Position numbers and translations under genes: made by a program. This document shows, in pieces, positions 1 through 64,000 of a stretch of 64,000 nt of DNA. The notes under the pieces are model-generated. The model was given only the letters and a program-made list of their open reading frames with translations, had not been told where the DNA came from and did no database searches. This stretch comes from Bispira polyomma (Eukaryota). Positions within the stretch are counted from its first letter, which is position 1; each line of letters opens with the position of its first letter. Location of the stretch: NCBI GenBank assembly GCA_965649765.1, contig OZ287751.1, positions 42,904,001 to 42,968,000 of the forward strand, written 5' to 3'.

Positions 1-204
1 ATTAGTTTTAGAAGGAAATTGGTGATATGTATTACATATATCATCTATACAATGACGGCCACTGGAGAATGTATTATCAAATTTCTGTACTACAATCTTG
101 TAAAAAATGCAAGAAGGAAGAGGACGGCATGCTTAATGATTAATTTTTTATTTATACAAATTGAATTTAGGGAAGGAATGGCCTTTCCCTGAAAGATTAT
201 AATT

Positions 205-715
205 ATAAAACGTTATGACAGTATGTACGCTTTTGCATAGTGTTCTCTTCCAGGTGCTCTGAATCATGGTTACAATGCCCCTTATTTAAAAACCTACAGG
301 GGACTGCCGGTTTATTATTTCCTGTGACATTTTTCTTAATAAGCATTTTGAGTTGGATGGATGGTTCGCTGGGTATACCTAGCCCTGAGAGAATTAACGG
401 TTGGCAAATCATCCCATATCATTTTTCCCCTTTCCATTTCCAATAACAAAATTTTGTAGGCTAATGTTGCTGTGAACCAGCTTGTTTCTTGTGCATCCTA
501 GAAAAGCGATTGGGAGTACTGTAACATGTTTTTTCTAATTTTGTGACTGGGTTTGTCCAAGACACATCCTATAAAACCTTGATAAAATTAAATACTAGTA
601 AGGTCATCATAAGCAATGTTTGAGCGATCAGTACCATGACAAAACTTATGAGGCCAATTGACTTCGAATTTTGCATGGTTATTACCTGAGAGCAAACCTG
701 ACTTAAATTAAGTAA
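205..715 (-). mobile_element. Decayed gag-like ORF1 of a tyrosine-recombinase retrotransposon (DIRS/Ngaro-like)
   Basis: Manual minus-strand translation across stops gives KSGLLSGNNHAKFEVNWPHKFCHGTDRSNIAYDDLTSI*FYQGFIG...MLQYSQSLF*DAQETSWFTATLAYKILLLEMERGKMIWDDLPTVNSLRARYTQR, followed by a PCRFLNKGHCNHDSEH Cys/His knuckle. The WPH...YDxL...ERG..W.D pattern plus knuckle resembles invertebrate DIRS/Ngaro ORF1. In-frame stops are present. Confidence 0.55.
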
Positions 716-1809
716 TTGACATTTGTCTTGTTCATCTAAATATTGAAATTGTCTGTCTACACGTCTCTGTAACTGAGCATTAGTTTTTAAGAAGTGTATG
801 ACCAGAGTCAACTACACATGGCTGTTTAGCCGGTTCCTGGTTAAGTTGAAGCTACCACGGGCCTACTAGGGGATCTAGATTTTTATCGTTCTAAGTCTCT
901 GTTCTCTGGTCATCCAGACTACTCAGGTGCAACAATATAGCATCTAATTTTTTACCCACTTCTAATTGTTCCTCAGCATCAGGGCCGGGAACATCAGAGT
1001 AAGTCAGTCTTGTACATCTGGGTGGTGTCTTCTGTCATACTGGCTGTGTTGTCACTGTGAGCGTCAGTTGTAGCAGTTTCTCCCCACAGGTCTCTAGTGC
1101 TTGGTACCGCACGTACAGCAAAATGCAACGTTTTTAGCAGCTCTAGGTGGCTGTCCTCACATTACTTTAAAAAATTTGTGTCAATGCACTTTCAAAAACC
1201 TGAGCTGATAGTGTGGTAACACGGTACTTCCCCATTTCTGGCACAACGAGGCTAAGGTGATTTTGCATTGTTGTCTCGGTCAATTATTGGTACATGGGTC
1301 AATCATTCATGACACAGTCTCTTTAGACACATAGACTACCTTAGAATCGCCCAGCTGACTGATTCTAACTCCTGTACAAACTAGGAGAATTACTGACTTG
1401 TACTAATATAACAACTCAATCAATATCATTTTCCTGCAAAAGGGATTCTACCCACCAATACTTATAGATATGCAAGACAGCTCTACACTGAGTGTACTTG
1501 AAACATGACGGTTTATCACCAGTACCAACTATAAATATCACTCTGCTTGAAAGAGATCCCAATGTGAGGTTGTGTCAGCCATCACTTAAATAAAAGCATC
1601 AGCATTGGTATCAAATATAAAACTGAAGTTTGACACAAGATTCCCAGTACATATACACAAGCCCTGTTTTGGCTAAAGATCTGTGAGTTATATTATTTAA
1701 TTGAACTATAGCTTAAATTAAATAGCTGTCCAATTCAGACAGTTCACTCTCAACCTTTTTACACCTATTTTGAAGCTGCTACTATAAACCTGTAGCACAC
1801 GCTGAAACA

Positions 1810-2465
1810 CTAATCTGCTGCCCATATGGCCAGACCACACACAATTATATTAAAAGAGGCACATTTTCTTGATACACAATTGGAAGAAGGGATTGGACAT
1901 GGAAGAACAGAAGAAGTGATTTCAATCACAGAGGAATATCTATCGCAAGCTGACCATCAGCCAGGCGACACCTGAGTTGACAGAGGCAGCACTGGGTGAA
2001 GAACACCTTTGACTTTTGAAACCTCACATCATACGACATGCCTTAAGAACATCTGGCTTTAGACCCGTCGCATCCGCCTCTTTGTTCGTGGCTATAGGAA
2101 AATCACTAACTCCCGTGGGGGTTTCCCAGTCAGACACAGACCAGGGCCAACCAGATAAACCCACATTTGTACCTCAACAGCAATCACCACAGTACTTGTA
2201 CCAGCAACCCAAGCAACCCGAGCAAATAGTGTGACGACCTATTCAGCCCTCACCTGTCAGGCCACAGTCAACAGTCCAAGTGCCACACACTGCATCGTCT
2301 ATTATAACATCTGGAAGTGCCGTAGCCAGCACCAGCTACCAGTACACAAACCCAGCGTCAGTGGAAGGAGTATCAGACATACTAAAGGCCTCGACAGCCT
2401 CACCTCTCCTCAGAGGTTTTGAGTCAGTGACTGACAGTCTCAGCTACCAGAACATAGACACTTAA
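1810..2465 (+). mobile_element. Decayed Myb/MADF-like DNA-binding ORF of a PIF/Harbinger transposon
   Basis: Frameshifted translation near 1918-2040 reads FQSQRNIYRKLTISQATPELTE(R)QHWVKNTFDF(L)KPHIIRH, followed by a Q/P/S/T-rich tail. It lies convergent with a Harbinger-like transposase fragment. Confidence 0.5.
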
Positions 2466-2689
2466 TCCAGATGCACCGCAAACAGATTCCACCCTGAACA
2501 CTCCAACCAAAGTCATACCAAGTACTCAGCCATGAGACAGCACCGGCAGCTGCACTACAACCACTGACATGTAGACGGCAGCATCTTCTCCTTCATCAGT
2601 CCCAGTGGGGACACCAAAAGGTCCTTTTCAGGGTCACCCAAAACATCCAAAAACAATGTTTGAGCTGTTGTTGAAAAAAAATGATAAAA

Positions 2690-3200
2690 ACCCCATCTCT
2701 GTATTCTGTGCCCCACCTGCCTCTCCATCTCCTGGAATCCGTCAGGGGGGCATCCTGAGGAAGTGTAGTGTCCACGTTCTGCCCTTTCCCTGAGCCATGG
2801 CTTGATCCTAAACCTTGGCCTTGCGCTTCGTCTTCTGGCCACCTGAGAGGGGCCGCGGTGGCCTAGTGGTTAGCAAGCATTGCACTTCACAATCCCTGGT
2901 CTCTCACCTCTGGGGGGTGTGAGTTCGAATCCTGTCAATGCCTATGTGGGAAAGGTGGTAGTTTCTTACTGTGGGCCGCAGGTTTCAGTGCAGAACCTTG
3001 ATCAACTGTATGCAGTGTTTCCTCCAGCGTTTCCAACTACCCATCACAATATAACCTAAACAGGTACTAGAGTGGACGTTAAATATCCCATTTCAATTCT
3101 GGCCACCTGAGCCTGAGGCTTATGCTTCCCTCACCTCAGCCTGAGGCTTGTGCTTCCCTCTGCCTTTTAATTGTCTTATCCTGCCTTCAATGTCCATAAT
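2690..3200 (-). mobile_element. PIF/Harbinger transposase N-terminal relic, interrupted by a SINE
   Basis: RRRSARPRFRIKPWLRERAERGHY then, frameshifted, FLRMPPDGFQEMERQVGHRIQR. These match the R-rich..PWL..R...G.Y and FLRM....F..L motifs of Harbinger/HARBI1-type transposase N-termini. No catalytic region is seen. Confidence 0.55.
2848..3096 (+). mobile_element. tRNA-derived SINE (3' half resembles MetaSINE-type cores) with 15-bp target-site duplication
   Basis: Pol III A box TGGCCTAGTGG (2859-2869) and B box AGTTCGAATCC (2922-2932). 3' part reads GTTTCCTCC...ACAATATAACC...AGTGGACGTTAAA. Perfect flanking direct repeat TTCTGGCCACCTGAG at 2833-2847 and 3097-3111. Confidence 0.85.
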
Positions 3201-3599
3201 AACCATCAGTTGTGCTTGCATGTAGAAAATTACAGCCCTAAGTCCATTTTCTGGATTTATCATTCTTAGTGGAATCATGTTGATCACTTGACTTATGAAT
3301 TGAAACTGTCTGGATTCAATTTGAACCCTCGTTTAGCGTTTGATGTAAACGGTACCCGCCGATTGGTATTACTAAGATTTTGATCTAGATCAGCCGTTCT
3401 ATTGCCAACTTATCTAAGTGTCCAATGACTGGATCATAACGCAATTACGACCTGTTTTTTGGATCATAAGCAATTTTGATTTATCTTTAGCAATCAGGTA
3501 TGTCGGAAGCCAAAAAATGTAATCCTGATGACTAATTGTGCCGATCGATCGTAATGCTAAAGACCTATCGGGGAGGTCGGAGGATTCCAACAACTTATC

Positions 3600-3757
3600 T
3601 TTACCAATAGAATAATTGATAAGCAACAGCCAAGTCGCAAGGATGAATGCGTCAGCGTCCAGGGAGAGGACTACAGAGGATAGGCGAGCCTGAAGAGATA
3701 GGTTTTAAGCTTTTTCCTAAATCCAGAAAGTGTTTCAAACATTTAAATTTCTTTGGG
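3600..3757 (-). mobile_element. 3' end of ORF2 and start of 3' UTR of a CR1/L2-group LINE
   Basis: Minus strand 3757-3671 translates PKEI*MFETLSGFRKKLKTYLFRLAYPL*, the typical F(K/R)xxLKTxLF C-terminus of L2/CR1-group ORF2. Confidence 0.7.
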
Positions 3758-3763
3758 TTTGGG

Positions 3764-3994
3764 AAATTAATGTAATAAATAAATATATTAACATTCTAGT
3801 CTAACAACTTAGATTTTGTACAGTTAACAGTACTAAAATATTTTTAAAATAAAAATTCCCAAAGTTGTTAATTATTGTTGTCTTTTGTTATATGGTTATA
3901 TCACAAATAAACAATCAATATTACTAATTAAGACCATCCTCACTAGCTAACTTCATAAGGTTGAATTCCAAAAGCATATTTGGTTGTAGACTGT
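3764..3994. repeat. ~220-bp AT-rich direct repeat, copy 1
   Basis: AAATTAATGTAATAAATAAA...GTTGAATTCCAAAAGCATATT..TAGACTGT recurs with scattered substitutions at 4585-4808. Confidence 0.9.
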
Positions 3995-4584
3995 GTTTGT
4001 GGTTAAAACCGTTTGTCAGTAGAAAACAAATATTTAGTTTAATGTGGCCTTATAGTTGAATTAGGAAAGTGTGGCCTAAAACCATGTGCAGACTTAGAGT
4101 AGTTCAGTGGTAAAATGTGTGAAGTGTACAGCAAGTATAGAATGTTAACGTGGTGAAATGTGATTGGTGGAAAGGGGTCAGGGGTTTTCCTTGGGCAACA
4201 CTGCACAATATCAGTTCAGTGTGGGTTTGAACTTCCAAAAGAAAGCGTCTACAAATTCCCCACCCTCCCACAACCATTGATATTAACAGTTGTTGCACTT
4301 TGTTTTTGAGGTCATCTACACTTCTATCTCTAGAATCTCATGGAATATATCTTGCTGGAATTACAATGCATCGACTTGGAACAGTTCATCTTTATATGCT
4401 TCATGTGCTCAGGAATTTCACTTATCTCTGGATCAGGATTATCTCTGGATCAGGATGGTTATTTATAAAGAACTGATGAAGAACTATATATAATGCTCAA
4501 CTATAGACATAGCTTGGCCTTTTACTATTTTAGTAAAAAGCTTCTTTTAATTATTTTAATAATCTTTTAGTACCCTGACATGGT

Positions 4585-4808
4585 AAATTAATGTAATAAA
4601 TAAATGTATTAACATTCCAGTCTGACTACTAAGATTTTGTACAGTTAACAGTACTAAAGTATTTTTAAAATAAAAATTTCTAAAGTTGTTAATTATTGCT
4701 GTCTTTTGTTATATGGTAATATCACCAATAAACAATCGATATTACTAGTTAACACCATCCACACTAGCTAACTTCATTAAGTTGAATTCCAAAAGCATAT
4801 TAGACTGT
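4585..4808. repeat. ~220-bp AT-rich direct repeat, copy 2
   Basis: Diverged direct copy of 3764-3994. Confidence 0.9.
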
Positions 4809-4814
4809 ACACTG

Positions 4815-6323
4815 TTCTTCTTGTTGCCAATTCGGATGAATCTTTTTCTGGGTTTAATTTAAGTTTGGAGTAGTTCATCCACGCCTAAACTGAGTAGAGA
4901 CAGCCTTCAAGTAAGTCAAGTTGTTTCTGGCATTATGAGGGTTAAGTGAGAGATAGATTTGAGTGTCATAAGCATACATGTGATGTTTAACATTGTAATT
5001 ATTGATGACTGCACTGAGAGGATGAGTATAGAGGGTAAAAATTAGACGGTCGAGAACTGACCCCTGGGTTACTCCAAAAGGTAGGTTAAAAAAGGATGAA
5101 AAATTGTCACCCAATTTGATTTTTCGGCATCTAAGAGCAAGGTACGACTTAATCTAGTCAAGAAAAGTACCATCAATACCTAACCACTGTTTTAGGGTGT
5201 CAAAGAGTAAGCCATGGTCGATGGTATCAAAATCTGAGGAGAGATCGAGAAGGGTGAGGGCAACAGTTTCATTACAATCCAAGGCAAGGTTAATGTCATG
5301 ACTGATTGAGAGTGGAGCACTCTCCGTGGAGTGAAATTTTCTGTAGACAGATTGGTGGGAGTTAGCAAGGTTTTGTTTATTAAGGTGGTCATGAATTTCT
5401 TTATCAACAGCTTTCTCAATAACTTTAGATACAAAGCTGAGGTTAGAGACTGGTCTATAATTTTTTAGCCCATTTTTGTCAAGGCCTGGTTTTTTTAGCA
5501 AGGGGCTGACATATGCAAGTTGACGCTTATGCCTTTTAGCTTTGTTGATGTCTGGGTTGGTCCATTCATGGGGATCAGAAAGTGGGAGGGTTTTAGAAAC
5601 CCAAGGAGCATGACTGTTAAGGATAGAGGACAAGGTATGGTTATATTGTAGACTGAGACTATTTTCATTTTTACAAGGGTGTTTTATGCGGCGAGAAGCA
5701 AGTATGTCATCCCAAAATTTAAGAATGTTAATTTTTCTGATGTTGGTGAATTTTAATTACCTTAGGTTTGTGTGACAATGGTTAAGGCAGCACAAGATGT
5801 GCAAAAATGGCAAGATGCTCAAACACCTCCATACATTCTGTATCAGCTTGGAATCAGGTCGAGCAATGATCAGGTCGAGAATGTGGTTGTGGAGATGAGT
5901 GGGACTAGAAATAAACTGTTTGAATTTAAAAATATTCAATAGGCTGTAGAAATCTTCGGTTGTCGTGTTTTTGATGTCAACTTTGATGTCGAAGTCACCA
6001 AGTACAATAGATTCCAATGGGAGGAGGTTAATTGATTCAAGGAAACCAGAAAAATCTTGATGAAAGGCCGATAAAGAAGGGCTCGATGGACGATAGAGGA
6101 AGGAAACTAGAAATAATTAAGATCCATTTGAAATTTTACAGGTAATACATTCAAAAGATGGGGAGTCATCAATATTGAGAATTTCACTTGAAAGAGTACT
6201 CTTGACAAAGATAGCAACACCACCCCCTCGCTTGACAGGCCTTGGGGAGTGGTGCGATCTATAACCTGAAGGTGTGATGTCAGGATTGATTGCAGAAGTA
6301 TCCTTGGGGCTGAGCCAGGTATC
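4815..6323 (-). mobile_element. Decayed CR1/L2-group LINE ORF2 (APE endonuclease + reverse transcriptase), 5'-truncated and internally deleted
   Basis: EN motifs DTWL..PSGY..HSPR..RGGGVA, IVLGDFDI, SPTHLHNHILDLII. RT motifs PLLKKPGLD..LKNYRPVSNLSFVSKVIEK, LLDLSSDFDTIDH, GVTQGSVL..LIFTLY, HMYAYDTQIY (degenerate YADD), WMNYSKLKLNPEK. Many stops and frameshifts. Confidence 0.9.
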
Positions 6324-7177
6324 AGCTACTTGGTGTGTTACACAGATAGGGCTGAAGCACAACCTGTGAGTTTATACATATCAATAAAGACACAACCAGT
6401 ATGATTTTACAACAATATAATAGCCACTTTTTTTGTAATTCCTCCCACCTAATTGTTTCTTTGATAATTTTTATATCACCTGCCTCACCCACCAGCTGTG
6501 ATACTTTCTTTTCACACCGGTAAAGTTATGTACTTACTGCAGTCATGTCATACAATATTGTTTGTTTTTTATTCTTTCTATATAATTCCAGCAGATACCT
6601 GCCTTGGATATATTTCTGCAGAATTATTAATCAACAATGTTTTCTTTATAAAGACCACATCATTAACTGTACAAAATGATGCTTTTCCCTTACAAATTTT
6701 GTGGCACCTTTGTTAAACTCACATACTTGATAGATTATATATATCGTGTATAAACTAACATACAGTATTTACATATTATATATATCACTTACAAAATCAT
6801 ATTTTGTGTCCTCTTATTGAATGATGGTTATACACAGGTTTACACAACATGTCTTTTTGGCATATTTAGAGAGATTTCAGGAAAAAAAAAATAATATTAG
6901 CTGGCCAAGGGATGAAAAAAAATTAGTATTTATAGAGGTGGTCTATTAACACAATTAATAAATAGTTAAATGTGTCTGAAAAAAGATTTCTCAGATTAGA
7001 ATTGTGTACTTTGAGTGTGTCTAAAATATATATTAATTATATTAGAATTGTGTATTTTGAGTGGTCTTTGTTGTTAAAATATTTTTATGAAGCCAAAAAA
7101 AAAAAAAGACTTAATATTTGATATGACATATACTCATAGATTTACACTATAAAATGATTACACTTGATAGAAAGGAA

Positions 7178-7217
7178 TTCTCTCTGTAGAAAGATGAGGT
7201 TGGTCCTGAAAAGGACC
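7178..7217 (-). terminator. Histone mRNA 3' stem-loop and histone downstream element (copy 1; same position in all 27 copies)
   Basis: Sense strand AAA-GGTCCT-TTTC-AGGACC-AACC (stem-loop 7217-7202) fits the 6-bp stem/4-nt loop SLBP consensus. Purine-rich ACAGAGAGAA lies ~15 nt downstream (7187-7178). Confidence 0.93.
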
Positions 7218-7266
7218 TTTAATTTTAGTCACATGGACAAAACTCCAGCAGTGGCACTGTGGTGGT

Positions 7267-7830
7267 TTATTTCTTAGCCTTCTTTGGCTTTGCTGCTCGT
7301 TTAGCCTTTGGTTTCTTAGGCTTGGCCTTCCTTGCAGTCTTTTTGGCTGCCTTTGGTTTCCTCGATTTCTTGGCCTTACTCTTCTTAGCAGCAGCTTTCT
7401 TGGCCTTGGGTTTCTTAGCCTTCTTGACTTTCTTTGCCTTCTTGACTTTCTTCGCTTTCTTCTTCTTTTGCTTTTTGGTCTTTTTCTTTCTTGGAGCTTT
7501 AGGTACTTTTCCAACACGGAACCTTCCAGAGGCACCAGTTCCAGATGCTTGCTTAAACACACCAGTGGTCACCCCTCTTTTCAGGCTCATCTTGATGTGT
7601 GGTGTTAACCTGTTCATGTCCACCCTGTTGTTGCCAGCAATGTGCTTTTTGATGGCAGCCAGTGAAGTTCCTTTGCGATCTTTGGAAGCTCTTAGAGCAG
7701 TTAAAATCATGGCCTGTACAGGAGGATGGGTGGCAGCCTTCTTTGGCTTCCTTGCCCTCTTCTTAGGAGAAGCAGCCCTCTTTGCAGGAGATCCCGACTT
7801 AGCAGGTGATCCAGACCTTGATGCAGCCAT
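7267..7830 (-). CDS. H1: Histone H1, sperm-type-like, copy 1 (187 aa, A48)
   Basis: SPAK/SPAK/SPKK N-tail; globular domain HPPVQAMI..KDRKGTSLAAIKKHI..VFKQASGTGASGRFRVG; K/A/P-rich tail; TATA upstream, stem-loop downstream. Confidence 0.96.
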   Translation of the reverse strand: MAASRSGSPAKSGSPAKRAASPKKRARKPKKAATHPPVQAMILTALRASKDRKGTSLAAIKKHIAGNNRVDMNRLTPHIKMSLKRGVTTGVFKQASGTGASGRFRVGKVPKAPRKKKTKKQKKKKAKKVKKAKKVKKAKKPKAKKAAAKKSKAKKSRKPKAAKKTARKAKPKKPKAKRAAKPKKAKK

Positions 7831-7855
7831 TGTTATCTCTCTCAGTGGTTACAGA

Positions 7856-7985
7856 GAAATGAATCACTTGTTAATTAGAACTCACGTCTTTTATAATGAA
7901 ATTTCGGACGTCAAAGAAAGCCCCACAGACGTGACGTGATTCTTGTGTGTCTGGTTTGACAGGGGCTCTGAAATTTGTGTTAATA
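7856..7985 (-). promoter_or_regulatory. H1 proximal promoter (copy 1; repeated in each unit): initiator, TATA, CRE-like cluster, H1-box-like element
   Basis: Sense strand: GATTCATTTC initiator-like (7865-7856), TATAAAA (7895-7889), TGACGTCC (7913-7906), TAACACA (7982-7976; one mismatch to the H1 box AAACACA). TGACGTGA reads on the + strand at 7932-7939. Confidence 0.75.
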
Positions 7986-9302
7986 AGTCACAGGAATTTG
8001 TCTAATTTACTGGAGTAATTGATACATTCATTGAAATTTTTTCACAGAATCAATTTCTTACATATTCATCAGTCATATTCAATGTGTATTTGAAAAGTTA
8101 AGGTGTCTATTATTGCCAAAGTTCACTGAAAATGCATTTTCACTGCATGTGTGTAATGATTAAAAAATTAAGTATTTTTTTCAAATTACCTCCAATATAC
8201 CCTTTTAGTCATATTAAAGTAGCAATTTACACATATATATATTATAGATTACATGTTTTCCTTGCATAATACTGTAAGAATTGGTCATTTAGTCTAATTG
8301 GAGGTGAATAACTGTGCATATGAAGTGGAGTCAGAAACACAAATTCTAATCTAGCAACAAGCTACTTGGTGTGTTACACAGATAGGGCTGAAGCACAACC
8401 TGTGAGTTTATACATATCAATAAAGACACAACCAGTACGATTTTACAACAATATAATAGCCACTTTTTTCGTAATTCCTCCCACCTAATTGTTTCTTTGA
8501 TAATTTTTATATCACCTGCCTCACCCACCAGCTGTGATACTTTCTTTTCACACAGGTAAAGTTATGTACTTACTGCAGTCATGTCATACAATATTGTTTG
8601 TTTTTTATTCTTTCTATATAATTCCAGCAGATACCTGCCTTGGATATATTTCTGCAGAATTATTAATCAACAATGTTTTCTTTATAAAGACCACATCATT
8701 AACTGTACAAAATGATGCTTTTCCCTTACAAATTTTGTGGCACCTTTGTTAAACTCACATACTTGATAGATTATACATATCGTGTATAAACTAACATACA
8801 GTATTTACATATTATATATATCACTTACAAAATCATATTTTGTGTCCTCTTATTAAATGATGGTTATACACAGGTTTACACAACATGTCTTTTTGGCATA
8901 TTTAGAGAGATTTCAGGAAAAAAAAAATAATATTAGCTGGCCAAGGGATGAAAAAAAATTAGTATTTATAGAGGTGGTCTATTAACACAATTAATAAATA
9001 GTTAAATGTGTCTGAAAAAAGATTTCTCAGATTAGAATTGTGTACTTTGAGTGTGTCTAAAATATATATTAATTATATTAGAATTGTGTATTTTGAGTGG
9101 TCTTTGTTGTTAAAATATTTTTATGAAGCCAAAAAAAAAAAAAGACTTAATATTTGATATGACATATACTCATAGATTTACACTATAAAATGATTACACT
9201 TGATAGAAAGGAATTCTCTCTGTAGAAAGATGAGGTTGGTCCTGAAAAGGACCTTTAATTTTAGTCACATGGACAAAACTCCAGCAGTGGCACTGTGGTG
9301 GT

Positions 9303-9884
9303 TTATTTCTTAGCCTTCTTTGGCTTTGCTGCTCGTTTAGCCTTTGGTTTCTTAGGCTTGGCCTTCCTTGCAGTCTTTTTGGCTGCCTTTGGTTTCCTCG
9401 ATTTCTTGGCCTTACTCTTCTTAGCAGCAGCTTTCTTGGCCTTGGGTTTCTTAGCCTTCTTGACTTTCTTTGCCTTCTTCACTTTCTTTGCCTTCTTGAC
9501 TTACTTCGCTTTCTTCTTCTTTTGCTTCTTGGTCTTTTTCTTTCTTGGAGCTTTAGGTACTTTTCCAACACGGAACCTTCCAGAGGCACCAGTTCCAGAT
9601 GCTTGCTTAAACACACCAGTGGTCACCCCTCTTTTCAGGCTCATCTTGATGTGTGGTGTTAACCTGTTCATGTCCACCCTGTTGTTGCCAGCAATGTGCT
9701 TTTTGATGGCAGCCAGTGAAGTTCCCTTGCGATCTTTGGAAGTTCTTAGAGCAGTTAAAATCATGGCCTGTACAGGAGGATGGGTGGCAGCCTTCTTTGG
9801 CTTCCTTGCCCTCTTCTTAGGAGAAGCAGCCCTCTTTGCAGGAGATCCCGACTTAGCAGGTGATCCAGACCTTGATGCAGCCAT
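9303..9884 (-). pseudogene. H1: Histone H1 copy 2, 193-aa type with premature stop (127-aa product)
   Basis: AAA>TAA at 9503-9501; the rest of the tail is intact to the normal stop at 9303. Confidence 0.85.
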
Positions 9885-11354
9885 TGTTATCTCTCTCAGT
9901 GGTTACAGAGAAATGAATCACTTGTTAATTAGAGCTCACGTCTTTTATAATGAAATTTCGGACGTCAAAGAAAGCCCCACAGACGTGACGTGATTCTTGT
10001 GTGTCTGGATTGACAGGGGCTCTGAAATTTGTGTTAATAAGTCACAGGAATTTGTCTAATTTACTGGAGTAATTGATACATTCATTGAAATTTTTTCACA
10101 GAATCAATTTCTTACATATTCATCAGTCATATTCAATGTGTATTTGAAAAGTTAAGGTGTCTATTATTGCCAAAGTTCACTGAAAATGCATTTTCACTGC
10201 ATGTGTCTAATGATTAAAAAATTAAGTATTTTTTTCAAATTACCTCCAATATACCCTTTTAGTCATATTAAAGTAGCAATTTACACATATATATTATAGA
10301 TTACATGTTTTCCTTGCATAATACTGTAAGAATTGGTCATTTAGTCTAATTGGAGGTGAATAACTGTGCATATGAAGTGGAGTCAGAAACACAAATTCTA
10401 ATCTAGCAACAAGCTACTTGGTGTGTTACACAGATAGGGCTGAAGCACAACCTGTGAGTTTATACATATCAATAAAGACACAACCAGTATGATTTTACAA
10501 CAATATAATAGCCACTTTTTTTGTAATTCCTCCCACCTAATTGTTTCTTTGATAATTTTTATATCACCTGCCTCACCCACCAGCTGTGATACTTTCTTTT
10601 CACACCGGTAAAGTTATGTACTTACTGCAGTCATGTCATACAATATTGTTTGTTTTTTATTCTTTCTATATAATTCCAGCAGATACCTGCCTTGGATATA
10701 TTTCTGCAGAATTATTAATCAACAATGTTTTCTTTATAAAGACCACATCATTAACTGTACAAAATGATGCTTTTCCCTTACAAATTTTGTGGCACCTTTG
10801 TTAAACTCACATACTTGATAGATTATATATATCGTGTATAAACTAACATACAGTATTTACATATTATATATATCACTTACAAAATCATATTTTGTGTCCT
10901 CTTATTGAATGATGGTTATACACAGGTTTACACAACATGTCTTTTTGGCATATTTAGAGAGATTTCAGGAAAAAAAAAATAATATTAGCTGGCCAAGGGA
11001 TGAAAAAAAATTAGTATTTATAGAGGTGGTCTATTAACACAATTAATAAATAGTTAAATGTGTCTGAAAAAAGATTTCTCAGATTAGAATTGTGTACTTT
11101 GAGTGTGTCTAAAATATATATTAATTATATTAGAATTGTGTATTTTGAGTGGTCTTTGTTGTTAAAATATTTTTATGAAGCCAAAAAAAAAAAAAGACTT
11201 AATATTTGATATGACATATACTCATAGATTTACACTATAAAATGATTACACTTGATAGAAAGGAATTCTCTCTGTAGAAAGATGAGGTTGGTCCTGAAAA
11301 GGACCTTTAATTTTAGTCACATGGACAAAACTCCAGCAGTGGCACTGTGGTGGT

Positions 11355-11936
11355 TTATTTCTTAGCCTTCTTTGGCTTTGCTGCTCGTTTAGCCTTTGGT
11401 TTCTTAGGCTTGGCCTTCCTTGCAGTCTTTTTGGCTGCCTTTGGTTTCCTCGATTTCTTGGCCTTACTCTTCTTAGCAGCAGCTTTCTTGGCCTTGGGTT
11501 TCTTAGCCTTCTTGACTTTCTTTGCCTTCTTGACTTTCTTTGCCTTCTTGACTTTCTTCGCTTTCTTCTTCTTTTGCTTCTTGGTCTTTTTCTTTCTTGG
11601 AGCTTTAGGTACTTTTCCAACACGGAACCTTCCAGAGGCACCAGTTCCAGATGCTTGCTTAAACACACCAGTGGTCACCCCTCTTTTCAGGCTCATCTTG
11701 ATGTGTGGTGTTAACCTGTTCATGTCCACCCTGTTGTTGCCAGCAATGTGCTTTTTGATGGCAGCCAGTGAAGTTCCCTTGCGATCTTTGGAAGTTCTTA
11801 GAGCAGTTAAAATCATGGCCTGTACAGGAGGATGGGTGGCAGCCTTCTTTGGCTTCCTTGCCCTCTTCTTAGGAGAAGCAGCCCTCTTTGCAGGAGATCC
11901 CGACTTAGCAGGTGATCCAGACCTTGATGCAGCCAT
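11355..11936 (-). CDS. H1: Histone H1 copy 3 (193 aa)
   Basis: Intact ORF with an extra KKAKKV repeat. Confidence 0.96.
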   Translation of the reverse strand: MAASRSGSPAKSGSPAKRAASPKKRARKPKKAATHPPVQAMILTALRTSKDRKGTSLAAIKKHIAGNNRVDMNRLTPHIKMSLKRGVTTGVFKQASGTGASGRFRVGKVPKAPRKKKTKKQKKKKAKKVKKAKKVKKAKKVKKAKKPKAKKAAAKKSKAKKSRKPKAAKKTARKAKPKKPKAKRAAKPKKAKK

Positions 11937-13405
11937 TGTTATCTCTCTCAGTGGTTACAGAGAAATGAATCACTTGTTAATTAGAGCTCACGTCTTTTAT
12001 AATGAAATTTCGGACGTCAAAGAAAGCCCCACAGACGTGACGTGATTCTTGTGTGTCTGGATTGACAGGGGCTCTGAAATTTGTGTTAATAAGTCACAGG
12101 AATTTGTCTAATTTACTGGAGTAATTGATACATTCATTGAAATTTTTTCACAGAATCAATTTCTTACATATTCATCAGTCATATTCAATGTGTATTTGAA
12201 AAGTTAAGGTGTCTATTATTGCCAAAGTTCACTGAAAATGCATTTTCACTGCATGTGTCTAATGATTAAAAAATTAAGTATTTTTTTCAAATTACCTCCA
12301 ATATACCCTTTTAGTCATATTAAAGTAGCAATTTACACATATATATTATAGATTACATGTTTTCCTTGCATAATACTGTAAGAATTGGTCATTTAGTCTA
12401 ATTGGAGGTGAATAACTGTGCATATGAAGTGGAGTCAGAAACACAAATTCTAATCTAGCAACAAGCTACTTGGTGTGTTACACAGATAGGGCTGAAGCAC
12501 AACCTGTGAGTTTATACATATCAATAAAGACACAACCAGTATGATTTTACAACAATATAATAGCCACTTTTTTTGTAATTCCTCCCACCTAATTGTTTCT
12601 TTGATAATTTTTATATCACCTGCCTCACCCACCAGCTGTGATACTTTCTTTTCACACCGGTAAAGTTATGTACTTACTGCAGTCATGTCATACAATATTG
12701 TTTGTTTTTTATTCTTTCTATATAATTCCAGCAGATACCTGCCTTGGATATATTTCTGCAGAATTATTAATCAACAATGTTTTCTTTATAAAGACCACAT
12801 CATTAACTGTACAAAATGATGCTTTTCCCTTACAAATTTTGTGGCACCTTTGTTAAACTCACATACTTGATAGATTATACATATCGTGTATAAACTAACA
12901 TACAGTATTTACATATTATATATATCACTTACAAAATCATATTTTGTGTCCTCTTATTGAATGATGGTTATACACAGGTTTACACAACATGTCTTTTTGG
13001 CATATTTAGAGAGATTTCAGAAAAAAAAAAAAATATTAGCTGGCCAAGGGATGAAAAAAAATTAGTATTTATAGAGGTGGTCTATTAACACAATTAATAA
13101 ATAGTTAAATGTGTCTGAAAAAAGATTTCTCAGATTAGAATTGTGTACTTTGAGCGTGTCTAAAATATATATTAATTATATTAGAATTGTGTATTTTGAG
13201 TGGTCTTTGTTGTTAAAATATTTTTATGAAGCCAAAAAAAAAAAAAGACTTAATATTTGATATGACATATACTCATAGATTTACACTATAAAATGATTAC
13301 ACTTGATAGAAAGGAATTCTCTCTGTAGAAAGATGAGGTTGGTCCTGAAAAGGACCTTTAATTTTAGTCACATGGACAAAACTCCAGCAGTGGCACTGTG
13401 GTGGT

Positions 13406-13960
13406 TTATTTCTTAGCCTTCTTTGGCTTTGCTGCTCGTTTAGCCTTTGGTTTCTTAGGCTTGGCCTTCCTTGCAGTCTTTTTGGCTGCCTTTGGTTTCC
13501 TCGATTTCTTGGCCTTACTCTTCTTAGCAGCAGCTTTCTTGGCCTTGGGTTTCTTAGCCTTCTTGACTTTCTTTGCCTTCTTCACTTTCTTCTTCTTTTG
13601 CTTCTTGGTCTTTTTCTTTCTTGGAGCTTTAGGTACTTTTCCAACACGGAACCTTCCAGAGGCACCAGTTCCAGATGCTTGCTTAAACACACCAGTGGTC
13701 ACCCCTCTTTTCAGGCTCATCTTGATGTGTGGTGTTAACCTGTTCATGTCCACCCTGTTGTTGCCAGCAATGTGCTTTTTGATGGCAGCCAGTGAAGTTC
13801 CCTTGCGATCTTTGGAAGTTCTTAGAGCAGTTAAAATCATGGCCTGTACAGGAGGATGGGTGGCAGCCTTCTTTGGCTTCCTTGCCCTCTTCTTAGGAGA
13901 AGCAGCCCTCTTTGCAGGAGATCCCGACTTAGCAGGTGATCCAGACCTTGATGCAGCCAT
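13406..13960 (-). CDS. H1: Histone H1 copy 4 (184 aa)
   Basis: Intact ORF, array member. Confidence 0.96.
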   Translation of the reverse strand: MAASRSGSPAKSGSPAKRAASPKKRARKPKKAATHPPVQAMILTALRTSKDRKGTSLAAIKKHIAGNNRVDMNRLTPHIKMSLKRGVTTGVFKQASGTGASGRFRVGKVPKAPRKKKTKKQKKKKVKKAKKVKKAKKPKAKKAAAKKSKAKKSRKPKAAKKTARKAKPKKPKAKRAAKPKKAKK

Positions 13961-15431
13961 TGTTATCTCTCTCAGTGGTTACAGAGAAATGAATCACTTG
14001 TTAATTAGAGCTCACGTCTTTTATAATGAAATTTCGGACGTCAAAGAAAGCCCCACAGACGTGACGTGATTCTTGTGTGTCTGGATTGACAGGGGCTCTG
14101 AAATTTGTGTTAATAAGTCACAGGAATTTGTCTAATTTACTGGAGTAATTGATACATTCATTGAAATTTTTTCACAGAATCAATTTCTTACATATTCATC
14201 AGTCATATTCAATGTGTATTTGAAAAGTTAAGGTGTCTATTATTGCCAAAGTTCACTGAAAATGCATTTTCACTGCATGTGTCTAATGATTAAAAAATTA
14301 AGTATTTTTTTCAAATTACCTCCAATATACCCTTTTAGTCATATTAAAGTAGCAATTTACACATATATATTATAGATTACATGTTTTCCTTGCATAATAC
14401 TGTAAGAATTGGTCATTTAGTCTAATTGGAGGTGAATAACTGTGCATATGAAGTGGAGTCAGAAACACAAATTCTAATCTAGCAACAAGCTACTTGGTGT
14501 GTTACACAGATAGGGCTGAAGCACAACCTGTGAGTTTATACATATCAATAAAGACACAACCAGTATGATTTTACAACAATATAATAGCCACTTTTTTTGT
14601 AATTCCTCCCACCTAATTGTTTCTTTGATAATTTTTATATCACCTGCCTCACCCACCAGCTGTGATACTTTCTTTTCACACCGGTAAAGTTATGTACTTA
14701 CTGCAGTCATGTCATACAATATTGTTTGTTTTTTATTCTTTCTATATAATTCCAGCAGATACCTGCCTTGGATATATTTCTGCAGAATTATTAATCAACA
14801 ATGTTTTCTTTATAAAGACCACATCATTAACTGTACAAAATGATGCTTTTCCCTTACAAATTTTGTGGCACCTTTGTTAAACTCACATACTTGATAGATT
14901 ATACATATCGTGTATAAACTAACATACAGTATTTACATATTATATATATCACTTACAAAATCATATTTTGTGTCCTCTTATTGAATGATGGTTATACACA
15001 GGTTTACACAACATGTCTTTTTGGCATATTTAGAGAGATTTCAGAAAAAAAAAAAATAATATTAGCTGGCCAAGGGATGAAAAAAAATTAGTATTTATAG
15101 AGGTGGTCTATTAACACAATTAATAAATAGTTAAATGTGTCTGAAAAAAGATTTCTCAGATTAGAATTGTGTACTTTGAGCGTGTCTAAAATATATATTA
15201 ATTATATTAGAATTGTGTATTTTGAGTGGTCTTTGTTGTTAAAATATTTTTATGAAGCCAAAAAAAAAAAAAGACTTAATATTTGATATGACATATACTC
15301 ATAGATTTACACTATAAAATGATTACACTTGATAGAAAGGAATTCTCTCTGTAGAAAGATGAGGTTGGTCCTGAAAAGGACCTTTAATTTTAGTCACATG
15401 GACAAAACTCCAGCAGTGGCACTGTGGTGGT

Positions 15432-15986
15432 TTATTTCTTAGCCTTCTTTGGCTTTGCTGCTCGTTTAGCCTTTGGTTTCTTAGGCTTGGCCTTCCTTGC
15501 AGTCTTTTTGGCTGCCTTTGGTTTCCTCGATTTCTTGGCCTTACTCTTCTTAGCAGCAGCTTTCTTGGCCTTGGGTTTCTTAGCCTTCTTGACTTTCTTT
15601 GCCTTCTTCACTTTCTTCTTCTTTTGCTTCTTGGTCTTTTTCTTTCTTGGAGCTTTAGGTACTTTTCCAACACGGAACCTTCCAGAGGCACCAGTTCCAG
15701 ATGCTTGCTTAAACACACCAGTGGTCACCCCTCTTTTCAGGCTCATCTTGATGTGTGGTGTTAACCTGTTCATGTCCACCCTGTTGTTGCCAGCAATGTG
15801 CTTTTTGATGGCAGCCAGTGAAGTTCCCTTGCGATCTTTGGAAGTTCTTAGAGCAGTTAAAATCATGGCCTGTACAGGAGGATGGGTGGCAGCCTTCTTT
15901 GGCTTCCTTGCCCTCTTCTTAGGAGAAGCAGCCCTCTTTGCAGGAGATCCCGACTTAGCAGGTGATCCAGACCTTGATGCAGCCAT
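15432..15986 (-). CDS. H1: Histone H1 copy 5 (184 aa)
   Basis: Intact ORF, array member. Confidence 0.96.
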   Translation of the reverse strand: MAASRSGSPAKSGSPAKRAASPKKRARKPKKAATHPPVQAMILTALRTSKDRKGTSLAAIKKHIAGNNRVDMNRLTPHIKMSLKRGVTTGVFKQASGTGASGRFRVGKVPKAPRKKKTKKQKKKKVKKAKKVKKAKKPKAKKAAAKKSKAKKSRKPKAAKKTARKAKPKKPKAKRAAKPKKAKK

Positions 15987-17457
15987 TGTTATCTCTCTCA
16001 GTGGTTACAGAGAAATGAATCACTTGTTAATTAGAGCTCACGTCTTTTATAATGAAATTTCGGACGTCAAAGAAAGCCCCACAGACGTGACGTGATTCTT
16101 GTGTGTCTGGATTGACAGGGGCTCTGAAATTTGTGTTAATAAGTCACAGGAATTTGTCTAATTTACTGGAGTAATTGATACATTCATTGAAATTTTTTCA
16201 CAGAATCAATTTCTTACATATTCATCAGTCATATTCAATGTGTATTTGAAAAGTTAAGGCGTCTATTATTGCCAAAGTTCACTGAAAATGCATTTTCACT
16301 GCATGTGTGTAATGATTAAAAAATTAAGTATTTTTTTCAAATTACCTTCAATATACCCTTTTAGTCATATTAAAGTAGCAATTTACACATATATATTATA
16401 GATTACATGTTTTCCTTGCATAATACTGTAAGAATTGGTCATTTAGTCTAATTGGAGGTGAATAACTGTGCATATGAAGTGGAGTCAGAAACACAAATTC
16501 TAATCTAGCAACAAGCTACTTGGTGTGTTACACAGATAGGGCTGAAGCACAACCTGTGAGTTTATACATATCAATAAAGACACAACCAGTATGATTTTAC
16601 AACAATGTAATAGCCACTTTTTTTGTAATTCCTCCCACCTAATTGTTTCTTTGATAATTTTTATATCACCTGCCTCACCCACCAGCTGTGATACTTTCTT
16701 TTCACACCGGTAAAGTTATGTACTTATTGCAGTCATGTCATACAATATTGTTTGTTTTTTATTCTTTCTATATAATTCCAGCAGATACCTGCCTTGGATA
16801 TATTTCTGCAGAATTATTAATCAACAATGTTTTCTTTATAAAGACCACATCATTAACTGTACAAAATGATGCTTTTCCCTTACAAATTTTGTGGCACCTT
16901 TGTTAAACTCACATACTTGATAGATTATACATATCGTGTATAAACTAACATACAGTATTTACATATTATATATATCACTTACAAAATCATATTTTGTGTC
17001 CTCTTATTGAATGATGGTTATACACAGGTTTACACAACATGTCTTTTTGGCATATTTAGAGAGATTTCAGAAAAAAAAAAAATAATATTAGCTGGCCAAG
17101 GGATGAAAAAAAATTAGTATTTATAGAGGTGGTCTATTAACACAATTAATAAATAGTTAAATGTGTCTGAAAAAAGATTTCTCAGATTAGAATTGTGTAC
17201 TTTGAGTGTGTCTAAAATATATATTAATTATATTAGAATTGTGTATTTTGAGTGGTCTTTGTTGTTAAAATATTTTTATGAAGCCAAAAAAAAAAAAAGA
17301 CTTAATATTTGATATGACATATACTCATAGATTTACACTATAAAATGATTACACTTGATAGAAAGGAATTCTCTCTGTAGAAAGATGAGGTTGGTCCTGA
17401 AAAGGACCTTTAATTTTAGTCACATGGACAAAACTCCAGCAGTGGCACTGTGGTGGT

Positions 17458-18021
17458 TTATTTCTTAGCCTTCTTTGGCTTTGCTGCTCGTTTAGCCTTT
17501 GGTTTCTTAGGCTTGGCCTTCCTTGCAGTCTTTTTGGCTGCCTTTGGTTTCCTCGATTTCTTGGCCTTACTCTTCTTAGCAGCAGCTTTCTTGGCCTTGG
17601 GTTTCTTAGCCTTCTTGACTTTCTTTGCCTTCTTGACTTTCTTCGCTTTCTTCTTCTTTTGCTTCTTGGTCTTTTTCTTTCTTGGAGCTTTAGGTACTTT
17701 TCCAACACGGAACCTTCCAGAGGCACCAGTTCCAGATGCTTGCTTAAACACACCAGTGGTCACCCCTCTTTTCAGGCTCATCTTGATGTGTGGTGTTAAC
17801 CTGTTCATGTCCACCCTGTTGTTGCCAGCAATGTGCTTTTTGATGGCAGCCAGTGAAGTTCCCTTGCGATCTTTGGAAGTTCTTAGAGCAGTTAAAATCA
17901 TGGCCTGTACAGGAGGATGGGTGGCAGCCTTCTTTGGCTTCCTTGCCCTCTTCTTAGGAGAAGCAGCCCTCTTTGCAGGAGATCCCGACTTAGCAGGTGA
18001 TCCAGACCTTGATGCAGCCAT
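17458..18021 (-). CDS. H1: Histone H1 copy 6 (187 aa)
   Basis: Intact ORF, array member. Confidence 0.96.
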   Translation of the reverse strand: MAASRSGSPAKSGSPAKRAASPKKRARKPKKAATHPPVQAMILTALRTSKDRKGTSLAAIKKHIAGNNRVDMNRLTPHIKMSLKRGVTTGVFKQASGTGASGRFRVGKVPKAPRKKKTKKQKKKKAKKVKKAKKVKKAKKPKAKKAAAKKSKAKKSRKPKAAKKTARKAKPKKPKAKRAAKPKKAKK

Positions 18022-19493
18022 TGTTATCTCTCTCAGTGGTTACAGAGAAATGAATCACTTGTTAATTAGAGCTCACGTCTTTTATAATGAAATTTCGGAC
18101 GTCAAAGAAAGCCCCACAGACGTGACGTGATTCTTGTGTGTCTGGATTGACAGGGGCTCTGAAATTTGTGTTAATAAGTCACAGGAATTTGTCTAATTTA
18201 CTGGAGTAATTGATACATTCATTGAAATTTTTTCACAGAATCAATTTCTTACATATTCATCAGTCATATTCAATGTGTATTTGAAAAGTTAAGGTGTCTA
18301 TTATTGCCAAAGTTCACTGAAAATGCATTTTCACTGCATGTGTCTAATGATTAAAAAATTAAGTATTTTTTTCAAATTACCTCCAATATACCCTTTTAGT
18401 CATATTAAAGTAGCAATTTACACATATATATTATAGATTACATGTTTTCCTTGCATAATACTGTAAGAATTGGTCATTTAGTCTAATTGGAGGTGAATAA
18501 CTGTGCATATGAAGTGGAGTCAGAAACACAAATTCTAATCTAGCAACAAGCTACTTGGTGTGTTACACAGATAGGGCTGAAGCACAACCTGTGAGTTTAT
18601 ACATATCAATAAAGACACAACCAGTATGATTTTACAACAATATAATAGCCACTTTTTTTGTAATTCCTCCCACCTAATTGTTTCTTTGATAATTTTTATA
18701 TCACCTGCCTCACCCACCAGCTGTGATACTTTCTTTTCACACCGGTAAAGTTATGTACTTACTGCAGTCATGTCATACAATATTGTTTGTTTTTTATTCT
18801 TTCTATATAATTCCAGCAGATACCTGCCTTGGATATATTTCTGCAGAATTATTAATCAACAATGTTTTCTTTATAAAGACCACATCATTAACTGTACAAA
18901 ATGATGCTTTTCCCTTACAAATTTTGTGGCACCTTTGTTAAACTCACATACTTGATAGATTATACATATCGTGTATAAACTAACATACAGTATTTACATA
19001 TTATATATATCACTTACAAAATCATATTTTGTGTCCTCTTATTGAATGATGGTTATACACAGGTTTACACAACATGTCTTTTTGGCATATTTAGAGAGAT
19101 TTCAGAAAAAAAAAAAAATAATATTAGCTGGCCAAGGGATGAAAAAAAATTAGTATTTATAGAGGTGGTCTATTAACACAATTAATAAATAGTTAAATGT
19201 GTCTGAAAAAAGATTTCTCAGATTAGAATTGTGTACTTTGAGCGTGTCTAAAATATATATTAATTATATTAGAATTGTGTATTTTGAGTGGTCTTTGTTG
19301 TTAAAATATTTTTATGAAGCCAAAAAAAAAAAAAGACTTAATATTTGATATGACATATACTCATAGATTTACACTATAAAATGATTACACTTGATAGAAA
19401 GGAATTCTCTCTGTAGAAAGATGAGGTTGGTCCTGAAAAGGACCTTTAATTTTAGTCACATGGACAAAACTCCAGCAGTGGCACTGTGGTGGT

Positions 19494-20048
19494 TTATTTC
19501 TTAGCCTTCTTTGGCTTTGCTGCTCGTTTAGCCTTTGGTTTCTTAGGCTTGGCCTTCCTTGCAGTCTTTTTGGCTGCCTTTGGTTTCCTCGATTTCTTGG
19601 CCTTACTCTTCTTAGCAGCAGCTTTCTTGGCCTTGGGTTTCTTAGCCTTCTTGACTTTCTTTGCCTTCTTCACTTTCTTCTTCTTTTGCTTCTTGGTCTT
19701 TTTCTTTCTTGGAGCTTTAGGTACTTTTCCAACACGGAACCTTCCAGAGGCACCAGTTCCAGATGCTTGCTTAAACACACCAGTGGTCACCCCTCTTTTC
19801 AGGCTCATCTTGATGTGTGGTGTTAACCTGTTCATGTCCACCCTGTTGTTGCCAGCAATGTGCTTTTTGATGGCAGCCAGTGAAGTTCCCTTGCGATCTT
19901 TGGAAGTTCTTAGAGCAGTTAAAATCATGGCCTGTACAGGAGGATGGGTGGCAGCCTTCTTTGGCTTCCTTGCCCTCTTCTTAGGAGAAGCAGCCCTCTT
20001 TGCAGGAGATCCCGACTTAGCAGGTGATCCAGACCTTGATGCAGCCAT
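19494..20048 (-). CDS. H1: Histone H1 copy 7 (184 aa)
   Basis: Intact ORF, array member. Confidence 0.96.
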   Translation of the reverse strand: MAASRSGSPAKSGSPAKRAASPKKRARKPKKAATHPPVQAMILTALRTSKDRKGTSLAAIKKHIAGNNRVDMNRLTPHIKMSLKRGVTTGVFKQASGTGASGRFRVGKVPKAPRKKKTKKQKKKKVKKAKKVKKAKKPKAKKAAAKKSKAKKSRKPKAAKKTARKAKPKKPKAKRAAKPKKAKK

Positions 20049-21519
20049 TGTTATCTCTCTCAGTGGTTACAGAGAAATGAATCACTTGTTAATTAGAGCT
20101 CACGTCTTTTATAATGAAATTTCGGACGTCAAAGAAAGCCCCACAGACGTGACGTGATTCTTGTGTGTCTGGATTGACAGGGGCTCTGAAATTTGTGTTA
20201 ATAAGTCACAGGAATTTGTCTAATTTACTGGAGTAATTGATACATTCATTGAAATTTTTTCACAGAATCAATTTCTTACATATTCATCAGTCATATTCAA
20301 TGTGTATTTGAAAAGTTAAGGTGTCTATTATTGCCAAAGTTCACTGAAAATGCATTTTCACTGCATGTGTCTAATGATTAAAAAATTAAGTATTTTTTTC
20401 AAATTACCTCCAATATACCCTTTTAGTCATATTAAAGTAGCAATTTACACATATATATTATAGATTACATGTTTTCCTTGCATAATACTGTAAGAATTGG
20501 TCATTTAGTCTAATTGGAGGTGAATAACTGTGCATATGAAGTGGAGTCAGAAACACAAATTCTAATCTAGCAACAAGCTACTTGGTGTGTTACACAGATA
20601 GGGCTGAAGCACAACCTGTGAGTTTATACATATCAATAAAGACACAACCAGTATGATTTTACAACAATGTAATAGCCACTTTTTTGTAATTCCTCCCACC
20701 TAATTGTTTCTTTGATAATTTTTATATCACCTGCCTCACCCACCAGCTGTGATACTTTCTTTTCACACCGGTAAAGTTATGTACTTACTGCAGTCATGTC
20801 ATACAATATTGTTTGTTTTTTATTCTTTCTATATAATTCCAGCAGATACCTGCCTTGGATATATTTCTGCAGAATTATTAATCAACAATGTTTTCTTTAT
20901 AAAGACCACATCATTAACTGTACAAAATGATGCTTTTCCCTTACAAATTTTGTGGCACCTTTGTTAAACTCACATACTTGATAGATTATACATATCGTGT
21001 ATAAACTAACATACAGTATTTACATATTATATATATCACTTACAAAATCATATTTTGTGTCCTCTTATTGAATGATGGTTGTACACAGGTTTACACAACA
21101 TGTCTTTTTGGCATATTTAGAGAGATTTCAGAAAAAAAAAAAAATAATATTAGCTGGCCAAGGGATGAAAAAAAATTAGTATTTATAGAGGTGGTCTATT
21201 AACACAATTAATAAATAGTTAAATGTGTCTGAAAAAAGATTTCTCAGATTAGAATTGTGTACTTTGAGTGTGTCTAAAATATATATTAATTATATTAGAA
21301 TTGTGTATTTTGAGTGGTCTTTGTTGTTAAAATATTTTTATGAAGCCAAAAAAAAAAAAAGACTTAATATTTGATATGACATATACTCATAGATTTACAC
21401 TATAAAATGATTACACTTGATAGAAAGGAATTCTCTCTGTAGAAAGATGAGGTTGGTCCTGAAAAGGACCTTTAATTTTAGTCACATGGACAAAACTCCA
21501 GCAGTGGCACTGTGGTGGT

Positions 21520-22074
21520 TTATTTCTTAGCCTTCTTTGGCTTTGCTGCTCGTTTAGCCTTTGGTTTCTTAGGCTTGGCCTTCCTTGCAGTCTTTTTGGC
21601 TGCCTTTGGTTTCCTCGATTTCTTGGCCTTACTCTTCTTAGCAGCAGCTTTCTTGGCCTTGGGTTTCTTAGCCTTCTTGACTTTCTTTGCCTTCTTCACT
21701 TTCTTCTTCTTTTGCTTCTTGGTCTTTTTCTTTCTTGGAGCTTTAGGTACTTTTCCAACACGGAACCTTCCAGAGGCACCAGTTCCAGATGCTTGCTTAA
21801 ACACACCAGTGGTCACCCCTCTTTTCAGGCTCATCTTGATGTGTGGTGTTAACCTGTTCATGTCCACCCTGTTGTTGCCAGCAATGTGCTTTTTGATGGC
21901 AGCCAGTGAAGTTCCCTTGCGATCTTTGGAAGTTCTTAGAGCAGTTAAAATCATGGCCTGTACAGGAGGATGGGTGGCAGCCTTCTTTGGCTTCCTTGCC
22001 CTCTTCTTAGGAGAAGCAGCCCTCTTTGCAGGAGATCCCGACTTAGCAGGTGATCCAGACCTTGATGCAGCCAT
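21520..22074 (-). CDS. H1: Histone H1 copy 8 (184 aa)
   Basis: Intact ORF, array member. Confidence 0.96.
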   Translation of the reverse strand: MAASRSGSPAKSGSPAKRAASPKKRARKPKKAATHPPVQAMILTALRTSKDRKGTSLAAIKKHIAGNNRVDMNRLTPHIKMSLKRGVTTGVFKQASGTGASGRFRVGKVPKAPRKKKTKKQKKKKVKKAKKVKKAKKPKAKKAAAKKSKAKKSRKPKAAKKTARKAKPKKPKAKRAAKPKKAKK

Positions 22075-23546
22075 TGTTATCTCTCTCAGTGGTTACAGAG
22101 AAATGAATCACTTGTTAATTAGAGCTCACGTCTTTTATAATGAAATTTCGGACGTCAAAGAAAGCCCCACAGACGTGACGTGATTCTTGTGTGTCTGGAT
22201 TGACAGGGGCTCTGAAATTTGTGTTAATAAGTCACAGGAATTTGTCTAATTTACTGGAGTAATTGATACATTCATTGAAATTTTTTCACAGAATCAATTT
22301 CTTACATATTCATCAGTCATATTCAATGTGTATTTGAAAAGTTAAGGCGTCTATTATTGCCAAAGTTCACTGAAAATGCATTTTCACTGCATGTGTGTAA
22401 TGATTAAAAAATTAAGTATTTTTTTCAAATTACCTTCAATATACCCTTTTAGTCATATTAAAGTAGCAATTTACACATATATATTATAGATTACATGTTT
22501 TCCTTGCATAATACTGTAAGAATTGGTCATTTAGTCTAATTGGAGGTGAATAACTGTGCATATGAAGTGGAGTCAGAAACACAAATTCTAATCTAGCAAC
22601 AAGCTACTTGGTGTGTTACACAGATAGGGCTGAAGCACAACCTGTGAGTTTATACATATCAATAAAGACACAACCAGTATGATTTTACAACAATGTAATA
22701 GCCACTTTTTTTGTAATTCCTCCCACCTAATTGTTTCTTTGATAATTTTTATATCACCTGCCTCACCCACCAGCTGTGATACTTTCTTTTCACACCGGTA
22801 AAGTTATGTACTTACTGCAGTCATGTCATACAATATTGTTTGTTTTTTATTCTTTCTATATAATTCCAGCAGATACCTGCCTTGGATATATTTCTGCAGA
22901 ATTATTAATCAACAATGTTTTCTTTATAAAGACCACATCATTAACTGTACAAAATGATGCTTTTCCCTTACAAATTTTGTGGCACCTTTGTTAAACTCAC
23001 ATACTTGATAGATTATACATATCGTGTATAAACTAACATACAGTATTTACATATTATATATATCACTTACAAAATCATATTTTGTGTCCTCTTATTGAAT
23101 GATGGTTATACACAGGTTTACACAACATGTCTTTTTGGCATATTTAGAGAGATTTCAGAAAAAATAAAAAATAATATTAGCTGGCCAAGGGATGAAAAAA
23201 AATTAGTATTTATAGAGGTGGTCTATTAACACAATTAATAAATAGTTAAATGTGTCTGAAAAAAGATTTCTCAGATTAGAATTGTGTACTTTGAGTGTGT
23301 CTAAAATATATATTAATTATATTAGAATTGTGTATTTTGAGTGGTCTTTGTTGTTAAAATATTTTTATGAAGCCAAAAAAAAAAAAAGACTTAATATTTG
23401 ATATGACATATACTCATAGATTTACACTATAAAATGATTACACTTGATAGAAAGGAATTCTCTCTGTAGAAAGATGAGGTTGGTCCTGAAAAGGACCTTT
23501 AATTTTAGTCACATGGACAAAACTCCAGCAGTGGCACTGTGGTGGT

Positions 23547-24110
23547 TTATTTCTTAGCCTTCTTTGGCTTTGCTGCTCGTTTAGCCTTTGGTTTCTTAGG
23601 CTTGGCCTTCCTTGCAGTCTTTTTGGCTGCCTTTGGTTTCCTCGATTTCTTGGCCTTACTCTTCTTAGCAGCAGCTTTCTTGGCCTTGGGTTTCTTAGCC
23701 TTCTTGACTTTCTTTGCCTTCTTGACTTTCTTCGCTTTCTTCTTCTTTTGCTTCTTGGTCTTTTTCTTTCTTGGAGCTTTAGGTACTTTTCCAACACGGA
23801 ACCTTCCAGAGGCACCAGTTCCAGATGCTTGCTTAAACACACCAGTGGTCACCCCTCTTTTCAGGCTCATCTTGATGTGTGGTGTTAACCTGTTCATGTC
23901 CACCCTGTTGTTGCCAGCAATGTGCTTTTTGATGGCAGCCAGTGAAGTTCCCTTGCGATCTTTGGAAGTTCTTAGAGCAGTTAAAATCATGGCCTGTACA
24001 GGAGGATGGGTGGCAGCCTTCTTTGGCTTCCTTGCCCTCTTCTTAGGAGAAGCAGCCCTCTTTGCAGGAGATCCCGACTTAGCAGGTGATCCAGACCTTG
24101 ATGCAGCCAT
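23547..24110 (-). CDS. H1: Histone H1 copy 9 (187 aa)
   Basis: Intact ORF, array member. Confidence 0.96.
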   Translation of the reverse strand: MAASRSGSPAKSGSPAKRAASPKKRARKPKKAATHPPVQAMILTALRTSKDRKGTSLAAIKKHIAGNNRVDMNRLTPHIKMSLKRGVTTGVFKQASGTGASGRFRVGKVPKAPRKKKTKKQKKKKAKKVKKAKKVKKAKKPKAKKAAAKKSKAKKSRKPKAAKKTARKAKPKKPKAKRAAKPKKAKK

Positions 24111-25582
24111 TGTTATCTCTCTCAGTGGTTACAGAGAAATGAATCACTTGTTAATTAGAGCTCACGTCTTTTATAATGAAATTTCGGACGTCAAAGAAAG
24201 CCCCACAGACGTGACGTGATTCTTGTGTGTCTGGATTGACAGGGGCTCTGAAATTTGTGTTAATAAGTCACAGGAATTTGTCTAATTTACTGGAGTAATT
24301 GATACAATCATTGAAATTTTTTCACAGAATCAATTTCTTACATATTCATCAGTCATATTCAATGTGTATTTGAAAAGTTAAGGTGTCTATTATTGCCAAA
24401 GTTCACTGAAAATGCATTTTCACTGCATGTGTCTAATGATTAAAAAATTAAGTATTTTTTTCAAATTACCTCCAATATACCCTTTTAGTCATATTAAAGT
24501 AGCAATTTACACATATATATTATAGATTACATGTTTTCCTTGCATAATACTGTAAGAATTGGTCATTTAGTCTAATTGGAGGTGAATAACTGTGCATATG
24601 AAGTGGAGTCAGAAACACAAATTCTAATCTAGCAACAAGCTACTTGGTGTGTTACACAGATAGGGCTGAAGCACAACCTGTGAGTTTATACATATCAATA
24701 AAGACACAACCAGTATGATTTTACAACAATATAATAGCCACTTTTTTTGTAATTCCTCCCACCTAATTGTTTCTTTGATAATTTTTATATCACCTGCCTC
24801 ACCCACCAGCTGTGATACTTTCTTTTCACACCGGTAAAGTTATGTACTTACTGCAGTCATGTCATACAATATTGTTTGTTTTTTATTCTTTCTATATAAT
24901 TCCAGCAGATACCTGCCTTGGATATATTTCTGCAGAATTATTAATCAACAATGTTTTCTTTATAAAGACCACATCATTAACTGTACAAAATGATGCTTTT
25001 CCCTTACAAATTTTGTGGCACCTTTGTTAAACTCACATACTTGATAGATTATACATATCGTGTATAAACTAACATACAGTATTTACATATTATATATATC
25101 ACTTACAAAATCATATTTTGTGTCCTCTTATTGAATGATGGTTATACACAGGTTTACACAACATGTCTTTTTGGCATATTTAGAGAGATTTCAGAAAAAA
25201 AAAAAAATAATATTAGCTGGCCAAGGGATGAAAAAAAATTAGTATTTATAGAGGTGGTCTATTAACACAATTAATAAATAGTTAAATGTGTCTGAAAAAA
25301 GATTTCTCAGATTAGAATTGTGTACTTTGAGTGTGTCTAAAATATATATTAATTATATTAGAATTGTGTATTTTGAGTGGTCTTTGTTGTTAAAATATTT
25401 TTATGAAGCCAAAAAAAAAAAAAGACTTAATATTTGATATGACATATACTCATAGATTTACACTATAAAATGATTACACTTGATAGAAAGGAATTCTCTC
25501 TGTAGAAAGATGAGGTTGGTTCTGAAAAGGACCTTTAATTTTAGTCACATGGACAAAACTCCAGCAGTGGCACTGTGGTGGT

Positions 25583-26137
25583 TTATTTCTTAGCCTTCTT
25601 TGGCTTTGCTGCTCGTTTAGCCTTTGGTTTCTTAGGCTTGGCCTTCCTTGCAGTCTTTTTGGCTGCCTTTGGTTTCCTCGATTTCTTGGCCTTACTCTTC
25701 TTAGCAGCAGCTTTCTTGGCCTTGGGTTTCTTAGCCTTCTTGACTTTCTTTGCCTTCTTCACTTTCTTCTTCTTTTGCTTCTTGGTCTTTTTCTTTCTTG
25801 GAGCTTTAGGTACTTTTCCAACACGGAACCTTCCAGAGGCACCAGTTCCAGATGCTTGCTTAAACACACCAGTGGTCACCCCTCTTTTCAGGCTCATCTT
25901 GATGTGTGGTGTTAACCTGTTCATGTCCACCCTGTTGTTGCCAGCAATGTGCTTTTTGATGGCAGCCAGTGAAGTTCCCTTGCGATCTTTGGAAGTTCTT
26001 AGAGCAGTTAAAATCATGGCCTGTACAGGAGGATGGGTGGCAGCCTTCTTTGGCTTCCTTGCCCTCTTCTTAGGAGAAGCAGCCCTCTTTGCAGGAGATC
26101 CCGACTTAGCAGGTGATCCAGACCTTGATGCAGCCAT
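25583..26137 (-). CDS. H1: Histone H1 copy 10 (184 aa; stem-loop carries a mismatch)
   Basis: Intact ORF; stem-loop reads GGTCCT-TTTC-AGAACC. Confidence 0.95.
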   Translation of the reverse strand: MAASRSGSPAKSGSPAKRAASPKKRARKPKKAATHPPVQAMILTALRTSKDRKGTSLAAIKKHIAGNNRVDMNRLTPHIKMSLKRGVTTGVFKQASGTGASGRFRVGKVPKAPRKKKTKKQKKKKVKKAKKVKKAKKPKAKKAAAKKSKAKKSRKPKAAKKTARKAKPKKPKAKRAAKPKKAKK

Positions 26138-27608
26138 TGTTATCTCTCTCAGTGGTTACAGAGAAATGAATCACTTGTTAATTAGAGCTCACGTCTTTTA
26201 TAATGAAATTTCGGACGTCAAAGAAAGCCCCACAGACGTGACGTGATTCTTGTGTGTCTGGATTGACAGGGGCTCTGAAATTTGTGTTAATAAGTCACAG
26301 GAATTTGTCTAATTTACTGGAGTAATTGATACATTCATTGAAATTTTTTCACAGAATCAATTTCTTACATATTCATCAGTCATATTCAATGTGTATTTGA
26401 AAAGTTAAGGCGTCTATTATTGCCAAAGTTCACTGAAAATGCATTTTCACTGCATGTGTGTAATGATTAAAAAATTAAGTATTTTTTTCAAATTACCTTC
26501 AATATACCCTTTTAGTCATATTAAAGTAGCAATTTACACATATATATTATAGATTACATGTTTTCCTTGCATAATACTGTAAGAATTGGTCATTTAGTCT
26601 AATTGGAGGTGAATAACTGTGCATATGAAGTGGAGTCAGAAACACAAATTCTAATCTAGCAACAAGCTACTTGGTGTGTTACACAGATAGGGCTGAAGCA
26701 CAACCTGTGAGTTTATACATATCAATAAAGACACAACCAGTATGATTTTACAACAATGTAATAGCCACTTTTTTGTAATTCCTCCCACCTAATTGTTTCT
26801 TTGATAATTTTTATATCACCTGCCTCACCCACCAGCTGTGATACTTTCTTTTCACACCGGTAAAGTTATGTACTTACTGCAGTCATGTCATACAATATTG
26901 TTTGTTTTTTATTCTTTCTATATAATTCCAGCAGATACCTGCCTTGGATATATTTCTGCAGAATTATTAATCAACAATGTTTTCTTTATAAAGACCACAT
27001 CATTAACTGTACAAAATGATGCTTTTCCCTTACAAATTTTGTGGCACCTTTGTTAAACTCACATACTTGATAGATTATACATATCGTGTATAAACTAACA
27101 TACAGTATTTACATATTATATATATCACTTACAAAATCATATTTTGTGTCCTCTTATTGAATGATGGTTATACACAGGTTTACACAACATGTCTTTTTGG
27201 CATATTTAGAGAGATTTCAGAAAAAATAAAAAATAATATTAGCTGGCCAAGGGATGAAAAAAAATTAGTATTTATAGAGGTGGTCTATTAACACAATTAA
27301 TAAATAGTTAAATGTGTCTGAAAAAAGATTTCTCAGATTAGAATTGTGTACTTTGAGTGTGTCTAAAATATATATTAATTATATTAGAATTGTGTATTTT
27401 GAGTGGTCTTTGTTGTTAAAATATTTTTATGAAGCCAAAAAAAAAAAAAGACTTAATATTTGATATGACATATACTCATAGATTTACACTATAAAATGAT
27501 TACACTTGATAGAAAGGAATTCTCTCTGTAGAAAGATGAGGTTGGTCCTGAAAAGGACCTTTAATTTTAGTCACATGGACAAAACTCCAGCAGTGGCACT
27601 GTGGTGGT

Positions 27609-28172
27609 TTATTTCTTAGCCTTCTTTGGCTTTGCTGCTCGTTTAGCCTTTGGTTTCTTAGGCTTGGCCTTCCTTGCAGTCTTTTTGGCTGCCTTTGGTT
27701 TCCTCGATTTCTTGGCCTTACTCTTCTTAGCAGCAGCTTTCTTGGCCTTGGGTTTCTTAGCCTTCTTGACTTTCTTTGCCTTCTTGACTTTCTTCGCTTT
27801 CTTCTTCTTTTGCTTCTTGGTCTTTTTCTTTCTTGGAGCTTTAGGTACTTTTCCAACACGGAACCTTCCAGAGGCACCAGTTCCAGATGCTTGCTTAAAC
27901 ACACCAGTGGTCACCCCTCTTTTCAGGCTCATCTTGATGTGTGGTGTTAACCTGTTCATGTCCACCCTGTTGTTGCCAGCAATGTGCTTTTTGATGGCAG
28001 CCAGTGAAGTTCCCTTGCGATCTTTGGAAGTTCTTAGAGCAGTTAAAATCATGGCCTGTACAGGAGGATGGGTGGCAGCCTTCTTTGGCTTCCTTGCCCT
28101 CTTCTTAGGAGAAGCAGCCCTCTTTGCAGGAGATCCCGACTTAGCAGGTGATCCAGACCTTGATGCAGCCAT
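27609..28172 (-). CDS. H1: Histone H1 copy 11 (187 aa; CRE-like sites mutated)
   Basis: Intact ORF; promoter ACGTGACGTG>ACCTAACGTG. Confidence 0.95.
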   Translation of the reverse strand: MAASRSGSPAKSGSPAKRAASPKKRARKPKKAATHPPVQAMILTALRTSKDRKGTSLAAIKKHIAGNNRVDMNRLTPHIKMSLKRGVTTGVFKQASGTGASGRFRVGKVPKAPRKKKTKKQKKKKAKKVKKAKKVKKAKKPKAKKAAAKKSKAKKSRKPKAAKKTARKAKPKKPKAKRAAKPKKAKK

Positions 28173-29645
28173 TGTTATCTCTCTCAGTGGTTACAGAGAA
28201 ATGAATCACTTGTTAATTAGAGCTCACGCCTTTTATAATGAAATTTCGGACGTCAAAGAAAGCCCCACAGACCTAACGTGATTCTTGTGTGTCTGGATTG
28301 ACAGGGGCTCTGAAATTTGTGTTAATAAGTCACAGGAATTTGTCTAATTTACTGAAGTAATTGATACATTCATTGAAATTTTTTCACAGAATCAATTTCT
28401 TACATATTCATCAGTCATATTCAATGTGTATTTGAAAAGTTAAGGTGTCTATTATTGCCAAAGTTCACTGAAAATGCATTTTCACTGCATGTGTGTAATG
28501 ATTAAAAAATTAAGTATTTTTTTCAAATTACCTTCAATATACCCTTTTAGTCATATTAAAGTAGCAATTTACACATATATATTATAGATTACATGTTTTC
28601 CTTGCATAATACTGTAAGAATTGGTCATTTAGTCTAATTGGAGGTGAATAACTGTGCATATGAAGTGGAGTCAGAAACACAAATTCTAATCTAGCAACAA
28701 GCTACTTGGTGTGTTACACAGATAGGGCTGAAGCACAACCTGTGAGTTTATACATATCAATAAAGACACAACCAGTATGATTTTACAACAATGTAATAGC
28801 CACTTTTTTTGTAATTCCTCCCACCTAATTGTTTCTTTGATAATTTTTATATCACCTGCCTCACCCACCAGCTGTGATACTTTCTTTTCACACCGGTAAA
28901 GTTATGTACTTACTGCAGTCATGTCATACAATATTGTTTGTTTTTTATTCTTTCTATATAATTCCAGCAGATACCTGCCTTGGATATATTTCTGCAGAAT
29001 TATTAATCAACAATGTTTTCTTTATAAAGACCACATCATTAACTGTACAAAATGATGCTTTTCCCTTACAAATTTTGTGGCACCTTTGTTAAACTCACAT
29101 ACTTGATAGATTATACATATCGTGTATAAACTAACATACAGTATTTACATATTATATATATCACTTACAAAATCATATTTTGTGTCCTCTTATTGAATGA
29201 TGGTTATACACAGGTTTACACAACATGTCTTTTTGGCATATTTAGAGAGATTTCAGAAAAAATAAAAAATAATATTAGCTGGCCAAGGGATGAAAAAAAA
29301 TTAGTATTTATAGAGGTGGTCTATTAACACAATTAATAAATAGTTAAATGTGTCTGAAAAAAGATTTCTCAGATTAGAATTGTGTACTTTGAGTGTGTCT
29401 AAAATATATATTAATTATATTAGAATTGTGTATTTTGAGTGGTCTTTGTTGTTAAAATATTTTTATGAAGCCAAAAAAAAAAAAAAGACTTAATATTTGA
29501 TATGACATATACTCATAGATTTACACTATAAAATGATTACACTTGATAGAAAGGAATTCTCTCTGTAGAAAGATGAGGTTGGTCCTGAAAAGGACCTTTA
29601 ATTTTAGTCACATGGACAAAACTCCAGCAGTGGCACTGTGGTGGT

Positions 29646-30200
29646 TTATTTCTTAGCCTTCTTTGGCTTTGCTGCTCGTTTAGCCTTTGGTTTCTTAGGC
29701 TTGGCCTTCCTTGCAGTCTTTTTGGCTGCCTTTGGTTTCCTCGATTTCTTGGCCTTACTCTTCTTAGCAGCAGCTTTCTTGGCCTTGGGTTTCTTAGCCT
29801 TCTTGACTTTCTTTGCCTTCTTCACTTTCTTCTTCTTTTGCTTCTTGGTCTTTTTCTTTCTTGGAGCTTTAGGTACTTTTCCAACACGGAACCTTCCAGA
29901 GGCACCAGTTCCAGATGCTTGCTTAAACACACCAGTGGTCACCCCTCTTTTCAGGCTCATCTTGATGTGTGGTGTTAACCTGTTCATGTCCACCCTGTTG
30001 TTGCCAGCAATGTGCTTTTTGATGGCAGCCAGTGAAGTTCCCTTGCGATCTTTGGAAGTTCTTAGAGCAGTTAAAATCATGGCCTGTACAGGAGGATGGG
30101 TGGCAGCCTTCTTTGGCTTCCTTGCCCTCTTCTTAGGAGAAGCAGCCCTCTTTGCAGGAGATCCCGACTTAGCAGGTGATCCAGACCTTGATGCAGCCAT
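29646..30200 (-). CDS. H1: Histone H1 copy 12 (184 aa)
   Basis: Intact ORF, array member. Confidence 0.96.
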   Translation of the reverse strand: MAASRSGSPAKSGSPAKRAASPKKRARKPKKAATHPPVQAMILTALRTSKDRKGTSLAAIKKHIAGNNRVDMNRLTPHIKMSLKRGVTTGVFKQASGTGASGRFRVGKVPKAPRKKKTKKQKKKKVKKAKKVKKAKKPKAKKAAAKKSKAKKSRKPKAAKKTARKAKPKKPKAKRAAKPKKAKK

Positions 30201-31671
30201 TGTTATCTCTCTCAGTGGTTACAGAGAAATGAATCACTTGTTAATTAGAGCTCACGTCTTTTATAATGAAATTTCGGACGTCAAAGAAAGCCCCACAGAC
30301 GTGACGTGATTCTTGTGTGTCTGGATTGACAGGGGCTCTGAAATTTGTGTTAATAAGTCACAGGAATTTGTCTAATTTACTGGAGTAATTGATACATTCA
30401 TTGAAATTTTTTCACAGAATCAATTTCTTACATATTCATCAGTCATATTCAATGTGTATTTGAAAAGTTAAGGCGTCTATTATTGCCAAAGTTCACTGAA
30501 AATGCATTTTCACTGCATGTGTGTAATGATTAAAAAATTAAGTATTTTTTTCAAATTACCTTCAATATACCCTTTTAGTCATATTAAAGTAGCAATTTAC
30601 ACATATATATTATAGATTACATGTTTTCCTTGCATAATACTGTAAGAATTGGTCATTTAGTCTAATTGGAGGTGAATAACTGTGCATATGAAGTGGAGTC
30701 AGAAACACAAATTCTAATCTAGCAACAAGCTACTTGGTGTGTTACACAGATAGGGCTGAAGCACAACCTGTGAGTTTATACATATCAATAAAGACACAAC
30801 CAGTATGATTTTACAACAATGTAATAGCCACTTTTTTGTAATTCCTCCCACCTAATTGTTTCTTTGATAATTTTTATATCACCTGCCTCACCCACCAGCT
30901 GTGATACTTTCTTTTCACACCGGTAAAGTTATGTACTTACTGCAGTCATGTCATACAATATTGTTTGTTTTTTATTCTTTCTATATAATTCCAGCAGATA
31001 CCTGCCTTGGATATATTTCTGCAGAATTATTAATCAACAATGTTTTCTTTATAAAGACCACATCATTAACTGTACAAAATGATGCTTTTCCCTTACAAAT
31101 TTTGTGGCACCTTTGTTAAACTCACATACTTGATAGATTATACATATCGTGTATAAACTAACATACAGTATTTACATATTATATATATCACTTACAAAAT
31201 CATATTTTGTGTCCTCTTATTGAATGATGGTTATACACAGGTTTACACAACATGTCTTTTTGGCATATTTAGAGAGATTTCAGAAAAAATAAAAAATAAT
31301 ATTAGCTGGCCAAGGGATGAAAAAAAATTAGTATTTATAGAGGTGGTCTATTAACACAATTAATAAATAGTTAAATGTGTCTGAAAAAAGATTTCTCAGA
31401 TTAGAATTGTGTACTTTGAGTGTGTCTAAAATATATATTAATTATATTAGAATTGTGTATTTTGAGTGGTCTTTGTTGTTAAAATATTTTTATGAAGCCA
31501 AAAAAAAAAAAAGACTTAATATTTGATATGACATATACTCATAGATTTACACTATAAAATGATTACACTTGATAGAAAGGAATTCTCTCTGTAGAAAGAT
31601 GAGGTTGGTCCTGAAAAGGACCTTTAATTTTAGTCACATGGACAAAACTCCAGCAGTGGCACTGTGGTGGT

Positions 31672-32235
31672 TTATTTCTTAGCCTTCTTTGGCTTTGCTG
31701 CTCGTTTAGCCTTTGGTTTCTTAGGCTTGGCCTTCCTTGCAGTCTTTTTGGCTGCCTTTGGTTTCCTCGATTTCTTGGCCTTACTCTTCTTAGCAGCAGC
31801 TTTCTTGGCCTTGGGTTTCTTAGCCTTCTTGACTTTCTTTGCCTTCTTGACTTTCTTCGCTTTCTTCTTCTTTTGCTTCTTGGTCTTTTTCTTTCTTGGA
31901 GCTTTAGGTACTTTTCCAACACGGAACCTTCCAGAGGCACCAGTTCCAGATGCTTGCTTAAACACACCAGTGGTCACCCCTCTTTTCAGGCTCATCTTGA
32001 TGTGTGGTGTTAACCTGTTCATGTCCACCCTGTTGTTGCCAGCAATGTGCTTTTTGATGGCAGCCAGTGAAGTTCCCTTGCGATCTTTGGAAGTTCTTAG
32101 AGCAGTTAAAATCATGGCCTGTACAGGAGGATGGGTGGCAGCCTTCTTTGGCTTCCTTGCCCTCTTCTTAGGAGAAGCAGCCCTCTTTGCAGGAGATCCC
32201 GACTTAGCAGGTGATCCAGACCTTGATGCAGCCAT
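31672..32235 (-). CDS. H1: Histone H1 copy 13 (187 aa; CRE-like sites mutated)
   Basis: Intact ORF; same promoter variant as copy 11. Confidence 0.95.
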   Translation of the reverse strand: MAASRSGSPAKSGSPAKRAASPKKRARKPKKAATHPPVQAMILTALRTSKDRKGTSLAAIKKHIAGNNRVDMNRLTPHIKMSLKRGVTTGVFKQASGTGASGRFRVGKVPKAPRKKKTKKQKKKKAKKVKKAKKVKKAKKPKAKKAAAKKSKAKKSRKPKAAKKTARKAKPKKPKAKRAAKPKKAKK

Positions 32236-33708
32236 TGTTATCTCTCTCAGTGGTTACAGAGAAATGAATCACTTGTTAATTAGAGCTCACGCCTTTTATA
32301 ATGAAATTTCGGACGTCAAAGAAAGCCCCACAGACCTAACGTGATTCTTGTGTGTCTGGATTGACAGGGGCTCTGAAATTTGTGTTAATAAGTCACAGGA
32401 ATTTGTCTAATTTACTGAAGTAATTGATACATTCATTGAAATTTTTTCACAGAATCAATTTCTTACATATTCATCAGTCATATTCAATGTGTATTTGAAA
32501 AGTTAAGGTGTCTATTATTGCCAAAGTTCACTGAAAATGCATTTTCACTGCATGTGTGTAATGATTAAAAAATTAAGTATTTTTTTCAAATTACCTTCAA
32601 TATACCCTTTTAGTCATATTAAAGTAGCAATTTACACATATATATTATAGATTACATGTTTTCCTTGCATAATACTGTAAGAATTGGTCATTTAGTCTAA
32701 TTGGAGGTGAATAACTGTGCATATGAAGTGGAGTCAGAAACACAAATTCTAATCTAGCAACAAGCTACTTGGTGTGTTACACAGATAGGGCTGAAGCACA
32801 ACCTGTGAGTTTATACATATCAATAAAGACACAACCAGTATGATTTTACAACAATGTAATAGCCACTTTTTTTGTAATTCCTCCCACCTAATTGTTTCTT
32901 TGATAATTTTTATATCACCTGCCTCACCCACCAGCTGTGATACTTTCTTTTCACACCGGTAAAGTTATGTACTTACTGCAGTCATGTCATACAATATTGT
33001 TTGTTTTTTATTCTTTCTATATAATTCCAGCAGATACCTGCCTTGGATATATTTCTGCAGAATTATTAATCAACAATGTTTTCTTTATAAAGACCACATC
33101 ATTAACTGTACAAAATGATGCTTTTCCCTTACAAATTTTGTGGCACCTTTGTTAAACTCACATACTTGATAGATTATACATATCGTGTATAAACTAACAT
33201 ACAGTATTTACATATTATATATATCACTTACAAAATCATATTTTGTGTCCTCTTATTGAATGATGGTTATACACAGGTTTACACAACATGTCTTTTTGGC
33301 ATATTTAGAGAGATTTCAGAAAAAATAAAAAATAATATTAGCTGGCCAAGGGATGAAAAAAAATTAGTATTTATAGAGGTGGTCTATTAACACAATTAAT
33401 AAATAGTTAAATGTGTCTGAAAAAAGATTTCTCAGATTAGAATTGTGTACTTTGAGTGTGTCTAAAATATATATTAATTATATTAGAATTGTGTATTTTG
33501 AGTGGTCTTTGTTGTTAAAATATTTTTATGAAGCCAAAAAAAAAAAAAAGACTTAATATTTGATATGACATATACTCATAGATTTACACTATAAAATGAT
33601 TACACTTGATAGAAAGGAATTCTCTCTGTAGAAAGATGAGGTTGGTCCTGAAAAGGACCTTTAATTTTAGTCACATGGACAAAACTCCAGCAGTGGCACT
33701 GTGGTGGT

Positions 33709-34272
33709 TTATTTCTTAGCCTTCTTTGGCTTTGCTGCTCGTTTAGCCTTTGGTTTCTTAGGCTTGGCCTTCCTTGCAGTCTTTTTGGCTGCCTTTGGTT
33801 TCCTCGATTTCTTGGCCTTACTCTTCTTAGCAGCAGCTTTCTTGGCCTTGGGTTTCTTAGCCTTCTTGACTTTCTTTGCCTTCTTGACTTTCTTCGCTTT
33901 CTTCTTCTTTTGCTTCTTGGTCTTTTTCTTTCTTGGAGCTTTAGGTACTTTTCCAACACGGAACCTTCCAGAGGCACCAGTTCCAGATGCTTGCTTAAAC
34001 ACACCAGTGGTCACCCCTCTTTTCAGGCTCATCTTGATGTGTGGTGTTAACCTGTTCATGTCCACCCTGTTGTTGCCAGCAATGTGCTTTTTGATGGCAG
34101 CCAGTGAAGTTCCCTTGCGATCTTTGGAAGTTCTTAGAGCAGTTAAAATCATGGCCTGTACAGGAGGATGGGTGGCAGCCTTCTTTGGCTTCCTTGCCCT
34201 CTTCTTAGGAGAAGCAGCCCTCTTTGCAGGAGATCCCGACTTAGCAGGTGATCCAGACCTTGATGCAGCCAT
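33709..34272 (-). CDS. H1: Histone H1 copy 14 (187 aa)
   Basis: Intact ORF, array member. Confidence 0.96.
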   Translation of the reverse strand: MAASRSGSPAKSGSPAKRAASPKKRARKPKKAATHPPVQAMILTALRTSKDRKGTSLAAIKKHIAGNNRVDMNRLTPHIKMSLKRGVTTGVFKQASGTGASGRFRVGKVPKAPRKKKTKKQKKKKAKKVKKAKKVKKAKKPKAKKAAAKKSKAKKSRKPKAAKKTARKAKPKKPKAKRAAKPKKAKK

Positions 34273-35744
34273 TGTTATCTCTCTCAGTGGTTACAGAGAA
34301 ATGAATCACTTGTTAATTAGAGCTCACGTCTTTTATAATGAAATTTCGGACGTCAAAGAAAGCCCCACAGACGTGACGTGATTCTTGTGTGTCTGGATTG
34401 ACAGGGGCTCTGAAATTTGTGTTAATAAGTCACAGGAATTTGTCTAATTTACTGGAGTAATTGATACATTCATTGAAATTTTTTCACAGAATCAATTTCT
34501 TACATATTCATCAGTCATATTCAATGTGTATTTGAAAAGTTAAGGTGTCTATTATTGCCAAAGTTCACTGAAAATGCATTTTCACTGCATGTGTCTAATG
34601 ATTAAAAAATTAAGTATTTTTTTCAAATTACCTCCAATATACCCTTTTAGTCATATTAAAGTAGCAATTTACACATATATATTATAGATTACATGTTTTC
34701 CTTGCATAATACTGTATGAATTGGTCATTTAGTCTAATTGGAGGTGAATAACTGTGCATATGAAGTGGAGTCAGAAACACAAATTCTAATCTAGCAACAA
34801 GCTACTTGGTGTGTTACACAGATAGGGCTGAAGCACAACCTGTGAGTTTATACATATCAATAAAGACACAACCAGTATGATTTTACAACAATATAATAGC
34901 CACTTTTTTTGTAATTCCTCCCACCTAATTGTTTCTTTGATAATTTTTATATCACCTGCCTCACCCACCAGCTGTGATACTTTCTTTTCACACCGGTAAA
35001 GTTATGTACTTACTGCAGTCATGTCATACAATATTGTTTGTTTTTTATTCTTTCTATATAATTCCAGCAGATACCTGCCTTGGATATATTTCTGCAGAAT
35101 TATTAATCAACAATGTTTTCTTTATAAAGACCACATCATTAACTGTACAAAATGATGCTTTTCCCTTACAAATTTTGTGGCACCTTTGTTAAACTCACAT
35201 ACTTGATAGATTATACATATCGTGTATAAACTAACATACAGTATTTACATATTATATATATCACTTACAAAATCATATTTTGTGTCCTCTTATTGAATGA
35301 TGGTTATACACAGGTTTACACAACATGTCTTTTTGGCATATTTAGAGAGATTTCAGAAAAAAAAAAAAATAATATTAGCTGGCCAAGGGATGAAAAAAAA
35401 TTAGTATTTATAGAGGTGGTCTATTAACACAATTAATAAATAGTTAAATGTGTCTGAAAAAAGATTTCTCAGATTAGAATTGTGTACTTTGAGCGTGTCT
35501 AAAATATATATTAATTATATTAGAATTGTGTATTTTGAGTGGTCTTTGTTGTTAAAATATTTTTATGAAGCCAAAAAAAAAAAAAGACTTAATATTTGAT
35601 ATGACATATACTCATAGATTTACACTATAAAATGATTACACTTGATAGAAAGGAATTCTCTCTGTAGAAAGATGAGGTTGGTCCTGAAAAGGACCTTTAA
35701 TTTTAGTCACATGGACAAAACTCCAGCAGTGGCACTGTGGTGGT

Positions 35745-36299
35745 TTATTTCTTAGCCTTCTTTGGCTTTGCTGCTCGTTTAGCCTTTGGTTTCTTAGGCT
35801 TGGCCTTCCTTGCAGTCTTTTTGGCTGCCTTTGGTTTCCTCGATTTCTTGGCCTTACTCTTCTTAGCAGCAGCTTTCTTGGCCTTGGGTTTCTTAGCCTT
35901 CTTGACTTTCTTTGCCTTCTTCACTTTCTTCTTCTTTTGCTTCTTGGTCTTTTTCTTTCTTGGAGCTTTAGGTACTTTTCCAACACGGAACCTTCCAGAG
36001 GCACCAGTTCCAGATGCTTGCTTAAACACACCAGTGGTCACCCCTCTTTTCAGGCTCATCTTGATGTGTGGTGTTAACCTGTTCATGTCCACCCTGTTGT
36101 TGCCAGCAATGTGCTTTTTGATGGCAGCCAGTGAAGTTCCCTTGCGATCTTTGGAAGTTCTTAGAGCAGTTAAAATCATGGCCTGTACAGGAGGATGGGT
36201 GGCAGCCTTCTTTGGCTTCCTTGCCCTCTTCTTAGGAGAAGCAGCCCTCTTTGCAGGAGATCCCGACTTAGCAGGTGATCCAGACCTTGATGCAGCCAT
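35745..36299 (-). CDS. H1: Histone H1 copy 15 (184 aa)
   Basis: Intact ORF, array member. Confidence 0.96.
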   Translation of the reverse strand: MAASRSGSPAKSGSPAKRAASPKKRARKPKKAATHPPVQAMILTALRTSKDRKGTSLAAIKKHIAGNNRVDMNRLTPHIKMSLKRGVTTGVFKQASGTGASGRFRVGKVPKAPRKKKTKKQKKKKVKKAKKVKKAKKPKAKKAAAKKSKAKKSRKPKAAKKTARKAKPKKPKAKRAAKPKKAKK

Positions 36300-37771
36300 T
36301 GTTATCTCTCTCAGTGGTTACAGAGAAATGAATCACTTGTTAATTAGAGCTCACGTCTTTTATAATGAAATTTCGGACGTCAAAGAAAGCCCCACAGACG
36401 TGACGTGATTCTTGTGTGTCTGGATTGACAGGGGCTCTGAAATTTGTGTTAATAAGTCACAGGAATTTGTCTAATTTACTGGAGTAATTGATACATTCAT
36501 TGAAATTTTTTCACAGAATCAATTTCTTACATATTCATCAGTCATATTCAATGTGTATTTGAAAAGTTAAGGCGTCTATTATTGCCAAAGTTCACTGAAA
36601 ATGCATTTTCACTGCATGTGTGTAATGATTAAAAAATTAAGTATTTTTTTCAAATTACCTTCAATATACCCTTTTAGTCATATTAAAGTAGCAATTTACA
36701 CATATATATTATAGATTACATGTTTTCCTTGCATAATACTGTAAGAATTGGTCATTTAGTCTAATTGGAGGTGAATAACTGTGCATATGAAGTGGAGTCA
36801 GAAACACAAATTCTAATCTAGCAACAAGCTACTTGGTGTGTTACACAGATAGGGCTGAAGCACAACCTGTGAGTTTATACATATCAATAAAGACACAACC
36901 AGTATGATTTTACAACAATGTAATAGCCACTTTTTTTGTAATTCCTCCCACCTAATTGTTTCTTTGATAATTTTTATATCACCTGCCTCACCCACCAGCT
37001 GTGATACTTTCTTTTCACACCGGTAAAGTTATGTACTTATTGCAGTCATGTCATACAATATTGTTTGTTTTTTATTCTTTCTATATAATTCCAGCAGATA
37101 CCTGCCTTGGATATATTTCTGCAGAATTATTAATCAACAATGTTTTCTTTATAAAGACCACATCATTAACTGTACAAAATGATGCTTTTCCCTTACAAAT
37201 TTTGTGGCACCTTTGTTAAACTCACATACTTGATAGATTATACATATCGTGTATAAACTAACATACAGTATTTACATATTATATATATCACTTACAAAAT
37301 CATATTTTGTGTCCTCTTATTGAATGATGGTTATACACAGGTTTACACAACATGTCTTTTTGGCATATTTAGAGAGATTTCAGAAAAAATAAAAAATAAT
37401 ATTAGCTGGCCAAGGGATGAAAAAAAATTAGTATTTATAGAGGTGGTCTATTAACACAATTAATAAATAGTTAAATGTGTCTGAAAAAAGATTTCTCAGA
37501 TTAGAATTGTGTACTTTGAGTGTGTCTAAAATATATATTAATTATATTAGAATTGTGTATTTTGAGTGGTCTTTGTTGTTAAAATATTTTTATGAAGCCA
37601 AAAAAAAAAAAAGACTTAATATTTGATATGACATATACTCATAGATTTACACTATAAAATGATTACACTTGATAGAAAGGAATTCTCTCTGTAGAAAGAT
37701 GAGGTTGGTCCTGAAAAGGACCTTTAATTTTAGTCACATGGACAAAACTCCAGCAGTGGCACTGTGGTGGT

Positions 37772-38335
37772 TTATTTCTTAGCCTTCTTTGGCTTTGCTG
37801 CTCGTTTAGCCTTTGGTTTCTTAGGCTTGGCCTTCCTTGCAGTCTTTTTGGCTGCCTTTGGTTTCCTCGATTTCTTGGCCTTACTCTTCTTAGCAGCAGC
37901 TTTCTTGGCCTTGGGTTTCTTAGCCTTCTTGACTTTCTTTGCCTTCTTGACTTTCTTCGCTTTCTTCTTCTTTTGCTTCTTGGTCTTTTTCTTTCTTGGA
38001 GCTTTAGGTACTTTTCCAACACGGAACCTTCCAGAGGCACCAGTTCCAGATGCTTGCTTAAACACACCAGTGGTCACCCCTCTTTTCAGGCTCATCTTGA
38101 TGTGTGGTGTTAACCTGTTCATGTCCACCCTGTTGTTGCCAGCAATGTGCTTTTTGATGGCAGCCAGTGAAGTTCCCTTGCGATCTTTGGAAGTTCTTAG
38201 AGCAGTTAAAATCATGGCCTGTACAGGAGGATGGGTGGCAGCCTTCTTTGGCTTCCTTGCCCTCTTCTTAGGAGAAGCAGCCCTCTTTGCAGGAGATCCC
38301 GACTTAGCAGGTGATCCAGACCTTGATGCAGCCAT
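37772..38335 (-). CDS. H1: Histone H1 copy 16 (187 aa)
   Basis: Intact ORF, array member. Confidence 0.96.
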   Translation of the reverse strand: MAASRSGSPAKSGSPAKRAASPKKRARKPKKAATHPPVQAMILTALRTSKDRKGTSLAAIKKHIAGNNRVDMNRLTPHIKMSLKRGVTTGVFKQASGTGASGRFRVGKVPKAPRKKKTKKQKKKKAKKVKKAKKVKKAKKPKAKKAAAKKSKAKKSRKPKAAKKTARKAKPKKPKAKRAAKPKKAKK

Positions 38336-39806
38336 TGTTATCTCTCTCAGTGGTTACAGAGAAATGAATCACTTGTTAATTAGAGCTCACGTCTTTTATA
38401 ATGAAATTTCGGACGTCAAAGAAAGCCCCACAGACGTGACGTGATTCTTGTGTGTCTGGATTGACAGGGGCTCTGAAATTTGTGTTAATAAGTCACAGGA
38501 ATTTGTCTAATTTACTGGAGTAATTGATACATTCATTGAAATTTTTTCACAGAATCAATTTCTTACATATTCATCAGTCATATTCAATGTGTATTTGAAA
38601 AGTTAAGGTGTCTATTATTGCCAAAGTTCACTGAAAATGCATTTTCACTGCATGTGTCTAATGATTAAAAAATTAAGTATTTTTTTCAAATTACCTCCAA
38701 TATACCCTTTTAGTCATATTAAAGTAGCAATTTACACATATATATTATAGATTACATGTTTTCCTTGCATAATACTGTAAGAATTGGTCATTTAGTCTAA
38801 TTGGAGGTGAATAACTGTGCATATGAAGTGGAGTCAGAAACACAAATTCTAATCTAGCAACAAGCTACTTGGTGTGTTACACAGATAGGGCTGAAGCACA
38901 ACCTGTGAGTTTATACATATCAATAAAGACACAACCAGTATGATTTTACAACAATATAATAGCCACTTTTTTTGTAATTCCTCCCACCTAATTGTTTCTT
39001 TGATAATTTTTATATCACCTGCCTCACCCACCAGCTGTGATACTTTCTTTTCACACCGGTAAAGTTATGTACTTACTGCAGTCATGTCATACAATATTGT
39101 TTGTTTTTTATTCTTTCTATATAATTCCAGCAGATACCTGCCTTGGATATATTTCTGCAGAATTATTAATCAACAATGTTTTCTTTATAAAGACCACATC
39201 ATTAACTGTACAAAATGATGCTTTTCCCTTACAAATTTTGTGGCACCTTTGTTAAACTCACATACTTGATAGATTATACATATCGTGTATAAACTAACAT
39301 ACAGTATTTACATATTATATATATCACTTACAAAATCATATTTTGTGTCCTCTTATTGAATGATGGTTATACACAGGTTTACACAACATGTCTTTTTGGC
39401 ATATTTAGAGAGATTTCAGAAAAAAAAAAAAATAATATTAGCTGGCCAAGGGATGAAAAAAAATTAGTATTTATAGAGGTGGTCTATTAACACAATTAAT
39501 AAATAGTTAAATGTGTCTGAAAAAAGATTTCTCAGATTAGAATTGTGTACTTTGAGCGTGTCTAAAATATATATTAATTATATTAGAATTGTGTATTTTG
39601 AGTGGTCTTTGTTGTTAAAATATTTTTATGAAGCCAAAAAAAAAAAAGACTTAATATTTGATATGACATATACTCATAGATTTACACTATAAAATGATTA
39701 CACTTGATAGAAAGGAATTCTCTCTGTAGAAAGATGAGGTTGGTCCTGAAAAGGACCTTTAATTTTAGTCACATGGACAAAACTCCAGCAGTGGCACTGT
39801 GGTGGT

Positions 39807-40361
39807 TTATTTCTTAGCCTTCTTTGGCTTTGCTGCTCGTTTAGCCTTTGGTTTCTTAGGCTTGGCCTTCCTTGCAGTCTTTTTGGCTGCCTTTGGTTTC
39901 CTCGATTTCTTGGCCTTACTCTTCTTAGCAGCAGCTTTCTTGGCCTTGGGTTTCTTAGCCTTCTTGACTTTCTTTGCCTTCTTCACTTTCTTCTTCTTTT
40001 GCTTCTTGGTCTTTTTCTTTCTTGGAGCTTTAGGTACTTTTCCAACACGGAACCTTCCAGAGGCACCAGTTCCAGATGCTTGCTTAAACACACCAGTGGT
40101 CACCCCTCTTTTCAGGCTCATCTTGATGTGTGGTGTTAACCTGTTCATGTCCACCCTGTTGTTGCCAGCAATGTGCTTTTTGATGGCAGCCAGTGAAGTT
40201 CCCTTGCGATCTTTGGAAGTTCTTAGAGCAGTTAAAATCATGGCCTGTACAGGAGGATGGGTGGCAGCCTTCTTTGGCTTCCTTGCCCTCTTCTTAGGAG
40301 AAGCAGCCCTCTTTGCAGGAGATCCCGACTTAGCAGGTGATCCAGACCTTGATGCAGCCAT
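39807..40361 (-). CDS. H1: Histone H1 copy 17 (184 aa)
   Basis: Intact ORF, array member. Confidence 0.96.
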   Translation of the reverse strand: MAASRSGSPAKSGSPAKRAASPKKRARKPKKAATHPPVQAMILTALRTSKDRKGTSLAAIKKHIAGNNRVDMNRLTPHIKMSLKRGVTTGVFKQASGTGASGRFRVGKVPKAPRKKKTKKQKKKKVKKAKKVKKAKKPKAKKAAAKKSKAKKSRKPKAAKKTARKAKPKKPKAKRAAKPKKAKK

Positions 40362-41831
40362 TGTTATCTCTCTCAGTGGTTACAGAGAAATGAATCACTT
40401 GTTAATTAGAGCTCACGTCTTTTATAATGAAATTTCGGACGTCAAAGAAAGCCCCACAGACGTGACGTGATTCTTGTGTGTCTGGATTGACAGGGGCTCT
40501 GAAATTTGTGTTAATAAGTCACAGGAATTTGTCTAATTTACTGGAGTAATTGATACATTCATTGAAATTTTTTCACAGAATCAATTTCTTACATATTCAT
40601 CAGTCATATTCAATGTGTATTTGAAAAGTTAAGGCGTCTATTATTGCCAAAGTTCACTGAAAATGCATTTTCACTGCATGTGTGTAATGATTAAAAAATT
40701 AAGTATTTTTTTCAAATTACCTTCAATATACCCTTTTAGTCATATTAAAGTAGCAATTTACACATATATATTATAGATTACATGTTTTCCTTGCATAATA
40801 CTGTAAGAATTGGTCATTTAGTCTAATTGGAGGTGAATAACTGTGCATATGAAGTGGAGTCAGAAACACAAATTCTAATCTAGCAACAAGCTACTTGGTG
40901 TGTTACACAGATAGGGCTGAAGCACAACCTGTGAGTTTATACATATCAATAAAGACACAACCAGTATGATTTTACAACAATGTAATAGCCACTTTTTTGT
41001 AATTCCTCCCACCTAATTGTTTCTTTGATAATTTTTATATCACCTGCCTCACCCACCAGCTGTGATACTTTCTTTTCACACCGGTAAAGTTATGTACTTA
41101 CTGCAGTCATGTCATACAATATTGTTTGTTTTTTATTCTTTCTATATAATTCCAGCAGATACCTGCCTTGGATATATTTCTGCAGAATTATTAATCAACA
41201 ATGTTTTCTTTATAAAGACCACATCATTAACTGTACAAAATGATGCTTTTCCCTTACAAATTTTGTGGCACCTTTGTTAAACTCACATACTTGATAGATT
41301 ATACATATCGTGTATAAACTAACATACAGTATTTACATATTATATATATCACTTACAAAATCATATTTTGTGTCCTCTTATTGAATGATGGTTGTACACA
41401 GGTTTACACAACATGTCTTTTTGGCATATTTAGAGAGATTTCAGAAAAAAAAAAAATAATATTAGCTGGCCAAGGGATGAAAAAAAATTAGTATTTATAG
41501 AGGTGGTCTATTAACACAATTAATAAATAGTTAAATGTGTCTGAAAAAAGATTTCTCAGATTAGAATTGTGTACTTTGAGTGTGTCTAAAATATATATTA
41601 ATTATATTAGAATTGTGTATTTTGAGTGGTCTTTGTTGTTAAAATATTTTTATGAAGCCAAAAAAAAAAAAAGACTTAATATTTGATATGACATATACTC
41701 ATAGATTTACACTATAAAATGATTACACTTGATAGAAAGGAATTCTCTCTGTAGAAAGATGAGGTTGGTCCTGAAAAGGACCTTTAATTTTAGTCACATG
41801 GACAAAACTCCAGCAGTGGCACTGTGGTGGT

Positions 41832-42386
41832 TTATTTCTTAGCCTTCTTTGGCTTTGCTGCTCGTTTAGCCTTTGGTTTCTTAGGCTTGGCCTTCCTTGC
41901 AGTCTTTTTGGCTGCCTTTGGTTTCCTCGATTTCTTGGCCTTACTCTTCTTAGCAGCAGCTTTCTTGGCCTTGGGTTTCTTAGCCTTCTTGACTTTCTTT
42001 GCCTTCTTCACTTTCTTCTTCTTTTGCTTCTTGGTCTTTTTCTTTCTTGGAGCTTTAGGTACTTTTCCAACACGGAACCTTCCAGAGGCACCAGTTCCAG
42101 ATGCTTGCTTAAACACACCAGTGGTCACCCCTCTTTTCAGGCTCATCTTGATGTGTGGTGTTAACCTGTTCATGTCCACCCTGTTGTTGCCAGCAATGTG
42201 CTTTTTGATGGCAGCCAGTGAAGTTCCCTTGCGATCTTTGGAAGTTCTTAGAGCAGTTAAAATCATGGCCTGTACAGGAGGATGGGTGGCAGCCTTCTTT
42301 GGCTTCCTTGCCCTCTTCTTAGGAGAAGCAGCCCTCTTTGCAGGAGATCCCGACTTAGCAGGTGATCCAGACCTTGATGCAGCCAT
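41832..42386 (-). CDS. H1: Histone H1 copy 18 (184 aa)
   Basis: Intact ORF, array member. Confidence 0.96.
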   Translation of the reverse strand: MAASRSGSPAKSGSPAKRAASPKKRARKPKKAATHPPVQAMILTALRTSKDRKGTSLAAIKKHIAGNNRVDMNRLTPHIKMSLKRGVTTGVFKQASGTGASGRFRVGKVPKAPRKKKTKKQKKKKVKKAKKVKKAKKPKAKKAAAKKSKAKKSRKPKAAKKTARKAKPKKPKAKRAAKPKKAKK

Positions 42387-43858
42387 TGTTATCTCTCTCA
42401 GTGGTTACAGAGAAATGAATCACTTGTTAATTAGAGCTCACGTCTTTTATAATGAAATTTCGGACGTCAAAGAAAGCCCCACAGACGTGACGTGATTCTT
42501 GTGTGTCTGGATTGACAGGGGCTCTGAAATTTGTGTTAATAAGTCACAGGAATTTGTCTAATTTACTGGAGTAATTGATACATTCATTGAAATTTTTTCA
42601 CAGAATCAATTTCTTACATATTCATCAGTCATATTCAATGTGTATTTGAAAAGTTAAGGCGTCTATTATTGCCAAAGTTCACTGAAAATGCATTTTCACT
42701 GCATGTGTGTAATGATTAAAAAATTAAGTATTTTTTTCAAATTACCTTCAATATACCCTTTTAGTCATATTAAAGTAGCAATTTACACATATATATTATA
42801 GATTACATGTTTTCCTTGCATAATACTGTAAGAATTGGTCATTTAGTCTAATTGGAGGTGAATAACTGTGCATATGAAGTGGAGTCAGAAACACAAATTC
42901 TAATCTAGCAACAAGCTACTTGGTGTGTTACACAGATAGGGCTGAAGCACAACCTGTGAGTTTATACATATCAATAAAGACACAACCAGTATGATTTTAC
43001 AACAATGTAATAGCCACTTTTTTTGTAATTCCTCCCACCTAATTGTTTCTTTGATAATTTTTATATCACCTGCCTCACCCACCAGCTGTGATACTTTCTT
43101 TTCACACCGGTAAAGTTATGTACTTACTGCAGTCATGTCATACAATATTGTTTGTTTTTTATTCTTTCTATATAATTCCAGCAGATACCTGCCTTGGATA
43201 TATTTCTGCAGAATTATTAATCAACAATGTTTTCTTTATAAAGACCACATCATTAACTGTACAAAATGATGCTTTTCCCTTACAAATTTTGTGGCACCTT
43301 TGTTAAACTCACATACTTGATAGATTATACATATCGTGTATAAACTAACATACAGTATTTACATATTATATATATCACTTACAAAATCATATTTTGTGTC
43401 CTCTTATTGAATGATGGTTATACACAGGTTTACACAACATGTCTTTTTGGCATATTTAGAGAGATTTCAGAAAAAATAAAAAATAATATTAGCTGGCCAA
43501 GGGATGAAAAAAAATTAGTATTTATAGAGGTGGTCTATTAACACAATTAATAAATAGTTAAATGTGTCTGAAAAAAGATTTCTCAGATTAGAATTGTGTA
43601 CTTTGAGTGTGTCTAAAATATATATTAATTATATTAGAATTGTGTATTTTGAGTGGTCTTTGTTGTTAAAATATTTTTATGAAGCCAAAAAAAAAAAAAG
43701 ACTTAATATTTGATATGACATATACTCATAGATTTACACTATAAAATGATTACACTTGATAGAAAGGAATTCTCTCTGTAGAAAGATGAGGTTGGTCCTG
43801 AAAAGGACCTTTAATTTTAGTCACATGGACAAAACTCCAGCAGTGGCACTGTGGTGGT

Positions 43859-44422
43859 TTATTTCTTAGCCTTCTTTGGCTTTGCTGCTCGTTTAGCCTT
43901 TGGTTTCTTAGGCTTGGCCTTCCTTGCAGTCTTTTTGGCTGCCTTTGGTTTCCTCGATTTCTTGGCCTTACTCTTCTTAGCAGCAGCTTTCTTGGCCTTG
44001 GGTTTCTTAGCCTTCTTGACTTTCTTTGCCTTCTTGACTTTCTTCGCTTTCTTCTTCTTTTGCTTCTTGGTCTTTTTCTTTCTTGGAGCTTTAGGTACTT
44101 TTCCAACACGGAACCTTCCAGAGGCACCAGTTCCAGATGCTTGCTTAAACACACCAGTGGTCACCCCTCTTTTCAGGCTCATCTTGATGTGTGGTGTTAA
44201 CCTGTTCATGTCCACCCTGTTGTTGCCAGCAATGTGCTTTTTGATGGCAGCCAGTGAAGTTCCCTTGCGATCTTTGGAAGTTCTTAGAGCAGTTAAAATC
44301 ATGGCCTGTACAGGAGGATGGGTGGCAGCCTTCTTTGGCTTCCTTGCCCTCTTCTTAGGAGAAGCAGCCCTCTTTGCAGGAGATCCCGACTTAGCAGGTG
44401 ATCCAGACCTTGATGCAGCCAT
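43859..44422 (-). CDS. H1: Histone H1 copy 19 (187 aa)
   Basis: Intact ORF, array member. Confidence 0.96.
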   Translation of the reverse strand: MAASRSGSPAKSGSPAKRAASPKKRARKPKKAATHPPVQAMILTALRTSKDRKGTSLAAIKKHIAGNNRVDMNRLTPHIKMSLKRGVTTGVFKQASGTGASGRFRVGKVPKAPRKKKTKKQKKKKAKKVKKAKKVKKAKKPKAKKAAAKKSKAKKSRKPKAAKKTARKAKPKKPKAKRAAKPKKAKK

Positions 44423-45894
44423 TGTTATCTCTCTCAGTGGTTACAGAGAAATGAATCACTTGTTAATTAGAGCTCACGTCTTTTATAATGAAATTTCGGA
44501 CGTCAAAGAAAGCCCCACAGACGTGACGTGATTCTTGTGTGTCTGGATTGACAGGGGCTCTGAAATTTGTGTTAATAAGTCACAGGAATTTGTCTAATTT
44601 ACTGGAGTAATTGATACATTCATTGAAATTTTTTCACAGAATCAATTTCTTACATATTCATCAGTCATATTCAATGTGTATTTGAAAAGTTAAGGTGTCT
44701 ATTATTGCCAAAGTTCACTGAAAATGCATTTTCACTGCATGTGTCTAATGATTAAAAAATTAAGTATTTTTTTCAAATTACCTCCAATATACCCTTTTAG
44801 TCATATTAAAGTAGCAATTTACACATATATATTATAGATTACATGTTTTCCTTGCATAATACTGTAAGAATTGGTCATTTAGTCTAATTGGAGGTGAATA
44901 ACTGTGCATATGAAGTGGAGTCAGAAACACAAATTCTAATCTAGCAACAAGCTACTTGGTGTGTTACACAGATAGGGCTGAAGCACAACCTGTGAGTTTA
45001 TACATATCAATAAAGACACAACCAGTATGATTTTACAACAATATAATAGCCACTTTTTTTGTAATTCCTCCCACCTAATTGTTTCTTTGATAATTTTTAT
45101 ATCACCTGCCTCACCCACCAGCTGTGATACTTTCTTTTCACACCGGTAAAGTTATGTACTTACTGCAGTCATGTCATACAATATTGTTTGTTTTTTATTC
45201 TTTCTATATAATTCCAGCAGATACCTGCCTTGGATATATTTCTGCAGAATTATTAATCAACAATGTTTTCTTTATAAAGACCACATCATTAACTGTACAA
45301 AATGATGCTTTTCCCTTACAAATTTTGTGGCACCTTTGTTAAACTCACATACTTGATAGATTATACATATCGTGTATAAACTAACATACAGTATTTACAT
45401 ATTATATATATCACTTACAAAATCATATTTTGTGTCCTCTTATTGAATGATGGTTATACACAGGTTTACACAACATGTCTTTTTGGCATATTTAGAGAGA
45501 TTTCAGAAAAAAAAAAAAATAATATTAGCTGGCCAAGGGATGAAAAAAAATTAGTATTTATAGAGGTGGTCTATTAACACAATTAATAAATAGTTAAATG
45601 TGTCTGAAAAAAGATTTCTCAGATTAGAATTGTGTACTTTGAGCGTGTCTAAAATATATATTAATTATATTAGAATTGTGTATTTTGAGTGGTCTTTGTT
45701 GTTAAAATATTTTTATGAAGCCAAAAAAAAAAAAAGACTTAATATTTGATATGACATATACTCATAGATTTACACTATAAAATGATTACACTTGATAGAA
45801 AGGAATTCTCTCTGTAGAAAGATGAGGTTGGTCCTGAAAAGGACCTTTAATTTTAGTCACATGGACAAAACTCCAGCAGTGGCACTGTGGTGGT

Positions 45895-46458
45895 TTATTT
45901 CTTAGCCTTCTTTGGCTTTGCTGCTCGTTTAGCCTTTGGTTTCTTAGGCTTGGCCTTCCTTGCAGTCTTTTTGGCTGCCTTTGGTTTCCTCGATTTCTTG
46001 GCCTTACTCTTCTTAGCAGCAGCTTTCTTGGCCTTGGGTTTCTTAGCCTTCTTGACTTTCTTTGCCTTCTTGACTTTCTTCGCTTTCTTCTTCTTTTGCT
46101 TCTTGGTCTTTTTCTTTCTTGGAGCTTTAGGTACTTTTCCAACACGGAACCTTCCAGAGGCACCAGTTCCAGATGCTTGCTTAAACACACCAGTGGTCAC
46201 CCCTCTTTTCAGGCTCATCTTGATGTGTGGTGTTAACCTGTTCATGTCCACCCTGTTGTTGCCAGCAATGTGCTTTTTGATGGCAGCCAGTGAAGTTCCC
46301 TTGCGATCTTTGGAAGTTCTTAGAGCAGTTAAAATCATGGCCTGTACAGGAGGATGGGTGGCAGCCTTCTTTGGCTTCCTTGCCCTCTTCTTAGGAGAAG
46401 CAGCCCTCTTTGCAGGAGATCCCGACTTAGCAGGTGATCCAGACCTTGATGCAGCCAT
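45895..46458 (-). CDS. H1: Histone H1 copy 20 (187 aa)
   Basis: Intact ORF, array member. Confidence 0.96.
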   Translation of the reverse strand: MAASRSGSPAKSGSPAKRAASPKKRARKPKKAATHPPVQAMILTALRTSKDRKGTSLAAIKKHIAGNNRVDMNRLTPHIKMSLKRGVTTGVFKQASGTGASGRFRVGKVPKAPRKKKTKKQKKKKAKKVKKAKKVKKAKKPKAKKAAAKKSKAKKSRKPKAAKKTARKAKPKKPKAKRAAKPKKAKK

Positions 46459-47929
46459 TGTTATCTCTCTCAGTGGTTACAGAGAAATGAATCACTTGTT
46501 AATTAGAGCTCACGTCTTTTATAATGAAATTTCGGACGTCAAAGAAAGCCCCACAGACGTGACGTGATTCTTGTGTGTCTGGATTGACAGGGGCTCTGAA
46601 ATTTGTGTTAATAAGTCACAGGAATTTGTCTAATTTACTGGAGTAATTGATACATTCATTGAAATTTTTTCACAGAATCAATTTCTTACATATTCATCAG
46701 TCATATTCAATGTGTATTTGAAAAGTTAAGGCGTCTATTATTGCCAAAGTTCACTGAAAATGCATTTTCACTGCATGTGTGTAATGATTAAAAAATTAAG
46801 TATTTTTTTCAAATTACCTTCAATATACCCTTTTAGTCATATTAAAGTAGCAATTTACACATATATATTATAGATTACATGTTTTCCTTGCATAATACTG
46901 TAAGAATTGGTCATTTAGTCTAATTGGAGGTGAATAACTGTGCATATGAAGTGGAGTCAGAAACACAAATTCTAATCTAGCAACAAGCTACTTGGTGTGT
47001 TACACAGATAGGGCTGAAGCACAACCTGTGAGTTTATACATATCAATAAAGACACAACCAGTATGATTTTACAACAATGTAATAGCCACTTTTTTGTAAT
47101 TCCTCCCACCTAATTGTTTCTTTGATAATTTTTATATCACCTGCCTCACCCACCAGCTGTGATACTTTCTTTTCACACCGGTAAAGTTATGTACTTACTG
47201 CAGTCATGTCATACAATATTGTTTGTTTTTTATTCTTTCTATATAATTCCAGCAGATACCTGCCTTGGATATATTTCTGCAGAATTATTAATCAACAATG
47301 TTTTCTTTATAAAGACCACATCATTAACTGTACAAAATGATGCTTTTCCCTTACAAATTTTGTGGCACCTTTGTTAAACTCACATACTTGATAGATTATA
47401 CATATCGTGTATAAACTAACATACAGTATTTACATATTATATATATCACTTACAAAATCATATTTTGTGTCCTCTTATTGAATGATGGTTATACACAGGT
47501 TTACACAACATGTCTTTTTGGCATATTTAGAGAGATTTCAGAAAAAATAAAAAATAATATTAGCTGGCCAAGGGATGAAAAAAAATTAGTATTTATAGAG
47601 GTGGTCTATTAACACAATTAATAAATAGTTAAATGTGTCTGAAAAAAGATTTCTCAGATTAGAATTGTGTACTTTGAGTGTGTCTAAAATATATATTAAT
47701 TATATTAGAATTGTGTATTTTGAGTGGTCTTTGTTGTTAAAATATTTTTATGAAGCCAAAAAAAAAAAAAGACTTAATATTTGATATGACATATACTCAT
47801 AGATTTACACTATAAAATGATTACACTTGATAGAAAGGAATTCTCTCTGTAGAAAGATGAGGTTGGTCCTGAAAAGGACCTTTAATTTTAGTCACATGGA
47901 CAAAACTCCAGCAGTGGCACTGTGGTGGT

Positions 47930-48492
47930 TTATTTCTTAGCCTTCTTTGGCTTTGCTGCTCGTTTAGCCTTTGGTTTCTTAGGCTTGGCCTTCCTTGCAG
48001 TCTTTTTGGCTGCCTTTGGTTTCCTCGATTTCTTGGCCTTACTCTTCTTAGCAGCAGCTTTCTTGGCCTTGGGTTTCTTAGCCTTCTTGACTTTCTTTGC
48101 CTTCTTGACTTTCTTCGCTTTCTTCTTCTTTTGCTTCTTGGTCTTTTTCTTTCTTGGAGCTTTAGGTACTTTTCCAACACGGAACCTTCCAGAGGCACCA
48201 GTTCCAGATGCTTGCTTAAACACACCAGTGGTCACCCCTCTTTCAGGCTCATCTTGATGTGTGGTGTTAACCTGTTCATGTCCACCCTGTTGTTGCCAGC
48301 AATGTGCTTTTTGATGGCAGCCAGTGAAGTTCCCTTGCGATCTTTGGAAGTTCTTAGAGCAGTTAAAATCATGGCCTGTACAGGAGGATGGGTGGCAGCC
48401 TTCTTTGGCTTCCTTGCCCTCTTCTTAGGAGAAGCAGCCCTCTTTGCAGGAGATCCCGACTTAGCAGGTGATCCAGACCTTGATGCAGCCAT
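47930..48492 (-). pseudogene. H1: Histone H1 copy 21, 1-nt deletion frameshift (86-aa product) or homopolymer assembly error
   Basis: + strand CCCCTCTTTCAGG (T3 at 48241-48243) versus CCCCTCTTTTCAGG in other copies; reads KMSLKEG*. Confidence 0.7.
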
Positions 48493-49963
48493 TGTTATCT
48501 CTCTCAGTGGTTACAGAGAAATGAATCACTTGTTAATTAGAGCTCACGTCTTTTATAATGAAATTTCGGACGTCAAAGAAAGCCCCACAGACGTGACGTG
48601 ATTCTTGTGTGTCTGGATTGACAGGGGCTCTGAAATTTGTGTTAATAAGTCACAGGAATTTGTCTAATTTACTGGAGTAATTGATACATTCATTGAAATT
48701 TTTTCACAGAATCAATTTCTTACATATTCATCAGTCATATTCAATGTGTATTTGAAAAGTTAAGGCGTCTATTATTGCCAAAGTTCACTGAAAATGCATT
48801 TTCACTGCATGTGTGTAATGATTAAAAAATTAAGTATTTTTTTCAAATTACCTTCAATATACCCTTTTAGTCATATTAAAGTAGCAATTTACACATATAT
48901 ATTATAGATTACATGTTTTCCTTGCATAATACTGTAAGAATTGGTCATTTAGTCTAATTGGAGGTGAATAACTGTGCATATGAAGTGGAGTCAGAAACAC
49001 AAATTCTAATCTAGCAACAAGCTACTTGGTGTGTTACACAGATAGGGCTGAAGCACAACCTGTGAGTTTATACATATCAATAAAGACACAACCAGTATGA
49101 TTTTACAACAATGTAATAGCCACTTTTTTGTAATTCCTCCCACCTAATTGTTTCTTTGATAATTTTTATATCACCTGCCTCACCCACCAGCTGTGATACT
49201 TTCTTTTCACACCGGTAAAGTTATGTACTTACTGCAGTCATGTCATACAATATTGTTTGTTTTTTATTCTTTCTATATAATTCCAGCAGATACCTGCCTT
49301 GGATATATTTCTGCAGAATTATTAATCAACAATGTTTTCTTTATAAAGACCACATCATTAACTGTACAAAATGATGCTTTTCCCTTACAAATTTTGTGGC
49401 ACCTTTGTTAAACTCACATACTTGATAGATTATACATATCGTGTATAAACTAACATACAGTATTTACATATTATATATATCACTTACAAAATCATATTTT
49501 GTGTCCTCTTATTGAATGATGGTTATACACAGGTTTACACAACATGTCTTTTTGGCATATTTAGAGAGATTTCAGAAAAAATAAAAAATAATATTAGCTG
49601 GCCAAGGGATGAAAAAAAATTAGTATTTATAGAGGTGGTCTATTAACACAATTAATAAATAGTTAAATGTGTCTGAAAAAAGATTTCTCAGATTAGAATT
49701 GTGTACTTTGAGTGTGTCTAAAATATATATTAATTATATTAGAATTGTGTATTTTGAGTGGTCTTTGTTGTTAAAATATTTTTATGAAGCCAAAAAAAAA
49801 AAAAGACTTAATATTTGATATGACATATACTCATAGATTTACACTATAAAATGATTACACTTGATAGAAAGGAATTCTCTCTGTAGAAAGATGAGGTTGG
49901 TCCTGAAAAGGACCTTTAATTTTAGTCACATGGACAAAACTCCAGCAGTGGCACTGTGGTGGT

Positions 49964-50527
49964 TTATTTCTTAGCCTTCTTTGGCTTTGCTGCTCGTTTA
50001 GCCTTTGGTTTCTTAGGCTTGGCCTTCCTTGCAGTCTTTTTGGCTGCCTTTGGTTTCCTCGATTTCTTGGCCTTACTCTTCTTAGCAGCAGCTTTCTTGG
50101 CCTTGGGTTTCTTAGCCTTCTTGACTTTCTTTGCCTTCTTGACTTTCTTCGCTTTCTTCTTCTTTTGCTTCTTGGTCTTTTTCTTTCTTGGAGCTTTAGG
50201 TACTTTTCCAACACGGAACCTTCCAGAGGCACCAGTTCCAGATGCTTGCTTAAACACACCAGTGGTCACCCCTCTTTTCAGGCTCATCTTGATGTGTGGT
50301 GTTAACCTGTTCATGTCCACCCTGTTGTTGCCAGCAATGTGCTTTTTGATGGCAGCCAGTGAAGTTCCCTTGCGATCTTTGGAAGTTCTTAGAGCAGTTA
50401 AAATCATGGCCTGTACAGGAGGATGGGTGGCAGCCTTCTTTGGCTTCCTTGCCCTCTTCTTAGGAGAAGCAGCCCTCTTTGCAGGAGATCCCGACTTAGC
50501 AGGTGATCCAGACCTTGATGCAGCCAT
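49964..50527 (-). CDS. H1: Histone H1 copy 22 (187 aa)
   Basis: Intact ORF, array member. Confidence 0.96.
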   Translation of the reverse strand: MAASRSGSPAKSGSPAKRAASPKKRARKPKKAATHPPVQAMILTALRTSKDRKGTSLAAIKKHIAGNNRVDMNRLTPHIKMSLKRGVTTGVFKQASGTGASGRFRVGKVPKAPRKKKTKKQKKKKAKKVKKAKKVKKAKKPKAKKAAAKKSKAKKSRKPKAAKKTARKAKPKKPKAKRAAKPKKAKK

Positions 50528-51999
50528 TGTTATCTCTCTCAGTGGTTACAGAGAAATGAATCACTTGTTAATTAGAGCTCACGCCTTTTATAATGAAATT
50601 TCGGACGTCAAAGAAAGCCCCACAGACGTGACGTGATTCTTGTGTGTCTGGATTGACAGGGGCTCTGAAATTTGTGTTAATAAGTCACAGGAATTTGTCT
50701 AATTTACTGGAGTAATTGATACATTCATTGAAATTTTTTCACAGAATCAATTTCTTACATATTCATCAGTCATATTCAATGTGTATTTGAAAAGTTAAGG
50801 CGTCTATTATTGCCAAAGTTCACTGAAAATGCATTTTCACTGCATGTGTGTAATGATTAAAAAATTAAGTATTTTTTTCAAATTACCTTCAATATACCCT
50901 TTTAGTCATATTAAAGTAGCAATTTACACATATATATTATAGATTACATGTTTTCCTTGCATAATACTGTAAAAATTGGTCATTTAGTCTAATTGGAGGT
51001 GAATAACTGTGCATATGAAGTGGAGTCAGAAAAACAAATTCTAATCTAGCAACAAGCTACTTGGTGTGTTACACAGATAGGGCTGAAGCACAACCTGTGA
51101 GTTTATACATATCAATAAAGACACAACCAGTATGATTTTACAACAATGTAATAGCCACTTTTTTTGTAATTCCTCCCACCTAATTGTTTCTTTGATAATT
51201 TTTATATCACCTGCCTCACCCACCAGCTGTGATACTTTCTTTTCACACCGGTAAAGTTATGTACTTACTGCAGTCATGTCATACAATATTGTTTGTTTTT
51301 TATTCTTTCTATATAATTCCAGCAGATACCTGCCTTGGATATATTTCTGCAGAATTATTAATCAACAATGTTTTCTTTATAAAGACCACATCATTAACTG
51401 TACAAAATGATGCTTTTCCCTTACAAATTTTGTGGCACCTTTGTTAAACTCACATACTTGATAGATTATACATATCGTGTATAAACTAACATACAGTATT
51501 TACATATTATATATATCACTTACAAAATCATATTTTGTGTCCTCTTATTGAATGATGGTTATACACAGGTTTACACAACATGTCTTTTTGGCATATTTAG
51601 AGAGATTTCAGAAAAAAAAAAAAATAATATTAGCTGGCCAAGGGATGAAAAAAAATTAGTATTTATAGAGGTGGTCTATTAACACAATTAATAAATAGTT
51701 AAATGTGTCTGAAAAAAGATTTCTCAGATTAGAATTGTGTACTTTGAGTGTGTCTAAAATATATATTAATTATATTAGAATTGTGTATTTTGAGTGGTCT
51801 TTGTTGTTAAAATATTTTTATGAAGCCAAAAAAAAAAAAAGACTTAATATTTGATATGACATATACTCATAGATTTACACTATAAAATGATTACACTTGA
51901 TAGAAAGGAATTCTCTCTGTAGAAAGATGAGGTTGGTCCTGAAAAGGACCTTTAATTTTAGTCACATGGACAAAACTCCAGCAGTGGCACTGTGGTGGT

Positions 52000-52554
52000 T
52001 TATTTCTTAGCCTTCTTTGGCTTTGCTGCTCGTTTAGCCTTTGGTTTCTTAGGCTTGGCCTTCCTTGCAGTCTTTTTGGCTGCCTTTGGTTTCCTCGATT
52101 TCTTGGCCTTACTCTTCTTAGCAGCAGCTTTCTTGGCCTTGGGTTTCTTAGCCTTCTTGACTTTCTTTGCCTTCTTCACTTTCTTCTTCTTTTGCTTCTT
52201 GGTCTTTTTCTTTCTTGGAGCTTTAGGTACTTTTCCAACACGGAACCTTCCAGAGGCACCAGTTCCAGATGCTTGCTTAAACACACCAGTGGTCACCCCT
52301 CTTTTCAGGCTCATCTTGATGTGTGGTGTTAACCTGTTCATGTCCACCCTGTTGTTGCCAGCAATGTGCTTTTTGATGGCAGCCAGTGAAGTTCCCTTGC
52401 GATCTTTGGAAGCTCTTAGAGCAGTTAAAATCATGGCCTGTACAGGAGGAAGGGTGGCAGCCTTCTTTGGCTTCCTTGCCCTCTTCTTAGGAGAAGCAGC
52501 CCTCTTTGCAGGAGATCCCGACTTAGCAGGTGATCCAGACCTTGATGCAGCCAT
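52000..52554 (-). CDS. H1: Histone H1 copy 23 (184 aa; H35L, A48; TATA mutated)
   Basis: Intact ORF, ATLPPV instead of ATHPPV; TATAAAA>TATGAAA. Confidence 0.9.
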   Translation of the reverse strand: MAASRSGSPAKSGSPAKRAASPKKRARKPKKAATLPPVQAMILTALRASKDRKGTSLAAIKKHIAGNNRVDMNRLTPHIKMSLKRGVTTGVFKQASGTGASGRFRVGKVPKAPRKKKTKKQKKKKVKKAKKVKKAKKPKAKKAAAKKSKAKKSRKPKAAKKTARKAKPKKPKAKRAAKPKKAKK

Positions 52555-54025
52555 TGTTATCTCTCTCAGTGGTTACAGAGAAATGAATCACTTGTTAATT
52601 AGAGCTCACGTCTTTCATAATGAAATTTCGGACGTCAAAGAAAGCCCCACAAACGTGACGTGATTCTTGTGTGTCTGGATTGACAGGGGCTCTGAAATTT
52701 GTGTTAATAAGTCACAGGAATTTGTCTAATTTACTGGAGTAATTGATACATTCATTGAAATTTTTTCACAGAATCAATTTCTTACATATTCATCAGTCAT
52801 ATTCAATGTGTATTTGAAAAGTTAAGGCGTCTATTATTGCCAAAGTTCACTGAAAATGCATTTTCACTGCATGTGTGTAATGATTAAAAAATTAAGTATT
52901 TTTTTCAAATTACCTTCAATATACCCTTTTAGTCATATTAAAATAGCAATTTACACATATATATTATAGATTACATGTTTTCCTTGCATAATACTGTAAG
53001 AATTGGTCATTTAGTCTAATTGGAGGTGAATAACTGTGCATATGAAGTGGAGTCAGAAACACAAATTCTAATCTAGCAACAAGCTACTTGGTGTGTTACA
53101 CAGATAGGGCTGAAGCACAACCTGTGAGTTTATACATATCAATAAAGACACAACCAGTATGATTTTACAACAATGTAATAGCCACTTTTTTTGTAATTCC
53201 TCCCACCTAATTGTTTCTTTGATAATTTTTATATCACCTGCCTCACCCACCAGCTGTGATACTTTCTTTTCACACCGGTAAAGTTATGTACTTACTGCAG
53301 TCATGTCATACAATATTGTTTGTTTTTTATTCTTTCTATATAATTCCAGCAGATACCTGCCTTGGATATATTTCTGCAGAATTATTAATCAACAATGTTT
53401 TCTTTATAAAGACCACATCATTAACTGTACAAAATGATGCTTTTCCCTTACAAATTTTGTGGCACCTTTGTTAAACTCACATACTTGATAGATTATACAT
53501 ATCGTGTATAAACTAACATACAGTATTTACATATTATATATATCACTTACAAAATCATATTTTGTGTCCTCTTATTGAATGATGGTTATACACAGGTTTA
53601 CACAACATGTCTTTTTGGCATATTTAGAGAGATTTCAGAAAAAAAAAAAATAATATTAGCTGGCCAAGGGATGAAAAAAAATTAGTATTTATAGAGGTGG
53701 TCTATTAACACAATTAATAAATAGTTAAATGTGTCTGAAAAAAGATTTCTCAGATTAGAATTGTGTACTTTGAGTGTGTCTAAAATATATATTAATTATA
53801 TTAGAATTGTGTATTTTGAGTGGTCTTTGTTGTTAAAATATTTTTATGAAGCCAAAAAAAAAAAAAGACTTAATATTTGATATGACATATACTCATAGAT
53901 TTACACTATAAAATGATTACACTTGATAGAAAGGAATTCTCTCTGTAGAAAGATGAGGTTGGTCCTGAAAAGGACCTTTAATTTTAGTCACATGGACAAA
54001 ACTCCAGCAGTGGCACTGTGGTGGT

Positions 54026-54589
54026 TTATTTCTTAGCCTTCTTTGGCTTTGCTGCTCGTTTAGCCTTTGGTTTCTTAGGCTTGGCCTTCCTTGCAGTCTT
54101 TTTGGCTGCCTTTGGTTTCCTCGATTTCTTGGCCTTACTCTTCTTAGCAGCAGCTTTCTTGGCCTTGGGTTTCTTAGCCTTCTTGACTTTCTTTGCCTTC
54201 TTGACTTTCTTCGCTTTCTTCTTCTTTTGCTTCTTGGTCTTTTTCTTTCTTGGAGCTTTAGGTACTTTTCCAACACGGAACCTTCCAGAGGCACCAGTTC
54301 CAGATGCTTGCTTAAACACACCAGTGGTCACCCCTCTTTTCAGGCTCATCTTGATGTGTGGTGTTAACCTGTTCATGTCCACCCTGTTGTTGCCAGCAAT
54401 GTGCTTTTTGATGGCAGCCAGTGAAGTTCCCTTGCGATCTTTGGAAGTTCTTAGAGCAGTTAAAATCATGGCCTGTACAGGAGGATGGGTGGCAGCCTTC
54501 TTTGGCTTCCTTGCCCTCTTCTTAGGAGAAGCAGCCCTCTTTGCAGGAGATCCCGACTTAGCAGGTGATCCAGACCTTGATGCAGCCAT
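54026..54589 (-). CDS. H1: Histone H1 copy 24 (187 aa)
   Basis: Intact ORF, array member. Confidence 0.96.
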   Translation of the reverse strand: MAASRSGSPAKSGSPAKRAASPKKRARKPKKAATHPPVQAMILTALRTSKDRKGTSLAAIKKHIAGNNRVDMNRLTPHIKMSLKRGVTTGVFKQASGTGASGRFRVGKVPKAPRKKKTKKQKKKKAKKVKKAKKVKKAKKPKAKKAAAKKSKAKKSRKPKAAKKTARKAKPKKPKAKRAAKPKKAKK

Positions 54590-56061
54590 TGTTATCTCTC
54601 TCAGTGGTTACAGAGAAATGAATCACTTGTTAATTAGAGCTCACGCCTTTTATAATGAAATTTCGGACGTCAAAGAAAGCCCCACAGACGTGACGTGATT
54701 CTTGTGTGTCTGGATTGACAGGGGCTCTGAAATTTGTGTTAATAAGTCACAGGAATTTGTCTAATTTACTGGAGTAATTGATACATTCATTGAAATTTTT
54801 TCACAGAATCAATTTCTTACATATTCATCAGTCATATTCAATGTGTATTTGAAAAGTTAAGGCGTCTATTATTGCCAAAGTTCACTGAAAATGCATTTTC
54901 ACTGCATGTGTGTAATGATTAAAAAATTAAGTATTTTTTTCAAATTACCTTCAATATACCCTTTTAGTCATATTAAAGTAGCAATTTACACATATATATT
55001 ATAGATTACATGTTTTCCTTGCATAATACTGTAAAAATTGGTCATTTAGTCTAATTGGAGGTGAATAACTGTGCATATGAAGTGGAGTCAGAAAAACAAA
55101 TTCTAATCTAGCAACAAGCTACTTGGTGTGTTACACAGATAGGGCTGAAGCACAACCTGTGAGTTTATACATATCAATAAAGACACAACCAGTATGATTT
55201 TACAACAATGTAATAGCCACTTTTTTTGTAATTCCTCCCACCTAATTGTTTCTTTGATAATTTTTATATCACCTGCCTCACCCACCAGCTGTGATACTTT
55301 CTTTTCACACCGGTAAAGTTATGTACTTACTGCAGTCATGTCATACAATATTGTTTGTTTTTTATTCTTTCTATATAATTCCAGCAGATACCTGCCTTGG
55401 ATATATTTCTGCAGAATTATTAATCAACAATGTTTTCTTTATAAAGACCACATCATTAACTGTACAAAATGATGCTTTTCCCTTACAAATTTTGTGGCAC
55501 CTTTGTTAAACTCACATACTTGATAGATTATACATATCGTGTATAAACTAACATACAGTATTTACATATTATATATATCACTTACAAAATCATATTTTGT
55601 GTCCTCTTATTGAATGATGGTTATACACAGGTTTACACAACATGTCTTTTTGGCATATTTAGAGAGATTTCAGAAAAAAAAAAAAATAATATTAGCTGGC
55701 CAAGGGATGAAAAAAAATTAGTATTTATAGAGGTGGTCTATTAACACAATTAATAAATAGTTAAATGTGTCTGAAAAAAGATTTCTCAGATTAGAATTGT
55801 GTACTTTGAGCGTGTCTAAAATATATATTAATTATATTAGAATTGTGTATTTTGAGTGGTCTTTGTTGTTAAAATATTTTTATGAAGCCAAAAAAAAAAA
55901 AAGACTTAATATTTGATATGACATATACTCATAGATTTACACTATAAAATGATTACACTTGATAGAAAGGAATTCTCTCTGTAGAAAGATGAGGTTGGTC
56001 CTGAAAAGGACCTTTAATTTTAGTCACATGGACAAAACTCCAGCAGTGGCACTGTGGTGGT

Positions 56062-56616
56062 TTATTTCTTAGCCTTCTTTGGCTTTGCTGCTCGTTTAGC
56101 CTTTGGTTTCTTAGGCTTGGCCTTCCTTGCAGTCTTTTTGGCTGCCTTTGGTTTCCTCGATTTCTTGGCCTTACTCTTCTTAGCAGCAGCTTTCTTGGCC
56201 TTGGGTTTCTTAGCCTTCTTGACTTTCTTTGCCTTCTTCACTTTCTTCTTCTTTTGCTTCTTGGTCTTTTTCTTTCTTGGAGCTTTAGGTACTTTTCCAA
56301 CACGGAACCTTCCAGAGGCACCAGTTCCAGATGCTTGCTTAAACACACCAGTGGTCACCCCTCTTTTCAGGCTCATCTTGATGTGTGGTGTTAACCTGTT
56401 CATGTCCACCCTGTTGTTGCCAGCAATGTGCTTTTTGATGGCAGCCAGTGAAGTTCCCTTGCGATCTTTGGAAGCTCTTAGAGCAGTTAAAATCATGGCC
56501 TGTACAAGAGGAAGGGTGGCAGCCTTCTTTGGCTTCCTTGCCCTCTTCTTAGGAGAAGCAGCCCTCTTTGCAGGAGATCCCGACTTAGCAGGTGATCCAG
56601 ACCTTGATGCAGCCAT
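56062..56616 (-). CDS. H1: Histone H1 copy 25 (184 aa; H35L, P37L, A48; TATA mutated)
   Basis: Intact ORF, ATLPLV; TATAAAA>TATGAAA. Confidence 0.9.
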   Translation of the reverse strand: MAASRSGSPAKSGSPAKRAASPKKRARKPKKAATLPLVQAMILTALRASKDRKGTSLAAIKKHIAGNNRVDMNRLTPHIKMSLKRGVTTGVFKQASGTGASGRFRVGKVPKAPRKKKTKKQKKKKVKKAKKVKKAKKPKAKKAAAKKSKAKKSRKPKAAKKTARKAKPKKPKAKRAAKPKKAKK

Positions 56617-58086
56617 TGTTATCTCTCTCAGTGGTTACAGAGAAATGAATCACTTGTTAATTAGAGCTCACGTCTTTCATAATGAAATTTCGGACGTCAA
56701 AGAAAGCCCCACAAACGTGACGTGATTCTTGTGTGTCTGGATTGACAGGGGCTCTGAAATTTGTGTTAATAAGTCACAGGAATTTGTCTAATTTACTGGA
56801 GTAATTGATACATTCATTGAAATTTTTTCACAGAATCAATTTCTTACATATTCATCAGTCATATTCAATGTGTATTTGAAAAGTTAAGGCGTCTATTATT
56901 GCCAAAGTTCACTGAAAATGCATTTTCACTGCATGTGTGTAATGATTAAAAAATTAAGTATTTTTTTCAAATTACCTTCAATATACCCTTTTAGTCATAT
57001 TAAAGTAGCAATTTACACATATATATTATAGATTACATGTTTTCCTTGCATAATACTGTAAGAATTGGTCATTTAGTCTAATTGGAGGTGAATAACTGTG
57101 CATATGAAGTGGAGTCAGAAACACAAATTCTAATCTAGCAACAAGCTACTTGGTGTGTTACACAGATAGGGCTGAAGCACAACCTGTGAGTTTATACATA
57201 TCAATAAAGACACAACCAGTATGATTTTACAACAATGTAATAGCCACTTTTTTGTAATTCCTCCCACCTAATTGTTTCTTTGATAATTTTTATATCACCT
57301 GCCTCACCCACCAGCTGTGATACTTTCTTTTCACACCGGTAAAGTTATGTACTTACTGCAGTCATGTCATACAATATTGTTTGTTTTTTATTCTTTCTAT
57401 ATAATTCCAGCAGATACCTGCCTTGGATATATTTCTGCAGAATTATTAATCAACAATGTTTTCTTTATAAAGACCACATCATTAACTGTACAAAATGATG
57501 CTTTTCCCTTACAAATTTTGTGGCACCTTTGTTAAACTCACATACTTGATAGATTATACATATCGTGTATAAACTAACATACAGTATTTACATATTATAT
57601 ATATCACTTACAAAATCATATTTTGTGTCCTCTTATTGAATGATGGTTATACACAGGTTTACACAACATGTCTTTTTGGCATATTTAGAGAGATTTCAGA
57701 AAAAAAAAAAATAATATTAGCTGGCCAAGGGATGAAAAAAAATTAGTATTTATAGAGGTGGTCTATTAACACAATTAATAAATAGTTAAATGTGTCTGAA
57801 AAAAGATTTCTCAGATTAGAATTGTGTACTTTGAGTGTGTCTAAAATATATATTAATTATATTAGAATTGTGTATTTTGAGTGGTCTTTGTTGTTAAAAT
57901 ATTTTTATGAAGCCAAAAAAAAAAAAAGACTTAATATTTGATATGACATATACTCATAGATTTACACTATAAAATGATTACACTTGATAGAAAGGAATTC
58001 TCTCTGTAGAAAGATGAGGTTGGTCCTGAAAAGGACCTTTAATTTTAGTCACATGGACAAAACTCCAGCAGTGGCACTGTGGTGGT

Positions 58087-58650
58087 TTATTTCTTAGCCT
58101 TCTTTGGCTTTGCTGCTCGTTTAGCCTTTGGTTTCTTAGGCTTGGCCTTCCTTGCAGTCTTTTTGGCTGCCTTTGGTTTCCTCGATTTCTTGGCCTTACT
58201 CTTCTTAGCAGCAGCTTTCTTGGCCTTGGGTTTCTTAGCCTTCTTGACTTTCTTTGCCTTCTTCACTTTCTTCGCTTTCTTCTTCTTTTGCTTCTTGGTC
58301 TTTTTCTTTCTTGGAGCTTTAGGTACTTTTCCAACACGGAACCTTCCAGAGGCACCAGTTCCAGATGCTTGCTTAAACACACCAGTGGTCACCCCTCTTT
58401 TCAGGCTCATCTTGATGTGTGGTGTTAACCTGTTCATGTCCACCCTGTTGTTGCCAGCAATGTGCTTTTTGATGGCAGCCAGTGAAGTTCCCTTGCGATC
58501 TTTGGAAGCTCTTAGAGCAGTTAAAATCATGGCCTGTACAGGAGGATGGGTGGCAGCCTTCTTTGGCTTCCTTGCCCTCTTCTTAGGAGAAGCAGCCCTC
58601 TTTGCAGGAGATCCCGACTTAGCAGGTGATCCAGACCTTGATGCAGCCAT
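58087..58650 (-). CDS. H1: Histone H1 copy 26 (187 aa, A48)
   Basis: Intact ORF, array member. Confidence 0.96.
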   Translation of the reverse strand: MAASRSGSPAKSGSPAKRAASPKKRARKPKKAATHPPVQAMILTALRASKDRKGTSLAAIKKHIAGNNRVDMNRLTPHIKMSLKRGVTTGVFKQASGTGASGRFRVGKVPKAPRKKKTKKQKKKKAKKVKKAKKVKKAKKPKAKKAAAKKSKAKKSRKPKAAKKTARKAKPKKPKAKRAAKPKKAKK

Positions 58651-60122
58651 TGTTATCTCTCTCAGTGGTTACAGAGAAATGAATCACTTGTTAATTAGAG
58701 CTCACGTCTTTTATAATGAAATTTCGGACGTCAAAGAAAGCCCCACAGACGTGACGTGATTCTTGTGTGTCTGGATTGACAGGGGCTCTGAAATTTGTGT
58801 TAATAAGTCACAGGAATTTGTCTAATTTACTGGAGTAATTGATACATTCATTGAAATTTTTTCACAGAATCAATTTCTTACATATTCATCAGTCATATTC
58901 AATGTGTATTTGAAAAGTTAAGGTGTCTATTATTGCCAAAGTTCACTGAAAATGCATTTTCACTGCATGTGTGTGATGATTAAAAAATTAAGTATTTTTT
59001 TCAAATTACCTTCAATATACCCTTTTAGTCATATTAAAGTAGCAATTTACACATATATATTATAGATTACATGTTTTCCTTGCATAATACTGTAAGAATT
59101 GGTCATTTAGTCTAATTGGAGGTGAATAACTGTGCATATGAAGTGGAGTCAGAAACACAAATTCTAATCTAGCAACAAGCTACTTGGTGTGTTACACAGA
59201 TAGGGCTGAAGCACAACCTGTGAGTTTATACATATCAATAAAGACACAACCAGTATGATTTTACAACAATATAATAGCCACTTTTTTTGTAATTCCTCCC
59301 ACCTAATTGTTTCTTTGATAATTTTTATATCACCTGCCTCACCCACCAGCTGTGATACTTTCTTTTCACACCGGTAAAGTTATGTACTTACTGCAGTCAT
59401 GTCATACAATATTGTTTGTTTTTTATTCTTTCTATATAATTCCAGCAGATACCTGCCTTGGATATATTTCTGCAGAATTATTAATCAACAATGTTTTCTT
59501 TATAAAGACCACATCATTAACTGTACAAAATGATGCTTTTCCCTTACAAATTTTGTGGCACCTTTGTTAAACTCACATACTTGATAGATTATACATATCG
59601 TGTATAAACTAACATACAGTATTTACATATTATATATATCACTTACAAAATCATATTTTGTGTCCTCTTATTGAATGATGGTTATACACAGGTTTACACA
59701 ACATGTCTTTTTGGCATATTTAGAGAGATTTCAGAAAAAAAAAAAAATAATATTAGCTGGCCAAGGGATGAAAAAAAATTAGTATTTATAGAGGTGGTCT
59801 ATTAACACAATTAATAAATAGTTAAATGTGTCTGAAAAAAGATTTCTCAGATTAGAATTGTGTACTTTGAGTGTGTCTAAAATATATATTAATTATATTA
59901 GAATTGTGTATTTTGAGTGGTCTTTGTTGTTAAAATATTTTTATGAAGCCAACCAAAAAAAAAGACTTAATATTTGATATGACATATACTCATAGATTTA
60001 CACTATAAAATGATTACACTTGATAGAAAGGAATTCTCTCTGTAGAAAGATGAGGTTGGTCCTGAAAAGGACCTTTAATTTTAGTCACATGGACAAAACT
60101 CCAGCAGTGGCACTGTGGTGGT

Positions 60123-60686
60123 TTATTTCTTAGCCTTCTTTGGCTTTGCTGCTCGTTTAGCCTTTGGTTTCTTAGGCTTGGCCTTCCTTGCAGTCTTTTT
60201 GGCTGCCTTTGGTTTCCTCGATTTCTTGGCCTTACTCTTCTTAGCAGCAGCTTTCTTGGCCTTGGGTTTCTTAGCCTTCTTGACTTTCTTTGCCTTCTTC
60301 GCTTTCTTCGCTTTCTTCTTCTTTTGCTTCTTGGTCTTTTTCTTTCTTGGAGCTTTAGGTACTTTTCCAACACGGAACCTTCCAGAGGCACCAGTTCCAG
60401 ATGCTTGCTTAAACACACCAGTGGTCACCCCTCTTTTCAGGCTCATCTTGATGTGTGGTGTTAACCTGTTCATGTCCACCCTGTTGTTGCCAGCAATGTG
60501 CTTTTTGATGGCAGCCAGTGAAGTTCCCATGCGATCTTTGGAAGTTCTTAGAGCAGTTAAAATCATGGCCTGTACAGGAGGATGGGTGGCAGCCTTCTTT
60601 GGCTTCCTTGCCCTCTTCTTAGGAGAAGCAGCCCTCTTTGCAGGAGATCCCGACTTAGCAGGTGATCCAGACCTTGATGCAGCCAT
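60123..60686 (-). CDS. H1: Histone H1 copy 27 (187 aa; K53M and one V>A in the tail)
   Basis: Intact ORF, KDRMGTS; terminal, more diverged unit. Confidence 0.94.
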   Translation of the reverse strand: MAASRSGSPAKSGSPAKRAASPKKRARKPKKAATHPPVQAMILTALRTSKDRMGTSLAAIKKHIAGNNRVDMNRLTPHIKMSLKRGVTTGVFKQASGTGASGRFRVGKVPKAPRKKKTKKQKKKKAKKAKKAKKVKKAKKPKAKKAAAKKSKAKKSRKPKAAKKTARKAKPKKPKAKRAAKPKKAKK

Positions 60687-61633
60687 TGTTATCTCTCTCA
60701 GTGGTTACAGAGAAATGAATCACTTGTTAATTAGAGCTCACGTCTTTTATAATGAAATTTCGGACGTCAAAGAAAGCCCCACAGACGTGACGTGATTCTT
60801 GTGTGTCTGGATTGACAGGGGCTCTGAAATTTGTGTTAATAAGTCACAGGAATTTGTCTAATTTACTGGAGTGATTGATACATTCATTGAAATTTTTCAC
60901 AGAATCAATTTCTTACATATTCATCAGTCATATTCAATGTGTATTTGAAAAGTTAGGGTGTCTATTATTGCCAAAGTTCACTGAAAATGCATTTTCACTG
61001 CATGTGTGTAATGATTAAAAAATTAAGCATTTTTTCCAAATTACCTCCAAATTACCCTTTTAGTCATATTAAAGTAGCAATTTACACATATATATTATAG
61101 ATTACATGTTTTTTCCTTGCATAATACTGTAAGAATTGATCATTTAGTCTAATTGGACGTGAATAACTGTGCATATGAAGTGAAGTCAGAAAGACAAATT
61201 CTAATCTAGCAACAAGCTACTTGGTGTGTTACACAGATAGGGCTGAAGCACAACCTGTGAGTTTATACATATCAATAAAGACACAACCAGTATGATTTTA
61301 CAACAATATAATAGCCACTTTTTTCGTAATTCCTCTCACCTAATTGTTACTTTGATAATTTTTATATCACCTGCCTCACCCACCAGCTGTGATACTTTCT
61401 TTTCACACAGGTAAAGTTGTGTACTTACTGCAGTCATGTCATACAATATTGTTTGTTTTTTATTCTTTCTATATAATTCCAACAGATACCTGCCTTGGAT
61501 ATATTTCTGCAGAATTATTAATCAACAATGTTTTCTTTATAAAGACCACATCATCAACTGTACAAAATGATGCTTTTCCCTTACAAATTTTGTCGCACCT
61601 TTGTTAAACTCACATACTTGATATATTATAAAA

Positions 61634-61905
61634 AGAGAAATGAATCACTTGTTAATTAGAGCTCACGTCTTTTATAATGAAATTTCGGACGTCAGAGAAA
61701 GCCCCACAGACGTGACGTGATTCTTGTGTGTCTGGATTGACAGGGGCTCTGAAATTTGTGTTAATATATTAATAAGTCACAGGAATTTGTCTAATTTACT
61801 GGAGTAATTGACACATTCATTGCAAACTTTTTTCACAGAATCAAGTTCTTACATATTCATCAGTCATATTCAATGTGTATTTGAAAAGTTAAGGTGCCTA
61901 TTGTG
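61634..61905 (-). pseudogene. Orphan H1 promoter (28th unit with CDS and stem-loop deleted)
   Basis: Spacer ...ACTTGATATATTATA is joined directly to AGAGAAATGAATCACTTG...TTTTATAATG...GGACGTCA...GTGACGTGA; ~1.1 kb is missing relative to a normal unit. Confidence 0.9.
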
Positions 61906-62679
61906 CCAGTACTAGCACTGACAATTTTGTATCCGCGGCTATTTTTATTGTCTTTTTATTTAAACGGTTATCTTTGCTAGAAATCGGCGCACTTCCATAT
62001 CCTGTTTTGATGAAAATGAACTGGTTTTCATAAGAAATGTAACTAATTGCCTTTGTGTGGTTGTTTGACAATGTTGTAAGCTGTAATCTGTCTTGGCATC
62101 TTTACTTATTGATGTTTTGGGTGCAGGTGAGTTTGAGTGGAATGATTTGATTGGTTCTATTATGTGTTCTGTAATGACTGTGTTCAGTAAATTCTGGAAA
62201 TTATCTTTTTTAGTTATATCAGTACTTTTACTATTAAGTTTATTAATGAAGTCAAGAATGTTTTGTTATTGTACACTATATTATACATGACCTGTGATAA
62301 AAATAGTTTAATCTATAGTTTGGTATTGGTGCATTGAGTTAGTTTATGGTGCTATATTAACTTAAATGTGATAGTCTAGTCATTCTGAATAGAACAGCAT
62401 TGTTGGTAGGTTTGTAGTTGTCTTGTATATAGTTGTATATAGATTTATGTAGTTTTTAATAACAGTAAAGTTTTACAGGTAGTATTGCATAGTTTATATT
62501 TTTGGTTTAATATTGTTAAAAGGCAATTTAATTGTAATTGAATTGTCTAATTTATTTTGGTATTGCTAGCAGTGATATGGTGGTTAGAAGTAATTACGTA
62601 AATTATTAATGTAGTATTTATTTGTATTTGTGCATATTCTTAATGAGGTTAAATTTGTTTTGTTTTGGTGATGTTCTGA

Positions 62680-62866
62680 GCCGGAGCCTGTAGCCGTATT
62701 ACTGTGTGGTGTAACTGCCGTACTACCTGGTGAGATTTGCTAATAAACAATTTTAGTTAAGCCACTCTTTTCATTCTTTGGTTACCACTACGATCTCGTC
62801 AAGCCCGGAAACCTCACATATCCCTGGTATGAAGTTGGGTCCGGCAACATTGGAACCCCTAGTGAG
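62680..62866 (+). mobile_element. Possible LTR 3' end plus degenerate primer-binding site of an LTR retrotransposon
   Basis: AATAAA near 62743, then ...GGCAACA followed after 1 nt by TGGAACCCCTAGTGAG (62851-62866), which resembles a tRNA-Met-type PBS. No second LTR or gag/pol recognised. Confidence 0.3.
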
Positions 62867-63368
62867 ATTGTGAGATCCTGCGTGTCAACCAGAAGAACAC
62901 CTGCACTGATAGATAAGTGGCTTACTTAGCTAAGTGAGAAACAACATACCTGGTGGTCGTTAGTGTGCTTTGTCTTTACTACTTGTGTCACAGTTATCGT
63001 CAGGGAGAGTATGGAGTGATTCAAGTGAAAGTTTCGTGTGATAGGCTTCGTTCTGTGTAGGAGGGAACATTTGCCGAAAGTGAATATGCACAGTAAAATT
63101 GTAGCCGGTATGCACATAGATACCAGTTTTGGGCAAGAAAAGTGAGAGATACCTGAAAGTAGTGAATTGTTAGAAACAATACTCTAATGCAAGTGACTGA
63201 ACCTGGCTAACATAGTATAAGTTATGTTTTTAAGTAATTGCTAGTTTATTCTTATTTAATTGGCTAATCACATTGACTATATTAAGCTGCCTCCAGTTGA
63301 AGACTGCGAACTAGTTTCCACATCAGCTTTATCCTTAGCCTGCGGACCAGGCTATAAATCACCTTTAG

Positions 63369-63460
63369 CAGTGTGTGAACTTCGCGAAAAAGTGTGGTGG
63401 CCCTTCGGGCCACCAGATTTTATAGCTTGGTGGCCCGGATTAGAATCAAGTGGCCCAATA
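63369..63460 (+). mobile_element. Possible DNA transposon/MITE terminus (hAT-like)
   Basis: Starts CAGTG; subterminal GTGGCCC motif three times, including the perfect hairpin TGGTGGCCC-TTC-GGGCCACCA (63395-63415). The partner end is not in the window. Confidence 0.35.
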
Positions 63461-63584
63461 CTTAGTAATGAAAAATTAAGCTATAAAATTTTTTTTCAGA
63501 ATACGACCTAAAATTTTTAATGTATAAAATATATATTGTGTAATGTAAAAAAAAATTGGCTAAAAATTTATCTGCCCCTCAGCA

Positions 63585-64000
63585 AGAGGGGTCGAGTTAA
63601 CTGTGAAACACAGAATTTGAAATTTAATAATTAATCAAGCCCAGTCATTTAACCCCAAAGTGAGGGCCACAGGATGGGTCAAAAATATATTCATTTATTT
63701 ATATACATTGTATATACATTTTGAATGAGGGGGCCAGAGGGGTCGAGTTGACTGTGAAACACTGAATTTGCACTGAATTCGAAATTTAAAAAATAAGCAA
63801 GCCCAATTATTTATATCCAAAGACAGGTCACAAGATGGGCCGAAAATATATTTATTTATATATTTATTTCAAGCAAGGGGGCCAGAGAAGTCGAATTGAC
63901 TGTGAGACACTAAATTTGCACTGAATTTAAATTTAAATCAAAGCAAGCCCAGTTATTTAACCCCAAAGAGAAGGCCACAAGAATCGAGATGGGCCGAAAA
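63585..64000. repeat. ~150-bp diverged tandem repeat, about three units, running off the window
   Basis: AGAGGGGTCGAGTT(A/G)ACTGTGAAACAC...CAAGCCCA...CCAAAG...GATGGG units start at 63585, 63736 and 63884. Confidence 0.85.

Follow-up and report, generated by a model that had tools for sequence, protein, structure and literature searches.

We identified in the window, the whole 64,000-nucleotide stretch of Bispira polyomma DNA analysed in this study, a tandem array of genes for one divergent linker histone H1, and we propose that this array supplies a single special linker histone in bulk, with sperm as the most likely destination, a reading to which we give a probability of roughly 0.4. This proposal is based on the organization of the array, the 3′ ends of its genes, the composition of the encoded protein and its relationship to other H1 histones, each of which is described below together with the alternatives.

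Organization and integrity of the H1 array

The coordinates of the array and of its representative features are listed in Table 1. After repeat finding within the window, 27-28 copies of 97-100% identity were detected at a unit spacing of 2024-2052 bp, and the 27 start codons of H1, all on the minus strand, range from 7830 to 60686, in good agreement with the first-pass annotation, which had counted 27 copies of a unit of about 2.03 kb. No repeat was reported for the window by Tandem Repeats Finder because the longest period of this program is 500. When the flanks were aligned by blastn with a single unit, the left edge of the array fell at 6324 and its in-register right edge at 61630, beyond which only an out-of-register piece of the unit follows. 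The size of the array is 55.6 kb and the flanks on either side are unique, so that the earlier description of a complete 55.6-kb array with both ends inside the window was confirmed by the blastn analysis. A decayed non-LTR retrotransposon adjoins the left edge (Table 1).

Table 1. Features of the H1 array and its flank (positions in the window)
Feature	Position	Strand	Description
Whole H1 array	6324..61902	-	27 head-to-tail units, one H1 gene each
Representative H1 gene, 187-aa form	17458..18021	-	14 copies: 10 identical, 4 with 1-2 substitutions
Representative H1 gene, 184-aa form	13406..13960	-	11 copies: 9 identical, 2 substituted
H1 gene, 193-aa form	11355..11936	-	Additional 18-bp repeat in C tail
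Copy 2, nonsense	9501..9884	-	AAA-to-TAA within extra 18-bp repeat, leaving a 127-aa ORF
Copy 21, frameshift	47929..48492	-	1-bp deletion in AAAA run after codon 84, early stop
Proximal promoter	18079..18104	-	TGACGTCCGAAATTTC element, 2 bases, TATA box TATAAAAG, about 65 nt upstream of ATG
Upstream block CACAAATTTCAGAGCCCCTGTC	18149..18170	-	28 copies in window
Histone 3′ stem-loop GGTCCTTTTCAGGACC	17393..17408	-	50 nt past stop codon
Post-stem-loop element AACC..TCTTTC..AGAGAGAA	17366..17392	-	Presumed histone downstream element
Copy 10 stem-loop	25518..25533	-	G-to-A weakens stem
Out-of-register 269-bp unit piece	61634..61902	-	Ends the array; blastn, 94% identity
Decayed non-LTR retrotransposon, flank outside array	4875..6362	-	RVT_1 E = 6e-10; weak endonuclease match

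The array is real. Over-expansion of a short cluster by the assembly, or collapse and misjoining of its copies, might be suspected from the similarity of the units, which are more than 99% alike, and from the location of one frameshift in a homopolymer run. The units, however, represent at least 8 haplotypes with linked and interleaved variants (both indels and SNPs) in irregular order, which argues against duplication of a single unit by the assembler, and the edge copies are distinct from the rest. Since the flanks are unique on both sides and similar arrays are present in the independent assemblies of relatives, an assembly artefact is highly improbable. Two unit types are interleaved along the array, the divergent or broken copies lying mostly towards its ends, and unequal exchange or gene conversion maintains the similarity among the units.

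Each unit consists of a promoter of about 150 bp with an H1-type TGACGTCCGAAATTTC element and a TATA box, a single intronless H1 gene of 184-193 codons on the minus strand, a stem-loop plus downstream element, and an AT-rich spacer of about 1.2 kb. The open reading frame is intact in 25 of the 27 copies, coding for 184, 187 or 193 aa, and the 184-aa form carries one 9-bp KKV-type repeat fewer. Copy 21 is a 15th unit of the 187-aa type with a frameshift, and its 1-bp deletion may be either genuine or a homopolymer error. The plus-strand ORFs of 223-232 aa starting with GTG were rejected as F/L-rich antisense artefacts of the H1 gene. Comparison with the closest relative gave a dN/dS of 0.12 at a dS of about 1.1, indicating purifying selection on the window H1. 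With 25 of 27 frames intact and this dN/dS ratio, it is unlikely that the array is decaying.

The first-pass annotation had claimed that the spacers contain neither core histone nor 5S genes, and the searches herewith employed agree. No match to H3, H2B, H2A or H4 was detected by tblastn with the proteins of this genome, either in the window or within 10 kb on either side, and Rfam at gathering scores gave nothing in the window, indicating the absence of 5S rRNA. ARAGORN found no tRNA in the window. Sequence conservation with the related array L001 is confined to the region from -153 to about +100 past the stop codon. Since the spacer gave no Rfam or tRNA match and is not conserved in the closest relative, a hidden spacer gene is unlikely.

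H1-only arrays elsewhere in the genome and in relatives

Two larger H1-only arrays, herewith designated B and C, were identified on the same chromosome at C4:54.7 Mb and C4:96.8 Mb; one of them has about 62 copies and the other about 90. The genes of both, altogether about 150 canonical copies, code for the ordinary "H1-delta-like" type that molluscs and annelids have. One chromosome accordingly carries three H1-only arrays, each internally uniform in the H1 that it encodes, while arrays of core-histone quartets are located on other chromosomes (contigs C1, C2 and C3). The window H1 is encoded in this genome only at the window array, and it shows 45-48% identity with the H1s of arrays B and C. 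The designation of the array as "stand-alone" in the first-pass annotation is thus correct in that it is H1-only and free from core histones, but not in that its chromosome harbours two further H1-only arrays of larger size.

Relatives of the window H1 were found in H1-only arrays of at least 3 other organisms. The L001 array includes 12 copies at 1.69-kb spacing; L044 and L045 represent the same unit of about 1.8 kb in circularly permuted form; L046 and L047 are self-overlapping units of 1.83 kb; and L020 has an H1-only repeat of 5.65 kb. The members of this subfamily share the raised level of arginine, and their N tails contain between one and four S/T-P-x-K motifs, in most cases two or more.

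Promoter and 3′ end of the array genes

The 26-bp string of the proximal promoter is intact in 26 of the 27 units. The module composed of TGACGTCCGAAATTTC and TATA is common to arrays B and C and to the relatives, which hints at a common transcriptional control of this array and the canonical H1 arrays rather than a germline-specific promoter. The upstream block CACAAATTTCAGAGCCCCTGTC is kept in the array of the closest relative and is missing from the canonical H1 promoters.

Downstream from the stop codon, a histone-type stem-loop was identified, with a 6-bp stem and a 4-nt loop that match GGYYYU-UUUC-ARRRCC. Its fold of -9.3 kcal/mol (z = -3.4) was reached by 0 of 200 shuffled sequences, and RF00032 matches with 28.2 bits (E = 2e-5), which does not reach the gathering score of 34, so that the match is detected only at the E-value threshold. 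No AATAAA is present within 200 nt past the stem-loop. The earlier prediction that the mRNA should be poly(A)-minus fits well with a histone stem-loop at this distance from the stop codon.

The stem-loop is followed by a second element, which includes the purine-rich AGAGAGAA block about 20 nt past the stem. A genome-wide search for this post-stem-loop element gave 27 matches, all inside the window array, and the element is kept in two related species (L001 and L044/L045). In the other histone genes examined, namely those of the core histones, H1B and H1C, the downstream element is TTTCAAGAAC instead of AGAGAGAA. A U7 snRNA gene was not found in the genome using the Rfam U7 model and sequence patterns: the three sub-threshold matches to the model are all within a dispersed repeat, the anti-element pattern gave zero matches, and the looser pattern detected AT-rich repeats without a 3′ hairpin.

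A histone stem-loop together with the promoter module of arrays B and C, in a subfamily that is widespread and conserved, would suit a general replication-dependent H1 subtype, made alongside the other two H1s in all cycling cells and adding to linker-histone diversity as the vertebrate somatic subtypes do; however, the private downstream element, conserved across three species while the other histone genes examined share one element, points to separate control, and the composition of the protein is far from that of the H1s of arrays B and C (see below), so that we regard such a general role as unlikely.

Protein sequence and phylogeny of the window H1

The translated sequence has the three-part layout of a 33-residue N tail, a globular domain and a tail of about 80 residues, and all of the SPAK, SPAK, SPKK, THPPV, RVDMN and GTGASGRFRVG motifs that had been noticed at first pass were found in it. 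Residues 35-106 match the Pfam Linker_histone domain (PF00538; E = 1.2e-24), and among proteins of solved structure the best matches are H1.0 and H5 (E = 6e-17). A single-sequence AlphaFold2 model predicts helices at residues 38-48, 57-67 and 77-88 with low confidence (pLDDT 53-65 in these segments). The N tail carries three S-P-x-K sites. The C tail, which is composed of KKAKKV repeats and is lysine-rich, not arginine-rich, has no such site. Lysine makes up 31% of the whole protein. The content of arginine is 8.0% (K/R 3.9) versus 0.5-1.0% (K/R 32-65) in the canonical H1s of arrays B and C, an eight-fold or higher enrichment over the canonical H1 of the same animal.

When 1.84 billion representative proteins were searched exhaustively, the best 30 matches included two sperm or gonadal H1s of sea urchins, and mosquito and acorn-worm H1s gave about equal scores. 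A word-indexed search, for which only the globular domain was used, gave 44 candidates with zero sea-urchin proteins, and no named lophotrochozoan relative was among the best matches in the protein collections searched. The globular domain shows 51% identity, free of gaps, with that of sea-urchin sperm H1, as against 40% with a gap for the canonical H1 of its own genome.

The first-pass annotation had stated that grouping with somatic replication-dependent H1s would speak against its reading. Such a grouping was not observed, the placement of the window H1 in the canonical-H1 clade being rejected (AU p = 3.2e-5), and with it a recent origin from the canonical H1s. Judged by this phylogenetic test, the window H1 is an old paralogue of the canonical H1s. 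In the best tree, a branch with weak support (57/73) has the window H1, its subfamily and the sea-urchin sperm H1s together on one side, monophyly of the sea-urchin H1s was not rejected (p = 0.13), and with a larger sequence set the constrained clade with sperm H1s had the better likelihood. The claimed resemblance to sea-urchin sperm H1 therefore holds at the level of the top 30 matches and the 51% identity, but less so at the level of descent, in view of the support of the joining branch and the result of the monophyly test.

Proposed role of the array

The window H1 shows sperm-like traits, namely, an N tail with clustered S-P-x-K sites and an arginine content above that of canonical H1s. 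From these sequence traits we suppose, with a probability of about 40%, that it is a sperm linker histone made in spermatogonia. The mRNA of the array would be coupled to the cell cycle and lack poly(A), and its 3′ processing would be controlled, through the private downstream element, separately from that of all other histone mRNAs. The high copy number would allow dividing cells, most likely the spermatogonia, to meet a sudden high demand. Phosphorylation of the SPxK sites would then loosen binding to the minor groove, and dephosphorylation would tighten it, as in sea-urchin sperm H1. Both the DNA binding of SPKK motifs and its control by phosphorylation have been described (PMC9903204).

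Some of the present findings do not sit easily with a role in sperm: the purifying selection is strong, unlike the fast evolution of many sperm proteins, and the copy number is high, known sperm-specific histone genes being single or low copy. The sea-urchin sperm H1 (SpH1) is low copy. The sperm-specific histone genes of Hydractinia are at unique chromosomal loci (PMC9903204).

The same observations can be read as signs of an embryonic or early-proliferation H1 subtype that feeds rapid cleavage divisions, like the early histone repeats of sea urchin, and is not specific to sperm. Many copies in tandem, with a stem-loop at the 3′ end, are hallmarks of fast-S-phase histone genes, and the proximal promoter module shared with the canonical H1 arrays and the strong purifying selection point in the same direction. 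Arrays B and C, however, already provide canonical H1 copies that could serve embryos, and the known H1s of the cleavage stage are longer proteins of lower basicity. A raised arginine level and SPxK motifs grouped in the N tail are, in addition, traits of the sperm type (PMC5943286; PMC9903204). We consider the embryonic role rather unlikely.

A wider scenario, which we hold to be unlikely, would start from an ancient bilaterian "sperm-type" H1 shared with sea-urchin SpH1. In worms it would be expressed from a private array with a private downstream element, perhaps with a dedicated U7-like partner, giving germ cells a switch apart from the other histone genes, that is, a second channel of histone 3′ processing in one genome.

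What is new in this study is an array devoted to a divergent, SPKK-bearing and arginine-rich H1 that is conserved under selection and arrayed in several relatives. If the protein is a sperm H1, this would be an unusual instance in which a multi-copy histone array of the cell-cycle type produces a protein of sperm chromatin, and a common origin would tie together the sperm H1s of worms and sea urchins. The private post-stem-loop element offers a clean natural system for asking if the processing of histone mRNA can be regulated gene by gene.

Comparison with known systems

The early (alpha) histone repeats of sea urchin, with hundreds of tandem copies and stem-loop 3′ ends, supply histones for rapid S phases, but each of their units contains all five histone genes, whereas the window unit contains a variant H1 alone. 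Sea-urchin sperm H1s (Echinolampas crassa P02257 and Sphaerechinus granularis Q99284) resemble the window H1 in the S-P-x-K/R motifs before the globular domain, the raised level of arginine and the GRFRVG end of the globular domain. They differ in having about six N-tail motifs (six in Echinolampas) and 13% arginine, as compared with three motifs and 8.0% in the window H1. The first-pass annotation had also referred to the PL-I lineage. No named PL-I sequence was among the results of any search, and PL-I, which replaces histones in sperm, has arginine-rich tails, in contrast to the lysine-rich C tail of the window H1.

The H1 gene of the annelid Chaetopterus variopedatus reportedly lies inside a five-gene histone repeat, unlike the H1-only array described here. 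The sperm H1 of this annelid, with 12.6 mol% arginine and a K/R of 2, is like the window H1 in being an annelid H1 of high arginine content, the comparison being one of composition only; calf somatic H1 contains 1.8% arginine with a K/R of 15 (PMC5943286). In the SPKK H2B variants of Hydractinia and sea-urchin sperm, the N-terminal SPKK motifs bind the A/T-rich minor groove under a switch of serine phosphorylation, and the proteins are produced in dividing sperm progenitors (PMC9903204). These variants are H2B histones encoded at unique single loci, whereas the window array encodes an H1 in many copies.

A close parallel in gene organization is Mytilus. Tandem clusters that contain H1 alone, which the first-pass annotation had mentioned as the mussel 'orphon' H1s, are well documented in this genus (Drabent et al. 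1999; Eirin-Lopez et al. 2002; summarized in PMC4106214), so that H1-only arrays for the ordinary mussel H1 are already known. The Mytilus clusters are head-to-tail H1-only repeats, apart from the core-histone quartets and at more than one locus, as are the arrays in the present genome. The H1 of the Mytilus clusters is, in the same account, the canonical "H1-delta-like" or "orphon" H1, which corresponds here to arrays B and C, whereas the window array carries a different, old paralogue with a 3′ element of its own.

Organization of the H1 gene array

The window carries a homogenised array of 27 copies of a minimal histone gene that encodes a conserved, divergent linker histone H1. By repeat finding, the array consists of 27-28 head-to-tail copies of 97-100% identity, each unit containing one H1 gene for a protein of 184, 187 or 193 residues, and there is no N in the sequence of the window. 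The edges were determined by aligning each flank to one unit with blastn, and the array was found to be closed by an out-of-register piece of the unit, 269 bp in length and 94% identical. The first-pass annotation had described a stand-alone 27-copy array of a sperm-type H1, with coordinates that agree with these mapped edges. Long GTG-initiated ORFs on the plus strand, rich in F and L, were rejected as antisense artefacts. A decayed non-LTR retrotransposon, recognized by a reverse transcriptase match and a weak endonuclease match, adjoins the left edge. Core histones gave no match in the window plus 10 kb on each side (tblastn with H3, H2B, H2A and H4 of the same genome), and 5S rRNA, snRNA and tRNA genes were not detected in the window using Rfam at gathering scores and ARAGORN.

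Inside the array, a few dozen positions are variable among about 2,050 aligned columns. Two unit types, with products of 184 aa and 187 aa, are irregularly interleaved and differ by a 9-bp repeat difference and linked spacer changes, while extra changes are located in copies close to both array ends. Individual copies carry a nonsense change (AAA-to-TAA, copy 2), the loss of one A from an AAAA run (copy 21) or a G-to-A change in the stem of the stem-loop (copy 10). This pattern is as expected for concerted evolution via unequal exchange with the edges escaping homogenisation, and is unlike the product of an assembler copying one unit; the copy number is given as assembled.

Positions of the H1 array, other histone loci and associated features (C1, C2, C3, C4 and C9, contigs of the source genome; L, sample)
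Feature	Position	Strand	Period	Copies
H1 array of the window	window 6324-61902 (whole window: C4:42.90-42.97 Mb)		2024-2052 bp	
In-register right edge	window 61630			
H1 start codons	window 7830 to 60686	minus (all)		27
Promoter module	window 18089-18104			
Non-LTR retrotransposon	window 4875-6362	minus		
Second H1-only array (L012)	C4:54706000-54812400		1727 bp	~62
Third H1-only array (L013)	C4:96760600-96965300		~2250 bp	~90
Lone H1, third-array type (L014)	C4:97097387-97097896			1
Quartet arrays	C1 30.8-31.1 Mb		~4.8-4.9 kb	
Quartet arrays	C2 91.4-91.5, 97.5, 99.8, 102.1 Mb		~4.8-4.9 kb	
Quartet arrays	C3 71.6-71.8 Mb		~4.8-4.9 kb	
Quartet unit read (L015)	C2:97480000-97485100			
Sub-threshold U7 matches (L021-L023)	C1:73052658; C9:22468440; C2:92328237			

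Other histone loci in the genome

The window's H1 was found nowhere else in the assembly of 1.04 Gb. The same contig carries two more H1-only arrays. Copies of the third array occur in several lengths, at least one of them is frameshifted, and a lone H1 copy lies 130 kb past this array. The products of the second and third arrays have a length of 198 aa; their identity to the window's H1 is 45-48%, and to each other 84% in the globular domain. These proteins, herein referred to as canonical H1s, have as named relatives the "H1-delta-like" H1s of Mytilus, Lottia, Aplysia, a chiton and the annelid Paralvinella. The core histones are encoded by H3-H2B-H2A-H4 quartet repeats without H1; H2A and H2B form a divergent pair, and in the one unit read all four genes carry near-identical 3' signals.

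Promoter and 3' signals

A TATA box is located about 65 nt 5' of the ATG of the window's H1, with the element TGACGTCCGAAATTTC two bases upstream. This module, in which TGACGTCCGAAATTTC precedes the TATA box by two to three bases, occupies the same place in the closest relative's H1-only array (L001), in both canonical arrays (L012, L013) and in the unit of another relative (L045). The three H1 paralogues of the genome all share this proximal module with relatives from other species, and a looser variant, TGAGGTCTGAAA, is present in the H4 promoter. A promoter block further upstream is common only to the closest relative's array.

The histone stem-loop GGTCCTTTTCAGGACC was identified 50 nt after the stop codon (Rfam Histone3, 28.2 bits against a curated cut-off of 34, E = 2e-5); its fold of -9.3 kcal/mol beats 200 of 200 shuffles, and AATAAA is absent within 200 nt 3' of it. 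Having a TATA promoter and a stem-loop but no AATAAA, the gene is therefore built like a replication-dependent histone gene, and we infer that it would be expressed in S phase.

The 3' signal was read in the four core histone genes of one unit, in genes of each canonical H1 array and in the lone H1 copy, and all have in common the stem-loop GGCTCTTTTCAGAGCC followed by ACCyATAT..TTTCAAGAAC; this core-type combination of stem-loop and downstream element is also that of the second-array H1. In the window's H1 the stem differs and is followed directly by AACC..TCTTTC..AGAGAGAA, a presumed histone downstream element. The combination of stem and this private element gave 27 matches genome-wide (up to 3 mismatches), all within the window's array, and the private element is kept in the two closest species. 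The stem is not itself private: about 800 copies of AAGGTCCTTTTCAGGACCAC, in which the stem is that of the window's H1 and differs from that of the core histones, are dispersed in the genome, and most of the eight copies read (L036-L043) then carry the core-type downstream element, TTTCAAGAAC or a near variant, followed by AGCTGTTTGTTAC. Some dispersed copies have two stem-loops, 31 bp apart. No U7 snRNA gene was found in the genome; with the Rfam U7 model, even the three top-scoring matches stayed below the cut-off, and these lie inside a dispersed repeat with similar flanks.

Protein features and possible kinship with sperm H1

The Pfam Linker_histone domain matched residues 35-106 (E = 1.2e-24), and the closest solved structures are those of H1.0 and H5. 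Every protein motif quoted in the first-pass annotation is present in the translation. The window's H1 contains three S/T-P-x-K motifs; its nearest relatives have one to four, mostly two to four, in the N tail and nearly always none in the C tail. Binding of SPKK motifs to the A/T-rich minor groove has been described, as has their release by serine phosphorylation (PMC9903204). Arginine amounts to 8.0% (K/R 3.9) in the window's H1 and 2-10% across its nearest relatives, in contrast to 0.5-1.0% (K/R 32-65) in the canonical H1s of the genome; for reference, arginine makes up 12.6 mol% of Chaetopterus sperm H1 (K/R 2) and 1.8% of calf somatic H1 (K/R 15) (PMC5943286).

When residues 1-112 were used for an exhaustive HMMER search against 1.84 billion representatives, two sea-urchin proteins, Sphaerechinus "Histone H1, sperm" and Echinolampas "Histone H1, gonadal", were found among the best 30 matches, with generic H1s from other phyla scoring about equally to the sperm H1s. 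Without gaps, the globular domains of the Echinolampas protein and the window's H1 are 51% identical, versus 40% with a 2-residue gap between the Echinolampas domain and the canonical H1. The top two matches are long predicted proteins, P0267 (746 aa) with eight globular-domain matches and P0268 (374 aa) with two; they may be truly multi-domain or may result from fusion of tandem copies into one gene model.

In the main tree of 45 globular domains, the 82 columns of which are too few to resolve deep branches, the SPKK-type subfamily including the window's H1 and the two sea-urchin sperm H1s fell on one side of a branch (support 57/73), and a non-sperm sea-urchin H1 (Diadema) and H1s of acorn worm, amphioxus and mosquito on the other. 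With a larger set, the tree forcing a clade of SPKK-type and sperm H1s was 32.5 log-likelihood units above the quick free tree. Forcing all sea-urchin H1s into one clade cost 20 units without being rejected (p = 0.13). Grouping of the window's H1 with the canonical H1s was rejected (p = 3.2e-5), so that it represents an old paralogue. The trees lean towards a possible kinship with the sperm H1s of sea urchins.

Conservation of the array in relatives

The nearest protein outside this genome (78% identity) is also encoded by an H1-only array (12 copies in 20 kb, 1.69-kb spacing), which can be aligned with the window's unit from about 153 bp 5' of the ATG to about 100 bp past the stop at 75-77% identity; no alignment was obtained for the remaining spacer of about 1.2 kb. 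The contigs of a third organism (76% identical) represent one ~1.8-kb unit in different circular permutations, and those of a fourth (62%) are of 1.83 kb with overlapping ends; both features are the signature of collapsed tandem repeats. A further relative has an H1-only repeat of 5.65 kb, and two more distant ones have single H1 genes. Comparison of the window's H1 with its closest relative gave a dS of about 1.1 and a dN/dS of 0.12 (globular domain 0.08, N tail 0.12), indicating that the protein, N tail included, is under firm constraint.

Possible role and comparison with known H1 clusters

Transcription from the H1-type promoter would be coupled to the cell cycle, 3' processing would depend on the stem-loop via the gene-specific downstream element, and the many copies could serve a burst of demand. 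For the cell type, we tentatively favour the male germ line, with a probability of roughly 0.4, because the protein is enriched in arginine, has SPxK sites clustered in its N tail and shows affinity to the sperm H1 of sea urchins. Several points speak against the male germ line: the promoter is shared, the protein is strongly constrained, and the sperm-specific histone genes known so far have few copies. An embryonic subtype is a less probable alternative, and a general subtype is somewhat less probable again.

In the literature we found no description of one chromosome bearing three H1 arrays that are each specific to a paralogue, of an evolutionarily conserved array dedicated to an SPKK/arginine-rich H1 variant, or of a private post-stem-loop element of such a variant. 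H1-only tandem clusters separate from the core quartets are established for Mytilus, according to a passage in PMC4106214 that cites Drabent 1999 and Albig 2003. Clusters of the Mytilus type are matched by the other two H1 arrays of this genome, but not by the array in the window.
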